From: Nitrospinota bacterium
GTDB taxonomy: Bacteria; Nitrospinota; Nitrospinia; Nitrospinales; VA-1
DNA: 64,000 nucleotides
Reading direction: 5' to 3'
NCBI GenBank assembly: GCA_038108555.1
Contig: JAYNIA010000001.1
Span: forward strand, 139,505 to 203,504
This document shows, in pieces, positions 1 through 64,000 of this stretch. How positions within the stretch are numbered: position 1 is the stretch's first letter; every line of letters starts with the position of its first letter. The position numbers were made by a program, and so were the translations under genes. The notes under the pieces are model-generated. The model did no database searches, was not told the DNA's origin, and saw only the letters and a list, made by a program, of their open reading frames with translations.

Positions 1-251
1 CCAAATACACCCAACTGACGCTTTCTTAAAAACAGATCCGTTTCTAACGCCAAATGGCCTATCCGCCCATGGTGGATTTTACCTACCTTTAGCCAAAAAA
101 AAGGTTTAATGATCCACAAAATTAAAATTACAGGAAAAACAAAAAGGAGACCCAAGATTTTAAACCCAAAATACACCAGTGCCCTTTGCAGTGCAGAGCA
201 ATCGCCCTTTTTCAGATTGGATAAAAACTTTTTCCACATGCTGCTGTTCAT
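1..251 (-). CDS. Partial (runs off window) putative glycosyltransferase, TIGR04372-like
   Basis: Not in ORF track. Manual translation from ATG 251 (or 239): MNSSMWKKFLSNLKKGDCSALQRALVYFGFKILGLLFVFPVILILWIIKPFFWLKVGKIHHGRIGHLALETDLFLRKRQLGVF, open to the edge. Hydrophobic segment then RIGHL, as I recall for TIGR04372 proteins. Confidence 0.65.
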   Translation of the reverse strand, partial: MNSSMWKKFLSNLKKGDCSALQRALVYFGFKILGLLFVFPVILILWIIKPFFWLKVGKIHHGRIGHLALETDLFLRKRQLGVF

Positions 252-998
252 CTTTCACACTCAAATATCATAAGACACCCAATAAAAGATTAAAGCCATA
301 TTTGATCTAAAAATTTTTTGGATAAAAATTGTTCGGGTGGGATCGGGTTTTATTGATTTTTTAAGCAAATTTTTGCTGGTTCATGCAATTTCCCAGGATA
401 ATCCTTGCTTTTTAAAAATTCCTTTTTCGATAAAAAATTTTCAAACAGTCTAAAAACTAAAAATTTGGATCACGCAAGCCTTCCGAAAAAATGGTTTGCC
501 TTTTTGAAAAACTCGAAAGGGATCTGGAAAAACTTAAAACCAAATAAAATTATTTTCAAAGAACTCTTAATCCACTTTCTTAAGAGGAGAGGTAATTCAG
601 AAGCAGAAGAAATATTTTTTCTTACCATGCCTCTATTGGGTGCTTGTTTCTACAAGGGGATTGTGTTAAGTAAAAAAGGCAACAAACTATTATTAACCCC
701 AACGGACATAGTTGCGATAATATCATTTTTCTAGCCACCTTGGTAGGTTACCCGCTTAATTATTTCGCCGAAAATGATTCCTCCTGGTCTAAAAAATTTC
801 CAAAACCTGAAGTTTGACAATAAAATAGTCCTCCTTGAAATCGATTCAACCTTAACATTGGATTCAGCACCCGTTTACAAATTTTCAACCAAAAGCTATT
901 TTAAATTTAAAAAATAAAGGCACCAAAGATAAAATAGTATAAAGTTGAAAAATGAAATATTAAATTGGAATATTATTCTCTTTTTTTATAAATAAAAA

Positions 999-1940
999 AT
1001 GAAAGTTTTGGTCACCGGTGGTTGTGGTTTCAAAGGGTCCGTACTCGTTCCCAAGTTGCTGGATCGAGAATATCAGGTAACCGTGGTGGATACGCTATGG
1101 TTCGGTAATTTTTTAGAGCCCCATCCCAATTTAAAAGTCTTAAACTTAGATATCCGGGATATCGAAAACATACCTTTAAATGGTATTGATGTAGTCATTC
1201 ATCTGGCATCCGTGGCAAATGATCCCTGTGGGGATCTTGACCCAAAACTGACCTGGGAGGTCAGCGCATTAGGCACCATGCAAATTGCAGAAAAGGCAGT
1301 TAAAAATGGTGTCAAACAGTTTATATATGCATCTTCTGGAAGTGTATATGGAATCAAGGAAGAGGAGCAGGTTACCGAAGATCTTGAACTAAAACCTATC
1401 TCGGAGTACAACAAAACAAAAATGGTCGCTGAACGGGTGCTATTGAGTTATAGCGAGAAAATGTTAGTACAGATAGTTAGACCTGCTACCGTTTGTGGGT
1501 TTTCTCCCCGTATGAGGCTTGATGTTTCAGTGAATATGCTGACCATGCAAGCACTCACCAATGGTTTGATCACGGTTTTCGGTGGAAATCAAACTCGCCC
1601 CAATATCCACATTGATGACATTACAGATGTATACCTGCATTTAATTGATGCCCAAGATTCCATACGTGGAATTTATAATGCAGGTTTCGAAAACATTTCC
1701 ATTCTCGATATTGCAAAATTAGTGGTCAAACACATTCCGGCTGAAATAAGTGTTACCGAATCAAATGATCCTCGCTCTTACAGAGTAAATTCTGACAAAC
1801 TTCTTGCGACCGGGTTCAAACCAAAAAAATCGGTAGAGAAAGCCATTTTGGAATTATGTGAAATGCATAATCAGGGAACATTAAAAAATGAAGATCGTTT
1901 CCACAATTTAAAATGGATGCAAGCCACCGTATTTAAATAA
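999..1940 (+). CDS. Extended SDR NDP-sugar epimerase/dehydratase
   Basis: TGGCGFKG Rossmann motif, SSGSVYG, YNKTK catalytic motif. Confidence 0.9.
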   Translation: MKVLVTGGCGFKGSVLVPKLLDREYQVTVVDTLWFGNFLEPHPNLKVLNLDIRDIENIPLNGIDVVIHLASVANDPCGDLDPKLTWEVSALGTMQIAEKAVKNGVKQFIYASSGSVYGIKEEEQVTEDLELKPISEYNKTKMVAERVLLSYSEKMLVQIVRPATVCGFSPRMRLDVSVNMLTMQALTNGLITVFGGNQTRPNIHIDDITDVYLHLIDAQDSIRGIYNAGFENISILDIAKLVVKHIPAEISVTESNDPRSYRVNSDKLLATGFKPKKSVEKAILELCEMHNQGTLKNEDRFHNLKWMQATVFK

Positions 1941-1968
1941 ACCTGCCACATTAATTTCCAATAATTTC

Positions 1969-2955
1969 ATGTCTGAAAAAATCTTAGTAATCGGTAGCAA
2001 CTCATTTTCCGGCGCCAGCTTCGTCCTTTCTGCGCTGGAGGCAGGCTTCGATGTGACTGGAATCAGCAGATCAGAAAAACCCCATTCCGTTTTTTTACCA
2101 TACATGCTTTCTGGAAAAGATATTGAGTTTCACCAAATGGACCTCAACCATGACCTTGAAAAAATAATAAGCCTCGTCAATTTAAAAAAACCCGAATACA
2201 TTGTAAATTTTGCCGCACAAAGTATGGTTGCGCAAAGCTGGGACAACCCAGACCATTGGTTCTCAACCAATCTGGTTTCCACAGTTAGATTGCATGACAA
2301 ATTACGGAATTGTGATTTTTTAAAAAAATACGTTCATATTTCAACTCCAGAGGTATACGGCAATTGTGAGGGGCATATTAAGGAAAGCGATTCCTATTTC
2401 CCCAGCACTCCATACGCCGTATCTCGTGCAGCAGCAGATATGAGTCTACACACCTATTATAATTCCTATAATTTTCCTGTTGTATTTACCCGAGCAGCCA
2501 ATGTTTATGGACCGGGACAACAATTATACCGAATCATTCCAAGAACTATTCTTTACATTAAACTGGGGAAAAAATTGCAATTACATGGTGGTGGGACTTC
2601 TCAGCGCTCCTTTATCCATATCAATGACGTATCAGAAGCAACATTACAAATCACGAAAAATGCCACCCCAGGAGAGATTTTTCATATTGCCACGAAAAAC
2701 TCCATTACCATTCGCAAATTGGTTGAAATGATATGTGATTTAATGGATGTGGATTTTGACTCAAATGTAGAGGTGGTCGGCGAACGATTGGGAAAGGACT
2801 CAGCCTACTTGCTGGATAGCTCAAAAGTGAGAGATGTTTTTGGCTGGAAAGATAAAATATCTTTAGAAGAAGGAATCCAGGATGTTCTAAACTGGGTCGA
2901 AACCAACCTTTCCGTTTTAAAAAACCAGCCATTCGATTATATCCACAAAGCGTAA
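1969..2955 (+). CDS. RmlB/Gmd-like extended SDR with non-canonical motifs
   Basis: NFAAQS, STPEVYG, PSTPYAVSR, NVYGPGQ, QRSFIH; overall dTDP-glucose 4,6-dehydratase-like. Confidence 0.85.
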   Translation: MSEKILVIGSNSFSGASFVLSALEAGFDVTGISRSEKPHSVFLPYMLSGKDIEFHQMDLNHDLEKIISLVNLKKPEYIVNFAAQSMVAQSWDNPDHWFSTNLVSTVRLHDKLRNCDFLKKYVHISTPEVYGNCEGHIKESDSYFPSTPYAVSRAAADMSLHTYYNSYNFPVVFTRAANVYGPGQQLYRIIPRTILYIKLGKKLQLHGGGTSQRSFIHINDVSEATLQITKNATPGEIFHIATKNSITIRKLVEMICDLMDVDFDSNVEVVGERLGKDSAYLLDSSKVRDVFGWKDKISLEEGIQDVLNWVETNLSVLKNQPFDYIHKA

Positions 2956-2988
2956 TCTAAGGAATTTTTGTCTCTCAAATTTCCCGTT

Positions 2989-3017
2989 TTGACTTTAAAA
3001 TGGGTTCTTACTATAAT
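2989..3017 (+). promoter_or_regulatory. Sigma70-type promoter upstream of the GmhA-like operon
   Basis: TTGACT (2989-2994), 17 bp spacer, TATAAT (3012-3017). Confidence 0.7.
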
Positions 3018-3163
3018 CCTAACCAGTTGATAAATAGGGATTGAACAAGGTCTGCCTTTTTTGCCGGCGGGTATACGGGCGCTTAATTCTATCAAAGACC
3101 TCAAACTCCCCCTAATGAATAAAAACTATAATCCTCATAGATTTAATTACTTAGAGACCCAGT

Positions 3164-3745
3164 GTGAGCGAATTTCCTAAAACATATTTTGATAACTTAA
3201 TAAACGAACTAAAATCCATCAGGGTATCCGATCAAAATGGAAATCCGGTGGAAACTTTTGAAGGCATTGAAAAGGTAGCTCAATTAATCCTTACTGAAAG
3301 TCAGAAAGGAAAAAAATTAATTTTTATTGGCAATGGAGCCAGTGCAGGTATATCCAGTCACATGTCAACAGACTACTGGAAAAATGGTGGGGTACGCGCA
3401 ATTGCTTTCAACGATAGTTCACTTTTAACTTGCATCAGCAACGATTATGGCTACGAACACGTATTTGAAAAACCCGTTGAAATGTTTGCGGATAAAGGCG
3501 ATCTGCTAATGGCGATAAGTAGTTCTGGCCAATCTGAAAATATTCTTCGCGCCGTCAAGGCCGCAATTTCTGCTGAATGCAAAGTAATTACATTTTCAGG
3601 GTTTAAAGATAACAACCCTCTGCGTCAAATGGGAAACTATAATTTTTACTCCAACTCCTCTTCTTATGGTCCTGTTGAAATCACACATCTTTCAATTTGC
3701 CACTGCATTTGTGATTTGATCATCCAAAAAAAATCCAAACTCTAA
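3164..3745 (+). CDS. SIS-domain phosphosugar isomerase, GmhA-like
   Basis: GNGASA..SSH, TCISNDYGYEHVF, AISSSGQSENI; GTG start. Confidence 0.88.
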   Translation: MSEFPKTYFDNLINELKSIRVSDQNGNPVETFEGIEKVAQLILTESQKGKKLIFIGNGASAGISSHMSTDYWKNGGVRAIAFNDSSLLTCISNDYGYEHVFEKPVEMFADKGDLLMAISSSGQSENILRAVKAAISAECKVITFSGFKDNNPLRQMGNYNFYSNSSSYGPVEITHLSICHCICDLIIQKKSKL

Positions 3746-3753
3746 AGGAAAAT

Positions 3754-4731
3754 ATGCTGAACCCAGATTTGGCTAAGGCAATGTATTTGGATATGTTGCA
3801 AATTCGGTTGGTAGAGGAAGGTATTGCCGATTTATATCCCGAACAGGAGATGCGCTGTCCGGTTCATTTATGCATTGGCCAGGAAGCCATTCCAGTGGGC
3901 GTTTGCTCTACACTCAAAAAAGAAGATATTGTTATGGGAAATCACCGATCCCACGGGCACTATTTGGCCAAGGGTGGAGATTTAAGGTCTATGATGGCGG
4001 AAATTTATGGTAAGGCTAACGGTTGCTCAAAGGGCAAAGGAGGGTCCATGCATCTGATTGATCTTTCTGTAAATTTTTATGGCACCACACCGATTGTAGC
4101 CAGCATTGTGCCAATCGCAGTGGGTACGGCATTTGCCACTTATTTAAAAGATGAAACCAGAGTTACCATAATTTTTCTTGGGCGAGCTGCTACTGAAGAG
4201 GGGGTGTTTGCAGAAAGTTTGAACTTTGCCGCCTTAAAAAAACTTCCCATTGTTTTTGTTTCTGAAGACAACTTTTTTTCTGTTTACACCCCTCTTTCAG
4301 AAAGGCAGCCCCGGGAAAGGGAAAATACAGAAATAGCCAAAGCCTTTGGCATTCCAAGTGACAAAGGAAATGGAAATGACATTAGGGAGGTTTATAATCT
4401 TTCTGAAAAAGCGGTGCGACATGCTAGAGAAGGAAAGGGCCCTTATTTTCTGGAATTTGAAACATATCGATGGCGTGAACACTGCGGCCCCTATTACGAT
4501 ACCGATTTGCCGTATCGGTCCGAAGAGGAGTTCAAAGAATGGAAGAAAAAATGTCCCATTGAAAACTTTGAAAAACTTTTATTAAAAGAAAATGTCCTAG
4601 ATAAAAAACAGTTGGTCGAAATGCGTGAGTCAATACAAAAAAAATTTGAAGATGCTGTAGCCTTCGCAAAATCAAGTCCATTTCCCCATCCCGATGAAAT
4701 CTTCAGTGATCTTTTCAAAGAGGCAAACTAA
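3754..4731 (+). CDS. ThDP-dependent 2-oxoacid dehydrogenase E1 alpha-like subunit
   Basis: HLCIGQEA, HRSHGHYLAKG, GGSMH, TYRWREH; ThDP motif reads GRAATEEG..EDN. Confidence 0.9.
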   Translation: MLNPDLAKAMYLDMLQIRLVEEGIADLYPEQEMRCPVHLCIGQEAIPVGVCSTLKKEDIVMGNHRSHGHYLAKGGDLRSMMAEIYGKANGCSKGKGGSMHLIDLSVNFYGTTPIVASIVPIAVGTAFATYLKDETRVTIIFLGRAATEEGVFAESLNFAALKKLPIVFVSEDNFFSVYTPLSERQPRERENTEIAKAFGIPSDKGNGNDIREVYNLSEKAVRHAREGKGPYFLEFETYRWREHCGPYYDTDLPYRSEEEFKEWKKKCPIENFEKLLLKENVLDKKQLVEMRESIQKKFEDAVAFAKSSPFPHPDEIFSDLFKEAN

Positions 4732-4737
4732 ATAGAT

Positions 4738-5799
4738 ATGAAGAGAGAAATTACATTTTCTCAGGCTATCCTAGAATGTACGGATCAATATTTAGCAAAT
4801 GATCCTTCCGTATATGTTATGGGGCTAGGAGTTCCTGACCCTAAGGGTATATTTGGAACCACCGTTGGGTTGAGGGAAAAGTACGGGGAGAAACGGGTTA
4901 TGGATATGCCTGTTTCGGAAAATGGAATGACAGGAGTTGCAATAGGTTCAGCTTTGATGGGTATGCGCCCAATTATGACCCATCAAAGAATAGATTTTAT
5001 GCTTCTGTCATTGGATCAAATAATTAACAATGCGGCAAAATGGTACTACATGTTTGGCGGGAAAAAGAGTGTGCCCTTGGTTATTAGACTGCTGGTTGGA
5101 CAGGGTTGGGGACAAGGCCCGCAACATTCTCAAAGTCTGCAGACGCTTTTTTCACATATTCCAGGACTTAAAGTGGTATTTCCTTTTTCGCCCTACGATG
5201 CAAAAGGTCTGTTATCCGCTTCTATCCAAGACGACAACCCTGTAATTTTTATAGAGCATCGTTGGCTTCACAATTTGCACGGCCATGTTCCTGAAGAACC
5301 TTTCCAGGCTCCCATTGGCAAGGCCAAAGTCGTTAATAAAGGTAAGGATCTGACGATAGTTTCAGGTTCTTACATGATGGTTGAATCATTAAAAGCCTCC
5401 GAATGCCTGAAAGAAAATGGAATCGAGGTGGAAGTAATCGATCTTCGCTCTATAAAACCATTGGATGAAGATACCATTATTCAATCTGTAATGAACACAG
5501 GACATTTGCTGGTTGTTGATGGGGCATGGCGCTTCCTTAGTATTTCCGCAGAAATAATTTCAATTGTTGTGGAAAAGGCTTTTAAATATTTGAAAAAACC
5601 ACCAGGTCGGGTAACTTTTCCTGATGTTCCGACTCCAACGAGTTGGGCCATGGCCAATAATTTTTACCCTCGCGCAATTAATATTTTGCGGAAAGTGGAA
5701 GAAATTTTGGATCTACCTTGCAAAAGTGAAGAAGAGTGGGGAATCGTAACAACAGGTCCATTGGATGTTCCAGACAAATCTTTTACGGGACCTTTTTAA
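4738..5799 (+). CDS. ThDP-dependent dehydrogenase E1 beta-like subunit
   Basis: DMPVSENG, GPQHSQ, DAKGLL, NPVIFIEH, EVIDLRSIKPLD. Confidence 0.9.
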   Translation: MKREITFSQAILECTDQYLANDPSVYVMGLGVPDPKGIFGTTVGLREKYGEKRVMDMPVSENGMTGVAIGSALMGMRPIMTHQRIDFMLLSLDQIINNAAKWYYMFGGKKSVPLVIRLLVGQGWGQGPQHSQSLQTLFSHIPGLKVVFPFSPYDAKGLLSASIQDDNPVIFIEHRWLHNLHGHVPEEPFQAPIGKAKVVNKGKDLTIVSGSYMMVESLKASECLKENGIEVEVIDLRSIKPLDEDTIIQSVMNTGHLLVVDGAWRFLSISAEIISIVVEKAFKYLKKPPGRVTFPDVPTPTSWAMANNFYPRAINILRKVEEILDLPCKSEEEWGIVTTGPLDVPDKSFTGPF

Positions 5800-5813
5800 A
5801 ATATAACTACAAT

Positions 5814-7343
5814 ATGCAAACAACACGCGAAAAAATATTAACCCTGGATAATATTTCAAACAAGGCAGAGGAACTCCGCCAGAAAGGAAAACGCATCATT
5901 TTATGCCACGGAACCTTTGATCTATTGCATATTGGCCACATTCGCCATTTGCAAAATGCGAGGGAAAAGGGAGATGTGCTTTTTGTAACAGTAACGGGTG
6001 ACAAATTTGTTAACAAGGGACCGGGCCGACCTGTTTTCCCTGAACATTTGCGCACCGAAAACCTTGCAGCTTTGTCCTGTGTGGATTTTGTTGCAATCAA
6101 CCAGGCACCCACTGCGGTAAATATCATCCCAATGATAAGGCCGGATGCTTACATTAAGGGCCAGGAGTATAAAGTTTCAAGTGACGATTTGACAGGAAAT
6201 ATAGCCCGTGAGAAAGAAGCCGTCGAAGAACATGGTGGCGAAGTCATTTTCACTGAAGATATTACTTTCAGCTCCTCGAACTTATTAAACGAAAACTTTG
6301 GTGTCTTCTCAAGGGAAACCAATGAATTCCTGAAAAAATTCCGGTCACATTACAAGGATGCCGAAATCATCAGGAACTTGAAGGAGTTGTCCAAATTAAA
6401 AGTGCTGGTGGTGGGTGATGCTATTATTGATGAATACCACTATATAACTGTGTTGGGTCAATCTGGCAAGGGAACTCATCAGTCCGTCAAATATGAAACC
6501 GAAGAACGATTTGCGGGTGGCGCCTTGGCAGTGGCCAACCACATTGCGGGATTTTCAGGCAACGTCACTCTGATAAGTGGAATAGGAAAAGAAGCTTCCA
6601 ACGAAGAGTTTATACGATCAAAACTGGATGAAAAAGTAACACCTCATTTTCATTATTTCAGCGATGCCCCCACTATCATAAAACGGCGATTTGTAGATGA
6701 AGATCTAAACAAGTTTTTCGAAGTTTATATTTATAACGAGCAACCTCATAAAGAAAAACTGGATCAGGAAATTTGCCAATGGCTAAAGGAAAATACATCC
6801 GATTTCGATATTGTCATGGTTCCTGATTTTGGAAACGGTTTTATCTCCAAAAGCATGATTGAAATAATTTGTAAAAAAGCAAAATTCCTCGCCGTAAATA
6901 CACAGGTAAATAGTGGGAATCGGGGTTACCACGTAATAAATCGTTACCCCAGGGCAGATTTTATTTCTTTAAACGGCCCAGAATTAAGAATGGCCTCTCA
7001 CAATCGTTATGACCCACTGGAAGGTTTGGCCGAGAAGACCGCCCAACAATTAAAATCAAAATATTTCGCCGTAACTCTAGGAAGTAAAGGAGCAATTTTA
7101 CTTAACAGGGAAGACAACCAGGTTCATAAAATACCCGTATTGTCGACAAAAGTTCTCGATCGCATAGGAGCGGGAGATTCCTTCCTTTCCCTTGCCGGCT
7201 TATGCCTTGGCGGAGGATTACCTGCTGACATGAGCCTTTTTGTTGGAAGCGCAGCTGCCGCTTTAGATGTACAAATTGTTTGTAATAGGGAGCCTGTTTC
7301 CTCGGTCGCTTTATACAAATATATAACTACTTTATTAAAATAA
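5814..7343 (+). CDS. Bifunctional nucleotidyltransferase / PfkB sugar kinase (HldE-like, reversed domain order)
   Basis: N-terminal GTFDLLHIGH and KGPGRP; C-terminal VVGDAIIDEY and DRIGAGDSF. Start moved to ATG 5814, after the E1-beta stop. Confidence 0.88.
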   Translation: MQTTREKILTLDNISNKAEELRQKGKRIILCHGTFDLLHIGHIRHLQNAREKGDVLFVTVTGDKFVNKGPGRPVFPEHLRTENLAALSCVDFVAINQAPTAVNIIPMIRPDAYIKGQEYKVSSDDLTGNIAREKEAVEEHGGEVIFTEDITFSSSNLLNENFGVFSRETNEFLKKFRSHYKDAEIIRNLKELSKLKVLVVGDAIIDEYHYITVLGQSGKGTHQSVKYETEERFAGGALAVANHIAGFSGNVTLISGIGKEASNEEFIRSKLDEKVTPHFHYFSDAPTIIKRRFVDEDLNKFFEVYIYNEQPHKEKLDQEICQWLKENTSDFDIVMVPDFGNGFISKSMIEIICKKAKFLAVNTQVNSGNRGYHVINRYPRADFISLNGPELRMASHNRYDPLEGLAEKTAQQLKSKYFAVTLGSKGAILLNREDNQVHKIPVLSTKVLDRIGAGDSFLSLAGLCLGGGLPADMSLFVGSAAAALDVQIVCNREPVSSVALYKYITTLLK

Positions 7344-7407
7344 TATCCGGCACTTTTTCCTTTTCTCAAGGGCGTCAAACTTGATCGAATCAAACAATTT
7401 TTGAGCC

Positions 7408-8310
7408 ATGGAAACAAAACCCAATATTCTGGTTCTGGGCAATGGAGGTTTTATAGGTACGGCTTTATATAACCATTTAAAGAAGGAAAAAGAATGTGAA
7501 GTCAGGGGGGTTAACTCATCGAGCATGAATTTAACCTCTCCTGAAAGCATAAGTAAAATTGAAAATATAGTTGATGAAAATACTGTAATTGTGTTTTTGG
7601 CAAGAGCCCCAAGGAACCAAGACCCCTTGACAACCTTTGAGCAGGATATTTTGATAACCTGCAATGTTGCGCGTTTAATTAAAAAAAAGTCTTTAAAAAA
7701 GTTTTTGTATTTTAGCTCAACATCGGTTTATGGAGATGGGGAAACCAATTTATGCATTAACGAAAATACGAAAAGGGCTCCAACATCCTACTACGGCATT
7801 TCCAAGTTGGTTTCTGAAGAAATCTTACAAAAAGTCTGCCAGGAAAACGGAATTTCTATTGTAATCCTTCGACCCTGCATGATCTACGGCCCGGGGAATA
7901 ATGAGCGGCCATATGGTCCGGATCGCTTAATATATTCCATAATAAATCAAGGTCAGTTAGAATTGATTGGCGACGGAACAGATTTAAGGGATTACCTTTT
8001 TCTGGAAGATTTAGTAAGAATTTTAGAAAAATTTATTTTTTACCCTTCTCAGGGTATTTACAACCTAGCCTCGGATGATAGCGTGTCTATGCTGTATATT
8101 TCTGAAATTTTAAGAGAAATCTCAAAAAAGGATTTCCCGATAATAAAACTGGAAAGAAACAGACCGAAAATTGATCAAAAACTGGATATTTCCAAATTAT
8201 TAAGTTTTTATCCAGATTTTAAATTTTCACCTCTAAAAAAAGGATTGAGGAAATCCTATGAATTTTTTCTACTTAATCAAAACCTAAATAAAATGGGTAC
8301 CGTTAAATAA
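7408..8310 (+). CDS. NAD-dependent epimerase/dehydratase/reductase (extended SDR)
   Basis: GNGGFIG, SSTSVYG, YGISK, RDYL. Confidence 0.88.
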   Translation: METKPNILVLGNGGFIGTALYNHLKKEKECEVRGVNSSSMNLTSPESISKIENIVDENTVIVFLARAPRNQDPLTTFEQDILITCNVARLIKKKSLKKFLYFSSTSVYGDGETNLCINENTKRAPTSYYGISKLVSEEILQKVCQENGISIVILRPCMIYGPGNNERPYGPDRLIYSIINQGQLELIGDGTDLRDYLFLEDLVRILEKFIFYPSQGIYNLASDDSVSMLYISEILREISKKDFPIIKLERNRPKIDQKLDISKLLSFYPDFKFSPLKKGLRKSYEFFLLNQNLNKMGTVK

Positions 8311-8325
8311 AAATATTCCTGAAAG

Positions 8326-10158
8326 ATGAATGAAAGAACCCCATTAGACTTTAAAGATAATCCAGCCGACGCAAAACCACCAGAATCTGGCTGCCAGGAA
8401 GATAATCTGGCGACGGAGTCTTACCACCTGTTACTGGAAAAATTAAAGCCTATCAAGGAATTGATTCTTATTGCCCCGATGCAGGTTCCAAATTCTGTTT
8501 TCGACATTGAGGTGGCAAAGAGATCGGGGTATTTCAATTATCCTCCCGTGGGCCTTCTATATATTGCCTCTGCCGCGAAAAAAGTGGACCCCAGCATCAA
8601 AATTCAGCTGATAGACCTGAATTTGGAAATGCTTCAAAATGCAAACGGGGGAAATTTTTCATATGACTTTTGGAAATCGAGAATTTCAAAGGTTTTAAAA
8701 AATGCAGACTCCCCCTATGTCGGCATAACATGTATGTTTGATGTCAACAAGGAAACTTTTATCGACATATCCCAACATATTAAAAGCGAGTTCCCGGATA
8801 TTCCAGTTTTAGCTGGAGGAGTTCAAGCCACTTATGATTATGAAGAATTATTAGATAAACATGGCTTCGACCTTATTTTTAGAAAAGAAAGTGAAATTCA
8901 GTTTTCCAACTTCATTACCAACATAAACCAGAAAGACTTCTCTCATGAACCCAAGGGAGTGGCTTTTACCCATAAGCAAAAAATAATAACTTTAGGAGAA
9001 CCAGAACAGGACACCCCTGTAGAATTTGATATACGCGATTCCTATTCGCTGATACCTATAGAGGATTATTATAAAGTAGGAGGCTTGGCCGTTTTTTCCA
9101 GATATAACGGGATTAATAAACCTTTTGCAACGGTACTTAGCAATCGAGGATGCAGGGCCTATTGTACTTTTTGCACGGTACGCGATTTCAACGGCAAGGG
9201 CATACGTGCTCGAACAGTCGAAAGCGTTATCAACGAACTAAAATTCTTATGGGAAAAAGGAATTAGACAAATTGACTGGCTGGATGATGATTTTTTATGG
9301 GATAAGGAACGAACCCTTCATCTTTTAAAAAGAATGACAGAGGAAGTTCCCGGTATGGAATGGATCAGCAATAATGGACTTATTGCTGCAGCAATTAATG
9401 AGGAAATAATGGAATGGATGGTTCGTTCCGGACTTAAAGCGGTAAAAGTGGGTATCGAATCTGGAAATGACGCCATGCTTAAAAAAATTCTGAAACCCAC
9501 AAGTAAAAGAAAATTATTAATGTCTTCAGAGCTTTTTAAAAAATATCCCGAGGTTTTTTACAGCGGAAACTTTATTCTTGGTTTCCCCAACGAAACATTT
9601 CAGGAAATGATGGACTCTTATAATTTCGCACGCAAATTGGACTGGGACTGGGCCAGCTTTTATATTTGCCAACCCCTGGTTGGTACTGCCATGTATTCCA
9701 TCTTCAAAGATCTTGGCGAGGAAAGTGATAGCAATAAAGCTCTAAACCCAGGCCGATTAGCCCAACGCGGAGAAATGGGAGTAAAGTTCAATGGTGATTC
9801 GGACCCCATATTACGTGGAAGAGATATTTTTGACCTCCCTCCCGATATCGTCCCCTCTCGAGACCAATTAAACGAAATTTGGTTTACTTTCAATTTTTTA
9901 GCTAATTTTCTCAATAACCGTAATTGTCGTTCAGGCGGAAATATAGAAAAACTTATCAGATGGTATGAATCCATTTTCGCCGGCTACCCACATGACGCCT
10001 CTATGGCAGCGGCCCTGGCTCATGGATACCGTTTGAGCAATCAGGTTAAAACCGCACAATCCTATCAAAAAACTTTTGAAACCATCTTGGAAAAATCCAA
10101 TTATTGGCAATCACGAGTGAAGCAATTTCCAGAACTTCTGGAAATGGCCGGTCTCTAA
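8326..10158 (+). CDS. B12-binding-domain radical SAM enzyme
   Basis: PPVGLLYIA and GGVQAT N-terminal domain; RGCRAYCTFC; GIESG; FILGFPNET. Confidence 0.9.
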   Translation: MNERTPLDFKDNPADAKPPESGCQEDNLATESYHLLLEKLKPIKELILIAPMQVPNSVFDIEVAKRSGYFNYPPVGLLYIASAAKKVDPSIKIQLIDLNLEMLQNANGGNFSYDFWKSRISKVLKNADSPYVGITCMFDVNKETFIDISQHIKSEFPDIPVLAGGVQATYDYEELLDKHGFDLIFRKESEIQFSNFITNINQKDFSHEPKGVAFTHKQKIITLGEPEQDTPVEFDIRDSYSLIPIEDYYKVGGLAVFSRYNGINKPFATVLSNRGCRAYCTFCTVRDFNGKGIRARTVESVINELKFLWEKGIRQIDWLDDDFLWDKERTLHLLKRMTEEVPGMEWISNNGLIAAAINEEIMEWMVRSGLKAVKVGIESGNDAMLKKILKPTSKRKLLMSSELFKKYPEVFYSGNFILGFPNETFQEMMDSYNFARKLDWDWASFYICQPLVGTAMYSIFKDLGEESDSNKALNPGRLAQRGEMGVKFNGDSDPILRGRDIFDLPPDIVPSRDQLNEIWFTFNFLANFLNNRNCRSGGNIEKLIRWYESIFAGYPHDASMAAALAHGYRLSNQVKTAQSYQKTFETILEKSNYWQSRVKQFPELLEMAGL

Positions 10159-10186
10159 TTTATTTTTAATTTTGTCGGAGAAAGAA

Positions 10187-10861
10187 ATGGGCGAGCTATT
10201 TAATCTTACCAATGCAAATGTCAAACTCTATGATGGGCCTCCAAGAAATATGGACCCTACTTTTGGGTATGATTATTTTGATAACACTCGGGATACCGGA
10301 TATGGAGGATATTATTATGACGGCCGTTGGAAACCGGTTGCGAAAACCATCCTGGAAAAATATAATTTGAAATCCGGTGATCGAATTTTGGATTTGGGTT
10401 GTGGAAAAGGGTTCCTAATTGCCGACCTACTAGAAATTTGCCCGGGCATTGAGGCCAAGGGAATCGAAGTTTCTGAATACGCTATTGAAAACGCCCACCC
10501 TCCCGCAAAACCCCATATTACCCTTGGAAGTGTTGAGAAACTGTCTTACCCAGACAATTATTTTGATGCTGTAATGGGAATAAATGTATTTCATTTTCTG
10601 ACACCAGAAAAAACAAAAATAGCTTTTGAGGAAATGATCCGGGTTAATAAGGATCCCAAAAACCTTTTCGTTCACGTTGACGCTTTTACAGATGAGGTGG
10701 AACAAGAACGATTATTAGCATGGGCACCCATAATTAAAACTATTTATTCCTGTGACGACTGGTTCAAATTATTTAAAGAAGTAGGATACGAAGGGGACTA
10801 TTTCTGGACATTTGTTCGACCCGAAACACCTGAAAAATTTTATGGGGAAGTTAAAAACTAA
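10187..10861 (+). CDS. Class I SAM-dependent methyltransferase
   Basis: ILDLGCGKG; GYGGYYYDGRW N-terminus. ATG 10187 has GGAG upstream (track start is TTG 10172). Confidence 0.88.
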   Translation: MGELFNLTNANVKLYDGPPRNMDPTFGYDYFDNTRDTGYGGYYYDGRWKPVAKTILEKYNLKSGDRILDLGCGKGFLIADLLEICPGIEAKGIEVSEYAIENAHPPAKPHITLGSVEKLSYPDNYFDAVMGINVFHFLTPEKTKIAFEEMIRVNKDPKNLFVHVDAFTDEVEQERLLAWAPIIKTIYSCDDWFKLFKEVGYEGDYFWTFVRPETPEKFYGEVKN

Positions 10862-10902
10862 TCCTGAAAAATTTTATGAAAAATTAAGGCCCATCAAATT
10901 TC

Positions 10903-11310
10903 ATGCATGAGGTTGCTAAAGCTATTTTGCTGGAAAGAGGAAGGTTAGTTTTGCAATTACGAGACAACAAACCCTCGATCGAAACCCCAGGTGTATGGTC
11001 CTTATTTGGTGGAATAATTGAAAAGAATGAAGACCCCAAAGAGGCCATGATTCGAGAAATAGAAGAAGAGTTGTGTATCAAAGTAAAAGATATTAGTTTT
11101 TTGTGGGATTTAACCTTTTACCGGGAAGATGGAGAAAAGATTCTTCATAAGATCTATGAGGCAGATATCACATCCCTTTGGGGAAAACACAGTCTAATGG
11201 AAGGTCAGGCTGTTGGTTCGTTCAGTTTTGACCAGTTAAAATTATTGCGCGTTCCCCCTTTTATTCAACAAGTGGTGGCTCGGTATCAACGAGAAAAAAT
11301 TGCAGAGTGA
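10903..11310 (+). CDS. NUDIX hydrolase
   Basis: Nudix box GIIEKNEDPKEAMIREIEEEL. Confidence 0.9.
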   Translation: MHEVAKAILLERGRLVLQLRDNKPSIETPGVWSLFGGIIEKNEDPKEAMIREIEEELCIKVKDISFLWDLTFYREDGEKILHKIYEADITSLWGKHSLMEGQAVGSFSFDQLKLLRVPPFIQQVVARYQREKIAE

Positions 11311-11319
11311 GAGGTTTTT

Positions 11320-12363
11320 ATGAAAGCTGCTGTCTTATATGAAACCGGAAAACCTATAGTTGTCGAGGACGGAATAGAGATTCCTCCATTGCAAACGGGA
11401 CAGGTTCTTGTGAAGGTGGCATACAGCGGTATCTGCCGCAGCCAATTGATGGAAGTCAAAGGGAAACGGGGAAAAGATGCTTACCTACCTCATCTTCTCG
11501 GCCACGAAGCCTCGGGATGGGTAGTGGAAACAGGGACAGATGTTAAAAAAGTAATTCCGGGAGATAAAGTTGTTTTGACCTGGATAAAAGGTGACGGGGC
11601 TGATTGCCAAGGTGCAAAATACAAAATAGGAAGCACGACTCTAAACTCAGGTGGAGTGACAACATTTAGCAATTATACAGTGGTATCTGAAAACCGGTGC
11701 GTTATCCTTGCAGAAGGAATTCCCATGGAACTTGCAGCACTTTTAGGCTGTGCGATACCTACCGGAGCAGGGATCGTATTCAACACCCTGCGCCCCAAGA
11801 AAGATGCATCGATTGCTATATTTGGAGCAGGTGGGATTGGCTTAAGTGCTATATTGGGAGCAAAAATACACGATTGCTCCCGAATCATTGCGGTTGATAT
11901 AGAAGATAAAAAACTGGCATTAGCAAAAGAATTTGGCGCCACAGACGTAATTAATTGCAAAACTGAAGATGCCGTGAAAAAGATACATCAGATAACAAAT
12001 GGAAAAGGCACAGATTTTTCTATTGAAGCCGCCGGAAAATCAAAAGTGATCGAATCTGCTTTTCAGTCTGTAAAATTCAACGGCGGTAAATGCGTAATTG
12101 CGGGTCACCCGGATTCCCAAGAGCGGATTCAACTTGATCCCTTTGATTTAATTCGAGGTAGAAAAATCGAGGGATCCTGGGGAGGAGAAAGCAAACCGGA
12201 CAAAGATATTCCCCAATATGTAAATTATTACAAAGAAGGAAAACTCCCATTAGAAAGTATGATTTCAAAAATTTATCCTCTTGAAGAAATTAACCAAGCC
12301 ATGGCGGAGCTGGAAAAAGGAAGCGCCCACAGAATTCTTATCCGCATGGATCATCCGAAATAA
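11320..12363 (+). CDS. Zn-dependent medium-chain dehydrogenase/reductase
   Basis: GICRS, GHE, LGCAIPTG, GAGGIG; the four-Cys structural-Zn loop is absent. Confidence 0.9.
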   Translation: MKAAVLYETGKPIVVEDGIEIPPLQTGQVLVKVAYSGICRSQLMEVKGKRGKDAYLPHLLGHEASGWVVETGTDVKKVIPGDKVVLTWIKGDGADCQGAKYKIGSTTLNSGGVTTFSNYTVVSENRCVILAEGIPMELAALLGCAIPTGAGIVFNTLRPKKDASIAIFGAGGIGLSAILGAKIHDCSRIIAVDIEDKKLALAKEFGATDVINCKTEDAVKKIHQITNGKGTDFSIEAAGKSKVIESAFQSVKFNGGKCVIAGHPDSQERIQLDPFDLIRGRKIEGSWGGESKPDKDIPQYVNYYKEGKLPLESMISKIYPLEEINQAMAELEKGSAHRILIRMDHPK

Positions 12364-12401
12364 AAGTGAAATATTTTTCACCAATCAGTAAAGGATAGAT
12401 T

Positions 12402-14186
12402 TTGAATTTTTCCACACTTTCCTGTCTATTAGTATTAGCGCATGGCAAACTCCGCACCCTTTCACTATTGTATGCCCTGGTTATTGGAAGCGCATTTATG
12501 GAATCAATCGGAATTGCTTCGTTTTACCCTCTGGTTGATATGTTTCAAGATCCTCATCAATTGGAGTTTTACCGAAGCAAAGCAGCAGATTGGTTTCCCG
12601 CAATCAAATCCATGGACCGGGAACAGTTTTTATCATTTACCCTTATAGCAGTAGCGGCGCTGTTCATTTTTAAAAACCTGTTTCTTGTTCTTGCAGGCTA
12701 TGGAAATATTAAAGTAGTGACCGACCTTTATTGTTCCTGGATGAACAAAATTTTCAAAATTTACCTGGACAAACCCTATACCTTTTTCCTGGAAAATAAA
12801 GCCGGAGATTTAGCTCAGCGAAAAATCATGCAAACGCAAAAAGCCGCAGCGGCTTTAAGGGTTTTTGTCATGATTCTAGGAGGTGTAACTACTATTCTGG
12901 CGGTATTCTCCATTTTATGTTTTACAAGCCCTAAAATGACTTTAGCGATTATCTCCCTAATGGTTCCTGTTTACTTTATTACAATGAAAGTCTCAGGGGG
13001 AAGGGTTTACAAATCGGGTGGTAGAAATGTTGAACTTGAGAAACAGGGATTCGGTCTTACGACGGAAGTCCTCTCCGGAATTAAACAGGTAAAAGTTTTC
13101 TGCGCGGAAGACCACTTTCAAACAAAAGCTAAAATTATATGGAAAGAACATGCACATAATTTTATTCACAATCAATTTTTAAGTTCTTTACCAAGACCCA
13201 TTCTTGAAACCTTAGTGGTTTTGTGTGGGGTGGGGGCATTGTTTTTATTTATGCAAACCACCGGTCGACAACAGGAGGCGTTTCCAACATTGGCTGTTTT
13301 TGCGGTCGGAATTTATAGAATCCTTCCTTTAGCTGCAGCAACAAGCGCCCAGGTAATGTCCCTGGGATCGTTTCTGCCTTCCGTTGAAACAGTGGCTACC
13401 TTGCTAAACCACGAACCAGACAAAAAACAAGGGTCACCAGCACCTCTAATGACTCACCAAATAGAATTTCAAAATGTTTCTTTTTCTTTTAAAGACAGAG
13501 AGACCGTGTTGGATGATCTTTCCTTAAAATTTGAGAACAATAAATTTTATGGAATCGTAGGGGTATCTGGAAGTGGCAAATCAACCATCGTGGACTTGGT
13601 TGCCGGTTTTTTTAAACCTCAAAAGGGTCGGGTCCTTATAGACAACGAAGACCTGGACAACTTCGATAACAGCTCATGGTTAAGCCAGCTGGGAATTATC
13701 AGTCAGGAAGCTTTCATTTTTAGCGGAAGCATTGAAGATAATATTTGCTTTGGAGTTGATGCAGAGAAAAGAGACCCGGAATTAATGAAAGAAGCAGCAA
13801 GAGTTGCCTACGCCAATGAATTTATTGAACAATTACCTGAAGGATATCAAACCCTGGTGGGGGAAAGGGGTGTAAAACTGTCTGGCGGACAAAGACAACG
13901 ATTAGCAATTGCCAGGGCAATTTATCTGGATCCCCCCATACTCATATTTGATGAAGCTACCAGCTCACTGGATGCAAATTCTGAAAGAAAAGTTCAGGAA
14001 GCCATTGAAGCCTTACATGGCAAAAGAACGGTTCTTGTTGTAGCCCATAGGCTGGTCACCGTGGCAAGCGCAGATCATATCTATGTCATAGAAAATGGAA
14101 GTCTGGCAGAAGAAGGGACTCACGAGGAATTAAAAGAGGGTAGCGGACTATACAGCCGTCTATGCGCGAAACAAAGTCTTGGTTAA
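12402..14186 (+). CDS. ABC exporter, fused permease + ATPase (PglK/MsbA-like, candidate lipid-linked glycan flippase)
   Basis: Multiple TM helices; GVSGSGKST, LSGGQRQR, ILIFDEATSSLD, VAHRL. Confidence 0.88.
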   Translation: MNFSTLSCLLVLAHGKLRTLSLLYALVIGSAFMESIGIASFYPLVDMFQDPHQLEFYRSKAADWFPAIKSMDREQFLSFTLIAVAALFIFKNLFLVLAGYGNIKVVTDLYCSWMNKIFKIYLDKPYTFFLENKAGDLAQRKIMQTQKAAAALRVFVMILGGVTTILAVFSILCFTSPKMTLAIISLMVPVYFITMKVSGGRVYKSGGRNVELEKQGFGLTTEVLSGIKQVKVFCAEDHFQTKAKIIWKEHAHNFIHNQFLSSLPRPILETLVVLCGVGALFLFMQTTGRQQEAFPTLAVFAVGIYRILPLAAATSAQVMSLGSFLPSVETVATLLNHEPDKKQGSPAPLMTHQIEFQNVSFSFKDRETVLDDLSLKFENNKFYGIVGVSGSGKSTIVDLVAGFFKPQKGRVLIDNEDLDNFDNSSWLSQLGIISQEAFIFSGSIEDNICFGVDAEKRDPELMKEAARVAYANEFIEQLPEGYQTLVGERGVKLSGGQRQRLAIARAIYLDPPILIFDEATSSLDANSERKVQEAIEALHGKRTVLVVAHRLVTVASADHIYVIENGSLAEEGTHEELKEGSGLYSRLCAKQSLG

Positions 14187-14232
14187 GAAAATCCCATCCT
14201 GTAGGCAGGCAAATACCTAAACAAACGTTTTT

Positions 14233-14856
14233 CTAATTGGACAGACGTCCATGAAATACTCCTACCTTGGCCAGGAAATCCGTCACAATCTCTATAGATT
14301 CTTCCAGGGTTTGACTGCCGGTATTAATCAAAATTTCCGGATTCTCAGGTTCCTCGTAAGGAGCACTGATCCCGGTAAAATTTAAAATCTCCCCGGCACG
14401 AGCCCGCTTATACATCCCTTTTACATCTCTGGATTCACAAATCTCCAAAGGACAATTACAATAAATTTCAAAAAAATCTTCAGGAGCAAACATCTCCCTT
14501 AATTTTTTCCTCGCGTCTTTAAAAGGAGAGATATAAGCCGCAAGAGTAATAATCCCTGTTTCAATAAACAATTTAGACACTTCACCAATTCGCCTCAAAT
14601 TTTCGTTTCGATCTTCATCTGAAAATCCAAGATCCTTGCAAAGCCCGTGTCTGACATTATCCCCATCAAGAACCAGGGTTTTGTAACCCAACTGGTGAAG
14701 CCTTTCTTCTACCGCATGAGCCAGGGTGGATTTTCCCGATCCCGACAATCCTGTAAACCAAAGTAAAGCAGATCTATGCTTTCCTTGCTGCTCGCGACGT
14801 TCTCGAGTAACCGTTGCTCGGTGGCGAACAATTTTATCTGATGTATGTTTTTCCAA
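14233..14856 (-). CDS. cysC: Adenylyl-sulfate (APS) kinase
   Basis: WFTGLSGSGKST, LDGDNVRHGL, FTGISAPYEEP. Confidence 0.95.
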   Translation of the reverse strand: MEKHTSDKIVRHRATVTRERREQQGKHRSALLWFTGLSGSGKSTLAHAVEERLHQLGYKTLVLDGDNVRHGLCKDLGFSDEDRNENLRRIGEVSKLFIETGIITLAAYISPFKDARKKLREMFAPEDFFEIYCNCPLEICESRDVKGMYKRARAGEILNFTGISAPYEEPENPEILINTGSQTLEESIEIVTDFLAKVGVFHGRLSN

Positions 14857-15369
14857 TATGATTTTTCCCCGACTTAAATACTATTAATTCGTAATCAGTA
14901 ATTTTCTACAAAATGGGAGGATATTTTTTCAATTTTTAATGAATTTATTTATAAACCCGATAGAAAGTTTTTATGAACCGGTGATCTATGGCAACAAAAA
15001 AGAAATGGTTTACTGGAAAGAGGATAGAAAAAACTTATGGTGATTTACCCCTTAAATCGAAACAACGAGCTTTAGAAGAAGCTTATGAACATCTTTGCTT
15101 CTAATTCTTGGCTATTATATTGCAATTTATTAGTAATTTAAATATATTTGTCCTTGTTGCTTTGCCAAGGCTGGCTTTACTTGCTTTTCTTCTCTTATTG
15201 ATCAACCCGTCCCTCTTTTATTTCTATCTAATGCCAAAGGGTGAGAAATTTTTAAAAGGATAAATATATAATTTTCGTTTAGCTTCACAATTGGGAGCAA
15301 ATTAGATTTACCTTCTGTAAAATATTAAATTAAAGAATTTTTAATACTACTGATAAAGGGAAGTGACTT

Positions 15370-16035
15370 ATGGTGCAATTGCCAGATTTTTCCAAGGCTA
15401 TGGAATATGAAAACCATTTTTATATGTCCTGCGACTCCACACGATTATCAAAAGTGATCGCTCAATACGAGTTGTATAAAATGACTATGGATATTCCCGG
15501 AGTAATTATGGAATGCGGGATTTTTAAAGGTACTTCTCTTTCCCGATTTGCCATGTTTCGCCAACTCTTCGGGAACACTTCTGCAAAAAAGATAATTGGT
15601 TTCGATGTATTTGGAAAATTTCCAGAAACCAACTATGAGGAAGATAAAAAAGTTTTAGGCAGTTTGTTTACCGGAGCTGCGGGCGATACAGGAGTCTCCA
15701 AAGAGCAAATGCTGGAAATTTTAAAGAATAAAAACTGTGACGATAATCTGGAATTAGTCGAAGGGGATATTTGTGAAACCTTGCCCAAATATCTTCAGGA
15801 GAACCCACAACTCAAGATTTCTCTCTTGAATCTGGATACAGATATCTATGAACCCGCTGTAACCATCCTGGAATGTTGTTGGGATAGAATTGAATCGGGA
15901 GGAATATTAATCGTAGATGACTACGGCGTATTTCCAGGAGAAACCAAAGCGGTTACCGAATTTCTAAAATCACAACAAGAGACCGTTAAAAAGTTTTACT
16001 TCGCCAAATCCCCTTGCTATATTATTAAAAAATAA
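15370..16035 (+). CDS. TylF/MycF-family O-methyltransferase
   Basis: ECGIFKG, GFDVFG, LNLDTDIYEP, DDYGVFPGE. Confidence 0.85.
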   Translation: MVQLPDFSKAMEYENHFYMSCDSTRLSKVIAQYELYKMTMDIPGVIMECGIFKGTSLSRFAMFRQLFGNTSAKKIIGFDVFGKFPETNYEEDKKVLGSLFTGAAGDTGVSKEQMLEILKNKNCDDNLELVEGDICETLPKYLQENPQLKISLLNLDTDIYEPAVTILECCWDRIESGGILIVDDYGVFPGETKAVTEFLKSQQETVKKFYFAKSPCYIIKK

Positions 16036-16158
16036 GCTCTAACGGATTTTTCCAATCATCAAGGAGTGCCCTTCTTGAATCCTCCTGAGTAAAAATCTTA
16101 TGAGGATCAATTAGGTCATTCTCATTAAACTCATCAAAGATTCTAATTTATTTACACA

Positions 16159-18405
16159 ATGATTATTGAGCACAACATCGCCAAATACATTGTTTTCCAT
16201 GAAGACACGATTTTGCATGCTCTGGGGAAAATAAGCGAAAACGAATCTCGAATTATATTTTCTGTCAGAGAAAATGGAATTTTGGAAGGGGTTTTAAGCG
16301 ATGGTGATTTTCGACGTTGGCTTGTCGAACAAAAAGAAATTAATTTGAATCAACCCGTCTCGGTGGTGAGCAATAAAACGTTTAAAAGCGGCCTAATAAA
16401 TGAAAGTCCGGAGTCACTGGGCCGTTATTTTTCCCACACCGTGGATTGCCTTCCCTTATTGGACAGTCAGGGAAGATTAGTAGCCATTGGAAAACGGGGA
16501 AACGGGAAAATCCAAATTGAAAACAGAGAAATCGATGTCAATGCCCCATCATTCATAATCGCGGAAATTGGAAACAATCATAATGGCAGTTTGATCGAAG
16601 CAAAAAAACTTATTGATGAGGCGGTAAGAGCCGGAGCCGATTGCGCTAAATTCCAAATGCGGGATCTCGACACCTTATACCAAAACAAGGGAAAACCCGA
16701 TGACCCATCCGCAGACCTTGGCCAGCAATATACAATGGATTTGCTCAATAAGTTCCAATTGAAAAATGACGAACTTTTCAGCGCATTTGATTATTGTCAT
16801 GAAAAAGGGATCATCCCCCTCTGCACTCCTTTCGACAAAGCAAGCTTAAACAACCTGGAAAATTATGGATTACAAGGCTATAAAGTAGCCTCTGCGGATT
16901 TTACAAACCATGATTTGTTACAAGCAATGGGGCGAATTGGCAAACCTATGATTTGCTCCACGGGAATGTCAACCGAACAGGAAGTCCGGCAAAGCATTGA
17001 GTTCCTCAAAAAAAATAGCAATATGTATATTCTATTGCACTGCAACTCCACCTACCCCACTCCCCTCAAGGATATAAATTTGGAATACATGGACCACTTA
17101 AGAGAACTGGGAAACTGCATGGTGGGCTATTCGGGACATGAACGTGGCATCAACGTGGTTTTAGCTGCAATTGCAAGGGGGGCAAAAGTAATCGAAAAAC
17201 ATTTTACTCTGGACCGGACTTTGGAAGGCAATGATCATCGAGTCAGCCTGCTACCAGACGAGTTTTCAAACATGGTCAGAGGCATTCGGGAGATTGAAGA
17301 ATCTCTTGGAGGCAATGCCAGCAGAAAACTCTCTCAAGGCGAGCTTATGAATAGAGAGGTTTTAGGCAAAAGCCTTTATATAAATCGCACCATTAAAAAG
17401 GGCGAAATTATTTCCCATGACGATTTGGCAGTTAAAAGCCCGGGACAAGGGATTTCTCCAAACCAAATCGATAAATTGGTCGGTTCTACCGCAGTTCGCG
17501 ACATGGAAAAAGGGGAAATATTTTTTGAGTCTGATCTAAAAAATAAAACTATTGTACCCAGAAAATATTCTTTCAACCGACCGGTAGGCATTCCCGTACG
17601 TTATCATGATTGGGACAAGCTCTCCTCTCCAGCTGATCTCGACTTCATTGAGTTTCACTTAAGCTATAAAGATCTTGAGGAAAACCTTGAAAACTTTTTC
17701 AAAGGACCCCTGGAGCTTGAATTCACGGTTCACTGCCCTGAACTTTTTTCAGGGGACCATGTTCTGGACCTTTGTTCTCAAGATTCTAAATATCGGGAAA
17801 GATCCATTAGAGAAGTTCAAAAGGTTATCGATGTTACCCGAGATCTCAAAAAATATTTCCCGAAAAGTAAAAAACCGGTGATCGTACTTAATGCCGGAGG
17901 TCATACTCAAGATGCCCCGCTAAAAGTTTCTGAACGGAAAAAATATTATGACCTCATTCTGGATAGCCTCTCCAAACTTGACCATAAAGGAATTGAACTC
18001 ATACCACAGACCATGCCTCCCTTTCCGTGGCATTTTGGAGGACAACGGTTTCAAAATCTTTTTATGGACCCACAAGAGACTGCCGAATTTTGCCAACAAA
18101 ACAATTATAGGGTCTGCCTGGATATCTCCCATTCAAAACTAGCCTGCAACCATCACAAATGGTCTTTTAAAAAGTTTGTGGAAGTCGTTGCCCCTTTTAG
18201 TGCTTTGTTTCACATCGTTGATGGGAATGGAGTGGATGGAGAAGGTTTGCAAATTGGAGAAGGGGATGTGGATTTCGTTTTGCTGGGAGAACAATTAGAT
18301 GAACTGGCACCAAACATTGGGTTCATTCCAGAGATTTGGCAGGGCCATAAAAATAATGGCGAGGGATTCTGGATTGCCCTTGATAAACTGGAACAGTGGT
18401 TTTGA
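16159..18405 (+). CDS. NeuB-family ulosonate synthase with N-terminal CBS, SAF and C-terminal sugar-isomerase-like TIM barrel domains
   Basis: GVLSDGDFRR (CBS); IAEIGNNHNG, KFQ, LHCNSTYP, GYSGHE, EKHFTLD (NeuB); KSPGQG (SAF); EFHL, LDISH, HIVDG, PEIWQGH (TIM). Confidence 0.9.
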   Translation: MIIEHNIAKYIVFHEDTILHALGKISENESRIIFSVRENGILEGVLSDGDFRRWLVEQKEINLNQPVSVVSNKTFKSGLINESPESLGRYFSHTVDCLPLLDSQGRLVAIGKRGNGKIQIENREIDVNAPSFIIAEIGNNHNGSLIEAKKLIDEAVRAGADCAKFQMRDLDTLYQNKGKPDDPSADLGQQYTMDLLNKFQLKNDELFSAFDYCHEKGIIPLCTPFDKASLNNLENYGLQGYKVASADFTNHDLLQAMGRIGKPMICSTGMSTEQEVRQSIEFLKKNSNMYILLHCNSTYPTPLKDINLEYMDHLRELGNCMVGYSGHERGINVVLAAIARGAKVIEKHFTLDRTLEGNDHRVSLLPDEFSNMVRGIREIEESLGGNASRKLSQGELMNREVLGKSLYINRTIKKGEIISHDDLAVKSPGQGISPNQIDKLVGSTAVRDMEKGEIFFESDLKNKTIVPRKYSFNRPVGIPVRYHDWDKLSSPADLDFIEFHLSYKDLEENLENFFKGPLELEFTVHCPELFSGDHVLDLCSQDSKYRERSIREVQKVIDVTRDLKKYFPKSKKPVIVLNAGGHTQDAPLKVSERKKYYDLILDSLSKLDHKGIELIPQTMPPFPWHFGGQRFQNLFMDPQETAEFCQQNNYRVCLDISHSKLACNHHKWSFKKFVEVVAPFSALFHIVDGNGVDGEGLQIGEGDVDFVLLGEQLDELAPNIGFIPEIWQGHKNNGEGFWIALDKLEQWF

Positions 18406-18551
18406 TTTCCAGTAATTAGCCGACCTTTTTGCCCGACTTGGATTTCCAAATTTTAATTCCATCAGGAATCACCCCTGGCATTTAATTTCAAAAAAAGCAC
18501 TCGGGAATAAAATTTTAAAAATAATATCTTTCCTACCAGTAATAGGACTAG

Positions 18552-19136
18552 ATGAAAAAACAAATATTCTTTGAAAAAAAAGCTGTGATCTTTGACCTTG
18601 AGATTACTGCATGGCCAGGGACCAGTGAAAGAAACTGGAGCAAGCCAAACGAGTATAAAGAAATAATTCAAATTGGGGCTGTAGCAATAGAAACAGAGGG
18701 GTCTATGCGGGAAATTGGAAGTTTTCACATATTGATCCGCCCCATAAAAAACCCTCAACTAAGCGATTACATCATCGATTTAACGGGAATAACCCAGGAT
18801 ATGATTGATAGAGAGGGCGTCCCTTTTCCAAAGGCCTTATCCCGTTTTACTAAATTTATTGGAGAAGATCCTATACACATCTTTTGTAACGGAGATGACT
18901 CAGATGTTATTGCAGAAAATTGTAAAATCCATGGAATGGAAATTCCCACGGTGTTCAGACAATCTTCAGGTTTGAGGCTGTATTTTTCAGAGACTCTGGG
19001 GTTGCCCGAAAAAATATGTAACAGTGCCCAGCTTCCCGAATTGTGCGGGCTGGTCAATAATGAAAAAGCTCATAACGCTTTAGGTGATGCCAGATCAATC
19101 TCTCAAGCGTTAAGACATTTGCAAAGAAAAGATTAA
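18552..19136 (+). CDS. DEDDh 3'-5' exonuclease family (ERI-1/KapD-like)
   Basis: FDLE, EIIQIGAV, LTGITQ, HNALGDAR. Confidence 0.85.
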   Translation: MKKQIFFEKKAVIFDLEITAWPGTSERNWSKPNEYKEIIQIGAVAIETEGSMREIGSFHILIRPIKNPQLSDYIIDLTGITQDMIDREGVPFPKALSRFTKFIGEDPIHIFCNGDDSDVIAENCKIHGMEIPTVFRQSSGLRLYFSETLGLPEKICNSAQLPELCGLVNNEKAHNALGDARSISQALRHLQRKD

Positions 19137-19263
19137 GCCCATTAGGGAAAACCTCAGTTTGTCCACCCGGTTGGGAAACATTTGGAATATTAGAGATGCA
19201 TATGGATAACATTTCGTGTAGGTTGTACTGGCTAAGGAAAAAATCTTTTTAAAAAAGGAAAAT

Positions 19264-20016
19264 ATGAGCGAAAAATTATTAAATTTAATTGAAATGATCG
19301 ATGTTTCAGAAATTGGAGAAAGAAACCTTAGCCATTGCGCAACCAATTCTTCCATTTTGGTGGTGAAAAATTTTCTCAGCGCGGATTATATTTCCAAAAA
19401 TCTAAATGAAATCAAAAATAACTTCCTCCCCGAAAACGATTGTTACAAAACAGGTCCGTTAAAAGTAGGGATGCCGAATTTTCAACGCTTCGATATGGGA
19501 AACCACCCATCGAAAAATCCTAAATGTCTTCGCGCTTTCACACTCTTCACCTGGGCTGAAAATTCCGCCTTCAAGGATGGAGTAAATAAAATGATGCAGT
19601 TTAGGGATGAGCATTTTTCACTCCCCGACTACATGAAAAACAATGATGACGAATTTGAGTTTAAGGATTATCCCAGGATCGTACAATACCCGACCGGGGC
19701 AGGATTTTTAAATGAGCATATCGATGAAGACAAGGAGTTATATCCTGCGGGCACACCCAATATGCTGGTGTGTTTGACTTGTAGAGAAAAACCGGACAGA
19801 AAAGGAGATTTCAAACGAGGCGGATTATATTACATTCACAATGGCGAGGAGTTGGATGTAGAAGAGTTTCTTGATGTAGGCGACCTCTGCATTCACAACC
19901 AGAAAGTTATGCATGGCGTAAAAACCGTGGATTCAGGCGAAAAGCCCAAACTGGATAATTTTTCCGGAAGGTTTATGCTCCTGCTATCAATTTATAGATT
20001 TAAGAAACAAGAATGA
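19264..20016 (+). CDS. Putative 2OG-Fe(II) oxygenase superfamily protein
   Basis: QYPTGAGFLNEHID (HxD), GGL, MHGV distal His, terminal R in GRFML. Confidence 0.65.
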   Translation: MSEKLLNLIEMIDVSEIGERNLSHCATNSSILVVKNFLSADYISKNLNEIKNNFLPENDCYKTGPLKVGMPNFQRFDMGNHPSKNPKCLRAFTLFTWAENSAFKDGVNKMMQFRDEHFSLPDYMKNNDDEFEFKDYPRIVQYPTGAGFLNEHIDEDKELYPAGTPNMLVCLTCREKPDRKGDFKRGGLYYIHNGEELDVEEFLDVGDLCIHNQKVMHGVKTVDSGEKPKLDNFSGRFMLLLSIYRFKKQE

Positions 20017-20057
20017 ATTGAATACCCCCCGAACAAAGCCTCTTTCAAAGTTAAGAC

Positions 20058-20086
20058 TTGCCAAACCTATCCCTTTTCCCTATTCT
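20058..20086 (+). promoter_or_regulatory. Candidate sigma70 promoter for the FkbM gene
   Basis: TTGCCA, 17 bp spacer, TATTCT. Confidence 0.45.
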
Positions 20087-20179
20087 TCCTTTTCCTTTGT
20101 GAGTAACAGGAGAAGCTGAAGACCTCAAATGGGGCAGCTATCCTCAAATAATTACCCTGATCCTATTTAAATTTTTATT

Positions 20180-21067
20180 ATGAAAAAACAAAGAATCAAT
20201 ATTCCACCTCCTAGATACCCTGTTTCTTTAAGATATTTGTATCTTTGGGTGATAGCTCCTCTGAAGCCATTTATTTTTACCAATGTATCTAAAATAAAAA
20301 ACAAGAAGATATTCGAGCATGTTTTTAATTTTATGAATATCCTCTTGGGCTGGCCAATAAAAATTACCTATGAAAAATCGCTAAACCTGTTCAAAGTGGT
20401 TGAAGGAAACCTCACAACATATATTGGAAGAAGGCAATACCTAAAGTTATATGCAAAAGGGATTAGTGGAAGGAATAAGCTTTTGATCGACCAGTACCTT
20501 CTAAATGATATCCCATGGTCAAAAGATGATTTGGTAATTGATGTGGGAGCCAATGTCGGGGAAGTATCGCTAATACTTTCCAGAGATTTCCAATGCTCCA
20601 CCTACTCTATCGAACCGGAAGAAGTGGAGTTTGAATGCCTAAAACTAAATTTAAAGGGATACAACAGCACGTTTTTAAATAACCCTTTGTGGAAAGAAGA
20701 AAAACAAATCACTTTTTATTCTGCAAATGAAGAGCTCGATTCATCCTGTTTTGAGACGGAAGATTATACCCATGTAACGGAAAAGAAAACCGCAACTCTA
20801 TCCAACATTATTAATAGCCTTGAAGGCAAAAGGGTGAAACTTCTGAAACTGGAAGCAGAAGGCGCGGAACCAGAAATCCTTCTTGGGGGATTAGATGTGA
20901 TTAACCAGGTAGATTATATCTGCGTGGATGTGGGACCAGAAAGGGGTCTATCTTATGAAACGACCCTGGTAGATACCGTGAATATCTTGAATAATCATGG
21001 GTTCGAATTCATTAAGATGGGACACCCAAGGTTGATCTGTTTATTCAAAAATAAACAAATTTCTTAA
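20180..21067 (+). CDS. FkbM-family methyltransferase
   Basis: IDVGANVG, SIEP, LLKLEAEGAEPEIL. Confidence 0.88.
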   Translation: MKKQRINIPPPRYPVSLRYLYLWVIAPLKPFIFTNVSKIKNKKIFEHVFNFMNILLGWPIKITYEKSLNLFKVVEGNLTTYIGRRQYLKLYAKGISGRNKLLIDQYLLNDIPWSKDDLVIDVGANVGEVSLILSRDFQCSTYSIEPEEVEFECLKLNLKGYNSTFLNNPLWKEEKQITFYSANEELDSSCFETEDYTHVTEKKTATLSNIINSLEGKRVKLLKLEAEGAEPEILLGGLDVINQVDYICVDVGPERGLSYETTLVDTVNILNNHGFEFIKMGHPRLICLFKNKQIS

Positions 21068-21095
21068 GGGGGCTTGTATTCCGGTTGAATACCTT

Positions 21096-22976
21096 TTAAG
21101 CGATATATGCTTCACTGGCAACTTTTGCCAGGTCGCGCATCTCCGAGCGGACTTGGCGGAGGTTTTCTTCTTCACTTAGGTCGGCCTCAACCCATTGAGC
21201 CAGTTCGTAACGGCTCTCCGGCAAAGGAAACTCCGGCTGCAAATCGCCCGAGGCAATCCCTTCAATGAGCTCCATCAGCTTCTCCAGCCCATTACCCTGC
21301 CATACCTTTACAACCAATTGGGCAAAATCTTCTGCGGTTTCATCTTCGAGGTCGGGCATCGCTTCTAGTGCCTCATCAATTTCATTCTTGGGTGGGCTGG
21401 GTTCATCTCCATCCTCTTCAATGGGGAGTTCCCCAAACTTTTTAAAGTAGGTCAACCTTTGAAGATTGTTCAAGAGGTTGATTGAAAACTCGCCATCATT
21501 ATTTTTTACATAATCAATAAGAGGATACAGTTTGACCGGGTAGTAAGTATAAATTGCAAATAACAGCCACAACCGGTTCATCAATCGGCTGTCCATATCT
21601 TTAAACTTCACTACAGTACCGTTCCCAAAGGTGAACGTATTGAAATCGTAATTTTTCAAGCTTTGGAGTTCATGATCGTCACCCATCCAACCCGATTGGG
21701 CCATCCAATCACGAATCGGGGTCCCTTTATAGGGGTAAAAAATCCCAACTTTTTGAGTGAAAGACCCCACCAATTTGTTTAGAGCGATGGTTCTAAAAAT
21801 ATCTTCCTGACTTTCGTTGGGAAGACCAATCATGTTAAACGAAACCCCACTCACCCCATTGTCTCTTAACAATTGGAATGCCTTGACGTACACCTCATTG
21901 CTTGTTGTTTTGTGCAGCAACCCTTTTCTCATATCGGGGCTGCCGGTTTCCATTCCCAGCGAAACACTTTTACAATTGGTTTTTCGCAATACTTTTGCAG
22001 AAAAATCGGTGATGCTCTGCGCGGTGGTTTCAATCACATAGGGCAATCCAATTTCTGAGGAATACTTATCACAAAACTCCTGCATCCGGTTTTGGTCCAT
22101 GAGCAGGAAGGTTTCGTCCCAAAATTTCATAAATTCGATTTTATGAACATCCACCGCATATTTGATTTCCTTGATAACCCGGTCGATCGACTTCTCTCTA
22201 TGGTAGCCCCCCGGGCTGGCCATTTTATACATTTCCTGTAATTGGACGTTAACACAGTAGGAACATTTGTAAGGGCAACCGCGACTCATTTCAAAGTCCC
22301 CATATTTGTAAACATAACCTAGATAGGGCTTATAAAATGCTGCTTGGCTGTATATTGTCCAATCTGGATAGGGGAACAGGTCCAGGTTCTGTTCGTAGGG
22401 TCGAACCGGATTTTTCTCAATGGAACCGTCTTCTTTTTTGACCCATAAATTAGCAATTCCCTCGAGACTCTTATTTTGTGTAACCCGTTCGATGATATCT
22501 AAAATTACGTATTCCCCTTCACCCACACATACGGAATCGAAGCAGTCTTCTGCAAGAACTCCTTGAGGATCAACCGTGGCATGCACTCCCCCGGCAATGG
22601 TGGGAATGGAAGGAAATGCTTCCCTAATTTTTCGCATTAACCCCAACCCCAGAGGATAATCGTCTGTAAGAGCGCTCAGACCTATCATATCGGGTTGGAA
22701 AGCCTCAACCTCTCTCAGGGCTTTTTCAATCAGTTCATGATAGGTGACCGATTCCCGCTTTGGGAGGCGCTCAGCATTGGAAGGGTTCTTAAACTGCAGC
22801 GTTTTTGACCCCACCTGATTCCAATCTGACTTGTTCTCCGTACGGATAGAAAACTGTGTGCAGTCAAAGAGCTTGAACTCATGGCCGGCCTGTTTGACCA
22901 TGGCTGCTAACGAGGCAATACCAATGGGTTTGTTTCCAGTGGCAAACTGATTGGGGTACAGCATGAAAAATCGCAT
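21096..22976 (-). CDS. B12-binding-domain radical SAM enzyme
   Basis: PIGIASLA, GGVHAT, VGEGE, SRGCPYKCSYC, WDETF, GMETG, MIGLPNE. Confidence 0.92.
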   Translation of the reverse strand: MRFFMLYPNQFATGNKPIGIASLAAMVKQAGHEFKLFDCTQFSIRTENKSDWNQVGSKTLQFKNPSNAERLPKRESVTYHELIEKALREVEAFQPDMIGLSALTDDYPLGLGLMRKIREAFPSIPTIAGGVHATVDPQGVLAEDCFDSVCVGEGEYVILDIIERVTQNKSLEGIANLWVKKEDGSIEKNPVRPYEQNLDLFPYPDWTIYSQAAFYKPYLGYVYKYGDFEMSRGCPYKCSYCVNVQLQEMYKMASPGGYHREKSIDRVIKEIKYAVDVHKIEFMKFWDETFLLMDQNRMQEFCDKYSSEIGLPYVIETTAQSITDFSAKVLRKTNCKSVSLGMETGSPDMRKGLLHKTTSNEVYVKAFQLLRDNGVSGVSFNMIGLPNESQEDIFRTIALNKLVGSFTQKVGIFYPYKGTPIRDWMAQSGWMGDDHELQSLKNYDFNTFTFGNGTVVKFKDMDSRLMNRLWLLFAIYTYYPVKLYPLIDYVKNNDGEFSINLLNNLQRLTYFKKFGELPIEEDGDEPSPPKNEIDEALEAMPDLEDETAEDFAQLVVKVWQGNGLEKLMELIEGIASGDLQPEFPLPESRYELAQWVEADLSEEENLRQVRSEMRDLAKVASEAYIA

Positions 22977-23161
22977 ATTTGAAAGGTGCCCGCCAGGGCG
23001 AAATTAAGTTCATATTAAATAAAGCGCCTTATTTTAACATATACACCTACTATCCCTCGGAAAAATAAGTGGATTTTATAGATTTTAATATGCCAAAATT
23101 TAGTGCCAGCCTTTTCCCCAGCCCGGGGGTGTTTGCATTTAAGCTTCAGGTTTGAATTGCA

Positions 23162-23190
23162 TAGACATGAATGAGGTAATGAGCTATTCT
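23162..23190 (+). promoter_or_regulatory. Candidate sigma70 promoter for the rSAM-SPASM operon
   Basis: TAGACA, 17 bp spacer, TATTCT in a divergent intergenic region. Confidence 0.4.
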
Positions 23191-23254
23191 TGAACCGACC
23201 ATAAAGGGTCTAAATAACAACGAAATAGACGTAATAAACGAAAACAAATATCAA

Positions 23255-24694
23255 ATGAATACAAGTCAATTGGCTTTCAAGCATAAACGGAGAAAGGCGC
23301 TTTCGGCTCCAATAATGATTAATTTGGAGCTGACAGATGCTTGCAATTTAAAATGTCGGCACTGCTACAATTTTTGGCGGGAAGACCCGATGAACGCCAA
23401 CGCTGCTTTTAAAAGTGATCACATCGATCAGATTGTAGAAGAAGTTCTCAAGGCGGAAGTTTTTCACGTGGTACTCACCGGGGGCGAACCTTTTGCAAAT
23501 TTTCAAACTTTGGAATATGCCATGCGCAAATTCACCGAAGCGGGTATATCGACAAGCGTAAATTCAAATCTCATGCTGGTCACACCCGAAAAAATTGCAA
23601 AACTTAAAGATTCGGGTTGGGATCATGTTTTAACCAGTCTCGCATCTTATGACGCGGCAACCAACGACGACCTCATGAACAAAGAAGGCACCTTCGACAA
23701 AATCATCGAAGGCATAAAAATGACGGTGGATGCTGGAATTCGTGTCAGCGTCAATATGGTTATCGGCGAAATAAATAAAGACCACGTCTACGAAACGGCT
23801 AAGTTCTGCGCGGAACTGGGATGCCAACGAATGTTTGGTACACGTCTTGTTCCATCCGTAAATGTTGAAGAACCTACGGAAACCGACATGAAATTGAATC
23901 AGGAAAGCGCCCGAAAAGCCGTGGATGATATGTTGCGAGCAAAAGAGGACTTTGGAATTGGCATTGGGACTTTGATCAGCTACCCGCTTTGCTTGTTGGG
24001 TGACCTTGAAAAGTATAAGGATTTCGTTGGTAGAGGTTGCCCCGCCCAATCGGGTATCCGTATGTCACTCAATGCGGATGGGACGGCTCATGCATGCACC
24101 CATGAAGAAGAAGGGTATGGAAACATTCTAGAGGAAGGAATCAAACCTGTTTTCAAAAGAATGCACAAATGGCATGACGGGTCCTATCTATTTGAAGGTT
24201 GCGCCGATTGCGAATATATTGATGTTTGCGGATCGGGTTGTACCATGGCTGCTGAAGCCTATTTTAAAACCAAAGATGCCAAAGACCCCCTATGGCTTGG
24301 ACGTGAAAATATTGGCGTTCCGTATAAAGCAGAAATTCCTCAAGCAATTTACAACGCTGTTGATGAAGGCAAACAGTTCATTGTTCCCCAAAGGGTTCGA
24401 TTCAGAGAGGAAGATGGATTTCATGTCATCAATATTCGATGGGCAAATGCCTTCCAAATCCCCAGTGATTTGGCTCTTTTCCTGATTAAAATGCAAAAGG
24501 AAGAACAGCCATTTAGTCTCGCCGACATGGATGGATCTGTTGAAGACTCCCGTCAATGTCTTATCAATATGGTTTTTAAAGATGGCGTAGAGCCCCTGGA
24601 TGATGAACTGAAGGCGTATCTGATCGACCGACCCAAAACCGGGGCCAGCGTAAATCCCTTCGAATTGCCGGAAGAATTGGCCCACTTAGCTTAG
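23255..24694 (+). CDS. Radical SAM/SPASM protein with C-terminal extension
   Basis: CNLKCRHC, LTGGEP; SPASM cysteines GCPA..HAC..CADCEYIDVCGSGC. Confidence 0.9.
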   Translation: MNTSQLAFKHKRRKALSAPIMINLELTDACNLKCRHCYNFWREDPMNANAAFKSDHIDQIVEEVLKAEVFHVVLTGGEPFANFQTLEYAMRKFTEAGISTSVNSNLMLVTPEKIAKLKDSGWDHVLTSLASYDAATNDDLMNKEGTFDKIIEGIKMTVDAGIRVSVNMVIGEINKDHVYETAKFCAELGCQRMFGTRLVPSVNVEEPTETDMKLNQESARKAVDDMLRAKEDFGIGIGTLISYPLCLLGDLEKYKDFVGRGCPAQSGIRMSLNADGTAHACTHEEEGYGNILEEGIKPVFKRMHKWHDGSYLFEGCADCEYIDVCGSGCTMAAEAYFKTKDAKDPLWLGRENIGVPYKAEIPQAIYNAVDEGKQFIVPQRVRFREEDGFHVINIRWANAFQIPSDLALFLIKMQKEEQPFSLADMDGSVEDSRQCLINMVFKDGVEPLDDELKAYLIDRPKTGASVNPFELPEELAHLA

Positions 24695-24695
24695 T

Positions 24696-25412
24696 ATGGC
24701 AGTTGTTATATCCCTAATTCCTGCTCGGGGGGGCTCCAAGGGAATCCCCCGGAAAAATCTCGCACCTCTTGCCAATAAACCATTAATTGCACATTCCATT
24801 GAAGATTCTCTCAATTGCACGCTGATAAAAAGGACCATTGTTTCAACGGATGACGAGGAAATTGCCGAAGTAGCTCGCAATTTAGGTGCAGAAGTTCCTT
24901 TTATCCGTCCTATGGAATTTGCTGAAGATGATACTCCGGATTTTCCGGTTTTTTTACATGCCTTGGAATGGCTAAAGGACAATGAAGGGTTTGCACCGGA
25001 TTTAGTGGTACAGCTACGGCCCACCACCCCTATCCGCCCGCCGGGACTTATCGAACGTGGTATCGAAATGCTTTCGGGTAACTCGGAGGCAGATTGTGTG
25101 CGCACCGTTCGAAAATCTCCTATAACCCCCTATAAAATGTGGCAGCTGGATGGAAACTTTTTAAAACCCTTCATTCAGCTTGAGGGCAAAGAATCCTACA
25201 ACATGCCGCGACAAAAGCTTCCCTGGGTTTTTCAGCATGATGGAGTGCTGGATGTAATCCGCACATCAACCCTGCTAAACAAAAATTCTGTTACGGGAAG
25301 CAAAATTCTTCCCTTGTTTATGGATGAATCGTTCCTGACAGTAGATATTGATAAACCCGTGGATCTGTTAATCGCTGAGGCTTTTATCAATTATAATCAA
25401 CAACACAAATAA
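24696..25412 (+). CDS. Acylneuraminate cytidylyltransferase (NeuA/PseF/LegF family)
   Basis: IPARGGSKGIPRKN, VSTDD, LRPTTP, VDID. Confidence 0.92.
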   Translation: MAVVISLIPARGGSKGIPRKNLAPLANKPLIAHSIEDSLNCTLIKRTIVSTDDEEIAEVARNLGAEVPFIRPMEFAEDDTPDFPVFLHALEWLKDNEGFAPDLVVQLRPTTPIRPPGLIERGIEMLSGNSEADCVRTVRKSPITPYKMWQLDGNFLKPFIQLEGKESYNMPRQKLPWVFQHDGVLDVIRTSTLLNKNSVTGSKILPLFMDESFLTVDIDKPVDLLIAEAFINYNQQHK

Positions 25413-25502
25413 TCCATTATTAAATCCGCCTGAATAAGTATCATCAAATTCTGATTTTTTTGATCGCTCAAAATTTATAACAAAAATTAAACCTGTTTTT
25501 TT

Positions 25503-27545
25503 ATGAGCTTGAAACGAGTAATTGATATTGAGGAACCTGGCGAGCTCGATTCGCACACAATAGTTTTAATTGACCATTTGTGTGCCTTTTCTCTTTTTCC
25601 ACTGTTAAAAATTTGTTTCAAAAATCGGCCAGTAAAAATATTTTACTTTGAGGCCTCTAATCTAGGCTTGGGATGGGCTTATTTCCTTAAGCTGCTCCAA
25701 CTGGTTTCCGCAAATCCTTCACCCATCAAAGACTATATATTAACCGACGAACCTTTAAACGGTGTTTCGGAAGTTCGTTTCCACGCATATAAAGCTTGCA
25801 TAAACTATCAAAGCAAAATCAAAGAACGGATAAGCCGGTACTTCCCAAAAATAGAATCTCGTTTTTTAGATATTTATGAAACAGGAGTGAGGAAAATATG
25901 GCAACTTTGGTTGGAAGAGGTAATTTTTCAAAGAGACCTTGGGAAATTCATTTGCCAAAACTCGAACATCTCACCCTCCCAGGTAATATTGGTTTCCAAA
26001 TATGCGTATTTGTTAAATCTCGTAGGTTTGAATTCTAACACCTCCACCGAAATAAAGGTACTGCCTCAAACATTTAAATTCGATACCTTTAAATATTTAT
26101 TTGGCCCTGTAATTTTAAGCTCACTCCAACTCATATCATCTTTATACAAGCTATTGCCCTTTTCCGGGAAAGAATCAACTCAAGAGGCAAAGGACAATAG
26201 TTATATTGGAGTGGCTGCGGCCTGGGGCATAGAAGGAAATGAAAATAATCGTGTGAATGATTTTTTTTGGTGGCGGCTAAGCCAAGTCCCGCCCAATCGC
26301 CTACTATACATGTTTGAAAGGCAGGATTGCCAACCCACAAAAGAAAGAGTTTCCGAACTTAATAGACTCGGTATTAATTTTACGGTCTTAAATAAAAATT
26401 TCTCCGGCGAAGCTTCTCACTCAAATATTTTCAGTCCAGACACATCGGTTGCCGATAACCTTAGGATGGTATTTTTTTATTCCTCTTTGGCGCTCCGGTT
26501 TTTATTGGGAGATAAATTTATTTATTCGATCGTTCCTCTTGTAGGCTGGCAAATTTTTAACTCGGACAAACTTTCCAACACATATAAAGGCCTCAAACTG
26601 AGCTGCCTTTTTAATTTTGATGAAGCCGGATTTGAACACGTAAATCTTGCTTCCCAAAAGAATGGTTTAGTACGTTTTGGGGTCCACTGGTCATGCTATA
26701 TGAACCCGCATCACTCCACAGTACGCTGCCATGAAGTGCTTTTCGTTTGGGGGAATCACAACCTAAAAATTATTCTTGATTCCAATTCCAACAACAAAAT
26801 TATTTTGTTTTCAGGATGTTTTCTCACGGAAAGTGTTTATAAGAACGAGCATTTAAAAGGAATAAAAGCGGTACAGGCAATGAAAGATAAGAGGGTGCGT
26901 TATACCCTGACCCTGTTTGATAATTCCCTACCCGTTCCAAATTTCTACGAATTTTTTCTGAATTGGCTTATAGATGACCCTGCTTTGGGTCTAATCATTA
27001 AAAGCAAGGGAAAGGCCTGGAAAAATTATTTTAATGAAGAAACTAAAGAACTCATTCAAAGAGCCCATGATACAGGACGAATATATGTTATGGACAAAGA
27101 TGCTTCCCCAATTGATGCGGCTCAATTGACCGATTTTTCGGTTGGAGCCACAGGGGTTTCAGCCATCGCTGTTGCGGGTTTGCAAGGGGCGAGAGTTCTT
27201 TACCTCGATTTTGAGCAACTGGACCAGGGGATTATAAAACCCTATACCTTATTCCACTCTTTGGGACCCAATCGTTGTGTCTTTTACGATCCGGATTCTA
27301 TGAAGAATGCTTTGATAGAATATTTTAATAACCCCGAATCCAATCCCAACCTGGGGGATGTTTCACCCATTCTGGATCAGTTAGATCCCTTCCGCGACGG
27401 AAAAGCGGGGCAAAGAATCGGGGAGTTTGTAAATTGGTATTTGGAAGGCCTGGATCAGAACTTAAGCAAAAATGACGCCCTGAAATCGGCCACTAACAAA
27501 TATGCAGAAAAATGGGGAAACGATAAAGTAGCCAAGAGATTATAA
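25503..27545 (+). CDS. Hypothetical 680-aa protein, possible GT-B-like ulosonate transferase
   Basis: Directly follows a CMP-synthetase; C-terminal alpha/beta pattern (LFVWG, FSGC, LDPFRDG) suggestive of GT-B. No definitive motif. Confidence 0.5.
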   Translation: MSLKRVIDIEEPGELDSHTIVLIDHLCAFSLFPLLKICFKNRPVKIFYFEASNLGLGWAYFLKLLQLVSANPSPIKDYILTDEPLNGVSEVRFHAYKACINYQSKIKERISRYFPKIESRFLDIYETGVRKIWQLWLEEVIFQRDLGKFICQNSNISPSQVILVSKYAYLLNLVGLNSNTSTEIKVLPQTFKFDTFKYLFGPVILSSLQLISSLYKLLPFSGKESTQEAKDNSYIGVAAAWGIEGNENNRVNDFFWWRLSQVPPNRLLYMFERQDCQPTKERVSELNRLGINFTVLNKNFSGEASHSNIFSPDTSVADNLRMVFFYSSLALRFLLGDKFIYSIVPLVGWQIFNSDKLSNTYKGLKLSCLFNFDEAGFEHVNLASQKNGLVRFGVHWSCYMNPHHSTVRCHEVLFVWGNHNLKIILDSNSNNKIILFSGCFLTESVYKNEHLKGIKAVQAMKDKRVRYTLTLFDNSLPVPNFYEFFLNWLIDDPALGLIIKSKGKAWKNYFNEETKELIQRAHDTGRIYVMDKDASPIDAAQLTDFSVGATGVSAIAVAGLQGARVLYLDFEQLDQGIIKPYTLFHSLGPNRCVFYDPDSMKNALIEYFNNPESNPNLGDVSPILDQLDPFRDGKAGQRIGEFVNWYLEGLDQNLSKNDALKSATNKYAEKWGNDKVAKRL

Positions 27546-27774
27546 AACCTTCGTTCTGGTCCAAATTAGAAAAAAATAATGGTTTTCTTTTGGTCAATAA
27601 CTGGAATTACGTTATAAATTTCCTTTATTAAACGGCCAATGGTAATTTTCATTTTGTTCAGGTAAAATTGTTTCACAAAAGTCAAACCACCCAAGATGCT
27701 GTTTATATTTTCTTTACTAACCATTTAAGCCTCCTGTTTCTCGATCATCAGATTTAAGTGATAAACAAATCCCC

Positions 27775-28791
27775 ATGAGTAAAAAAATGGAAACGGATAG
27801 AAAAGTTCTTTTGATTGGTGGGGCCGGATATATCGGCTCGGTGATGACGGGCTATTTAATGGAACAGGGTTGGCGGGTCCGTTGTTTTGATAATCTGATC
27901 TATGAAAATCAGGGTTGTGTTTCATTTTATTGGGGGCAACCAAATTACGAATTTTTTTATGGCGATTTAACTGATTCGGCGCAATTGAATCCTGCGCTTG
28001 AAGGAGTTGATGATGTGGTTATCCTGGCTGGGCTTGTTGGCGATCCCATCACCAAAAAATATCCTGATCTTTCAAACGCTATTAACTCCGATGGAATTTT
28101 AAGATTAATTCATTCTCTAAATGGGAAAGGTTTAAACCGGGTCATTTTTATTTCTACCTGCTCCAACTATGGCCTTATTGAATCCGATGCAACCGCCGAC
28201 GAAACCTTTGAACTCAATCCCCTATCCCTTTATGCCAAGGCGAAAGTGGCTGTTGAGAAAGAGTTGTTATCCCTTCAAGGGAAAGTTGATTTTCACGCTA
28301 CGGTTCTTCGTTTCGCAACGGCGTTCGGACTTTCTCCTCGAATGAGATTTGATTTAACAGTAAACGAGTTCACCCGGGAAATGTTTTTGGCTAGAGAATT
28401 ACTTGTTTACGATTTTGAAACTTGGAGACCCTATTGTCATGTGAAGGATTTTTCCAGAGCGGTGAACAAAGTACTCCAAGCCGATCAGGACAAAGTTTCG
28501 TTCGAAGTTTTTAACGCTGGAGGGGATCAAAACAATTTCAACAAACAGGCTGTGGTTAATGAAATACTTAAACATTTTCCTAGCGCACCTGTAAAGTATA
28601 AGGAAAAAGGTTCTGATCCTAGAAACTATAAAGTTGATTTTTCCAAAATAAAAAACGTTCTTGATTTTGAACCGGAATACTCGGTTTCGGATGGAATTGA
28701 GGAATTGATTGGAGCCCTACAGCAGAATATTTTTTCCCGTGTGGAGCAACAACCCAACTTTTATCATAATTTAGAAATCAAGATACCCTGA
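27775..28791 (+). CDS. Extended SDR NDP-sugar epimerase/dehydratase
   Basis: GGAGYIG, STCSNYG, YAKAK, SPRMRFDL; same subfamily as 999..1940. Confidence 0.9.
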   Translation: MSKKMETDRKVLLIGGAGYIGSVMTGYLMEQGWRVRCFDNLIYENQGCVSFYWGQPNYEFFYGDLTDSAQLNPALEGVDDVVILAGLVGDPITKKYPDLSNAINSDGILRLIHSLNGKGLNRVIFISTCSNYGLIESDATADETFELNPLSLYAKAKVAVEKELLSLQGKVDFHATVLRFATAFGLSPRMRFDLTVNEFTREMFLARELLVYDFETWRPYCHVKDFSRAVNKVLQADQDKVSFEVFNAGGDQNNFNKQAVVNEILKHFPSAPVKYKEKGSDPRNYKVDFSKIKNVLDFEPEYSVSDGIEELIGALQQNIFSRVEQQPNFYHNLEIKIP

Positions 28792-28821
28792 GCAGCACTC
28801 TCCTTTTCCTAAACTATCCAC

Positions 28822-29988
28822 ATGTCTTCTCTTGCTGAAAATATTACCGCGATATTAAAGGAGGTTTCACCGGGGCCAGTAGGCTTGCATGAACCCTTAT
28901 TTAATGGAAAAGAATGGGACTACGTCAAACAATGTTTGGATACGGGTTGGGTATCTACGTCGGGTTCGTTCGTTGAAAAATTTGAGAATCAACTGGCTGA
29001 ATTCACAAATATCCCTCATGTCATTGCAACCAACAGCGGCACCTCCGCCCTGCATGTTTGTCTTGAATTAATTGATCTTAAAAGAGGCGAGGAGGTATTG
29101 AGCCCTGCCCTGAGTTTTGTTGCTACTGCCAATGCCATAAAGTATTGCGACGGTATACCTCATTTTGTGGATAGCGAAGAACGGACATTAGGTGTCGACC
29201 CTCAAAAGCTCAGGTCCTACCTTCGTAAGGAAACCAAATTACTTTATGATCGTTGTTGGAACAAACGAACCAATCGTCCCATTCGAGCCCTCATAGTAGT
29301 ACATACCTTTGGTTGCCCGGTTGATCTGGACCCGATTGTGGAAATCTGCAAAGAAAATAAGCTGGTACTTATTGAAGACGCAGCAGAATCCTTAGGTTCA
29401 TATTACAAGGGTCGGCACACTGGCAATTGGGGATTATTATCCGCGCTGAGCTTTAACGGAAATAAGATTGTAACTACGGGAGGGGGAGGGGCCATTTTGA
29501 CCCGAGACCCTGAACTAGCGCGTATTGCAAAACATCTCACCACTACAGCAAAATTATCCCATCCTTGGGAATACAATCATGACAACATAGGTTATAACTA
29601 CCGGCTTCCAAATATCAATGCAGCCCTCGGGTGCGCACAACTTGAACAGTTAGAAAATTTTTTGCAGCAAAAGCGGGCTCTTGCATTAAGGTACAACAAT
29701 CTGTTTGAAAAGTTAAAGGGTTTCCGATTTTTTACAGAGCCGGAATCTTGTAAAAGCAATTATTGGTTAAACGTATTAATTCTGGATCGGGAAAACGCAA
29801 ATCAAATGACCTCTATATTGGAGTTGACCAACAAAAGTGGAATAATGACCCGGCCTGTCTGGGAATTAATGAGCAGCCTCCCGATGTATAAAGATTGCCC
29901 TCGCATGGATTTATCCGGAGCAGAAGACCTTCAAAGACGCACCATAAATATCCCTAGCAGCCCCATATTGGGAGCAAAGAATGAGTAA
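28822..29988 (+). CDS. legC: LegC-type DegT/DnrJ aminotransferase
   Basis: LHEP..GWVS, EDAAESLGS, SFNGNKIVTTGGGG, HLTTTAK, GYNYRLPNINAALG. Confidence 0.88.
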   Translation: MSSLAENITAILKEVSPGPVGLHEPLFNGKEWDYVKQCLDTGWVSTSGSFVEKFENQLAEFTNIPHVIATNSGTSALHVCLELIDLKRGEEVLSPALSFVATANAIKYCDGIPHFVDSEERTLGVDPQKLRSYLRKETKLLYDRCWNKRTNRPIRALIVVHTFGCPVDLDPIVEICKENKLVLIEDAAESLGSYYKGRHTGNWGLLSALSFNGNKIVTTGGGGAILTRDPELARIAKHLTTTAKLSHPWEYNHDNIGYNYRLPNINAALGCAQLEQLENFLQQKRALALRYNNLFEKLKGFRFFTEPESCKSNYWLNVLILDRENANQMTSILELTNKSGIMTRPVWELMSSLPMYKDCPRMDLSGAEDLQRRTINIPSSPILGAKNE

Positions 29989-31153
29989 ACGAAAAGTTGC
30001 TGTCGTTACCGGGGCAAGATCTGAATATGGGTTATTATTTTGGCCTCTGAAAGAGCTTCAGCAACACCCCGATTTCGAATTACAACTAATTGTGACTGGG
30101 GCTCATTTAAAAAAGGAGTTGGGCTATACGGTTGAAGAAATCGAAAAAGAAGGTTTTCACATCAATGCCAAAATTGAAATACTAGGCAATGAAGACTCCA
30201 CATTAGGAATTTCCATGTCCCTCGGCCGTGCTGTTACAGGAATTGCCGAAGCGCTGGATCAGCTGAATCCAGATATATTGTTGATTCTGGGTGATCGATA
30301 TGAAATTCTTGCAGCCGCCCAGGCTGCTCTTATTGCGGGAATACCCATCGCTCACATCCATGGCGGAGAACTGACCGAAGGCGCAGTAGATGACTCCATC
30401 CGTCATGCCATAACCAAAATGGCAAACTTACATTTTGTGGCGGCAGAACCATACCAACGTCGCGTAATCCAATTAGGGGAACAACCACAATTTGTTTACA
30501 ATGTAGGAGCACCAGGTTTGGACCATCTGAATCACATCAACCTTTTAGACCGTGACCAGCTGGAAAAATCGCTGGGGTTTGAATTGGGTGAGTGCTGTTT
30601 TTTAGCCACCTATCATTCCCCTACATTGTCAAATAAATCTCCCGAATATTGCATAAAAGAATGGCTTAAAGCATTAGACCGTTTTCCAAAGGCAAAGATA
30701 ATCATGACATACCCTGGAGCAGATACTGAATGGCAAAAAATAATTAGCCTTATTGAAGGCTATGCCAAAGCCCAGCCCAACCGGGTATTTCTTACACAAT
30801 CACTTGGGCAATTAAAATATTTGAGCGCCTTGAATTGTGTTGACCTAGTAGTGGGAAACACATCTAGCGGCTTGATAGAAGCACCATCTTTTCAAACCCC
30901 TACAGTAAATATTGGGAACCGGCAAAAGGGACGGTTGAAGGCAAGTTCAGTTATTGACTGCGGAGAAAACGCAGATTCTATTCAAGAAGCCATTAAGAAG
31001 GCTTTGTCAAAAGATTTCCAAAAAAGTTTGAAAGATACAACTAACCCCTATGGAAATGGAACTGCGACAAAACAAATTATTCCCAAATTAGCAAAAGTAG
31101 ACTTAAAAAAACTAAGGCAAAAAAAGTTTTATGACTTAAATCAAGCCTTTTGA
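29981..31153 (+). CDS. neuC: Hydrolysing NDP-sugar 2-epimerase (NeuC/LegG)
   Basis: TGARSEYG, GDRYE, HIHGGE, RHAITK, GNTSSG, GNRQKGR. Confidence 0.92.
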   Translation: MSKRKVAVVTGARSEYGLLFWPLKELQQHPDFELQLIVTGAHLKKELGYTVEEIEKEGFHINAKIEILGNEDSTLGISMSLGRAVTGIAEALDQLNPDILLILGDRYEILAAAQAALIAGIPIAHIHGGELTEGAVDDSIRHAITKMANLHFVAAEPYQRRVIQLGEQPQFVYNVGAPGLDHLNHINLLDRDQLEKSLGFELGECCFLATYHSPTLSNKSPEYCIKEWLKALDRFPKAKIIMTYPGADTEWQKIISLIEGYAKAQPNRVFLTQSLGQLKYLSALNCVDLVVGNTSSGLIEAPSFQTPTVNIGNRQKGRLKASSVIDCGENADSIQEAIKKALSKDFQKSLKDTTNPYGNGTATKQIIPKLAKVDLKKLRQKKFYDLNQAF

Positions 31154-31231
31154 TTTATTCTCTTGCATATTTTTATTTTCAATTTTGATACAATTTTTTA
31201 ACTGAAACTATTATTCCAATGAATAAGGGAA

Positions 31232-32314
31232 ATGAGCTCTAAAAGCATCTATGTAATTGCCGAAGCCGGGGTCAACCATAACGGGAATCTTAAACGGGCT
31301 ATTGAAATGGTAGATGCAGCTGCGGAAGCAAAAGTGGACGCAATCAAATTTCAAACATTCAAGGCTGAAAAGCTAGCCCTCAGCCAGGCACCAAAAGCAG
31401 ATTACCAGATCAATCAGACAGGCTCCTCTGAATCCCAGTTGGAAATGCTAAGAAAACTTGAACTCGATAAAAACAGTCATTTTAAAATTCAGGATCGATG
31501 CAATTTAAAAGGGATTCAATTCCTATCGACCCCATTTGATCAAAATAGTCTGAATTTTCTTATTCAATCCCTGAAGGTTCCTAAATTAAAAATTCCTTCT
31601 GGAGAAATAACAAACGCTCCACTTTTATTAAAAGCAGCGGCTTCAGGAAAACCTCTTATAGTTTCTACTGGTATGTGTGATATGGAAGAGGTAAAGATAG
31701 CATTAGGGGTATTGGCTTTTGGTTTCACAAAATCTGGAAACAAACCTAATATTGAAAGTTTCAAAAATGCCTTCGAATCCCCCGAAGGGAAATATGCCTT
31801 ACGCAACAGTATCACCCTGCTACACTGTACCAGTGCTTATCCCGCACCTTTTGAAGATGTTAATTTAAAAACTATGGAAACAATGGCCTCTGTTTTCGGT
31901 TTACCCGTTGGATATTCAGATCATACTTCGGGAATATCGGTCTCCATTGCCGCAGTCGCCTGTGGTGCGGTGGTTATTGAAAAGCACTTCACTATGGATA
32001 AAACTCTGCCCGGACCTGATCATCAAGCCTCTCTGGATCCAGAAGAATTAAAGGCATTGGTTAAAGCTATCAGGGAAGTTGAAAAAGCATTAGGGGTATC
32101 AAATAAGTTTGCCACTCCTTCTGAAATAGAAAATCGGGAAATTGCCAGAAAAAGCCTGGTCACCACCCAAAATATTAAAATGGGTGAATTGTTTACAGAA
32201 AACAATATAGATATAAAACGTCCCGGAAATGGAATTTCCCCCTTACAATATTGGGACTGGATCGGGAAAAAGGCTGAGAGAGATTTCAAAGCAAATGAAC
32301 TAATCATTCCTTAA
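31232..32314 (+). CDS. neuB: Nonulosonate synthase (NeuB/LegI type)
   Basis: IAEAGVNHNG, KFQTF, LHCTSAYP, GYSDHT, EKHFT, GPDH, SAF tail; carries an ALGVLAFG insertion. Confidence 0.93.
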   Translation: MSSKSIYVIAEAGVNHNGNLKRAIEMVDAAAEAKVDAIKFQTFKAEKLALSQAPKADYQINQTGSSESQLEMLRKLELDKNSHFKIQDRCNLKGIQFLSTPFDQNSLNFLIQSLKVPKLKIPSGEITNAPLLLKAAASGKPLIVSTGMCDMEEVKIALGVLAFGFTKSGNKPNIESFKNAFESPEGKYALRNSITLLHCTSAYPAPFEDVNLKTMETMASVFGLPVGYSDHTSGISVSIAAVACGAVVIEKHFTMDKTLPGPDHQASLDPEELKALVKAIREVEKALGVSNKFATPSEIENREIARKSLVTTQNIKMGELFTENNIDIKRPGNGISPLQYWDWIGKKAERDFKANELIIP

Positions 32315-32517
32315 GTAGAATTGACAGGTTCGCACGTTTGCCAATTAAAAAATGTTTTAGCAAGGACCATCTTTTAAAAATATATGGACCGGTCCGAGCA
32401 AATAAATTGAGTTAAAACTAAATGGCATCTGGCGACTTTGCTTTTTTTCAAATACGGATACAGATAATTTTTCCTAATCTGCCAACTAATTTGCCCGACA
32501 TATCCAACTAAATTTTT

Positions 32518-33606
32518 ATGGACCCAAAAAAAATAAAATCATTAGTAATTTCAAAAGATGAATCCATTAAGGAAACCATGGGGAACCTTAATAAGACCTC
32601 ATCAAAGATCCTCCTGGTAACCGGGGAAAATGACGAACTGGTTGGAGTTGTTACCGATGGAGATTTACGAAGGGGAATCGTCAATGGACTGTCACTCTCC
32701 GACCCAGTCAAAAATGTTATGCGGGAAAATTTTTGCTATTTGGATAGCAACACACCAGATATTTATAATTACGCAAGAGAGTTGATGCTTGAAAAAAAAA
32801 TTGAGCAGGTTCCCATTTTGAATTCTTCTGGATGCATCGTGGACATCATACTTATAAGCGACGGAATTGAGCAAATTCAAAAATCTCTTTTAGAAACAGC
32901 ACCTGCTTTAGAAACTGAAGTCGTTGTCATGGCAGGAGGGAAAGGAACACGCCTTGATCCTTTCACCAAGATTCTTCCCAAACCATTAATTCCCCTGGAA
33001 GGAACCCCCATAATTGAACATGTATTTACCAAATTCAAAAAATCAGGATTCTCGAATTTCATACTCGTTTTGAATTATAAAAAGGAAATGATTAAACTTT
33101 TTCTTTCTGAAAATAAATACCCTTTTAATATTGAAATAGTAGAAGAAGAGAAATTTTTGGGAACGGCCGGAGGTCTATCCCTTCTCAAGGATAAAATCCA
33201 AAAAACTTTTGTTCTGACAAATTGCGATACTATTTTATCCGGAAACACGGCAAAGATTCTGGAATGGCATAAGGAGAATAAGAACATTTTGACTTTGGTC
33301 GGCTCCCATAAAGAATTTTCTATCCCTTATGGTGTCCTTAAGTTTAAAGATGGCGTGTTGGATATGATCGATGAAAAGCCAAAATTCGACTTGTTTATAA
33401 ATGCCGGAACTTATATTCTTGAACCGACAATATTTGATTGGGTTAAAGAAGACCAATTTTTAAATATGGATCATTTGATTGCTAATATTATTAAGAAATT
33501 TCCCAAAAAGGTCGGTGTCTTTCCCCATTGGGAAGGCTGGTTTGACATTGGCCAATGGGAGGAGTATCAAAAATCTCTAGAAAAAATCAGGCCTGGCTAT
33601 AAATAA
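32518..33606 (+). CDS. CBS-domain sugar-1-phosphate nucleotidyltransferase (PtmE/LgaF-like)
   Basis: TDGDLRRG (CBS), MAGGKGTRL..PKPL, LGTAGGL, WFDIG. Confidence 0.9.
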   Translation: MDPKKIKSLVISKDESIKETMGNLNKTSSKILLVTGENDELVGVVTDGDLRRGIVNGLSLSDPVKNVMRENFCYLDSNTPDIYNYARELMLEKKIEQVPILNSSGCIVDIILISDGIEQIQKSLLETAPALETEVVVMAGGKGTRLDPFTKILPKPLIPLEGTPIIEHVFTKFKKSGFSNFILVLNYKKEMIKLFLSENKYPFNIEIVEEEKFLGTAGGLSLLKDKIQKTFVLTNCDTILSGNTAKILEWHKENKNILTLVGSHKEFSIPYGVLKFKDGVLDMIDEKPKFDLFINAGTYILEPTIFDWVKEDQFLNMDHLIANIIKKFPKKVGVFPHWEGWFDIGQWEEYQKSLEKIRPGYK

Positions 33607-34371
33607 ATGTACGAACATATTTTTTCCTGCAAGAATAAAATAGCTGTCGTAACAGGTGGCGGAGGATTGATCGGCAAAGAAATCTCTCAAGCACTGTCAG
33701 ATTTCGGTGCAAAAGTTTATATCGCGGATATCCAGCAACAAGAACATGTAAACAACTCTTCTAATATTGAATTTATTAAAACCAACACCACCTTAGAAGA
33801 TGACATTAAGAGAACCTTCAAGGAAATCGCCAATAACGAAGGAAATTTAGATATCCTGGTTACTTGCGCCTACCCCCGGACCCATGATTGGGGAGTCATG
33901 GTTGAAGACGTGCCTTTTGAATCCTGGAATGAAAATTTAAAATCCCAACTTGGTGGAACTTTCTTGTGCTGCAGGTCAGCCATTGAACATATGAAGAACT
34001 CAGGAGGAGGCTCTATCATCAACTTGGCCTCCACCTATGGCGTGGTGGCCCCAGACTTTAATATTTACAAAGGCACAAATATGACCATGCCTGTAGCCTA
34101 TTCAGCAATAAAGGCAGGGCTCATTGGCCTGACACGATACTTTGCTACTTATTATGCCAAGGATAATATTCGGGCCAACTCAATTTCTCCGGGAGGGATT
34201 TTTGACGGACAACCGGAATCGTTTGTTGACCGGTATACCCAAAAAACTCCTCTGGGAAGAATGGGCAAAGCTTCTGAAATGGTCGGGGGCGTAGTGTTTC
34301 TAGCTTCTGAATCTTCTTCATATGTTACAGGTCAAAACTTGTTGATTGATGGTGGATGGACTACATGGTAA
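33607..34371 (+). CDS. Classical SDR, PtmA-like
   Basis: TGGGGLIG, CAYPR, ASTYGVVAP, YSAIK, ISPGGI. Confidence 0.88.
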   Translation: MYEHIFSCKNKIAVVTGGGGLIGKEISQALSDFGAKVYIADIQQQEHVNNSSNIEFIKTNTTLEDDIKRTFKEIANNEGNLDILVTCAYPRTHDWGVMVEDVPFESWNENLKSQLGGTFLCCRSAIEHMKNSGGGSIINLASTYGVVAPDFNIYKGTNMTMPVAYSAIKAGLIGLTRYFATYYAKDNIRANSISPGGIFDGQPESFVDRYTQKTPLGRMGKASEMVGGVVFLASESSSYVTGQNLLIDGGWTTW

Positions 34372-34417
34372 AAACCACCCTCTCTGAAAGACTAAACTTA
34401 CAAAAATTTCTCATTCT

Positions 34418-35386
34418 ATGAACGTGCTGGTAGTTGGAACGGGTTCTATTGCAAAACGGCATATTCAGAACTTGCAGGAACTTACCGAAATTACCCGGAT
34501 ATTTATTTACTCTTCCCGAGGGCACCTTCCCACAGATATTTCCAATAATAAAACTTCAATTCAGAAATCACTTCAAAATTTAAATGATATTGATTTCGCC
34601 ATCATAGCCAATGAAACTCAAAAACACCTATCAACGGCCACTGTTCTTGGCCAGCAGGGGATTCATCTGTTTTTGGAAAAACCAGTTTCACATAAGATTC
34701 AGGAAGCCAAGGATTTTGAAAAAGTAATTAAAACTAATAATATTAAGGTTTTTATTGGCTATAATTTGCGATTTCTAGGTGCCATTCAGTTTTTAAAAAA
34801 AGAAATTGAGAAAGGATTCTTTGGGGAAATTTTTTTTTCTCAGATTGAAGTTGGGCAATATTTACCCGATTGGCGGCCAGGGCGAAATTATAAAGAAGTC
34901 TATAGCGCCAAAAAAGACCAGGGAGGTGGAGTTGCCCTGGAATTATCGCATGAGTTGGATTATATGATGTACTTATTTGGATTCCCCAAAGAATGGCACT
35001 TTTTTTCAAAGAAAGTCAGCAATTTAGAAATTGAAACTGATGATATTTTTGAAGGAATTTTTGTTTTTCAAGAAGGACAGTTATGCAACGTTCATCTCGA
35101 CTATTTACAGCGCTCAAAAAAAAGAACTTTTAAAATTGTGGGAAGTGGGGGGACAGCGGTTTGCGATTTGTTTGGAAAACATTTGGTTCTTTCAAAGCCA
35201 GACTTTTCTGGAGAGATAACGGAAAAAATAATTGAAGAAAAATCCCTTTTTGATATTGATAAAACTTATAAGGATGAACTGAAAAGTTTTATCAATAGCA
35301 TAAAGAACAACTCAAATACCGCAACTAATTTTAATGATGGCCTACGCATTTTAAAATTATTGCAAGGTTCAAATGTTTCTCAATAA
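34418..35386 (+). CDS. Gfo/Idh/MocA oxidoreductase (PtmF-like)
   Basis: GTGSIAKRH, EKP, GYNLRF, YLPDWRP, GGGVALELSHELD. Confidence 0.88.
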   Translation: MNVLVVGTGSIAKRHIQNLQELTEITRIFIYSSRGHLPTDISNNKTSIQKSLQNLNDIDFAIIANETQKHLSTATVLGQQGIHLFLEKPVSHKIQEAKDFEKVIKTNNIKVFIGYNLRFLGAIQFLKKEIEKGFFGEIFFSQIEVGQYLPDWRPGRNYKEVYSAKKDQGGGVALELSHELDYMMYLFGFPKEWHFFSKKVSNLEIETDDIFEGIFVFQEGQLCNVHLDYLQRSKKRTFKIVGSGGTAVCDLFGKHLVLSKPDFSGEITEKIIEEKSLFDIDKTYKDELKSFINSIKNNSNTATNFNDGLRILKLLQGSNVSQ

Positions 35387-36077
35387 AAAAGTTTTATGCA
35401 TTATCCCCGCTCGTTCAGGGTCGAAAGCAATTCCGCAGAAAAATATCAAAATTCTGTGCGGAAAACCTTTAATTGCCTACTCAATAGAACAAGCGCTTAA
35501 AATCGACTCTATAGATCGAACCATTGTTTCAACCGACGATAAAGAAATTGCTAAAATATCCAACCGGTTTGGGGCAGAAACTCCTTTTATTCGTCCTTCT
35601 CATCTGGCGCAAGATGACTCAAGCACTTTAGATGTTCTTCTCCATACTATGGAGTGGTGTCAGAGTAACGAAAATAAAACTTATGACATCATCCTGCTTT
35701 TACATGCCAACGCGCCCCTCCGAAACCTGAATGACATTCAAAAATGCCTTGAAATACTTGTAAAAAAAAGTGCTGACAACGTTTTTTCCGTTACCCCTGC
35801 AAGCAACAATCCTTATTTCAATATGGTAGAACAAACAGATAATGGAGGGGTTTCATTGGTGAAAAAAGGAAACTTTTCCAACCGCCAATCAGCCCCCCCC
35901 GTCTATGACATGAACTCATCCATTTACACCTGGTGGGCTGAAACTCTTATGGAGAAAAAAGCTATTTTTATGCCAAAAACTAAAATTCACGTTATGCCCA
36001 GGGAACGTTCAATCGATATTGATGAACCTCTGGATTTCCGAATTGCCGAAATGATAATGAAAGAAAATAAAGTGTAG
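35373..36077 (+). CDS. Acylneuraminate cytidylyltransferase (LegF/PtmB-like)
   Basis: IPARSGSKAIPQKN, VSTDD, NPYFNMVE, RSIDID. Confidence 0.92.
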   Translation: MFLNKKVLCIIPARSGSKAIPQKNIKILCGKPLIAYSIEQALKIDSIDRTIVSTDDKEIAKISNRFGAETPFIRPSHLAQDDSSTLDVLLHTMEWCQSNENKTYDIILLLHANAPLRNLNDIQKCLEILVKKSADNVFSVTPASNNPYFNMVEQTDNGGVSLVKKGNFSNRQSAPPVYDMNSSIYTWWAETLMEKKAIFMPKTKIHVMPRERSIDIDEPLDFRIAEMIMKENKV

Positions 36078-36274
36078 CTTGCAAATGAAATTTAATAACC
36101 TTTTCCTCTATGAAGTTTAAAAAAATCGTGGTAACCTTTTGAAAAATATAGGGATTAGAGCATCTCAAATCTGTGGTTTCAGGAATGTGACATTGAGCAA
36201 TAGTGCGGATTATTTCTTAAAATCCTGTTAAACTCCCAACCTTAAAGAGACACCAAAATTAAACACTGGTTTTT

Positions 36275-37603
36275 ATGAAAAGCTTGCTTCACCGACTTCA
36301 AAAAGTAAAAATTCCCCTGCATTTTTTTTTAATATTTCTCCTCTTTAATTTCATTTTTATAGTTCTGTTTGCGGGATTGGTTCGTCATGTTGTTAAAGGC
36401 GGGCCGCTAAAAAACACGTTTTTGGGTGAAGTCGCCTATGAAATCGCTTCAACCACTCATAACACCAAAAAAATTTTTAAAGGGGGAGATTTTTCATTAC
36501 ACGAAGGGAAACATAAAGACAAACCATTGGGTTTTTCATTTTTTTCAAAGGACTCTGGGAGTCTAAAAGGATATATTTTGTTTCCAAAGTATTTTCTTAA
36601 CGAAAACCGAGCTAAAGTACAATTAATTCGCATTAAAGACCAAATAATTCTATACCAATGGAACCCCGATGTTGATGAAATAAACTCAAAATCTAAAATT
36701 AACCGAAATCTAATCAACCTGGAAAGAGATTTCAATAAGAACCGGTACCAATTTCAACATCCAATACTTCTGGAAGAGGGAGGATTAGTATTCCATTCAT
36801 TTTCTCCATTAGTTAGAGTCGACAAATGTTCCAATCTGGTTTGGCAGGTAGACGAATATTTTCATCACTCCATTGAACAAGACCATGAAAATAATATCTG
36901 GTCTCCTACTCGAAAAATTCCAGGGAAGTTTAGTGAATTAAGTGAACAATATGAGGATGATGAGATTACCAAAGTTCAATTATCAGATGGAAAAATAATT
37001 TTTCAGAAATCTGTCACCGAAATTCTTGTTGAAAACAATATGCGAGATTTGGTCACAAATGCTTTTGTGGGCATTTCTCCTATACACCTAAACGATATTC
37101 AACCGGTACTCGAAGATACAAAATTTTGGAAAAGAGGCGATGTTTTTCTATCCCTTCGCGATTTATCCATGGTTATGCTTTATCGGCCCTCAACCAACAA
37201 AGTGATTTGGTACAAATTGGGGCCTTGGAGACACCAGCACGACGTTGATATAATCAATAATAGCACTATTGGAATTTTTGATAATAATGTATCCTTGAAA
37301 CAGGATACCTCCAAAACCCGAATTGTATATTACGATTTCGAAACGAATGAAATAACCTACCCCTACAAAAAGTTGCTTGAAAAACATAAAATTAACTCGA
37401 AAACCGAAGGCTTGTTCTCCCGATTGGGAAATGATGATATTTTTATTAATGAGACACGACATTCAAGATTAATAAGAGGAAATAAAGCGGGCGAAATAAA
37501 ATGGCAATATATTTGGGATGCCCAGATATTCTGGACGAGGTTTTTAAATAACGAAAAATTTCAACCCATTGTTTCAAAATTAGCGAATTCACAATGCAAA
37601 TAA
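36275..37603 (+). CDS. Membrane-anchored arylsulfotransferase (ASST-like)
   Basis: N-terminal TM helix; FHHSI, IHLNDIQP, SLRDLS, QHDVD motifs of ASST-type beta-propellers. Confidence 0.75.
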   Translation: MKSLLHRLQKVKIPLHFFLIFLLFNFIFIVLFAGLVRHVVKGGPLKNTFLGEVAYEIASTTHNTKKIFKGGDFSLHEGKHKDKPLGFSFFSKDSGSLKGYILFPKYFLNENRAKVQLIRIKDQIILYQWNPDVDEINSKSKINRNLINLERDFNKNRYQFQHPILLEEGGLVFHSFSPLVRVDKCSNLVWQVDEYFHHSIEQDHENNIWSPTRKIPGKFSELSEQYEDDEITKVQLSDGKIIFQKSVTEILVENNMRDLVTNAFVGISPIHLNDIQPVLEDTKFWKRGDVFLSLRDLSMVMLYRPSTNKVIWYKLGPWRHQHDVDIINNSTIGIFDNNVSLKQDTSKTRIVYYDFETNEITYPYKKLLEKHKINSKTEGLFSRLGNDDIFINETRHSRLIRGNKAGEIKWQYIWDAQIFWTRFLNNEKFQPIVSKLANSQCK

Positions 37604-37803
37604 TTCTTTTTTTGTTTTACTTATCCTTAATCGTTTTCCTTCCTACTGAAGCCGTGGCTTATATTGGGCCCGGAATGGGTGCAGGAACTATTGCAGTCGT
37701 ATTGGGTTTTATCGGGTCAATTCTTTTGGCTATTTTTGCGGTCCTCTATTATCCAATCAAAAGAATTGTAAAGAAATTTAAAAGCAAGAATAAAGCGAAC
37801 TAG
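37594..37803 (+). CDS. Small membrane protein with AYIGPG motif
   Basis: 69 aa: hydrophobic signal-like N-terminus ending AVA, YIGPGMGAG, second TM, basic tail; overlaps ASST stop. Confidence 0.75.
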   Translation: MQIILFLFYLSLIVFLPTEAVAYIGPGMGAGTIAVVLGFIGSILLAIFAVLYYPIKRIVKKFKSKNKAN

Positions 37804-37807
37804 TTAT

Positions 37808-38173
37808 TTGGATATTTTTTGGCTTCTTATCCCTCTAATAATTTGCGTAGAAATTGCAAATAGAACCAACCTTGGAAATACTTTAAGCCTATTTCTGGAT
37901 TTACTGGGAAAAATTAGGAATATTTTTAGCTACAAAAAGGCTTCCGATAGATGGAAAGAAAAAGCCCTGCTTGGTTATTCTTTTAGATTCTTAAACCTAA
38001 ACTTTCAATTGCTTATTAAATTATTCTTAATTTTCTCACCTTTTTTCTTGATACTGCCAATTGACAGGATATTTGGAATAGCGTTGACCAAAGCACTAAT
38101 TGATCCCTATTTTTTAATGATCAGTATTCCTATTGTTATTGCCTATACAAAAATTAAAAAACGCTTTTCATGA
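37808..38173 (+). CDS. Small multi-pass membrane protein
   Basis: 121 aa with about 3 hydrophobic segments and an SDRWKEK motif; overlaps next gene (ATGA). Confidence 0.7.
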   Translation: MDIFWLLIPLIICVEIANRTNLGNTLSLFLDLLGKIRNIFSYKKASDRWKEKALLGYSFRFLNLNFQLLIKLFLIFSPFFLILPIDRIFGIALTKALIDPYFLMISIPIVIAYTKIKKRFS

Positions 38174-39189
38174 TTAACAGTCAATATTCTTTTTTGGAAA
38201 AATGCTTACATAGATTTGCTTTGGATTCCCCCTGGTTGCAGTCCCTATTATACGATTTGGAAAAACAGTTTTTTCTGGATAAGGCCGCTGTGAATAGGAC
38301 ACAGCATTTATTTATTACAGGATTGGCGCGTAGCGGAACGACTTCAGTATTAAATTTATTTTATAGTGGAGGCACATTCGCTTCATTAGCTTACGAAGAT
38401 ATGCCCTTCATACTTTCACCAAACTTATGGAGCAAAGTAAGAGGGAAATCCGCTCAACTAGAAAAAGTGGAGCGTGCCCATGGGGATGAAATTTTTATAA
38501 ACCTACAAAGTCCAGAAGCTTTTGAGGAAGTATTTTGGAAATATATTCTCCAAAACAACTATATCCATTCCCATCATTTGGAAAAGCATACAGTATCTGA
38601 AAAGCATGTTCAGGAATTTGAAAATTTTATCCAACTGGTTTTAAAACTTCGGAACAGAAAAAATTACCTGTCCAAGAACAACAACAACATCCTGCGCCTC
38701 AATTCTCTCTCCAAGCAAATGGAGGATTCTATCTTTCTCATAATTTTCAGGGACCCGCTTAATCACGCACGTTCCTTACTAAATACACATAATAAATTTA
38801 TTCCTTTTCAGGAAGAAGATGATTTCGTTAGAGAATATATGAATTTTATCGGACATAATGAATTTGGGTTAGACCATAAAAGAATGTTATTCACGGGAGA
38901 TTTTAAGAATAATGATGCCATGGCGCTGGATTATTGGCTTGAGCTTTGGTGTCATATATACGGATTTCTGGAAAAAAACTGCACCAGCAAAAACGTTCGG
39001 TTTGTCTGCTATGAAGATCTCTGCGAAAACCCGGAGTCTTATCTAAGGAAAAAAGTTTTAGAAGATTTATTTTTAGACAATTTAAATTTCGAATCGCTAA
39101 AGAACAAAAACAAAAAAACCGACTCCGGTGGTCACATGCATTCTGCCCTAGCTTTCGAAATATACAATAGAATGCGCAAATTGGATTAG
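38170..39189 (+). CDS. PAPS-dependent sulfotransferase
   Basis: 5'-PSB loop ITGLARSGTT; 3'-PB IFRDPLNHARS; VCYEDL. Confidence 0.85.
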   Translation: MINSQYSFLEKCLHRFALDSPWLQSLLYDLEKQFFLDKAAVNRTQHLFITGLARSGTTSVLNLFYSGGTFASLAYEDMPFILSPNLWSKVRGKSAQLEKVERAHGDEIFINLQSPEAFEEVFWKYILQNNYIHSHHLEKHTVSEKHVQEFENFIQLVLKLRNRKNYLSKNNNNILRLNSLSKQMEDSIFLIIFRDPLNHARSLLNTHNKFIPFQEEDDFVREYMNFIGHNEFGLDHKRMLFTGDFKNNDAMALDYWLELWCHIYGFLEKNCTSKNVRFVCYEDLCENPESYLRKKVLEDLFLDNLNFESLKNKNKKTDSGGHMHSALAFEIYNRMRKLD

Positions 39190-39429
39190 AATCAGATTCC
39201 CTGAAAAAATTATGGATTTTCACAAGGATTTTTTAATTTTTAATGGCATTTTGAAGAAATTCCGGAATGTAATAATTTGAATGGTTTCCCTTTGGAAAAT
39301 TTCATCAGTCAAAAAATTATAGTAATTGATAACTCCCTTCATACTTGAGTCTATGTTGCGCTTAACCCTTGAATTTTAGTAAAATAGAAGCTCTGTTTAT
39401 TTTTTCCCTGATTTTTTATTGCAAGACCA

Positions 39430-41397
39430 TTGAAAATGGATTCTAAAGAGAACCCAAAGATTTTAATTGTAACCACTCCCATCAGGCCGATTCCTACAGA
39501 GTTTCCACCGCTGGGAAGCCTTTCAATTATCAGCTCTTTAAATAAAGCAGGGTTTAGCAATACTGAATTTTACAACATAGACCTCTTGCGGCCGCATTAC
39601 CAGGAAGTGCTCGACCATATACAGGAGAGCAAGCCTGACATTCTTGGAATAAGCGCTGTTGTATCTACGGCTTACGAATATTCAAAAAGGTTATCTTTAG
39701 ATATAAAAAAACTCCTTCCGCAAACAACGATAATCTTAGGCGGAAACATGGGGGCCTCAGCCGAAATCATTCTTAAAAAAACAGGAGTGGATTTCGTATG
39801 CACCGGCGAGGGTGAGCAGGTAATGGTGGAGTTTATTTCCAATTGGTTAACTGCGAAATCGAAACGGGATTTTGAATCTTTAAAGGGTTGGTCATTCCTA
39901 AATGAAGATGGGGAAATGGTTCTAACTCCTTATGCGGACTCACTTCCCGCTGAAGATATTTACGATATTGACTGGTCCATTCTTGAAGACCTGGACCAAA
40001 TGGAATATTTTATTTCTTCCCATGAAACTGCCATTAAGGATTACTCCTTTTCCCACGACACAAGGTCGTATGAGCCTCACCGAAGCGATAAAACCATGGC
40101 TCGAATACCAACCACCAAAGGTTGTGTGGCCCGTTGCACATTTTGCCATAGGTGGGACAAGGGAATTCGGTTCATTCCCGTTCCAGTTGTAATGGATCGC
40201 ATCGATTACTTTATCGAAAAATTTAACATTGGATTCATTCGTGTCGTCGATGAAAATTTTGGATCTAATAAAAAATGGCTTCTGGAATTTAAAGAGGAAA
40301 TGAAAAAACGGGACTTGCTATGGAGCGTTGGTGGCATGCGTGTCAGCACGATTACTCCGGAAATGATCAAAATGATGAAAGAAGCAGGATGCACCTCCAT
40401 ATTCTATGGAATGGAGACAGGCAGTAAAAAGATGCTTGAAATTATGGAAAAGGTTACAACAATTGAACAAAATAAAAACACCGTAAAATGGATGGCCGAA
40501 AATGACATGTTCACCATCGTACAACTCATTGTAGGTATGCCCGGAGAAACCCAGGAAACTGTTTCGGAAACCACTGAATTTGTAAATTATTTTGTGGAGC
40601 AATCCCCAAAAACAGACCCCAATGCTTTAAGCATTAATTTCGCCCAAGCACTTCCCGGAACCCCTCTTTATGAAGTCGCCCGAGGAAAAGGCCTGATTGG
40701 TCAGTCCATTGATGAAGAGGAAAAGTATCTCATTGCCATCTCTGACAGGGACGCTCGAGATGGTGAGACAACTGTAAACTTTACAGATTACCCTAAAATT
40801 TATCTGGAAAAATGGAAGTTTGATTTAAGCAACTCTGCACGCAACGCTTATATAAAAAAATGGGGGAAAAAGAATTATTACGATATCGTTCTCAATTCAC
40901 ATCGCTTTAAAGGGTTGGATCAGAAAAAAAATGAGGATTCAGGTTATTTTGCAGAACCTGCAAGAGCTCAGGAAAATAGCCTCGGCCTTACAGAAAAAAA
41001 GAAAATCGAACTTGCCAGCGATGTTGTTTCCGACACAGTCCATGATATAAAGGATGAGATAAGAATAACGGACAATAAAATACCTTCCCTGTTTTCTCTT
41101 TTGAAAAAAAAGAAAATTAGTCAAATAGCAACTTTTTATCCTCAATTGTTTTGGTCAACACGCAAATTTTCTTTAGTTTTTATTTTCCTGAACGAATGGA
41201 GAAAAAGTGGAACCATTTACGCCATAAAAATGGCTGCAAGCGCAATTAAATGGAAGCTGGATCAAATGTTCATCAAAATATCTATTAAACCGGATGACGA
41301 ACAAGTATTTTCTTTAAGAAAAGCTCTTCGCAAAAAGATGTTTCCTGTAATTTCTACGGATAATCCGGTTATGGAAAAATTACGCCTGGGAAGGTAA
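39430..41397 (+). CDS. B12-binding-domain radical SAM enzyme
   Basis: PPLGSL, ISAVVST, GEGE, KGCVARCTFC, DENF, GMETG, GMPGET. ATG alternative at 39436. Confidence 0.92.
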   Translation: MKMDSKENPKILIVTTPIRPIPTEFPPLGSLSIISSLNKAGFSNTEFYNIDLLRPHYQEVLDHIQESKPDILGISAVVSTAYEYSKRLSLDIKKLLPQTTIILGGNMGASAEIILKKTGVDFVCTGEGEQVMVEFISNWLTAKSKRDFESLKGWSFLNEDGEMVLTPYADSLPAEDIYDIDWSILEDLDQMEYFISSHETAIKDYSFSHDTRSYEPHRSDKTMARIPTTKGCVARCTFCHRWDKGIRFIPVPVVMDRIDYFIEKFNIGFIRVVDENFGSNKKWLLEFKEEMKKRDLLWSVGGMRVSTITPEMIKMMKEAGCTSIFYGMETGSKKMLEIMEKVTTIEQNKNTVKWMAENDMFTIVQLIVGMPGETQETVSETTEFVNYFVEQSPKTDPNALSINFAQALPGTPLYEVARGKGLIGQSIDEEEKYLIAISDRDARDGETTVNFTDYPKIYLEKWKFDLSNSARNAYIKKWGKKNYYDIVLNSHRFKGLDQKKNEDSGYFAEPARAQENSLGLTEKKKIELASDVVSDTVHDIKDEIRITDNKIPSLFSLLKKKKISQIATFYPQLFWSTRKFSLVFIFLNEWRKSGTIYAIKMAASAIKWKLDQMFIKISIKPDDEQVFSLRKALRKKMFPVISTDNPVMEKLRLGR

Positions 41398-41419
41398 TTC
41401 AATCAATAAAGGGACTCCA

Positions 41420-42331
41420 ATGACATTTAACAGGCTAGCCTCCGAAATTTCTGAAAAGTGTAATGAAGCTATCTTAATAAGCGGTAGCGCCAGAAGTGGC
41501 ACAACCATACTCTCAAAGATCCTCCATTCCTTCAAAAATGTTGAGTTGGCATACGAACCCCCTGTTCTGTTTTCCCTGTTCGCCTTACTTCCTGAGCTTG
41601 AAGAAAAGCAGTGGCGGTTGCTATATGAAACTTTTCTTTATGAAGAGTTTTTTATAAATGCGCTTTCCGGCAGGTCTATTAACTGCAACCGCAAAGATGA
41701 TAGCTCGGTTTATCGGGTAAAAAATGAATCAGAGATAGAAAAAAGATTAAATCAATACATAAGGAAACCTGATTCGGAGATATTAGGGCAATCAAGTTGG
41801 ATTGCTTACAAAATTCCCGACGTTGTAAAATATTTACCCAAATTAAAAAAATTATATCCCAAAACAAAATTAATAATAATGACCCGGGATCCAGTGGAAA
41901 CTTTTCATTCCCTACGTGAAAAGGCTTGGTTCAGTGATGCCTCTCTCAAAAATAAAAATGAAATTTGGCCCAACCGCATCATTAAGGGATTTCGAATCCC
42001 CTTTTGGGTTGACCAGAAAGATGAAAGGGCATGGGTGGAAATGGACGAACTCCATCGCATTGCCTATTACTATCACCAAGTGAGCCATGAATTAAAAGAA
42101 CTCCAGGACTATATTCAAATAAATTATGATGATTTGGTGAACGACCCTTATAAAACGATCACTGGCCTGGCAGAAAAACTCGGTTTAAGTTTTGGGGAAA
42201 AAACAGAAGAAATTCTCAAAACAGTATCAAGAACTAAAAAGGACAGAGACCCCGATATTTTAAAAAAATTGTCACCTGAAATTCAATCTCAGGTTCAGCA
42301 TTATGCTGAGTTGAGCACAATGACCACTTAA
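41420..42331 (+). CDS. PAPS-dependent sulfotransferase
   Basis: ISGSARSGTT, YEPP, MTRDPVETFHS, INYDDLVNDP. Confidence 0.85.
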   Translation: MTFNRLASEISEKCNEAILISGSARSGTTILSKILHSFKNVELAYEPPVLFSLFALLPELEEKQWRLLYETFLYEEFFINALSGRSINCNRKDDSSVYRVKNESEIEKRLNQYIRKPDSEILGQSSWIAYKIPDVVKYLPKLKKLYPKTKLIIMTRDPVETFHSLREKAWFSDASLKNKNEIWPNRIIKGFRIPFWVDQKDERAWVEMDELHRIAYYYHQVSHELKELQDYIQINYDDLVNDPYKTITGLAEKLGLSFGEKTEEILKTVSRTKKDRDPDILKKLSPEIQSQVQHYAELSTMTT

Positions 42332-42381
42332 AACTGGGATGAGTAATGTAAGAAATACTCTGGACTAAATTTTCCTTAAAT

Positions 42382-44517
42382 TTAATTTGCAAGCGTATAC
42401 TTTGTCATTGCCGCCTGTGTATTGTTAAAAATCCCTCTTATGGGCGAACCATTTTTACTTATCTTTCGAAACTGGCTTTCAAGGCTGGTAATTCTTGTCA
42501 CAATTTTTGACAATGCATTGACATCGGTTCCATATCGAGAGAACTGATCATTTCGCGTCCTAAGCTGTTCTTCATCATATTCAAATTGAAAGGAAATTGG
42601 AGATTCTACTCGAAAATCCCTTAGAGGCTTTTCATGATCGCTATCTAACCAGTCCAAAACATCAAAATTGAGATTAACCGAGACAGGGGATAGATCGGCT
42701 TCCACATCAAAAAGGCCTGCCAGTTTATTTCTGCAAAATTTTGCTATTTCACCGATTTCGATTTCCGACTGTTCTAGAGGGGAATTTTCTTCTTTTTTCT
42801 CCCTGCAAATAGCATTTAATTGCTCGCTAATAAAATCTATCCATTCCGAAGATGCAAAAACAACGTTTAGTGCCTTGTATTTATAAATTAAATTTCCTCC
42901 GACTTTTCCTGATTTTAAAAGGTGATAATTCTTTTCTTGCTGATAAAATTCAACTAGCTCTTTCTCTGAATTCCACAATTCTCCTTTGGTTTCTCCTAAA
43001 AAGTTTTCTAAATTTCGCTGGACGGAATTGGGAGCACTTTTTATATTGTCATATATTCTTCTTAAAAATTCTGTTCGCCCGACTCCCAGATTTTCCGCAT
43101 AAATGAAAAACTCTTCGAAAGCTCGTCCATTGATTAATGATTCAATCATTAAAGCGAAACCACGCAAATTGAGATAATCGTCAAACGACATATCTTTGGT
43201 TTGAATGCCAACCTCTTCAAAATCAAAAATTTTCTTTCCATCATATTCTCCGAAATTCAGGGGAACAATCCGAAATCGCCCTTTAATATCGAACTCTTTT
43301 CGGTAATGGGTATCTTTGAATTCTGTTCCATTCAATAACATCAAGGTATATATAGTGATTGAAGTTACTCCAGAATTTATCAAGTCATCAATGCCACGCA
43401 AAAAGGTTTCTCTAGTTTCTCCTGGAAGAGGAAGAATTATTTCAGCCTTGGTGGATCGTCCGTTTTGCTGCAAACTCTTATTTACTTCAATATAATCTTC
43501 CAGATTTATATTTGACCTTTTAATTTTTTCCAGGACATTGTCATTCATGGATTGCACTGACATATTAACGGCAAACATATTTCCCAGAATTCCGGTAATT
43601 TCAACTACCCGTTTTTTATTGTTCTTCCCGGTAGTAGCCATTATTTGAAGAGGCCATCCATACTTTTCCTTGCTTTCTTTTAAAGCCAGACAAACTTCTC
43701 GATCACGGGGATACATTCCAAAGTTTGTATCGGCTATGTGTAAATTCGTGATCCCAAGTTCTTGGGCTCGAGGTCCAATAAATCGAATTTCCTCATGGAT
43801 CCGGTCGGTCGAAAAAGTATTGGTTTTTTGGAAATGATCGTTTCCGGTATGACAAAAGGAACATCTAAAAGGGCATCCTCGGTTAGTTTCAATAAAAGGT
43901 GTTAATTTCCCGTCAAAAAATACATCCATCATGCCAGTTAAGTAAGGGGAGGGTATTTCATCCAAATTTTTTATTCTTTCCAGAACATTTCCCTTTACTA
44001 ATTTAGGGAAAGCTGTAGGTTCTTTCTTTGAACTTAGGAATGCGGTCCCATCAATCGGCGAATCAAAAATCCTCGCCTTATCCATATCGCTGTCGAAAAC
44101 TCGCTGGATAATATTTTGAAGTGCTTTTTCACCTTCAAATAAAACATGGATGTCAGTATTAGGACGGGCAATTAAAAATTCTTTTTGCTGTTCGTCTTCG
44201 TGCGGGAAATTGGTTCCTCCCTGTACAGTTATGACATCGGGATTTGCTTTTTTCGCAATTCCCAGGACATGTTCTGACAGATTACTGTTCCAGGAATAAT
44301 TACTGCATGCAATAACATCAGGTGGGTTTTTCTTTATTTCCTCTATAACCCGCTTTGGATATTTAAAAAGAGAGAGGTTTATCTGATCCCCAAAAATCTT
44401 TTTTACATACGACCCCACAAACCCGATATTGACAGGCATGGTATCAGAAACCAGAATAATCGTGTCATAGGTTAAATCGCATAATATAATATTCAAAGAT
44501 TTCTTTAAATTTATCAT
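42382..44517 (-). CDS. B12-binding-domain radical SAM enzyme
   Basis: PVNIGFV, SNYSWN, GGTN, FEGE, ETNRGCPFRCSFC, ADTNFGM, LPLPGET. Confidence 0.92.
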   Translation of the reverse strand: MINLKKSLNIILCDLTYDTIILVSDTMPVNIGFVGSYVKKIFGDQINLSLFKYPKRVIEEIKKNPPDVIACSNYSWNSNLSEHVLGIAKKANPDVITVQGGTNFPHEDEQQKEFLIARPNTDIHVLFEGEKALQNIIQRVFDSDMDKARIFDSPIDGTAFLSSKKEPTAFPKLVKGNVLERIKNLDEIPSPYLTGMMDVFFDGKLTPFIETNRGCPFRCSFCHTGNDHFQKTNTFSTDRIHEEIRFIGPRAQELGITNLHIADTNFGMYPRDREVCLALKESKEKYGWPLQIMATTGKNNKKRVVEITGILGNMFAVNMSVQSMNDNVLEKIKRSNINLEDYIEVNKSLQQNGRSTKAEIILPLPGETRETFLRGIDDLINSGVTSITIYTLMLLNGTEFKDTHYRKEFDIKGRFRIVPLNFGEYDGKKIFDFEEVGIQTKDMSFDDYLNLRGFALMIESLINGRAFEEFFIYAENLGVGRTEFLRRIYDNIKSAPNSVQRNLENFLGETKGELWNSEKELVEFYQQEKNYHLLKSGKVGGNLIYKYKALNVVFASSEWIDFISEQLNAICREKKEENSPLEQSEIEIGEIAKFCRNKLAGLFDVEADLSPVSVNLNFDVLDWLDSDHEKPLRDFRVESPISFQFEYDEEQLRTRNDQFSRYGTDVNALSKIVTRITSLESQFRKISKNGSPIRGIFNNTQAAMTKYTLAN

Positions 44518-44881
44518 TGATTCGCTACCTGCATTCTTTATTTGACAGGGTTATTTTAAAAGAAACGTACTAAACTCACCGGGAAAAATGATAACCCTCA
44601 ACCTATTCCTTTTTCGCCAATTATTTGAGGTTTCTTTCCATTTATCCGGGGCAAACATAAAATTTGTAAAAGGATTTTATACAAAAAAATCAATGGTTTT
44701 CTGTTTCTTTTTACCTGAAGACACATTCTCAAGGATTTTCCACCGTCTCGTCAATTATAAACTTGTTTTTCAGAAAAAAGTAACATTTGAAAACAAACAA
44801 ATGATGACCCTGGATAAACAAGAGTAAAAATAGCAATAAATTAATGGTTTTTTCAAACATTGGGGGCCATTAAATGCTAAC

Positions 44882-44910
44882 TTGGAAAATTCGAGGAAAA
44901 TGGTTATAAT
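44882..44910 (+). promoter_or_regulatory. Candidate sigma70 promoter for the amidotransferase operon
   Basis: TTGGAA, 17 bp spacer, TATAAT. Confidence 0.5.
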
Positions 44911-45108
44911 TTATTCAATAATTTAATTTTTTCTCCATAGTTTTAATGAGTTAAATCCTTCAAAGAATATTTTCAATAAAGTTCAGAACGGTCCGGTTCA
45001 ATCAACCCCCATTAATTTTGCAACAATTGAAAAACCCATTTTATTCAAGAACCTAAGGTAGAATTCTTGAAAAAAAGCACAAAGCATATTGATTTTTAGG
45101 AAATGTAA

Positions 45109-46224
45109 ATGAGCAAGGAGGTTTTTTGGTGTAAAAATTGTTTAAACATGTCAACCAGACCTCGTATTAAATTTGATGAACGAGGTTGGTGCAATGCCTG
45201 CCAATGGATGGAGGAAAAGAAAACACTGGATTGGGACGCCCGTCAAGAGGAACTAAAGACCATCCTTCAAAAATATAGATCAAAAAATAATGGATTTGAT
45301 TGCATTGTACCTGTCAGCGGCGGAAAAGATGGGTCTTATGTATCCTATAAACTCAAGCACGAATATGGAATGAATCCACTAGCAGTTACGGTTACCCCTG
45401 CCCTCTCCCTGGAACTGGGAAACGAAAACCTTAGAAACTATATCAATAGTGGCTATAACCTGATCCAGATCAATCCCGATGCAGAAGTAATGCGCAAACT
45501 TAATAAATTGGGATTATTTGAAAAAGGTTTTCCATATTTTGGATGGCTGGTAACAGTTTTATCTGCGGTGGTCCGTGTAGCCGTAAATTTCAATATCCCC
45601 CTTATTTTTTATGCAGAAGACGGTGAAGTTGAATATGGCGGGTCTTCTGAAAACAAAAATAGGGCTATGTTTGATTTTGAATATATTCGCAGGGTTTATT
45701 TTGAAGCGGGCCAGGATAAAGTTCTTAAAGCCTCCGGCCTGAGTGATTCCGAACTTTACTTTTTCAGATTCCCGACAGAAGAAGAATTAAAAGGAAAAGA
45801 GCTGAGCCTAACTCATTGGTCTTACTTTGAAGCCTGGAACCCCTATAAAAATTATCTTATTGCCAAAGAACATTGCGGGCTTCAAGAGGCTGAAGATAGT
45901 AATAGCGGAACTTTTACAAATTTTTCCCAAAATGATCAAGCCCTCTATGCCCTGCACACATATATAATGTATCTGAAGTTCGGTTTTGGGAGAGCAACTC
46001 AAGATGCAGGAATTGAAATTAGAAGAGGAGCTATGACAAGAGATCAGGCTATTAATCTTGTTCGATTATATGACGGGCAATATCCTGAAGAGTTTATAGA
46101 TACTTACCTTGAGTATTACCAAATAAATAAAGAGGAACTGGATCAGGCTCTGGACAAATGGGCCAATCAGGATTTATTTGATAAAGTGGATGGAAGATGG
46201 GAACCCAAATTTCAAATTGAGTGA
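45109..46224 (+). CDS. N-acetyl sugar amidotransferase (WbuX/PseA/PtmG family)
   Basis: CKNC..CNAC Zn motif, PP-loop VSGGKDGS, YLKFGFGRA. Confidence 0.9.
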   Translation: MSKEVFWCKNCLNMSTRPRIKFDERGWCNACQWMEEKKTLDWDARQEELKTILQKYRSKNNGFDCIVPVSGGKDGSYVSYKLKHEYGMNPLAVTVTPALSLELGNENLRNYINSGYNLIQINPDAEVMRKLNKLGLFEKGFPYFGWLVTVLSAVVRVAVNFNIPLIFYAEDGEVEYGGSSENKNRAMFDFEYIRRVYFEAGQDKVLKASGLSDSELYFFRFPTEEELKGKELSLTHWSYFEAWNPYKNYLIAKEHCGLQEAEDSNSGTFTNFSQNDQALYALHTYIMYLKFGFGRATQDAGIEIRRGAMTRDQAINLVRLYDGQYPEEFIDTYLEYYQINKEELDQALDKWANQDLFDKVDGRWEPKFQIE

Positions 46225-46850
46225 TGGGCGAAAAAAATATCACGATTGTAGATTATGGAATGGGAAATGTTTGGTCCGTTTTCAGCGCATTGAAATTTCT
46301 GGGAGCGAAACCTAAACTTGTTTCGGATGCAGAAAAAATTTCTAAGTCCGGAATACTTGTTTTACCTGGTGTAGGATCTTTTAAAAAAGGCATGGAAGCC
46401 TTAAAAAGTCGTGGGCTTGATGAAGCTTTAATTGATGCGGTGAAAACAAAGGGCAGCAGGATTCTCGGAATCTGCCTAGGCATGCAACTAATGGGATCTG
46501 TTGGAACCGAAGGTGGAGAAACTCTTGGACTTGGTTTTTTTCCTAATCGAATTGAACGTTTTACTCCCCAGGAACTGGGAGAAAACAAAGCCCCTCATGT
46601 AGGTTTTAATCCGGTTCGCTTCAATGAAAGGAATGGATTGTTTAATGAATTGTCTCTTGAATCGGATTTTTACTTTACCCATTCTTACCGCATGCTTCCC
46701 GAAAAAATAGTAGGAAGATATGGAACATGTTTTTATGGTATCAATTTTCTTGCTGCATTTGAGCTAGATAATATTTGCGGCACCCAATTCCACCCAGAGA
46801 AAAGCCAAACCAATGGTTTAATCCTGCTCCGCAATTTTTTAATGGCGTAA
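46224..46850 (+). CDS. HisH-like glutamine amidotransferase (WbuY-like)
   Basis: DYGMGN, LPGVGSF, GICLGMQ, QFHPEKS. Confidence 0.9.
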   Translation: MGEKNITIVDYGMGNVWSVFSALKFLGAKPKLVSDAEKISKSGILVLPGVGSFKKGMEALKSRGLDEALIDAVKTKGSRILGICLGMQLMGSVGTEGGETLGLGFFPNRIERFTPQELGENKAPHVGFNPVRFNERNGLFNELSLESDFYFTHSYRMLPEKIVGRYGTCFYGINFLAAFELDNICGTQFHPEKSQTNGLILLRNFLMA

Positions 46851-46855
46851 TTAAA

Positions 46856-47662
46856 TTGCTAAAAAAACGTGTCATTTTTACTTTGTTGTACGACAGAGGC
46901 TCTTTTATGCTGAGTAGAAACTTTCGTTTGCAAAAAGTGGGGAATCTGAATTGGTTACAAAAAAATTATAACTTTTCTCAAATCGCCTTTTCCATTGATG
47001 AACTGGTTGTCCTAAATGTTTCTCGAGGCGAGTATGATGAAGAAAAGTTTTTTGAACATGTCCGCTTACTAAATGAAGAATGCTTTATCCCCATTGCTGC
47101 GGGGGGTGGCATTCGGACTTTAAATCAGGCCCGAAAACTTTTGCGCTCAGGTGCAGATAAGATCACTGTAAACACGCTGATCGCGGAAGCACCCGATATT
47201 ATCTGTCAAATAGCAGAAGAATTTGGAGAACAATGTGTTGTCGCCTCAATCGATGTTAAAAAAGTTGAAAATACGTTCACCATTTGGACAGAAAACGGTT
47301 TTTGTCGGCAAAAGAAAAATTTAGAACAATGGTTGGATCGGGTTTTCAAACTGCCAGTAGGCGAGCTTTATCTCAACTCAATTGATCAGGATGGAACAGG
47401 CCATGGGTATATGATGGAATTGCTGGACTACATTCCACCAACCGTATCAATCCCTGTAATCCTTGCTGGAGGGGCTGGAAACCATCATCATCTGAGCGTT
47501 GGCCTAAATGATCCCCGGATCGATGCAGTGGCGACAGCCCATCTATTTAATTTCGTAGGCGATGGATTGGAAAAAGCCCGCTCTAAATTATTTACAGAAG
47601 GGTTTAACCTTGCCAAATGGGATGCCCAAAAAGCAAAAGATCTAAAAGAATCTGTTAATTGA
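46856..47662 (+). CDS. HisF-like ammonia-channel protein (WbuZ-like)
   Basis: DELVVL, PIAAGGGIRT, GADK, SIDQDGTG, AGGAG. Probable TTG start at 46856. Confidence 0.88.
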   Translation: MLKKRVIFTLLYDRGSFMLSRNFRLQKVGNLNWLQKNYNFSQIAFSIDELVVLNVSRGEYDEEKFFEHVRLLNEECFIPIAAGGGIRTLNQARKLLRSGADKITVNTLIAEAPDIICQIAEEFGEQCVVASIDVKKVENTFTIWTENGFCRQKKNLEQWLDRVFKLPVGELYLNSIDQDGTGHGYMMELLDYIPPTVSIPVILAGGAGNHHHLSVGLNDPRIDAVATAHLFNFVGDGLEKARSKLFTEGFNLAKWDAQKAKDLKESVN

Positions 47663-48900
47663 ATAACAAATTCCTAGATTCAAAAATATTTTATAAGCTT
47701 TTTGATTTGGAAAATATAGCAATAAGAAAAATAGTAATTTTTGTCGGCACTCCCTTTACCAAGAGAGATTATGAGCGCTTTGGGGGTGAGATTCTTAGGG
47801 AAAACGGATTTGAGGTCTGGTTTTATGATTTTTCTCCAGTCCTATATCCAAAACTTTTTACCAATTGCGTTTACCCTGATCTATACCAACCCAAAAACTA
47901 TGTTCGGTTTTTGGATGAATGCCAAATTAAAAAACAAATCGAAGAGCTTACCCCTGATACTTTTATAGTTACAACCCTTATTTATGGTTCAGACACCCAT
48001 AAAATCTATAAATCACTTTCAAAAACAAAAATTCCTTATTGCCTCTTACCCCAATCTACATTCCCTATTGGTAACAGGAAATTTAATTCTAAATTTATAA
48101 GCCTTGTAAAAAAAATATTTAAATTCCGTATGGATTCGGTAAAAAATATTTTGTACAAACCCAAGTTTTCAAAGTTTTGGGGAATCCGCCCTCCAGAATT
48201 TTGCATCATTGCAAATGAAAACTCACTTAGGAGTAATAAGGCTAAAGGTCTTATAGGGGCGAGAACAAAAATTTTATGGGCCCACTCATTGGATTACAAT
48301 ACGTTCCTTAAAAACAATAAAAATAACAACAAGGTATTTCGGAATCATGCTGTTTTCCTAGATTCACAGGCACCTTTATTTCCTGGGGACTCTTTAGCCA
48401 TGGGCTTTAAACATCCCTTAACAGTTGAAAAATATTTCCCCTCTATTTGTCGGTTTTTTGATTTTGTTGAAAAACAACTGAATATCAAAGTCAAAATTGC
48501 AGCGCATCCAAAATCCAACCACCCTACTTACCCGGATTATTATGGAAATAGAGAAACTCTATCGGGAGCTACTTTTGGAATGATAAAAAATTCTAGCCTT
48601 GTAATTTCTCAAGGTAGCACCGCAATTCAATTTGCAATTTTATTGAAAAAGCCAATTTTTTTTCTAACAACAAATGAACTTGAGAAAGATCCTATTTTTT
48701 CATCCGATATTAAAGCCTTCGCAAATTCATTGGGCAAGGAACCCATCAATATTGATGAGCCCTTTTTTGTGGATTGGGAAAAAGAATTACTGGTGGATGA
48801 AAAAGTTTACGATGAATACATTAATATCTATATTAAAAAAAGAGGGACAGAAGAGTTAAACACCTGGCAAATTTTGGCAAATCAACTAAAAGCTATGTAA
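47659..48900 (+). CDS. Hypothetical protein, probable GT-B-like ulosonate transferase
   Basis: VFLD, IAAHPKS (HP motif), SQGSTA..KKPI; overlaps the HisF-like stop. Confidence 0.55.
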   Translation: MNNKFLDSKIFYKLFDLENIAIRKIVIFVGTPFTKRDYERFGGEILRENGFEVWFYDFSPVLYPKLFTNCVYPDLYQPKNYVRFLDECQIKKQIEELTPDTFIVTTLIYGSDTHKIYKSLSKTKIPYCLLPQSTFPIGNRKFNSKFISLVKKIFKFRMDSVKNILYKPKFSKFWGIRPPEFCIIANENSLRSNKAKGLIGARTKILWAHSLDYNTFLKNNKNNNKVFRNHAVFLDSQAPLFPGDSLAMGFKHPLTVEKYFPSICRFFDFVEKQLNIKVKIAAHPKSNHPTYPDYYGNRETLSGATFGMIKNSSLVISQGSTAIQFAILLKKPIFFLTTNELEKDPIFSSDIKAFANSLGKEPINIDEPFFVDWEKELLVDEKVYDEYINIYIKKRGTEELNTWQILANQLKAM

Positions 48901-49007
48901 AGGAAAAATTGATTAGCTGTTCGAAAACATTGGCATTGTTCTTAATAAATCATTTCCTTATATGTAAAGCGGATCAGAAAATATAATATATCTCGAGAAG
49001 TTTTCTT

Positions 49008-49670
49008 ATGAAAAAAATTGTTCTTTTTGGAAGCGGGGGACATGCAAAGGTAATTGCGGATATTATTGAGAAAGAAAGTCGTTGCAAAATTTGTGGAATA
49101 ATTGATCCTCAAAAATCTATTGGATCCAAAATTTTGGGATATCCCGTCCTTGGAACCGAAAATGAACTACCTAATATAATTAAAAAGTTTTGTATTGATG
49201 GAGGAATCATTGCAATTGGAGACAACTGGAAAAGGCACTTGATAGCCCAAATTGTTTTAAAATTAGCTCCTGAATTTAAATTTTTTAGCACAATACATCC
49301 TTCGGCCCAAATAGCCAAACAGGTTACTCTGGGAAAAGGCACGGTAGTAATGCCTGGGGCAGTTATTAATCCCGGAACAAAGATTGGGGAGTTTTGTATT
49401 ATAAACACCAACTCATCTATAGATCACGACAACATTGTTGGGAACTACTCCAGTATTATGCCTAATGCTGCAACCGGTGGAAATGTAAAGGTGGGTGATT
49501 TTTCTGCCTTGGGAATGGGTTGCAGCATCTTACAAAACATTCAAATTGGAGCACAGAACGTGATTGGGGCCGGCACCATCATACTTGAAAACACCCCTGA
49601 TAATGCAGTAGTTTTTGGGTCGCCTGCAAAGGTAATAAAAATCAGGAAACCAGGGGACCCTTACCTTTGA
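49008..49670 (+). CDS. NeuD/PglD-type sugar acetyltransferase
   Basis: GSGGHAKV, IAIGDN..R, IHPSA, hexapeptide repeats, DHD, GSPAK. Confidence 0.92.
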   Translation: MKKIVLFGSGGHAKVIADIIEKESRCKICGIIDPQKSIGSKILGYPVLGTENELPNIIKKFCIDGGIIAIGDNWKRHLIAQIVLKLAPEFKFFSTIHPSAQIAKQVTLGKGTVVMPGAVINPGTKIGEFCIINTNSSIDHDNIVGNYSSIMPNAATGGNVKVGDFSALGMGCSILQNIQIGAQNVIGAGTIILENTPDNAVVFGSPAKVIKIRKPGDPYL

Positions 49671-49948
49671 AATTTTATTAAAAGGAAATTTAAAATCCTT
49701 TAAAAGCATTTGGAAGCCTAGCACAAATCTTTAAACATACTCTAAAAAGGGAAACAGCCACTCCGAGCTATGTTTATTCATTCTCTCCTAATATTTCTTG
49801 AAAACCCGGCCCATTTATACAAACATATATGATATAACCGTTAAGAAATTGTTTTTAAAAGGGAAACCCCTTTACCATTTATTTGCCCTTTTACGCTCTA
49901 TTTTTAAAATCTAATATTTACCATAAATAATTGTAAATTTGGTTAACT

Positions 49949-51103
49949 ATGGCAGCATCCGACCATACTTATAAAAAACAAAACAGTTTTGTTGATATAA
50001 GCCATCAAAAATGCTTCGATGATATTGCTCCGCGGATTCGAGATTTAAAAGACCAATTGGATTCCCTTTCAATTTCCAACTATGAAAAGAAAATCATCCG
50101 ATCTGCTTGCTCAGAATTATTAAATGAAGCAGATTTGGAAGAGAATTTTGCTCCTTTTCAATTATTTTCTCACAACCTTGACGAAATTAATCAGTTGGAA
50201 GAAGGTGACCTTCCAAGATATTTATTTTATAGATACCGATACGAAACATTTCCCGAAAGGCTTCGCTTAGATGATTTTCCTCCCTGTCTTCAGATAGAAC
50301 CGGCCTCAATTTGCAATTATCGATGTCTGTTTTGCTATCAGATAGATGAAGAATTTACTCGCAAGAGTAATGGTATGATGGGAATGATGTCGCTTGACTT
50401 ATTTAAAAAACTTATAGATCAGGCAGAGGGAAAATGTGAAGCGATTACTCTTGCTTCGCGAGGGGAACCCCTTATCTGCCCTGACATAGAAGCCATGATA
50501 AGATATGCTGGTGGAAAATTCCTGGCTCTCAAAATAAACACCAATGCTTGGTTTTTGGACGAAAAACTTTGCCATGCAATTCTAGAGTCTGGAGTCAACA
50601 CATTGGTTTTTTCTGCAGATGCTGCCTCAGAACCCAACTACAGTAAATTGCGGGTAAATGGTTCGCTTCAAAGAGTATATGACAACATCAAATTATTTCA
50701 TAATATCCGTGAGAAATACTTTCCTGAATCAAAGATTATTACCCGGGTTTCAGGAGTGAAGGTTCCGGGCACGGACCAACTGAAAGATATGGAAAAGTTT
50801 TGGGGAGAACTTGTAGACCAGGTGGCATTCGTAAAATACAATCCTTGGGAAAACTCTTACAGTCAACCCGAGAATGACATAGAAGAGCCTTGTTCCGACC
50901 TTTGGCGGCGCATGTTTGTATGGTGGGATGGCAAAGTTAACCCCTGCGATGTTGATTTCAAATCCAATCTTTGCACAGGAAATGCCCTTTCAGAAACCCT
51001 GGGAGATTTATGGCAATCATCAGGTTATAAGGAACTCAGGGAGCGACATAAAGAGAAACAAAGATCACAAATGGAACCCTGTAATCGATGTACTTTTGTT
51101 TAG
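49949..51103 (+). CDS. Radical SAM protein with Twitch/SPASM domain
   Basis: CNYRCLFC, RGEP, NTNA; PCSDLW..DGKVNPCD..PCNRC. Confidence 0.9.
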   Translation: MAASDHTYKKQNSFVDISHQKCFDDIAPRIRDLKDQLDSLSISNYEKKIIRSACSELLNEADLEENFAPFQLFSHNLDEINQLEEGDLPRYLFYRYRYETFPERLRLDDFPPCLQIEPASICNYRCLFCYQIDEEFTRKSNGMMGMMSLDLFKKLIDQAEGKCEAITLASRGEPLICPDIEAMIRYAGGKFLALKINTNAWFLDEKLCHAILESGVNTLVFSADAASEPNYSKLRVNGSLQRVYDNIKLFHNIREKYFPESKIITRVSGVKVPGTDQLKDMEKFWGELVDQVAFVKYNPWENSYSQPENDIEEPCSDLWRRMFVWWDGKVNPCDVDFKSNLCTGNALSETLGDLWQSSGYKELRERHKEKQRSQMEPCNRCTFV

Positions 51104-51132
51104 ATTTTTCCCTAGAATAAATCCAAGCTGTC

Positions 51133-51879
51133 ATGTTTGAAAGCATTAAAGACAAAAAGGTATTGATTACCGGGGGCAGCGGAGGAATTGGTTCCTGCAT
51201 GTCCCTTTTGTTTGCCGAACAGGGTGCCCATGTTGGAATCCATTATAATGTGGGAGAGAAAGAGTCTTCAGAATTGGTGGATAAAATAAAAAAAATGGGG
51301 GTCAACAGCGCCGCTTTTCAAGCAGATCTAACGAAAGAATCCTGCCAATCCATTATTCCGGAATTTATTGATCAATTTGGAGGACTGGATGTACTCATCA
51401 ATAACGCCGGTGCGGCGATAGGTACCAAAGACATTCTGGATCTTGACGAAGATTCCTGGGACAAAACCTTTTCCCTGAATGCAAGAGCTCCTTTTTTTCT
51501 TGCTCAACAAGCTTTTAAGCATATGAAAGATCATGGGGGTGGAAAAATAATTAACATCAGCTCCATTTCTGTCAAGTATGGCGGCTCTTCAAAAACTCTA
51601 CATTATGGTGCAGCAAAATCCGCTTTGGAAACGGTTACCCTTGGCCTGTCAAAAGCAGGCGCGGGACATAATATTTTAGTAAACACTGTTCGTGGGGGTT
51701 ACATAGATACCCCCATGCATCAAAAGATGGGAAGAAAAAATCCGGAAGAGCGCATTAAACTAATTCCTTTAAAAAGAGCGGGGAAACCCAAGGACATGGC
51801 AGGCATGGTTCTTTTCCTGGCTTCAGATTCCGGTAATTTTATTACAGGTGAAACTTTTACGGTTGCGGGCGGAGATTGA
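51133..51879 (+). CDS. Classical SDR oxidoreductase
   Basis: TGGSGGIG, NNAG, NISS, YGAAK. Confidence 0.92.
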   Translation: MFESIKDKKVLITGGSGGIGSCMSLLFAEQGAHVGIHYNVGEKESSELVDKIKKMGVNSAAFQADLTKESCQSIIPEFIDQFGGLDVLINNAGAAIGTKDILDLDEDSWDKTFSLNARAPFFLAQQAFKHMKDHGGGKIINISSISVKYGGSSKTLHYGAAKSALETVTLGLSKAGAGHNILVNTVRGGYIDTPMHQKMGRKNPEERIKLIPLKRAGKPKDMAGMVLFLASDSGNFITGETFTVAGGD

Positions 51880-51900
51880 ACTCGCTAGGAAAATGGTGCA

Positions 51901-52665
51901 ATGAATATTACAATCAACCGAGCTGTTTTTCTGGATTTCGATGGGGTTTTGTTTGATACCGTTCGCGAAGCATATGCTGTGTCTATGATGGCCCTTAACC
52001 CTTCAGAAAGAATTGAAGACATTGACTTCGAGTCAAAACATTTTAAAGATTTCAACCAACTTAGATACCTGGTGGGTCCTGCATGGAATTATTATTATGT
52101 AATGCAGACCATCAATAATGATTCCCTTCCCGAAAACGAACTGGATATAGAGTATAAAAAGTTAATTGGCCAACAAAAACAGGTAGAATATAACGCGTTT
52201 GAAAAAAATTTCTTCCACGCCCGGGAAATACTTAGGGAAAATGACCACGACCAATGGTTATCAATGACCTGTCCTTATAATATTGTGGAAAATTTAAGGA
52301 AAATAATTAATGAATATAGTGAACAATTTTTTCTTGTGACCACCCGGGACAGGGAATCGGTAAAAGATCTTTTAACTTTGCATAATCTGGATATTCCGGA
52401 AAGCAACCTCTTTGCAAAAACCGATTATGAATCCCATAAATCCAAAAGAAAAATTATTCAAAACCTGATTGATAAATTTCAAATTGAAGAAGCTTTATTT
52501 ATTGATGACCTGGAAGAGCATCTCGTTTCTTGTAGCACCATTGACGGGTTATCCACTATCCAAGCTAAATGGGGATATGTTATCCCATCAAAAAAAGAAG
52601 ATAACAGCGCATCCCTATTACAAGAACTAGCAAGATTCATTCAGGGGGAAAATGTTCGGGCTTGA
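51901..52665 (+). CDS. HAD-superfamily hydrolase
   Basis: FLDFDGVLFD (motif I), VTTR, FIDD (motif IV). Confidence 0.8.
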   Translation: MNITINRAVFLDFDGVLFDTVREAYAVSMMALNPSERIEDIDFESKHFKDFNQLRYLVGPAWNYYYVMQTINNDSLPENELDIEYKKLIGQQKQVEYNAFEKNFFHAREILRENDHDQWLSMTCPYNIVENLRKIINEYSEQFFLVTTRDRESVKDLLTLHNLDIPESNLFAKTDYESHKSKRKIIQNLIDKFQIEEALFIDDLEEHLVSCSTIDGLSTIQAKWGYVIPSKKEDNSASLLQELARFIQGENVRA

Positions 52666-53422
52666 ACAAAAACTTTTCGACCAACTGGTCCGGTTGAAGG
52701 AAAAATTTGATCTGCAGGGAATTAAGGCAGAATTTGAAGCAGAAGGTTCTTCATTCAGGGATTTGGTAAGACTCCGGAGAATCACCGACAAGTTGGATAT
52801 CCCCCTACATTTAAAAATTGGTGGTGTTGAAGCCCTCCGCGATATTAAAGACTCTTTGGAAATCGGGGTCGATGGTCTCATTGCCCCAATGGTAGAAAGT
52901 TGCTTTGGCCTGAAAAAATTTATTGATGGAGTTGATTCCATATACCAGGGCACCGATGTTCATTTATCCATAAATATTGAAACACAACAGGCTGTTAGCA
53001 ACCTGAAAGAAATACTAAAATTGGGAAAAGGGAAAATTGACAATATTACAGTTGGTAGAACCGACCTCAGCGCTTCCTATTTTGACCCAAAAATAATTCC
53101 AGACAGTGATTTTATTTTTGGTCTACTGGAAGAAATTGGAAACGACGTTTCAAGCTCTGAAATGAAAATGACGGTGGGGGGAAGTGTAAGCAAAAAAAGC
53201 ATAGAGCGGTTTGGGCGCGATACCGAAAAATGGCCCCGGCTCATTCACAGGCTTGAAACCCGAAAGGTGATTTTACCCACAAAAGTCATGCTGGAAGACA
53301 AAAACAGTATTGCCGAAGCCCTCAGGTTCGAAGAGCTTTACATTTTATCAAAGAAAGAAATCAGCGATTTGTTTATGAAATCAGAAACTGCGCGGCTCAC
53401 GCGGTTAAAAATGAGGTCCTGA
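52652..53422 (+). CDS. HpcH/HpaI aldolase / citrate-lyase-like TIM barrel
   Basis: KIGGVEA, DGLIAPMVES, INIET, VGRTDLS. Confidence 0.75.
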   Translation: MFGLEQKLFDQLVRLKEKFDLQGIKAEFEAEGSSFRDLVRLRRITDKLDIPLHLKIGGVEALRDIKDSLEIGVDGLIAPMVESCFGLKKFIDGVDSIYQGTDVHLSINIETQQAVSNLKEILKLGKGKIDNITVGRTDLSASYFDPKIIPDSDFIFGLLEEIGNDVSSSEMKMTVGGSVSKKSIERFGRDTEKWPRLIHRLETRKVILPTKVMLEDKNSIAEALRFEELYILSKKEISDLFMKSETARLTRLKMRS

Positions 53423-53424
53423 TT

Positions 53425-54084
53425 ATGTCTGATAATTTTGCCGTGGTGATTCCTGCCTTGGACAGCAACCAATACTATGCCGAAGGTGACTTGGTACAGT
53501 TCGGGGATACAACCCTGCTGGAATGGAAAATAGCGCAAATACTGGGCATAACCAGTAAAGAAAAAATATTTATATCCACACCCTCGGAAAAAATAATCGA
53601 TCTCGCAAAAAGTTATGGGGTGAATTTCGTAAAAAGGGGCATGGGGTCGGATCCTTCGCAGTGGATAAAAGAAAGCGTTGACCCCATTGAAAGCGATTAC
53701 GTCCTATGGACTCATGCAACTTCGCCCTTCATCTCAGCCGGTGACTACCGCAAAATGCTCGATACATTCTTCGACCTTCCCAACGACCACGACAGTTTGA
53801 TTACGGTTTTCAAGGAGCAGGAATATATAATTTTCCAAAATAAACCTTTAAATTTTGATGTGGGGAAATTTAAAGGCCGAAAAGAGATTGAGCCGGTTTA
53901 TAGAAATACAAATGGATGTTATATAACTCCGCGCGAAAATTATCGTCAAAATAGAATCTATTTTGGGGAGAAACCTTTTTATTACGAAGTTGACAAATTG
54001 ACCTCTTTGGAAATCAAAGATATTGACCATTACGAAATGGCCTTAAATCTTCTTTCTCTGTATTTCAAAACCAAGGAAATTTGA
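53425..54084 (+). CDS. Divergent acylneuraminate cytidylyltransferase-like protein
   Basis: VIPA, FIST, HATSPF, EIKD; lacks the RxGSKxxxxKN loop. Confidence 0.7.
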   Translation: MSDNFAVVIPALDSNQYYAEGDLVQFGDTTLLEWKIAQILGITSKEKIFISTPSEKIIDLAKSYGVNFVKRGMGSDPSQWIKESVDPIESDYVLWTHATSPFISAGDYRKMLDTFFDLPNDHDSLITVFKEQEYIIFQNKPLNFDVGKFKGRKEIEPVYRNTNGCYITPRENYRQNRIYFGEKPFYYEVDKLTSLEIKDIDHYEMALNLLSLYFKTKEI

Positions 54085-54803
54085 TGGAGAGTTCCCTTCT
54101 TACGGTTGCTTTAATTACAGGGAGAGGCAACAATACGCTTAAGGACAAAAATATTCGCGAAGTTTGCGGAAAACCCCTTCTAACCTACCCTGCCCAGGCG
54201 GCTCGAAAATGTGATTTTATTAATCAATTTTTCGTTAGTAGCGATGATGAAAAAATCCTTTCTATCGGGCAGGATTGTGGTTATAAAAAAATCAAACGCC
54301 CTGAAGAGCTGGGCCAACCTGACGCGAAACATGTCGATGTCATCATTCATTCCCTAGAAGAAATGAAAAAGGAGAATATCGAACCTGACATCCTGATTGT
54401 TTTGCTGGCCAATACCGTTTGCGTAAAACAGGAATGGATCGAAGAATGCACCCGGGAAATTTTTGCGGATCCTACACTCTCAGCAGTGGTGCCTGTGATA
54501 TCAGATTTAGACCACCACCCTTTTAGGGCAAAAAAGAGAGATGAAAATGGCCTTCTCGAATCTTTTTTTGATTTCGGGGATCGTGAAATTTCTTCAAATC
54601 GACAGGAGATCGGGGATTGTTTTTTCCTTTGCCATAATTTCTGGGTATTAAATGTTAAAGAGTCAATACAAAAAAATGATGGCCAACCTCCCTGGAAATT
54701 TATGGGAAATAAGGTCAAACCTTACGAAATAGATTGGTCCATTGATGTTCACACCGAAGAAGATCTGGTTAAAAGCGAGAAATGGGTATTGGAAAATCTA
54801 TAG
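54084..54803 (+). CDS. Acylneuraminate cytidylyltransferase-like protein
   Basis: TGRGNNTLKDKN, VSSDD, RPEEL, HHPFRAK, IDVHTEED. Confidence 0.82.
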   Translation: MESSLLTVALITGRGNNTLKDKNIREVCGKPLLTYPAQAARKCDFINQFFVSSDDEKILSIGQDCGYKKIKRPEELGQPDAKHVDVIIHSLEEMKKENIEPDILIVLLANTVCVKQEWIEECTREIFADPTLSAVVPVISDLDHHPFRAKKRDENGLLESFFDFGDREISSNRQEIGDCFFLCHNFWVLNVKESIQKNDGQPPWKFMGNKVKPYEIDWSIDVHTEEDLVKSEKWVLENL

Positions 54804-54857
54804 ATATCTAATTTAATCCTAACACTTGTTTGCCTTCCGAACTTAATAATCCTGATA

Positions 54858-56429
54858 ATGTCCAACGACCCATTAGAACAAGAAAGTCCTGTCCCGCCCG
54901 ATTTTTCCCTGGCCGACAAAGAAAGGTTAAAAATTGAAAACCCACGATTAAAGAAACTTTACGACTATTTATCAGAAGTCGCAAAGAATTCCTACAGCGA
55001 TCCACATTTGTTATCCAATGCCGTATTTTCCAAATGTGACTTACCCCTTCCCGCCCTCAACAAATACCTGGCAGAACAGGAATGTGAAAAATTTTCATTC
55101 TCATCTTCTTTTAAAAAGTTGGTTATGTATTTCTCCAAAAGCATTGCCTGGTATTTTATTTTTCTTGCACAAAAAGTGGCCCACAAAGTATCCCGACAAA
55201 AGTTTTCCCTCATACCTGACAAGTCACTAACACTGATTGATATTTTTCTCGTTCCCGAACAAATTGTCCGTAACGCAGAATTAACAGACAGGTTTTTTCC
55301 AGGACTTGAAAAGGAGCTGATAGCTAAAGGGCGGAGTTATGCTTACGCTCCTAAATTTTCAGGAGAAGACAATCCTTTAACCTATTACAAAATGTTTTGT
55401 CTGTTAAAAAATAAAAAGCGGCCAGTTCTCACCAGTTTCCAGCTTTTGGAAGCGTCGGACTATTTAAAAATGCTTGGATTTATTTTGATATATCCCATGA
55501 AAGTTCTTCGAAAAATAAATAAACTGAAAAATTCCACTGAAGAAAACCTTCTTCGATTATTTCTTTGGAGCACTTTAGACCACACCACAGTTAAAAGTTA
55601 TATGAGACAGCTTTTTGGTAAACGTATTTCCGATATGAATAATCCTTCAGTGAAATGCATCAGCTGGTACGAAAACCAACCCCAGGACAAAAATTTTTAC
55701 AAGGGGTTAAGATCTAAACATTCAGATATGCAGATTTTTGGCGCGCAACTTTATCTTTGGCCCGCCACCCTCTTAAATTTGCATGCAGATGGGAATGAAA
55801 GCAGTTTTGGTCTTATCCCCAACCGTATTCTGGTGAATGGAACCTACTATCTCAATAAAGACAGTTCTCTTGAGTTTGAGGTGGGACCCTCCATGAGGTA
55901 TTCACGATTATTCCAAATCAAAGTGGACCCAAAGAATAAAACGAGCCTTTTGGTACTCATGCCATTTTTTGAACATGAAATTGATAAAATACTCGAAATG
56001 ATTGAAGATGCAAATTTCTCTGTTGAAATATTTGTAAAATTCCATCCTGCCACTGACAAAAATAAATATGCCCATAGAATGAAAAATAAAATGGAAATTA
56101 TAGAAGATGATATCTATTCCCTGTTTGAACGTGTAGGTTGCGTCATCGGGAAGTCCACGGGAGCACTGGTAGAAGCAACCAGTATGGGAATTCCAGTTAT
56201 AGACATCGACACCGGATCCGGGGTGAGCCACAATTATCTACCCGAGTTTGGCAAAGGTATCATTTGGGAAAAGGCTTCCACGGGCGTAGAAATTGCAAAA
56301 TGGACTCAAATCTTTAGCTCCCTCATAATAACCCATCCAGAATTAATTCATTCCATCGCCGAAAAACATAAGGAAATGTTTTTTTGTGAGCCCACGGATG
56401 AAATAATTGAAAAATCATTTAAATTGTAA
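54858..56429 (+). CDS. Hypothetical protein, probable GT-B-like transferase
   Basis: WYENQ, GAQ, GPSMRY, VKFHP (HP motif), STGALVEA..GIPV. Confidence 0.55.
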   Translation: MSNDPLEQESPVPPDFSLADKERLKIENPRLKKLYDYLSEVAKNSYSDPHLLSNAVFSKCDLPLPALNKYLAEQECEKFSFSSSFKKLVMYFSKSIAWYFIFLAQKVAHKVSRQKFSLIPDKSLTLIDIFLVPEQIVRNAELTDRFFPGLEKELIAKGRSYAYAPKFSGEDNPLTYYKMFCLLKNKKRPVLTSFQLLEASDYLKMLGFILIYPMKVLRKINKLKNSTEENLLRLFLWSTLDHTTVKSYMRQLFGKRISDMNNPSVKCISWYENQPQDKNFYKGLRSKHSDMQIFGAQLYLWPATLLNLHADGNESSFGLIPNRILVNGTYYLNKDSSLEFEVGPSMRYSRLFQIKVDPKNKTSLLVLMPFFEHEIDKILEMIEDANFSVEIFVKFHPATDKNKYAHRMKNKMEIIEDDIYSLFERVGCVIGKSTGALVEATSMGIPVIDIDTGSGVSHNYLPEFGKGIIWEKASTGVEIAKWTQIFSSLIITHPELIHSIAEKHKEMFFCEPTDEIIEKSFKL

Positions 56430-56436
56430 ATTTTCT

Positions 56437-56446
56437 CCCCCCCCCC
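56437..56446. repeat. C10 homopolymer in intergenic DNA
   Basis: Ten consecutive C in AT-rich DNA, about 110 bp upstream of the rSAM gene at 56556. Confidence 0.85.
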
Positions 56447-56555
56447 TTCCCATTTGTCAATCTACCCCGGCGGCCTTTTAGTCCTTTAATCATTGATATC
56501 CCTAGCGTTGAAAAAATTTTTGTTGCATAATATGACTTAATTTTTATGTAGAGGA

Positions 56556-58136
56556 ATGATGGGCATTAAAGTACTTTTTATTTATCCCAACACGTACGGC
56601 ATGAATATGCTGCCCCCGGCGATAGCTTTATTTTCAGCCTTGTTGAAAGATCGCGGGCATTCTGTGGATCTTTTTGATGCCACCTATTACCAGACGGATC
56701 ATGGTATTGACTCAGATGGAACCAAAGCCGAGCGCCTCAATGTGGTTCCCTTTAGCCCGAGCGAAAAGGGCATCAAAATGCGTGAGACGAATTGGGCTGA
56801 TGATATTGCGGACAAGGTAGAATCTTTTCAACCCGACTTAATAGCACTTTCAACTACCGAAGATATGTGGTTGCTGGGCGTTAGAATGCTCGACGAGATT
56901 AGAGAACACATCACCCGTCACAAAATACCTGTCATTGTTGGTGGAGTTTTTCCCACATTTGCGCCTGAAATCGTTATCAAACACGACCTCGTCGATATGG
57001 TTTGTGTGGGCGAAGGGGAAAATACCATGATTGACTTATGCGACCGAATTGAAAAAGGGAATCCCTGGGATGATGTCACCAACATATGGGTCAAGAAGAA
57101 AGATGGTTCAATTACCAAAAACCCCATCTCAAATTCCTTCGATATCAACGATACTCCTATTATAGACATCGACCTTTTCGAAGAGCAGCGTTTATATCGT
57201 CCTATGGCCGGCAAGTGGTACAAAATGATGCCTGTTGAAACCATTAGAGGATGCCCGTATAAATGCACCTTCTGCAATTCTCCTGACCAAACCACCCTGT
57301 ACAATGAAAAAACGGACTCCAGGTTTTTTCGAAAAAAAGACCTCAAGCTGGTCTACAAGGAACTAAAACATTTCAAAGAAAACTATGGAGTGGAATACAA
57401 TTATTTCTGGGCAGACACCTTTCTCTCCTGGAACGACAGGGAGTTCGATGAGTTTTGTGAAATGTATGCCGATATCGGGCTTCCCTTTTGGATGCAAACG
57501 CGCCCGGAAACCATCACCGAATATAAAATAAAACAGCTGGTCAAGGTCGGGTTACATCGCATCTCATTTGGATTGGAACATGGTAATACCGAGTTTCGCA
57601 GGAAACTCCTCAAACGCGAATGGAAAAACCAAGCCATCATTGAAGCGTTAAGAATACCCGCACGTCACGGGGTCCCCTTCAGTGTAAATAACATTACCGG
57701 CTTCCCAACTGAAACCCGCGAACTTGCAATGGATACGATTGAGCTGAACCGGCACATTGAATCACACAATCAAAACCTATACTCCTTTGTTCCTTTCCAT
57801 GGAACACCGCTTCGCAAATTATGTGAAGATTTGGGACTGGTAACTCCGGATACGATTACGAAGGCACTTACCGACAAACCGATGCTGGATCAAAAAGATT
57901 ACACTCCGGCAGAAATTGAAGGCCTGCAGAAATGTTTTGTCTATTATGTGAAGTTGCCAAAAAGCAGGTGGAAGGATATAGAAAGAGCGGAGAAAAACAC
58001 TCCCGAAGGTGAAAAGATTTTTGCGGAACTAAAACAGGAATACACAGAAAGATACTTAACTCCGACCCAGCCCACCTCAAATAAAGAGTCTCATAATTCT
58101 GCCGATCTGGAATATGGCATGGAGTATACGAGTTAG
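56556..58136 (+). CDS. B12-binding-domain radical SAM enzyme
   Basis: PPAIALF, GGVFPT, VGEGE, RGCPYKCTFC, ADTF, GLEHG, ITGFPTET. Confidence 0.92.
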   Translation: MMGIKVLFIYPNTYGMNMLPPAIALFSALLKDRGHSVDLFDATYYQTDHGIDSDGTKAERLNVVPFSPSEKGIKMRETNWADDIADKVESFQPDLIALSTTEDMWLLGVRMLDEIREHITRHKIPVIVGGVFPTFAPEIVIKHDLVDMVCVGEGENTMIDLCDRIEKGNPWDDVTNIWVKKKDGSITKNPISNSFDINDTPIIDIDLFEEQRLYRPMAGKWYKMMPVETIRGCPYKCTFCNSPDQTTLYNEKTDSRFFRKKDLKLVYKELKHFKENYGVEYNYFWADTFLSWNDREFDEFCEMYADIGLPFWMQTRPETITEYKIKQLVKVGLHRISFGLEHGNTEFRRKLLKREWKNQAIIEALRIPARHGVPFSVNNITGFPTETRELAMDTIELNRHIESHNQNLYSFVPFHGTPLRKLCEDLGLVTPDTITKALTDKPMLDQKDYTPAEIEGLQKCFVYYVKLPKSRWKDIERAEKNTPEGEKIFAELKQEYTERYLTPTQPTSNKESHNSADLEYGMEYTS

Positions 58137-58159
58137 AATCCCATCAAATCAGGTTACGT

Positions 58160-58948
58160 ATGAATTATTATTTCTTGCCTCAAATCGAGGGGTTAAGAAG
58201 CGTCCTAACCATTTCAAACTTTCCATGCATCCAGGAAAAACATCCGTGGTATTTGAATCAATTTATTTATGCGGCCTGGGATGATAGCTCTTCCTGGCAG
58301 GTCAGGCGATTAAAAAGTATTTCCGCCGGGCAGTCGTTAGAAATTTGTTTTGAAAACCTTCCTGGAGATTTTCCAAAAGAAGCCACCCCTTTTTTTTTTC
58401 TTTACCCAAAAGAACTTCCTGAAATATTAGACCGGCTTATCGTATCTGATTTAATGAACACAGAACCCAATTGGAGGTCCAACATCAGAATCTCGTCACC
58501 AACCACATCTACAAGTTACCAGGGGGAGTACCCGGGAGAAATGATTCAAATTAAAAAAGGCTCCCTATTGAGCTTTGGCCCCCTTAGCCAAGTGGGACCG
58601 GGTTTAGCAACAAAATTTATTTTTTCCAATTTAAAAGCAGAACCCGGTAGCGCATCAGGGAAGATCCGATTTGCACAAATGAACAAAAAGAAAATCTTAC
58701 TGGAAACAGAAGTGCACCAAAACCGATGTACTGTGATCGACATTTCTGATCTTGATATTGATGAATCTAGCCCGCTTTGTGCCATTTCCGACGATCTTAC
58801 GGGTATTCCCGTATACCTGACCCATGATGCGGATTGCAAAAAAATGAGTCTGGAACACACCCATGCTCCCATGGAAATTCTAACGTTTGGGGATCGAAGA
58901 ATATTCCAAAGGAACATGAAATCCTGGTGGTCCGAAAACACAAAATGA
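58160..58948 (+). CDS. Hypothetical protein
   Basis: 262-aa ORF in operon context; SYQGEYP and SLEHTH segments; family not recognised. Confidence 0.75.
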   Translation: MNYYFLPQIEGLRSVLTISNFPCIQEKHPWYLNQFIYAAWDDSSSWQVRRLKSISAGQSLEICFENLPGDFPKEATPFFFLYPKELPEILDRLIVSDLMNTEPNWRSNIRISSPTTSTSYQGEYPGEMIQIKKGSLLSFGPLSQVGPGLATKFIFSNLKAEPGSASGKIRFAQMNKKKILLETEVHQNRCTVIDISDLDIDESSPLCAISDDLTGIPVYLTHDADCKKMSLEHTHAPMEILTFGDRRIFQRNMKSWWSENTK

Positions 58949-59784
58949 TTTTTCTGGATAAATTTAAAAAAGCGGTTTCACCGCTCTACAATAATCCCTT
59001 TGGCGATTTCCTGAGAGCCAAATTTCAAATACGTCCTCCCCGGTTCGTCCGGCCCCTTTCTGGCGCAGAAACCATAAGCGATTTATTTGTATGGCGGGTA
59101 GATGAGATTTGGGAGACCCGGTATACCCTCATGAACCTGCCATCCTATATTTTCCCGGACCAGGCAGAGACAGACCATGCGACCCTGATTACCTACAACG
59201 AAGACGGAAATGAAATTTACAGGAACAACTTCGAACTCAAACCTTTTGAATGTCAGAAAACTGATATCAGGGATTTGTTGCAAGGCAAAACAGGCCAAGG
59301 AACTTTTGCCTGTTTCCATTCCGCAGGAACTCTGGACAAAATACAAAAAGCAGGATGTTACCTCACCGACCGTCAATACGTTTCTTATTCCTGGAAGGGA
59401 GACAACTTTTGCAATTTTGTCCACGGAAATATTTATGGTTTGTCAAAATCACCTTTTCAAAATAAAACCCGGGCACTCGTCCCCTGGCAGGGGAAAATGG
59501 AAAATTACAGACCTCAATTACGATTTGATGACTGTGATCGATTCGAATTGGTTTATTCGAATCCTTCTGAAAAACCCCTGAAAGTGGAGGTTCGATTATT
59601 TGATTCAAACTGGAGGGAAAAGGAGATCCATGAAATTTTAATCCCCATCAAAGGGGTAAAAGTTTTGGAATTTAATAACCCCTCAAGGGAACTGGTATTC
59701 ATAGAAAATCAAAGCAGGATAGGATTGTGCCGGCCGGTTATTTTTAAACATTATGAATCCTTCTTTGATGTTCTCCATAGCTAG
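58945..59784 (+). CDS. Hypothetical protein
   Basis: ATG 58945 overlaps previous stop (ATGA); CFHS, FVHGN, FDVLHS; family not recognised. Confidence 0.75.
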   Translation: MIFLDKFKKAVSPLYNNPFGDFLRAKFQIRPPRFVRPLSGAETISDLFVWRVDEIWETRYTLMNLPSYIFPDQAETDHATLITYNEDGNEIYRNNFELKPFECQKTDIRDLLQGKTGQGTFACFHSAGTLDKIQKAGCYLTDRQYVSYSWKGDNFCNFVHGNIYGLSKSPFQNKTRALVPWQGKMENYRPQLRFDDCDRFELVYSNPSEKPLKVEVRLFDSNWREKEIHEILIPIKGVKVLEFNNPSRELVFIENQSRIGLCRPVIFKHYESFFDVLHS

Positions 59785-59886
59785 CCTTTCAAAACATCAA
59801 AAAACACACCCCCCCTGCGAAATCATCGATATAATTTTTTTTAATATTTGGGAGAGACGATAAGATATTTCCCTCAAGAAAGGAAA

Positions 59887-60732
59887 CTAGGATCGTCGAA
59901 AAATATGGTTATAAACAGAAGAATACTCAGTGTTATCAAACAAAGCCGAATGTTGCTTTGAACAGAGTTTCAACCCCGCATTTTCTAAAATTGAAATCAC
60001 CGTGTTTGATATCTCAGGCTGGCTTTCATCCAGCTCAACCAATATGGACTTTAATCGTATATCATTAAGGGTTTCTACTGCGCCTTCCACGATTTGTTTT
60101 TCTATCCCATCCACATCGATCTTGATATAAGTTGGAAATTTTGGGTCAAACCTTTTGATAAATTCATCAATCGTAAATCCAATCATTCCCTGCTTAAATT
60201 TTGGAGAAAATGATTGACCTTTCCAGTCGGTGGCCTTTGAAAAAGAATGCAAGGCTGATCCGATTTCAGTGTTACTCATAAAAAAATGATCTAATTGGGT
60301 TACATCATTGAAAGCAATGCCAAACGAGGTGATTTTGTTTTCAAGTTGATTGATTTCAATATTGCGGTTCAATAAATAAAAATTTGGCGCCGCAGGTTCG
60401 AATGCCAACACCTCAATTCTCTTTTTTAACCCTGCGTATAAAGAATAAATTCCGATATTAGCGCCAATATCCCAGAAGACAGCGTTTTCCTCGAAATCAT
60501 CTATCCACTCAAGGGTTTCCGGTTCTTTGGTAAAAAAAGTTTCCGCACGATAAATTGGAAGACGACCCGGGCAATAAAGACGAAGATTCCCGTTTTTTGT
60601 TTTTATAGGGATTTGGGGGGTCAATTCTTCAACTAATGCCGTTGAAATCTTGGCCTCTGATTTTCCTGCCAATTTTAACCCAGCCTTTATAAAACAAATC
60701 AAAAACTTAAAAACATTCTGTTTTAGAGACAT
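59887..60732 (-). CDS. FkbM-family methyltransferase
   Basis: KEPETLEWI, WDIGANIG, AFEP, IKIDVDGIE. Confidence 0.92.
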   Translation of the reverse strand: MSLKQNVFKFLICFIKAGLKLAGKSEAKISTALVEELTPQIPIKTKNGNLRLYCPGRLPIYRAETFFTKEPETLEWIDDFEENAVFWDIGANIGIYSLYAGLKKRIEVLAFEPAAPNFYLLNRNIEINQLENKITSFGIAFNDVTQLDHFFMSNTEIGSALHSFSKATDWKGQSFSPKFKQGMIGFTIDEFIKRFDPKFPTYIKIDVDGIEKQIVEGAVETLNDIRLKSILVELDESQPEISNTVISILENAGLKLCSKQHSALFDNTEYSSVYNHIFRRS

Positions 60733-60855
60733 TAAGAAGAATTATGGATTAGAAATTAAAAATAAATTGAGGAGTAAGGGTATTGGTTTTCGGCAAAAAA
60801 AACAAAGATAATATACCAAAAATAATTACCCAAAATAAATTTGAAAGATTATTGT

Positions 60856-61233
60856 TCAATTATGCATTTGCTTGCGGAGGCTAAAGGGCCTGGCATCCAA
60901 AACCAGGTTCTCCTCTTTCCCGGCATCATCCAAAGTAACCCGATTTTTAAAAATTCGCGTTACCCGTTTTCCCCCAATAAAATCTCCTTCAATATAGTTT
61001 TGACCACTGATGGTCGCAACTTTTCTCCCCTTTAAAGTTATTATTGCCTCAAGCTTAAGGGTTTGTGGAGTTTCTTTTGGGATATTGTCTTTAGAATAAA
61101 CCCCTCTTGGCAAATCAAAGGGATTGAGGCGCTCCATGGGCTTTTCATCTACAGATTTAATTTCCTCTGCAGATATAATTTCCCCTGCTAGAAAAAAAAA
61201 TAAAATGGTTGGAAGTATTTTGAAAAAATCCAT
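60856..61233 (-). CDS. Exported pilus-assembly accessory protein (PilP/MshK-like)
   Basis: Signal-like N-terminus, NPF motif, LKLEAII..VATISG..EGD..VTRI..V beta-domain; downstream of pilMN/pilO-like genes. Confidence 0.6.
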   Translation of the reverse strand: MDFFKILPTILFFFLAGEIISAEEIKSVDEKPMERLNPFDLPRGVYSKDNIPKETPQTLKLEAIITLKGRKVATISGQNYIEGDFIGGKRVTRIFKNRVTLDDAGKEENLVLDARPFSLRKQMHN

Positions 61234-61282
61234 GGTTTTCAAAAAAGATCCCCTTTTCCCGTTAATAACCGAGGAGACTTCA

Positions 61283-61871
61283 TTATAAAACCATAACTTT
61301 CAAATGAAGGCGGGACTCCACTTTGGGTAGAATTTTTTCCACCCTTTTGGTTTCTATACTTTCAATATCAATTACTGCATTCGATTCTGCAAGACTGGCA
61401 ATAAACTTTTTTAAAGCATCGAAATCACTTTCCATTTCCATAATTAACGAAACTTCTTTCAGTCGCAACCCTCTTCGGTTGACATATTTTTCGCTCGTTC
61501 GCATGGATTTCAGAAAAACCCCGTAGAAATCGGCTTCATCCTGAAGGTCGTCAAGGATCTCGGTATCCTGCCCTTTTAACCGTTTCTTGGCCTTTTCAAT
61601 TTTTTCCCCTAACTCAGAAATTTCCCCTTTAATTTTTTCGATTTTTTTCCGGGTTTTTTTTTACCTTGGCCGGATTTTTCATCAGTTGCTGAAAGGCACC
61701 CAAAGAAGATTGAACTTGAACTAAATCAGTTTTAAGTTTCTTCAGTTTGTTTTTTTGCACTGTATATTCAAACTCGTAATAACTATAGGTAACGGCAAAC
61801 ACAAAAGTAAAAGCTATAATCAGCTTTTCTCTCATGCTCAGGTTTTTTAAATCTGAGGAATCCAGGGCCAT
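61283..61871 (-). pseudogene. pilO: PilO/GspM-like gene split by a single-base frameshift (phase variant, slippage site or sequencing error)
   Basis: ORF 61871-61629 (LSMREK + TM + coiled coil) joins the frame of ORF 61504-61283 if one A is removed from the A9 run (61654-61662), giving 195 aa. Confidence 0.75.
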
Positions 61872-61888
61872 TTTTTTATCCTTTAAAT

Positions 61889-63685
61889 TCAGCTAGTCAA
61901 TTCAGGGAAAACGAATAACTCAAAATGCAATCCAGGAGTGTTGTAAGAATCATCTTCCAAAGGTTTTGACTGAATCAATTTTACTTCTTCAAATATGGGA
62001 GAACTTTTCAAATCCTGCAATAAAAACCTTAATGTACTTTGTGTTTTGAGGGCGCTACCGAAAATTTGTCCTTTAACCCTAACCCGCTCCCGGCCTGTCA
62101 AATCAACTTCCCCTTTTTCGGCCAGGTTTTCTTCCTGGTTTTCTTCTTCTTCACTTCCAGATGCAGCAAAAAAGATTTCAGATATTGAGGTGTTTTCCTG
62201 GACCACAAGGCCGATTTCACTGTAAATTTCCTGAAATTTGAACGGGAAAGGAGTGGCCCCGGGAATGGATCTCATTTCTATATTTAATTCCTTTTTCGCT
62301 TTTTCGAGGGCTTTTAATTCCTTGGCAGGTTTTTCAAGCTCTGGGACCTGTATCTGTAATTTTGCCAACTCGATTTGCTGAGTGCTCAACGCTGCCTGGT
62401 GGGTTACCACCTCTTGCCTTAAATTGGTGCTGTAAGAATAAAGCATTGCCCCAATCAAAAATACCGCCGCTACCGGAGCCAGCTTTGCCAACAATTTTTT
62501 TAACGAAGGCCGGTATTTATCCGGAAGAATATTGATCTTATCGCATTGCCCCAAGGCCAAACCTGCCGCAGCAGTCAGACTGGGACCATAAAGCTTCATA
62601 TTCTCTTTTGAAATCGATTCATCTTCCGAATCCGCCTGAAAAAATGGGTTACAACGGTCGATTTCAAGATCAAGATTTTCTTTTAAATACTGGTAAAGAC
62701 CGCTCAGCCCAACTCCACCCCCTGAAAGTATCAATCGATCCACCGAGTCCTTGCGGTACTGGTTTTTAAAATATTCAATCGACCGATCCATTTCAGTCAC
62801 CTGTTTTTCAAGGATAGGTTCCAGTTTTTCCCGAACCAAACTGAGGGGGATATCCTCTTCGGTCTTCCCCTTGGCATCTTCGGCAGGAAAACCAAAGGTT
62901 TTTTTAATTTGTTCCGCCCGCACGGTATCAATAATTGCGGTTTTACCGTTTTCCAGTTCGTATTCACCGACAAGGGAAGCGGTTAAATTTTTTCCACCAT
63001 TGGGAATTTCCCGAGAGAACAGTATTTGCCCATCGCAAACGAAATAAATCCGGGTTCTTTCCGACCCCATATCGACATAACTGGTAACCACACCCGGATC
63101 AATCTTATTGAGAGCGGCATCGTAGTCCCACAATGCTATGGGAACCACAGTGACCCCTTTGGGTTGAAGTCCTGCTGCCTTTGCAATGGAGACCAGAAAC
63201 TCGACCACATCACCACGCACAATGACGCTCAACATTTCGTACAAAGTAGCGCCGTCCTGCACCGATTCAGCCATGATATAGTTATCTATAACCGCTTTTT
63301 CAAGATCAAAAAGCACTTCCTCCTTGGCGTTCCATTTGGCCGCATCTATTAATTCTTCCTGCGGCATTTTTGGAAGGGTCGCGTTGCGAATAATTACGTT
63401 GTGTCCGGTAATGGAAAGATACACCTGCTTGCCTTTGATTTTTGCATCGGCAAACATTTGCTTGATGAAATCCCCGAGCAGAGTCGCCCGGTCTTTTTGT
63501 TGAAGAATGGAAGCTGGAATTTCCTTGATGGCAAATTTAGTGATCTGAAATCCCTTTTTCGTAGGAACCAGTTCGACCACCTTGATATCGTGAAATCCAA
63601 TATCAAGACCAATGCTTTTTTTGCCAAGTTTGGTATTGCTTTTGGCAGTTTTATTATTTGCGGATGTAGGAAGCTTCAGTTTCAT
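61889..63685 (-). CDS. pilM: Type IV pilus assembly PilM with fused PilN-like C-terminus
   Basis: IGLDIG..IKVVEL, VDMGSERT, ILSGGG, CNPF, AAGLAL; then INILP, TM helix, coiled coil and ferredoxin-like tail. Confidence 0.85.
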   Translation of the reverse strand: MKLKLPTSANNKTAKSNTKLGKKSIGLDIGFHDIKVVELVPTKKGFQITKFAIKEIPASILQQKDRATLLGDFIKQMFADAKIKGKQVYLSITGHNVIIRNATLPKMPQEELIDAAKWNAKEEVLFDLEKAVIDNYIMAESVQDGATLYEMLSVIVRGDVVEFLVSIAKAAGLQPKGVTVVPIALWDYDAALNKIDPGVVTSYVDMGSERTRIYFVCDGQILFSREIPNGGKNLTASLVGEYELENGKTAIIDTVRAEQIKKTFGFPAEDAKGKTEEDIPLSLVREKLEPILEKQVTEMDRSIEYFKNQYRKDSVDRLILSGGGVGLSGLYQYLKENLDLEIDRCNPFFQADSEDESISKENMKLYGPSLTAAAGLALGQCDKINILPDKYRPSLKKLLAKLAPVAAVFLIGAMLYSYSTNLRQEVVTHQAALSTQQIELAKLQIQVPELEKPAKELKALEKAKKELNIEMRSIPGATPFPFKFQEIYSEIGLVVQENTSISEIFFAASGSEEEENQEENLAEKGEVDLTGRERVRVKGQIFGSALKTQSTLRFLLQDLKSSPIFEEVKLIQSKPLEDDSYNTPGLHFELFVFPELTS

Positions 63686-63904
63686 GAACGGAATATCGAG
63701 ACGTTAACAAATTCATCTTAACCTTAAAATTATCGCATAAAAACAAGCTTTCCCACAAGGGGTTTTATGGCGAAAACCATTGATTTATATGGAGAAATTT
63801 AACCCGAAAGAAAGAGTTTGAAAATGGAAACCGGAAATTAAGAGAAGGATAAAGAGGGGGAAAAAATCGTTTTACTCAGGATAAAGGAAGAGTTCTGTAG
63901 AAAA

Positions 63905-64000
63905 TTATTCCGACCAGGCCGGGAGAACATCCAGCCCACATTGTTGGATTGCCGTGGTATCGCTTCCTGAGTCATCCGCAAAAATCAGGGTGGCGTTGTT
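63905..64000 (-). CDS. 3' end of an unidentified CDS entering from the window edge
   Basis: Open frame NNATLIFADDSGSDTTAIQQCGLDVLPAWSE* with higher GC than the adjacent intergenic DNA. Confidence 0.45.
   Translation of the reverse strand, partial: NNATLIFADDSGSDTTAIQQCGLDVLPAWSE

Follow-up and report, generated by a model that had tools for sequence, protein, structure and literature searches.

The seven radical SAM enzymes (rSAM1 to rSAM7) encoded in the 64,000 nucleotides of DNA analysed here (the window) are probably, at a likelihood that we put at about 70% from their sequences and gene neighbourhoods, tailoring enzymes of a surface-glycan island in which several activated higher or acidic sugars would be made in parallel. 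We observed a gene content, motifs and neighbourhoods conserved across phyla that support the link to glycan tailoring; the substrates, reaction types and acceptor of the enzymes we infer. The locus is a nonulosonic-acid/heptose island, which is more specific than the glycan locus of the original prediction. The window and the ~13 kb upstream of it would together be a variable island for surface glycans in a marine, flagellated bacterium of the Nitrospinales type.

Radical SAM genes are clustered in the island

The window belongs to a 2.9-Mb MAG, 92% complete and probably from the Nitrospinales, and runs to the end of its contig. Five B12-type and two SPASM/Twitch-type rSAMs had been predicted; all seven ORFs are present with the expected starts, each protein carrying exactly one intact CxxxCxxC. 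The five B12-type proteins exceed the Pfam gathering cut-off for the B12-binding domain (35.9–63.4 bits versus 32.1) and also pass that for Radical_SAM. An eighth B12-rSAM (516 aa, contig position C1:126630-128180) lies 11 kb upstream in the same island, which therefore spans ~71 kb; in this upstream part it is adjoined by FkbH-like, MaoC-SDR and GNAT genes. The clustering exceeds chance: given 48 Radical_SAM matches genome-wide, seven in 49.8 kb compare with 0.82 expected (Poisson P ~2.5e-5) and eight in 71 kb with 1.17 expected (P ~3e-5), under a model that ignores operon structure. As a control, the same method found sugar-pathway neighbours for ~3 of 40 rSAM genes elsewhere in the genome.

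The island contains a legionaminic-acid pathway, a second NeuB module, a modified-heptose operon, an HpcH-like aldolase/cytidylyltransferase module, PAPS/sulfotransferase genes and GT-B-like transferases (Table 1). Genes for classical GT1/GT2 enzymes, Wzx or Wzy were not found in the 64-kb window, and CobS was not found in the 92%-complete MAG; CbiB is present. The right edge (58160..60732), before pilM-type genes, is syntenic with a genome of the same genus (G094, locus L146) and with locus L166.

Table 1. Genes of the island by position in the window
Feature	Position	Strand	Evidence
SDR epimerase	999-1940	+	Pfam/NCBIfam match
RmlB-like 4,6-dehydratase	1969-2955	+	Pfam/NCBIfam match
GmhA-like isomerase	3164-3745	+	Pfam/NCBIfam match
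ThDP E1 alpha	3754-4731	+	Pfam/NCBIfam match
ThDP E1 beta	4738-5799	+	Pfam/NCBIfam match
HldE-like nucleotidyltransferase+kinase, domain order swapped	5736-7343	+	Pfam/NCBIfam match
Second SDR epimerase of heptose module	7408-8310	+	Pfam/NCBIfam match
rSAM1: B12-binding + radical SAM, 610 aa, CxxxCxxC at residue 276	8326-10158	+	
Class I SAM methyltransferase	10172-10861	+	Pfam/NCBIfam match
Nudix	10903-11310	+	Pfam/NCBIfam match
Zn-ADH	11320-12363	+	Pfam/NCBIfam match
MsbA/PglK-like ABC exporter	12402-14186	+	Pfam/NCBIfam match
APS kinase (PAPS supply for sulfation)	14233-14856	-	NF003013, 295 bits vs cut-off 163
TylF-like O-methyltransferase	15370-16035	+	Pfam/NCBIfam match
NeuB-SAF-xylose-isomerase-like TIM-barrel fusion, 748 aa	16159-18405	+	Pfam/NCBIfam match
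FkbM-family methyltransferase	20180-21067	+	Pfam/NCBIfam match
rSAM2: B12-binding + radical SAM, 626 aa, CxxxCxxC at residue 234	21096-22976	-	
rSAM3: radical SAM + SPASM-type auxiliary-cluster domain, 479 aa	23255-24694	+	
CMP-sugar-acid synthetase 1 (CTP_transf_3)	24696-25412	+	Pfam/NCBIfam match
unk680, 680 aa	25503-27545	+	No Pfam or NCBIfam match
SDR dehydratase/epimerase	27775-28791	+	Pfam match
LegC aminotransferase	28822-29988	+	NCBIfam, 518.9 vs cut-off 420
NeuC/LegG hydrolysing 2-epimerase	29981-31153	+	NCBIfam NeuC, 461.6 vs cut-off 235.9
NeuB/LegI synthase	31232-32314	+	NCBIfam NeuB, 486.4 vs cut-off 399.65
CBS+nucleotidyltransferase, PtmE-like	32518-33606	+	Pfam match
PtmA-like SDR	33607-34371	+	Pfam match
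GFO/PtmF-like oxidoreductase	34418-35386	+	Pfam match
CMP-synthetase 2	35373-36077	+	Pfam match
Arylsulfotransferase-like protein	36275-37603	+	Pfam search
121-aa unknown	37808-38173	+	
Sulfotransfer_3 protein	38170-39189	+	Pfam match
rSAM4: B12-binding + radical SAM, 655 aa, CxxxCxxC at residue 232	39430-41397	+	
Sulfotransferase (Sulfotransfer_3 / Sulfotransfer_1)	41420-42331	+	Pfam match
rSAM5: B12-binding + radical SAM, 711 aa, CxxxCxxC at residue 215	42382-44517	-	
WbuX amidotransferase	45109-46224	+	NCBIfam, 361.5 bits vs 203.2
HisH-like	46221-46850	+	
WbuZ/HisF-like	46775-47662	+	
413-aa unknown	47659-48900	+	
NeuD/PglD-type N-acetyltransferase	49008-49670	+	NCBIfam NeuD, 208.1 bits vs 160.8
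rSAM6: radical SAM + SPASM/Twitch-type C-terminal domain, 384 aa, CxxxCxxC at residue 122	49949-51103	+	
FabG-like SDR	51133-51879	+	Pfam match
HAD hydrolase	51901-52665	+	Pfam match
HpcH/HpaI-like TIM barrel	52652-53422	+	Pfam match
Two CTP_transf_3-like cytidylyltransferases	53425-54084, 54081-54803	+	Pfam match
unk523, GT-B-fold putative transferase	54858-56429	+	
rSAM7: B12-binding + radical SAM, 526 aa, CxxxCxxC at residue 233	56556-58136	+	
Two conserved unknowns	58160-58948, 58834-59784	+	Pfam/NCBIfam searches
Second FkbM methyltransferase	59887-60732	-	Pfam/NCBIfam searches

Neighbourhoods of the individual enzymes

Each rSAM had been described as lying next to sugar-nucleotide, CMP-synthetase or sulfotransferase genes. 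This mostly holds, as for rSAM1, directly 3' of an SDR epimerase gene, for rSAM3 with its CMP-synthetase, for rSAM4, flanked on both sides by sulfotransferase genes, and for rSAM5, located between sulfotransferase and WbuX genes. Next to rSAM2 lie a methyltransferase gene and rSAM3, next to rSAM6 an acetyltransferase and an SDR gene, and next to rSAM7 the gene of a GT-B-like protein. Homologues of rSAM1, 3, 5, 6 and 7 sit mainly in nonulosonic-acid, heptose or CMP-sugar-acid loci rather than outside glycan loci, and for these five the predicted glycan-tailoring role is borne out as far as its tie to such loci is concerned; the same comparison is mixed for rSAM4 and places the only in-phylum orthologue of rSAM2 among housekeeping genes.

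The gene order of the heptose module (999..8310) is kept in three other genomes of the phylum (L156–L158), and the genes at 10172..14186 are conserved downstream of rSAM1 orthologues. All three of these orthologues (67–75% identity) lie inside the same operon of 10–12 genes, and three of five more distant relatives occur with GmhA, HldE, methyltransferase or Nudix genes. rSAM1 would thus serve a putative NDP-heptose pathway equipped with 4,6-dehydratase, ThDP E1 alpha/beta, methyltransferase and dehydrogenase.

rSAM3 contains Radical_SAM and Fer4_12 domains (Pfam), a CX2CX5CX3C block at C316-C329 and seven further cysteines that are invariant in 14 homologues. The CMP-synthetase 1 gene begins 2 bp past its stop codon, an adjacency conserved in six other loci (L103, L179, L181, L182, L235 and L237). 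rSAM3 relatives lie in 49 metagenome loci that are 6 kb or longer. A NeuB-like gene occurs in 39 of these, a CMP-synthetase-like gene in 33, and one or both in 46; the same neighbours occur in all three genome loci. Homologues of the TylF-like O-methyltransferase (28 of 80 rSAM3-relative loci) and of the NeuB-SAF fusion recur beside these relatives as well. The module may make a second NeuB-based nonulosonate with its own CMP-synthetase and TylF-type O-methyltransferase, to which we would assign rSAM3 and probably rSAM2. The glycan-locus evidence for rSAM2, a paralogue of rSAM7 (258 bits), is weak: metagenome locus L173 has a relative (833 bits) next to those of rSAM3 and unk680, and the sole in-phylum orthologue of rSAM2 (genome G076, 57% identity) is surrounded by DNA polymerase III tau, cytochrome P460 and EF-P genes. 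Relatives of unk680 adjoin rSAM3 or rSAM4 relatives; as a lead from its ESM Atlas neighbour clusters (PFTS_polysacc, LIC12162, Glyphos_transf or Capsule_synth), unk680 is possibly a capsule-type or GT-B-like transferase.

The legionaminic-acid pathway looks complete and would yield CMP-legionaminic acid by the GDP-GlcNAc (ptm/leg) type of route, with WbuX/HisH/WbuZ forming an acetamidino group. We place rSAM5, which carries a conserved C-terminal region of ~300 aa, provisionally in this pathway. It has 2572 relatives at E<=1e-10. NeuB is present in 29 of 78 genome loci with rSAM5 relatives, drawn from the best 80 of 591 and including kin that are not independent. Counting loci of at least 12 kb, NeuB occurs in 11 of 14 (relatives of at least 750 bits), 10 of 13 (440–750 bits) and 5 of 36 (<440 bits). 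It was observed near rSAM5 relatives 21 times versus 0.64 expected (43 genomes; ~1.5% for a random 22-kb stretch). The records with rSAM5 kin in Leg clusters include ones labelled Pelagibacteraceae, SAR324, Omnitrophota, Elusimicrobia, Acidobacteriota and Prochlorococcus.

By gene neighbourhood, rSAM6 (Radical_SAM, plus SPASM at 52.7 bits in Pfam) and rSAM7 co-occur with each other and with the aldolase/cytidylyltransferase module. Relatives of rSAM6, the SDR, the HpcH-like protein, the CTP_transf_3-like proteins or unk523 accompany rSAM7 orthologues (scores of at least 790 bits) in ten of 11 loci, and in-phylum rSAM6 orthologues adjoin CTP_transf_3-like and SDR genes. In genomes chosen for holding rSAM5 relatives, an Omnitrophota MAG groups rSAM6, CTP_transf_3-like, SDR and rSAM7 genes, and a Nitrosomonadaceae MAG has a CTP_transf_3-like gene beside its rSAM6 orthologue. 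Modelled with AF2 (pLDDT 90.5), the HpcH-like protein matches class II pyruvate aldolases best (TM ~0.6, E 6e-9); with the HAD phosphatase, SDR and two KdsB/NeuA-type cytidylyltransferases, this enzyme would probably give a further CMP-activated 3-deoxy-2-ulosonic acid, and rSAM6 and rSAM7 may act in its pathway. unk523 has 1016 representative relatives; its AF2 model (pLDDT 94.4) matches MurG, GtfD, WecB and TagF, and the ESM Atlas leads are LIC12162, Capsule_synth and Glyphos_transf.

rSAM4 would group with the PAPS/sulfotransferase genes. Evidence for its association with glycan loci is mixed: its orthologues (53–58% identity) occur in 11 other genomes, all of one family, with glycan neighbours in seven loci and none in two loci of one genus (L168, L170), where, housekeeping genes apart, there are just an ABC exporter and a class V aminotransferase.

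Putative targets, acceptors and alternative explanations

The rSAMs would act on intermediates of these pathways, be they sugars or nucleotide sugars, or on the N-acyl or O-alkyl groups that substitute them, and the products may include C-methylated, deoxygenated or rearranged sugars, as originally predicted. It is possible, although we hold this only tentatively, that the enzymes leave the sugar carbon skeleton unaltered throughout and build or remodel substituents, by extending N-acetyl or O-methyl groups through C-methylation or by supplying unusual acyl donors, so that the core of the product, legionaminic acid or heptose, would be ordinary and only its side groups exotic. TokK and CysS, solved relatives of rSAM5, are known to alkylate side chains or alkoxy groups, not sugar rings; rSAM5 relatives often adjoin the N-acyl-modifying WbuX/HisH/WbuZ genes (L029, L033, L037 and L058), an O-methyltransferase accompanies rSAM3, and the FkbH-like, MaoC-SDR and GNAT genes beside the eighth rSAM also fit. 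Terriglobales operons, however, hold the rSAM5 relative between NeuB and NeuC without WbuX, and ring and substituent targets are not separable by sequence. We consider it unlikely that some or all rSAMs are passengers of a variable island with unrelated jobs in cofactor, lipid, RiPP or tRNA chemistry, clustered through island dynamics in an rSAM-rich genome. The 48 rSAM genes, the rSAM2 orthologue and two rSAM4 orthologues outside glycan contexts, and best NCBIfam matches that include BchE (156 bits versus 481 for rSAM4), HpnJ, RiPP methylases and NirJ/AhbD would agree with such a history, but these matches all lie far below the cut-offs, and the cross-phylum neighbourhoods of rSAM1, 3, 5, 6 and 7, the excess of NeuB in rSAM5 loci and the few sugar neighbours of the genome's other rSAMs argue against it, as do the ~280-bp gaps upstream of rSAM3 and rSAM6, which hold no ORF of at least 100 aa, although a shorter gene of precursor-peptide size may lie there.

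On the tailoring reading, the island's GT-B-like transferases and Maf-type enzymes encoded elsewhere would place the products on LPS/capsule and flagellin. Flagellin domains are matched eight times in the genome, which also encodes two Maf glycosyltransferases of full length and, next to flgE/flgD/fliK, a short one; the flagellin and Maf genes lie on contigs other than that of the island, and flagellin through Maf enzymes, LPS or pilin may be the acceptor. That the rSAMs instead modify the protein acceptor (flagellin or type IV pilin) or the finished glycoprotein seems very improbable. Such a role could draw on the peptide and protein substrates typical of SPASM rSAMs (PqqE, SkfB, anSME, SuiB-type matches), the pilus genes on the island flanks and the many flagellins, but the gene of rSAM3 is translationally coupled to that of a CMP-synthetase, its relatives keep NeuB/CMP-synthetase rather than flagellin or pilin neighbours, and Leg clusters with an rSAM5 relative are also present in records of Pelagibacteraceae and Prochlorococcus, groups not known to have flagella. 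We would give hardly any credence to phosphonate or phosphinate decoration of the glycan, with P- or C-methylation by the B12-rSAMs as by PhpK or Fom3. The best NCBIfam matches of rSAM1 are indeed the Sden_1168 and PhpK P-methyltransferase families, and cytidylyltransferase genes lie near rSAM7, the substrate of Fom3 being CMP-activated; yet at 139 and 97 bits these matches come nowhere near the cut-offs (575 and 600), the only PEP_mutase-family match of the genome is on contig C14 outside the island, no PEP mutase is among the structural matches listed for the HpcH-like model, which finds pyruvate aldolases first, and the E1 alpha and beta proteins match pyruvate-dehydrogenase E1 (306 and 317 bits).

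Comparison with characterized radical SAM enzymes

None of the seven rSAMs reaches the cut-off of a curated NCBIfam family, and a full-text literature search turned up no publication that ties rSAMs to the biosynthesis of nonulosonic acids; on both counts, the prediction of undescribed reactions fits. Most of the enzymes belong to unstudied families whose members have the same sugar-gene neighbours in many other bacteria, which points to sugar chemistry still undescribed. Solved rSAMs that act on sugars show weak similarity to these enzymes (BlsE 59 bits, BtrN 42, AprD4 22–52, OxsB 47), mostly confined to the common rSAM core. rSAM5 scores 216 bits against the KedN5 family (NCBIfam cut-off 700) and is related to the cobalamin-dependent C-methylases TokK (E 3e-40, residues 65–499) and CysS (E 1e-39), a kinship from which it would most likely methylate an unactivated sp3 carbon, possibly more than once.

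Layout of the glycan island

The original prediction described a glycan locus whose seven radical SAM (rSAM) enzymes form a radical-chemistry tailoring system. ORF listing, Pfam and NCBIfam recovered all seven genes where they had been placed, and each of the proteins, denoted rSAM1 to rSAM7 from left to right, contains exactly one intact CxxxCxxC motif, as had been claimed. Five have a B12-binding and a Radical_SAM domain that each exceed the Pfam cut-off (32.1 bits for the B12-binding family PF02310), and conform to the class B signature of an N-terminal B12-binding (Rossmann) domain and a CxxxCxxC motif; rSAM3 and rSAM6 are of the SPASM/Twitch kind.

Features of the glycan island and its flanks (window positions unless prefixed; C1, contig carrying the window; L014, locus of the upstream flank; modules: H, heptose; N2, second NeuB; Leg, legionaminic acid; K, HpcH-like aldolase/cytidylyltransferase)
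Feature	Position	Strand	PF02310 (bits)	Content
Upstream flank	L014:231-2371			PilB/MshE-like ATPase in two ORFs
Upstream part of island	C1:126630-139504			eighth rSAM, then MaoC-SDR fusion, FkbH-like, GNAT, polysaccharide deacetylase, GT2, RmlC-like, dehydratase, nucleotidyltransferase, epimerase
Eighth rSAM	C1:126630-128180			B12 type, 516 aa
Module H	999-14186			SDR epimerase, RmlB-like dehydratase, GmhA, ThDP E1 alpha + beta, HldE-like with swapped domains, epimerase, rSAM1, methyltransferase, Nudix, Zn-ADH, ABC exporter
E1 alpha/beta pair	3754-5799			pyruvate-dehydrogenase type
HldE-like enzyme	5736-7343			nucleotidyltransferase and PfkB kinase domains
rSAM1	8326-10158	+	40.6	B12-binding + Radical_SAM
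Module N2	15370-27545			TylF-like O-methyltransferase, NeuB fusion, FkbM methyltransferase, rSAM2, rSAM3, CMP-synthetase, 680-aa protein (unk680)
NeuB fusion	16159-18405			748 aa; NeuB + SAF + xylose-isomerase-like TIM barrel (AP_endonuc_2)
Mid-island ORF	18552-19136			RNase T/DEDD-type exonuclease
Mid-island ORF	19264-20016			250-aa protein without family match
rSAM2	21096-22976	-	63.4	B12-binding + Radical_SAM
rSAM3	23255-24694	+		SPASM/Twitch kind
Module Leg	27775-36077			legionaminic-acid set
LegB-like ORF	27775-28791			SDR dehydratase/epimerase fold
Leg CMP-synthetase	35373-36077			CTP_transf_3
Sulfation module	36275-42331; 14233-14856			sulfotransferase genes flanking rSAM4; APS kinase (second range)
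rSAM4	39430-41397	+	59.7	B12-binding + Radical_SAM
Acetamidino/acyl module	42382-49670			rSAM5, WbuX/HisH/WbuZ, 413-aa unknown, NeuD
rSAM5	42382-44517	-	35.9	B12-binding + Radical_SAM
Module K	49949-59784			rSAM6, SDR, HAD, HpcH-like, two CTP_transf_3-like, GT-B-fold protein (unk523), rSAM7, two unknowns
rSAM6	49949-51103	+		SPASM/Twitch kind
rSAM7	56556-58136	+	49.3	B12-binding + Radical_SAM
pilM-type gene	61889-63685			598 aa; contig end
Small ORFs downstream of pilM	60856-61871			includes 128-aa ORF, 60856-61242

Because an eighth rSAM gene and further sugar genes lie upstream, the left end of the island is put ~13 kb ahead of the window instead of at window position 8326, and the island comprises eight rSAM genes in ~71 kb. 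The window is the last 64 kb of its 203.5-kb contig, in a MAG that is 92% complete. The RecA protein of this MAG shares 96% identity with one assigned to a Nitrospinales MAG, and judged by the labels of such relatives the host is a marine Nitrospinota bacterium. Given 48 Radical_SAM matches in the 2.9-Mb host genome, the expectation for 71 kb is 1.17 (Poisson P ~3e-5 for eight; ~2.5e-5 for seven in the predicted 49.8 kb; a simple model that ignores operons). Genome-wide there are at least 23 paralogues of the B12-domain type: 18 resembling rSAM1, 2, 4 or 7, rSAM5 with two relatives, and two on contig C32. CbiB was present and CobS was not found in this 92% complete MAG. No Rfam family, and thus no cobalamin or SAM riboswitch, reached its gathering score in the window, and no tRNA was found there.

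Scored in the same way as the island, only ~3 of 40 rSAM genes outside it had sugar-pathway neighbours: one near WbuX/HisH/WbuZ/LegC-like genes (C12:19925), one adjoining the third NeuB of the genome (C7:63249) and a pair with an RmlB-like gene nearby (C1:38-40 kb). The neighbour scoring therefore does not call everything glycan-linked. Contig C32 (L015:5942-13651) brings together a BNR_2 (sialidase-like) gene, a 200-aa MptE-like fragment and two large rSAM genes, one with a B12 domain, and may be a second nonulosonate-related site.

rSAM5 is associated with legionaminic-acid operons

Four legionaminic-acid genes of the window exceeded their NCBIfam cut-offs, namely the LegC aminotransferase (518.9 bits, cut-off 420), the NeuC hydrolysing 2-epimerase (461.6, 235.9), the NeuB-type synthase (486.4, 399.65) and the NeuD N-acetyltransferase (208.1, 160.8). 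The LegB-like ORF reached only 64 of the 475 bits of the LegB model, and the Leg CMP-synthetase 174 of 205.7 bits for PseF, with the Pfam CTP_transf_3 cut-off met. Of the three true NeuB genes in the host genome, two lie in the window.

A search with rSAM5 yielded 2572 relatives at E<=1e-10, >100 of them ~710 aa long and 54-60% identical, and the CxxxCxxC motif is invariant in 14 sequences of the family. We surveyed 78 loci, one genome per species, scoring their ORFs against the window proteins, and found NeuB in 29. Among loci of >=12 kb, NeuB accompanied 11/14 relatives of >=750 bits, 10/13 of 440-750 bits and 5/36 of <440 bits; many of these distant relatives have a nucleotidyltransferase and an RmlB-like dehydratase as neighbours instead. 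The close relatives of rSAM5 thus reside mostly in NeuB/Leg clusters and not mainly outside glycan loci, in line with the original prediction. NeuB-positive loci carry the labels Magnetovibrio, Pelagibacteraceae, Baikal MAG, Sulfuritalea, Deltaproteobacteria, SAR324, Planctomycetia, Omnitrophota, Gemmatimonadetes, Elusimicrobia, Terriglobales/Acidobacteriota, Hydrogenedentes and Gammaproteobacteria; those from Terriglobales have one arrangement in common, NeuD-NeuB-rSAM5-NeuC-PtmE-CMP-synthetase-PtmA-PtmA. For a chance estimate, NeuB copies were counted in 43 rSAM5-bearing genomes, picked for long loci, with short loci and several near-duplicate Terriglobales dropped: a random 22-kb stretch would hold NeuB ~1.5% of the time, giving 0.64 expected against 21 observed.

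Among proteins of solved structure, rSAM5 comes closest to TokK (E 3e-40, residues 65-499) and CysS (E 1e-39). The best NCBIfam match, the KedN5 family (NF033712), reached 216.3 bits, and because the cut-off is 700, rSAM5 is a relative and not a member of this family of C-methyltransferases. Plasmids yielded only distant matches (<=31% identity), including thienamycin-producer and KedN5-annotated genes. Since the best relative within the phylum is only 36% identical, the window copy was probably acquired from outside the phylum and probably arrived with the Leg genes. Owing to the relationship to TokK and CysS, our leading guess for the reaction, to which we give an even chance, is cobalamin-dependent methylation of an unactivated carbon. 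The methylation might be repeated, and the carbon could belong either to the backbone or to an N-acyl/O-alkyl group.

Relatives 52-61% identical to rSAM5 occur in single-cell genomes labelled Pelagibacteraceae (L022-L030, L058) and Prochlorococcus (L027); one Pelagibacteraceae record (L022) has three adjacent B12-domain rSAM genes. That such oxic, streamlined lineages carry B12-domain enzymes merits a separate look. An Azospirillum oryzae plasmid (NZ_CP054615.1, 218991-244964) carries four genes annotated as 'radical SAM protein', one of them a 31%-identical rSAM5 relative, in a cluster with two carbamoyltransferases, a GNAT, methyltransferases and an epimerase; with its cultured host, it is a possible experimental handle.

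rSAM3 accompanies the second NeuB

The auxiliary block of rSAM3, C316-x2-C319-x5-C325-x3-C329, follows the CX2CX5CX3C pattern of the SPASM motif and is, together with C246, C262 and C281, invariant in 14 homologues. Alignments of the rSAM3 profile with PqqE, anSME and SuiB-type chains extend through their SPASM region; the Pfam SPASM model gave no match to rSAM3 at 1e-5. There are 471 relatives at E<=1e-20, the closest named one (85% identity) in a Nitrospina sp. MAG and another, 56% identical, under the name Azospirillum tabaci; a plasmid search found none. Because the gene is rare in the phylum, occurring in 3 of 120 genomes including the host and in 0 of 16 of the same genus, it too was probably acquired from outside. 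An obligate rSAM3-rSAM5 pair was ruled out, as only 1 of the 43 rSAM5-bearing genomes has an rSAM3 match.

All three genome loci with rSAM3 contain a fused-type NeuB, a TylF-like methyltransferase and a CMP-synthetase as neighbours, and in the window the CMP-synthetase gene begins 2 bp past rSAM3. We also scanned 80 metagenome loci. Among the 49 of >=6 kb, 39 had a NeuB-like and 33 a CMP-synthetase-like gene, and 46 had at least one of the two, which places rSAM3 homologues mainly within glycan loci; a TylF-like gene was found in 28 of the 80. Full-length relatives of the NeuB-SAF-TIM fusion (816-1048 bits) adjoin rSAM3 homologues in three loci (L189, L192, L207), and short NeuB_APendo-like ORFs near rSAM3 relatives correspond to the NeuB portion of that fusion rather than to its TIM barrel. 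Other rSAM genes recur in the 80 loci (rSAM2-, rSAM4- and rSAM6-like 10 each, rSAM7-like 7, rSAM5-like 4); the host genome is therefore not alone in having a multi-rSAM nonulosonate island. Other long NeuB fusions were seen in further genomes. As a lead only, unk680 and unk523 lie in the protein atlas near clusters with LIC12162, Capsule_synth, Glyphos_transf or PFTS_polysacc.

rSAM6 and rSAM7 travel with an aldolase/cytidylyltransferase module

rSAM6 matches Pfam SPASM with 52.7 bits, and since the protein ends 3 residues past C381, its motif is partial (Twitch-like). In a search with rSAM2, 35 of 120 phylum genomes gave matches, comprising many rSAM7-like proteins and a single rSAM2 orthologue. 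An rSAM7 orthologue (>=790 bits) was present in 11 of 20 examined loci, and 10 of these 11 hold relatives of rSAM6, SDR, HpcH-like, cytidylyltransferases or the GT-B protein. The order pilM, 128-aa ORF, unk262, rSAM7, GT-B is found in a genome of the same genus (L146). Outside the phylum, in a sample biased by selection of the genomes for rSAM5 relatives, an Omnitrophota MAG has rSAM6, CTP_transf_3-like, SDR, rSAM7 and CMP-synthetase-like genes together on a single contig of 8 kb, and in a Nitrosomonadaceae MAG a cytidylyltransferase-like gene adjoins rSAM6. Both rSAMs thus travel with module K, and their relatives too lie mainly in sugar loci. One rSAM7-like gene in another MAG (48% identity; G157:C89:4438-5733) has one in-frame TGA, which could reflect gene breakage, a sequencing error or recoding.

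A sequence-only PDB search with the HpcH-like protein gave nothing significant (best E 0.16). Its model (pLDDT 90.5) matched class II pyruvate aldolases best among PDB folds (TM ~0.6, E 6e-9). This fold, together with a HAD phosphatase and KdsB/NeuA-type cytidylyltransferases, suggests that module K might make a 3-deoxy-2-ulosonic acid by pyruvate aldol addition, followed by CMP-activation. rSAM6 and rSAM7 would be tailoring steps, and unk523, which has 1016 representative relatives and a modelled GT-B fold (pLDDT 94.4), would be the transferase.

rSAM1 belongs to a heptose operon

rSAM1 matches at E<=1e-60 occur in 9 of 120 phylum genomes. All three orthologues (67-75% identity; L156-L158) lie in the same heptose operon, which is kept between the first epimerase and the Zn-ADH or ABC exporter, again in agreement with a glycan association. 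Three of five distant relatives (L161-L163) neighbour GmhA, HldE-like, methyltransferase or Nudix genes; a fourth (L160) lies with other NDP-sugar genes, and the contig of the fifth (L159) is too short to judge.

The HldE-like enzyme has its nucleotidyltransferase domain first and its PfkB kinase second, the reverse of E. coli HldE, and the first 64 bases of its gene, as called, coincide with the last 64 of the E1 beta gene. The E1 alpha/beta pair, which lies within this operon and is retained along with it in three genomes, points to ThDP-dependent chemistry on a keto-sugar, either two-carbon branching or chain extension.

rSAM4 and rSAM2 occur in mixed contexts

For rSAM4 and rSAM2 the association with glycans is less clear. 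A single family supplies 11 other genomes with rSAM4 orthologues (53-58% identity), whose contexts vary: NeuB adjoins in L166 and L167 and accompanies a CMP-synthetase in L155 and L165; ATP sulfurylase, sulfotransferase, APS kinase, Wzx-like and NeuB genes are present in L171, L172 and L153, and Wzy_C, ABC exporter, WbuX/HisH/WbuZ and APS kinase genes in L169. However, two loci of one genus (L168, L170) lie in housekeeping surroundings, the only exceptions there being an ABC exporter and a class V aminotransferase. A relative of rSAM2 (833 bits) lies beside relatives of rSAM3 and the 680-aa protein on a metagenome contig, and relatives of 200-330 bits lie near rSAM3 homologues in four further metagenome loci, whereas the sole in-phylum orthologue (57%, L136) is outside sugar loci.

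Candidate acceptors

Candidates for the glycan acceptor are flagellin via Maf-type glycosyltransferases, Wzy_C-type products (genes on contigs C7 and C12) and type IV pilin. The host has eight flagellin-domain matches, six in tandem (contigs C28, C9 and C3), and two full-length Maf genes plus a short MptE-like gene beside flgE/flgD/fliK (contigs C9, C39 and C3); with both Maf and flagellin genes in the genome, Maf-dependent flagellin glycosylation is possible. Neither gene type was found in the window or within 40 kb upstream. Type IV pilus genes lie on both flanks of the island, and a pilin could be the acceptor. The 128-aa ORF was rejected as a pilin, having no pilin-type N-terminus; it appears to belong to the pilM operon.

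Alternative functions and overall interpretation

Other functions known for these enzyme classes were considered. rSAM1 scores with P-methyltransferase models (139 bits against 575 for Sden_1168; 97.5 against 600 for PhpK), as an enzyme of a phosphonate or phosphinate pathway (PhpK/Sden_1168/Fom3 type) might. Such a pathway was dismissed since these scores are below the cut-offs, the cluster contains no PEP mutase (the sole PEP_mutase match of the host is on contig C14) and the HpcH-like fold search pointed elsewhere. Maturation of RiPPs by the SPASM enzymes was dismissed on gene neighbourhoods. Matches to antibiotic-pathway rSAMs were weak (22-59 bits) and mostly confined to the common core: BlsE for rSAM3, BtrN for rSAM6, AprD4 for rSAM1, 2, 4, 5 and 7, and OxsB for rSAM7. 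The AprD4 diol-dehydratase family (NF033070, cut-off 500) was not reached by rSAM1 (50.8 bits), rSAM2 (52.3) or rSAM7 (41.8), and the weak BlsE, PqqE, anSME and BtrN matches mark rSAM3 and rSAM6 only as SPASM/Twitch enzymes.

Taken together, gene content, intact motifs and conserved neighbourhoods bear out the pathway association of the radical glycan-tailoring prediction, the chemistry of which is unproven. The rSAMs would tailor intermediates or substituents of four parallel activated-sugar pathways. Our tentative reading, with a probability of roughly 0.45, is that nonulosonic-acid and higher-sugar biosynthesis has a hidden rSAM branch of at least three widespread families, which would make C-alkylated, oxidised or rearranged sugar acids of nine or more carbons on abundant ocean bacteria, and that the host island stacks all of them. 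The families would be the 710-aa TokK/CysS-like B12 enzyme (record labels including Pelagibacteraceae, Prochlorococcus, SAR324, Terriglobales and Omnitrophota), the SPASM enzyme with second NeuB, TylF-like methyltransferase and CMP-synthetase, and the rSAM6/rSAM7 pair with module K.

Nonulosonic acids of the sialic, legionaminic and pseudaminic types decorate flagella, LPS and capsules and shape phage and immune recognition; their known diversity stems from ordinary transferases, epimerases and acyl donors. If rSAMs tailor them, this would add a new layer of surface-sugar chemistry, with C-alkylation at unactivated carbons, radical oxidation and rearrangement as candidates. If true, the presence of the rSAM5 family, with its thousands of members, in variable surface-glycan regions of abundant marine and soil bacteria would bear on ocean phage-host arms races. 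Of most value are the widespread rSAM5, rSAM3 and rSAM6/7 families together with their partner genes, which are now defined. The modules point to testable substrates (pathway intermediates, CMP-Leg derivatives, NDP-heptoses), and some relatives of the island families occur in cultured genera (Azospirillum, Roseomonas, Nisaea).

Comparison with known systems

Precedents exist for legionaminic-acid pathways, for flagellin glycosylation islands and for rSAM enzymes that tailor sugars in antibiotic pathways. Like the Campylobacter-type leg/ptm pathway, the window encodes LegC, NeuC/LegG, NeuB/LegI, NeuD/LegH, PtmE-like, PtmA-like, GFO and CMP-synthetase proteins, together with WbuX-type amidotransferases. 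Unlike those systems, the island adds heptose, second-NeuB, aldolase and sulfation modules, and to our knowledge no characterised leg/ptm pathway contains an rSAM. The host resembles Maf-dependent flagellin glycosylation systems in having Maf genes and several flagellins, but these lie on contigs other than that of the window.

A survey of phase variation in Campylobacter fetus tabulates phase-variable SPASM-type rSAM genes ('MoaA/NifB/PqqE/SkfB family') among methyltransferase, SDR and formyltransferase genes (PMC6321876); its table gives annotations, with no function or sugar link, and the likeness to rSAM3 and rSAM6 is one of annotation. Full-text searches, with subscription journals outside their scope, found no report that places rSAM families among the conserved genes of nonulosonate or heptose surface-glycan operons.

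rSAM5 shares with C-methyltransferases of the TokK/ThnK/CysS/KedN5 type an N-terminal B12-binding domain followed by the CxxxCxxC core, with similarity over the full core. It differs from the TokK/CysS type in its low identity (~29% or less), in a conserved C-terminal region of ~300 aa peculiar to its family and in its housing in a Leg cluster of non-actinobacterial, mostly marine or soil bacteria, away from any antibiotic cluster. With GenK, Fom3, AprD4, BtrN, BlsE, OxsB and DesII the window enzymes share the concept of rSAM chemistry on sugar or nucleotide-activated substrates, a likeness of concept only for GenK and Fom3; in contrast to those antibiotic pathways, the setting here is primary cell-surface glycan biosynthesis in uncultured marine bacteria.

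Follow-up and report, generated by a model that had tools for sequence, protein, structure and literature searches.

Relays that pass sulfate from a PAPS-dependent sulfotransferase to a PAPS-independent arylsulfotransferase (ASST) through a sulfated intermediate are known from caprazamycin, where the shuttle between Cpz8 and Cpz4 is a triketide pyrone according to the available parts of two publications (PMC6731281, PMC13426309). In a different chemistry, the DltX/PatA shuttle of MBOAT-SGNH systems is a membrane micro-protein with an invariant extracytoplasmic tyrosine, set between a cytoplasm-fed step and an outer transferase; in DltX the MBOAT loads a C-terminal FXYXXF motif, as given in the accessible portion of the paper (PMC12148441).

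The window considered here, i.e., the whole stretch of 64,000 nucleotides that was analysed, carries a four-gene cassette, for which no description was found in the literature searched (main texts without supplements, and few subscription papers).

36275-37603, + strand: ASST gene (gene 1), 442 aa
37594-37803, + strand: micro-protein gene (gene 2), 69 aa, overlapping the ASST gene by 10 bp
37808-38173, + strand: membrane-protein gene (gene 3), 121 aa, TTG start, 4-bp gap after the micro-protein gene
38170-39189, + strand: PAPS-enzyme gene (gene 4), 339 aa, 4-bp ATGA overlap with the membrane-protein gene

As in a Cpz8/Cpz6/Cpz4-type relay, a PAPS enzyme and an ASST are encoded together; in contrast to Cpz8/Cpz4, the cassette enzymes are predicted on opposite membrane faces with two membrane proteins between them, and no shuttle-making gene recurs at cassette loci. 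The likeness to DltX, part of the original prediction, stood for the chemistry but not for the motif or the partner, since the cassette tyrosine lies at the predicted mature N-terminus (YxGPG), the micro-protein ends in a basic tail of variable sequence, the group would be sulfate, and neither an MBOAT nor an SGNH gene belongs to the cassette. With TPST1/2 and RaxST/RaxX the cassette shares the best PDB match of its PAPS enzyme (TPST1) and a small Tyr-bearing protein encoded alongside. In eukaryotic TPST sites the substrate tyrosine stands in an acidic context, whereas the cassette tyrosine lacks such a context, the putative substrate protein is membrane-anchored and an ASST is encoded beside it.

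Linkage and surroundings of the cassette

The tight coupling of four genes that had been claimed for this locus was recovered in full, with the reading frames, both overlaps and the 4-bp gap all present on the + strand. Co-occurrence across genomes, a check named beforehand, was kept across phyla: among loci recruited with the micro-protein and having enough flank, 37 of 44 held the complete cassette, an arrangement far beyond chance. With the same query, the ASST was found upstream of the micro-gene in 59/69 loci, the membrane gene beside it in 69/73 and the PAPS enzyme in 56/59, these and the other conservation counts being drawn from profile-selected, partly near-duplicate sequences. When the PAPS enzyme served as query, an intact Tyr micro-gene was present in 22 of 25 genome loci and the ASST in 20; a 23rd genome has its micro-gene elsewhere than at the PAPS-enzyme locus, and three of the 25 loci were without either type of membrane gene. 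The four genes are a real, tightly conserved unit across several bacterial phyla.

Among 401 Alphaproteobacteria, the PAPS enzyme occurred in 21 genomes, 20 of them also with the ASST family, which itself occurred in 32 genomes (12 without the PAPS enzyme). The sole PAPS-enzyme genome without an ASST (G239) retains its micro-gene as a remnant with a stop and a missing Tyr head. Moreover, the ASST is unlinked in four genomes (G122, G271, G361, G375) where the micro-gene, membrane gene and PAPS enzyme still stand together, and is multiplied in another (G120, five PF14269 matches), as expected if a single donor module serves enzymes that are each specific to an acceptor.

PAPS is made in the cytoplasm, and a gene for its supply was detected within the window.

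14233-14856, - strand: cysC, adenylyl-sulfate kinase (PAPS supply), TIGR00455 263.7 bits against a cut-off of 138.7

The placing of cysC in the cassette's locus was right in part: the gene is real and belongs to the same large glycan-biosynthesis region, but it lies on the minus strand about 21 kb from the cassette, not adjoining it. CysD-like and CysN/C genes were located on contig C27, and a Sat-type ATP sulfurylase (PF01747) was not found in the genome searched, the CysD/CysN type being present instead. In a survey of 151 flanking ORFs from 51 loci (matches at E<=1e-12), clear glycan genes flanked 10 loci only; genes that would produce or transport a shuttle did not recur, nor did any exporter or peptidase, and there were no MBOAT, one SGNH and no type III PKS. 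A promoter/terminator scan gave 10 promoter-like sites against 12.5 expected by chance, and none of the four cassette proteins matched in NCBIfam. Two papers on sulfated capsules of marine bacteria, in their available parts, do not mention an arylsulfotransferase (PMC11766843, PMC11641403).

The two enzymes and the tyrosine micro-protein

The gene 1 product matches PF14269 Arylsulfotran_2 (Pfam E 3.7e-38; 132 bits against a cut-off of 27) and has a single hydrophobic segment, residues 16-31, forming an N-terminal membrane anchor, in line with its original designation as a membrane-anchored ASST-like enzyme; the catalytic domain is predicted to be extracytoplasmic. Across 67 sequences, H198, H271, N273 and H322 are invariant and R295 is kept in at least 90%. 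By motif, this His/His/Asn/Arg/His set would map onto H252/H356/N358/R374/H436 of the E. coli enzyme, as numbered in the accessible part of a review (PMC13426309), and His322 would be the counterpart of the sulfated His436.

37238-37240, + strand: His322 codon of the ASST, invariant in 67 sequences

From the Pfam match and the catalytic set, the protein can be placed in the ASST class, with PAPS-independent ping-pong transfer as the predicted activity. It shares the beta-propeller ASST signature and these residues with E. coli AssT (3ELQ) and the PF14269 ASSTs, and differs from the E. coli enzyme in size (442 versus 571 aa), membrane anchoring and genetic tie to a candidate donor-making module; its profile match to 3ELQ begins at residue 433 (E 0.0017). 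C185 and a C-terminal Cys are both present in 44 of the 67 sequences, both missing in 21 and discordant in 2. ASSTs accept tyrosine and Tyr-peptides, and their natural substrates are not known, according to the available sections of the same 2026 review (PMC13426309).

The gene 4 product matches PF13469 Sulfotransfer_3 (Pfam E 5.4e-10; 40.3 bits against 27), forms a distinct subfamily and has no hydrophobic segment, consistent with the soluble PAPS-type sulfotransferase expected here; the two sulfotransferases are predicted on opposite sides of the membrane, the PAPS enzyme being cytoplasmic. R54, G56, T58, R194 and S202 are invariant in 65 sequences and GLARSGTT is conserved; we take GLARSGTT and R194/S202 to be the 5'- and 3'-phosphate motifs of PAPS binding. 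The best PDB match is human tyrosylprotein sulfotransferase 1 (TPST1; E 2.1e-12), with matches confined to the core motifs, and may reflect sparse PDB sampling, because 2zq5, an uncharacterised entry, falls between TPST1 and TPST2 in the ranking.

The 69-aa protein does read EAVA-YIGPGMGAG-TM-YYPIKR, and an alignment of 90 members shows a signal-peptide-like leader, a Y-I-G-P-G-M-G-A-G arm, one TM helix and a basic cytoplasmic tail. Two tyrosines deserve attention.

37660-37662, + strand: Tyr23 codon, proposed sulfate carrier at the predicted mature N-terminus
37750-37752, + strand: Tyr53 codon (YYP), cytoplasmic side, conserved but replaceable

The tyrosine of AYxGPG, whose conservation had likewise been named beforehand as a check, proved invariant (150/150 best representatives and 90/90 locus sequences), and Tyr23 and one Gly are the only invariant positions across 14 hand-picked members of all classes. 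Position 53 is Tyr in 144 and Phe in 6 of the 150, and Tyr in 82, Trp in 5 and Leu in 2 of the 90 locus sequences. The leader ends with Ala at -1 in 82/90 and at -3 in 65/90, and an acidic residue falls within five positions of Tyr23 in 13/90 micro-proteins only. Furthermore, the TM helix carries a stripe of small residues (G/A/S at 31, 34, 38, 41/42, 46 and 49 in 84-100% of 150 sequences) with a period peak of 100 degrees. The family comprises 2,770 clusters at 50% identity (E<=0.001) and has no Pfam or NCBIfam match. None of 18 longer matches joined the micro-protein to an ASST or a PAPS enzyme; with scoring limited to 8,000 candidates, this is weak evidence. All 18 fused the tyrosine arm to phosphodiesterase-fold enzymes.

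The small membrane protein and its sister-clade counterpart

The 121-aa product has three hydrophobic segments, as the small polytopic protein of the original prediction should, and is modelled as TM1, a basic helical hairpin, TM2 and TM3 (pLDDT 93.9). Seven loci encode it as an in-frame fusion with the PAPS enzyme, and the same fusion occurs in a 117-member ESM Atlas cluster. We infer that it tethers the PAPS enzyme at the membrane, and it is a candidate translocation aid. The model, the hydropathy and charge profile and the C-terminal fusion to a cytoplasmic enzyme all give the TM1-hairpin-TM2-TM3, C-in layout of the Oxa1 family. In searches for homology to that family, no match of sequence or fold reached significance: Pfam returned nothing for the protein and nothing significant for 10 relatives; PDB sequence search, Foldseek and ESM Atlas gave nothing significant (7tut_8 at rank 9 in Foldseek, E 1.8); a wide VIA structure search had no Oxa1-family entry among its top 50 matches; and the comparison with the TMCO1-translocon chain 6w6l_6 (Z 7.7) covered 59 hairpin residues only.

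In a sister clade, defined on a quick tree, a relative of the Oxa1/YidC-family insertase Ylp1/DUF106 takes the place of the 121-aa gene; hhalign between the two membrane proteins gave 1-3%. The sister-clade protein matched archaeal MJ0480 (5C8J) at E 1.3e-5 and 5.6e-6 (alignments A7/A11), the only match under E 0.5. Its top fold match was 7tut_8, presumably TMCO1 (Z 9.9, rmsd 3.7, 136 aligned; Foldseek prob 0.98, TM 0.62, E 0.57), followed by the Get1/Get2 entry 8cr1_C (Z 7.3) and YidC 3wo7_A (Z 7.0). For helical bundles a Z below 13 counts as weak, and the kinship claim therefore rests on the sequence match. By that match the protein is an Oxa1-superfamily relative, a new observation, with putative insertase activity, even though Pfam recognised neither it nor the phosphodiesterase-class membrane proteins as DUF106. 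Members of the Oxa1 family expose a hydrophilic groove to the lipid and act on translocated regions that are small, as described in the accessible part of one paper (PMC5868721). The known members are general insertion factors, whereas the cassette membrane genes are bacterial and confined to a single cassette.

The sister-clade membrane gene has matches in Mesorhizobium, Chelativorans and Phyllobacterium. The insertase relative and the tyrosine arm also accompany phosphodiesterase-fold enzymes, and elsewhere the arm stands beside other predicted enzyme pairs, including a methyltransferase type. A kinase fold considered for the N-terminal half of a 465-aa protein beside YLDPG micro-genes, from a D-x4-N...FID motif, found no Pfam or PDB support and was dropped.

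Possible sulfate routes and what they would mean

We put at roughly 55% the reading in which PAPS gives its sulfate to Tyr23 and the group, once over the membrane, moves to the ASST histidine and on to a surface acceptor, with the micro-protein as carrier. Motifs and topology suggest that the cytoplasmic sulfotransferase, which the 121-aa protein would keep at the membrane, uses PAPS; it would then sulfate Tyr23. The sulfotyrosine arm would then have to get to the outer face, the weakest step, either in a single crossing as each new micro-protein inserts or repeatedly, if the micro-protein and the small membrane protein together form a groove along which the short, Gly-Pro-rich arm can slide. 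Since Tyr23 is predicted to lie outside and the PAPS enzyme inside, the relay requires a crossing step without precedent, for which the nine-residue arm is estimated to be barely long enough. By ASST chemistry, sulfotyrosine could serve as an aryl-sulfate donor, its sulfuryl group going to His322 and thence to an acceptor outside the cytoplasm, for which a glycan or glycoconjugate of the envelope is the likeliest candidate.

The most serious competitor, which we regard as doubtful, is that what crosses the membrane is a small aryl compound or lipid sulfated by the PAPS enzyme, leaving the micro-protein as a structural subunit whose tyrosine docks on the ASST. The PAPS enzyme-to-ASST shuttle of Cpz8/Cpz4 is a direct precedent, as far as the available text of its description goes (PMC6731281); the small-residue stripe suits a tightly packed subunit, and Tyr23 lacks a TPST-type acidic context. 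However, the flank survey yielded no recurring shuttle gene, and a small-molecule shuttle would leave unexplained both the insertase relative and the tyrosine arm beside phosphodiesterase- and methyltransferase-type pairs. Alternatively, the sulfated micro-protein could be the end product, a membrane-anchored sulfopeptide acting as a RaxX-like signal or regulator, with the ASST editing or removing its sulfate. RaxST is described as sulfating a tyrosine of the small protein RaxX, ASSTs use Tyr-peptides as acceptors in the accessible part of the review (PMC13426309), and obvious glycan genes are missing at most loci; yet the retained TM helix and basic tail imply that the micro-protein remains anchored in the inner membrane, the flanks show no recurring exporter or peptidase, and several ASST paralogues per genome better fit several acceptors, which makes this outcome improbable.

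Two further readings appear very improbable. If the two sulfotransferases acted independently on the same polymer and were merely co-regulated, an ASST that is sometimes unlinked or without a PAPS enzyme (12/32 genomes) would be natural, but an ASST requires an aryl-sulfate donor, the PAPS subfamily is nearly always accompanied by the micro-gene (23/25 genomes) and the ASST (20/21), and G239 shows joint decay. Least probable of all is that cytoplasmic Tyr53 is the sulfated residue from which sulfate is relayed: it lies on the side of the PAPS enzyme and is Tyr in 144/150 members of the window's clade, but intact cassettes have Phe, Trp or Leu there, and no chemical route leads from it to the outer face.

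Returning to the Tyr23 carrier, a wider version can be put forward tentatively, possible although we lean against it: the YxGPG/YxDPG membrane peptide would be a general, reusable carrier of anionic groups, a protein counterpart of lipid carriers. Its N-terminal tyrosine would be loaded by a cytoplasmic enzyme (with sulfate here, and with a phospho-type group in the classes linked to phosphodiesterases and methyltransferases), an Oxa1-like groove protein dedicated to the task would let the arm cross, and unloading would fall to a ping-pong transferase on the outer side.

For most bacterial ASSTs, neither the natural substrates nor the physiological roles are known, according to the portion available of the 2026 review (PMC13426309). 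If the Tyr23 relay is true, a large ASST branch would have as its donor a membrane micro-protein bearing sulfotyrosine, the principle of the tyrosine shuttle seen in envelope acylation (DltX, PatA) would extend to sulfate without an MBOAT tunnel, and bacteria would have a route to sulfate glycans outside the cytoplasm. The relay is testable, since the sister clade occurs in culturable soil bacteria. The general-carrier version, if true, would supply the missing natural donor for membrane-anchored ASSTs and give the Oxa1 family a role in the transport of metabolite groups.

Cassette genes and their distribution

The original prediction had described four tightly coupled reading frames, and our ORF check recovered all four, with their overlaps and the 4-bp gap:

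36275-37603 (+), gene 1, aryl-sulfate sulfotransferase (ASST)
37594-37803 (+), gene 2, micro-protein (69 aa)
37808-38173 (+), gene 3, membrane protein (121 aa)
38170-39189 (+), gene 4, PAPS-dependent sulfotransferase (PAPS enzyme)

Genes 1 and 4 belong to PF14269 and PF13469 in Pfam, genes 2 and 3 had no family match in Pfam or NCBIfam, and each is single-copy in the genome. The cysC gene formerly assigned to the same locus is real, but lies about 21 kb off on the opposite strand; CysD-like and CysN/C genes are on a different contig. The window is a large glycan-biosynthesis region, where three B12-binding radical SAM genes (8326-10158, 39430-41397, and 42382-44517), none reaching a specific NCBIfam cut-off, accompany NeuB-, PseF-, and WbuX/WbuZ-like genes. 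A second PAPS-type sulfotransferase (41420-42331, +; PF13469, E 1.2e-18), two genes downstream of the cassette, is not of the cassette PAPS subfamily (the subfamily search did not match it), and may add sulfate to the glycan directly, inside the cytoplasm.

The four genes are a conserved unit across phyla, as the original prediction implied, whether approached from the micro-protein or from the PAPS enzyme. Among 87 loci, including some near-duplicates (seven GTDB loci from Alpha-, Beta-, and Gammaproteobacteria and Bacteroidota, plus the best 80 of 512 confirmed metagenome loci), the ASST was directly upstream of the micro-gene at 59 of the 69 whose flank extended for 400 bp or more, the membrane gene was beside it at 69/73, the PAPS enzyme was present at 56/59, and the cassette was complete at 37/44. 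Reciprocally, the PAPS subfamily was detected in 21/401 Alphaproteobacteria and 8/301 Bacteroidota (six strongly). With two seed genomes and two weak matches excluded, the 25 reciprocal loci carried an intact Tyr micro-gene in 22 cases, the ASST in 20, and a membrane gene of the window type in 14 or of a different type in eight, never both; in genome G193 the micro-gene lies elsewhere, away from the PAPS-enzyme locus. Furthermore, the ASST family occurred in 32/401 alphaproteobacterial genomes, including 20 of the 21 with the PAPS enzyme (Fisher p 1.6e-24, a significance inflated by relatedness among the genomes). The remaining one, G239, retains a micro-gene remnant (L157:6900-7100) with the Tyr head gone and an in-frame stop.

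Counting against strict dependence, 12 alphaproteobacterial genomes have the ASST without the PAPS enzyme; in G780 the PAPS enzyme occurs with no micro-gene match anywhere in the genome. An ASST-N-terminus-like stretch stands in frame ahead of the G780 membrane gene (L172:2559-3236 / L194), where a single deletion possibly took ASST and micro-gene together. In two small genomes, micro-gene, ASST, and PAPS enzyme occur with no membrane gene of either type in the vicinity; their arms are divergent (AYLALGP at L159:4274-4495, AYLGLGP at L165:7842-8063), and no membrane gene separates ASST from PAPS enzyme. At L069:7243-7755 and L045:2827-3728, ASST and micro-gene lack the downstream pair and are followed by DsbB and by transposase-like ORFs, respectively. 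Since the PAPS subfamily was found in none of 16 other genomes of the genus, and scored strongly in only 3/120 genomes of the phylum, the cassette is patchy; the same three have a YIGPG-type micro-gene and an adjoining PF14269 gene.

The sulfotransferases and the micro-protein tyrosine

The ASST has a single, N-terminal hydrophobic segment, and its invariant residues in the alignment (H198, H271, N273, and H322) match by motif the catalytic set of the Escherichia coli enzyme, as given in PMC13426309. Its cysteine pair is jointly present or jointly absent in 65/67 sequences, consistent with a predicted extracytoplasmic disulfide. No hydrophobic segment occurs in the PAPS enzyme. At seven loci, and in a 117-member Atlas cluster, it follows the membrane protein as a C-terminal fusion, which puts it on the cytoplasmic side of the membrane. 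The PDB ranking for the enzyme was headed by TPST1 (E 2.1e-12), followed by the uncharacterised 2zq5 and TPST2.

The micro-protein family comprises 2,770 clusters at E<=0.001. Most members have a signal-peptide-like leader, with Ala at -1 in 82/90 (in 3/90 it is just 5-12 residues long), and a small-residue stripe runs along one side of the TM helix. The tyrosine conservation on which the original prediction depended holds: Tyr23, which opens the arm, was present in 150/150 top representatives and 90/90 locus sequences, an invariance partly built in by the Tyr-containing profile that selected these sets, and it was also present at loci reached via the PAPS enzyme, a cleaner test. Tyr53 was replaceable in the same sets. 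Eukaryotic TPST sites have an acidic context; unlike these, only 13/90 micro-proteins have an acidic residue within five positions of Tyr23, which counts against a relay. At L076:16-1887 the micro-protein continues in frame into a 623-aa ORF of unrelated sequence, either a fusion or a lost stop.

Membrane partner and related Tyr-arm loci

By prediction, Tyr23 lies on the outer face of the membrane and the PAPS enzyme on the inner one. In the DltX and PatA systems an outer Tyr is loaded by an MBOAT (PMC12148441); the cassette has no MBOAT. A clade that a quick tree places as sister to the PAPS enzyme has a different protein encoded between micro-gene and enzyme, with MJ0480/Ylp1 as its only significant PDB match (E 1.3e-5 with an 8-sequence profile, 5.6e-6 with 101 sequences). 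The top fold match of its model (pLDDT 88.9) was a multipass translocon chain (Z 9.9, 136 aligned), which we take to be TMCO1, with Get1/Get2 and YidC entries ranking lower. No stand-alone copy was found in 401 Alphaproteobacteria, only those of its eight cassette (seed) genomes. This Ylp1-related gene is a candidate for the membrane-crossing step. The window 121-aa gene occupies the same operon slot, and model and hydropathy give its product the Oxa1-superfamily layout (TM1-hairpin-TM2-TM3; PMC5868721); sequence, profile, and fold searches detected no homology to Oxa1-type proteins. Sister-clade DUF106-like proteins occur in Mesorhizobium, Chelativorans, and Phyllobacterium (P0247, P0254, P0256, P0271, P0273, and P0284); M. 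loti is reported to make a sulfated polysaccharide via KpsS (PMC11625862).

The micro-protein profile also reached two classes in the same phylum. In class (a) the arm forms the N-terminus of phosphodiesterase-fold (PF01663) enzymes, and all 18 longer database matches of the arm were such fusions, starting Y[IV]GPG. The class (a) membrane gene matches MJ0480 (E 8e-8) and the sister-clade protein (97.4%), and of its six occurrences in 120 genomes, five are on the same contig as the arm fusion; together with the sister clade, this indicates that Tyr arm and Oxa1-like gene keep company in two chemical settings. Fusion to a 700-aa enzyme would argue for a reusable arm rather than a single-use precursor. 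At L177:4876-11638, L178, L179, and L180 the fusion is accompanied by more PF01663 enzymes and a Ylp1/DUF106-like gene, and at some by an additional small sulfotransferase or sulfatase-fold gene.

In class (b), YLDPG/YIDPG micro-genes adjoin sulfatase-fold membrane proteins; the second partner is either a PF01663 enzyme or a protein of 465 aa with a methyltransferase domain. The 465-aa protein, beside YLDPG micro-genes at L183:5140-6761, L185, L186, L248, and related loci (usually with the sulfatase-fold protein), has a C-terminal SAM methyltransferase and, in its N-terminal half, a D-x4-N...FID motif that may be kinase-like; these loci possibly encode a variant of the proposed relay that handles phospho or methyl-phosphate groups.

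A proposed sulfate relay and its main rival

The best supported reading of the cassette is a sulfate relay, each chemical step of which we infer, and to which we give a probability of about 0.55. The sulfated peptide itself would cross the membrane. The acceptor is likely, though not established, to be a surface glycan: for 151 of the 196 nearest flanking ORFs at 51 other loci, scanned at E<=1e-12, clear glycan-biosynthesis families appeared at 10/51 loci and APS kinase at 2/51.

The main rival, in which a small-molecule shuttle carries sulfate between the enzymes, has a precedent in the caprazamycin pair Cpz8/Cpz4 (PMC6731281), which the cassette resembles in logic; however, no shuttle-synthesis gene recurs among the flanking ORFs scanned. 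In its proposed chemistry the cassette resembles DltX, but it has neither the C-terminal FXYXXF motif of DltX nor an MBOAT or SGNH gene.

A literature search, with subscription papers and supplements outside its scope, found no description of the cassette. The best reading requires the group-bearing peptide itself to cross the membrane; if a small shuttle carries the sulfate, the cassette would be a relay of the Cpz8/Cpz4 kind.
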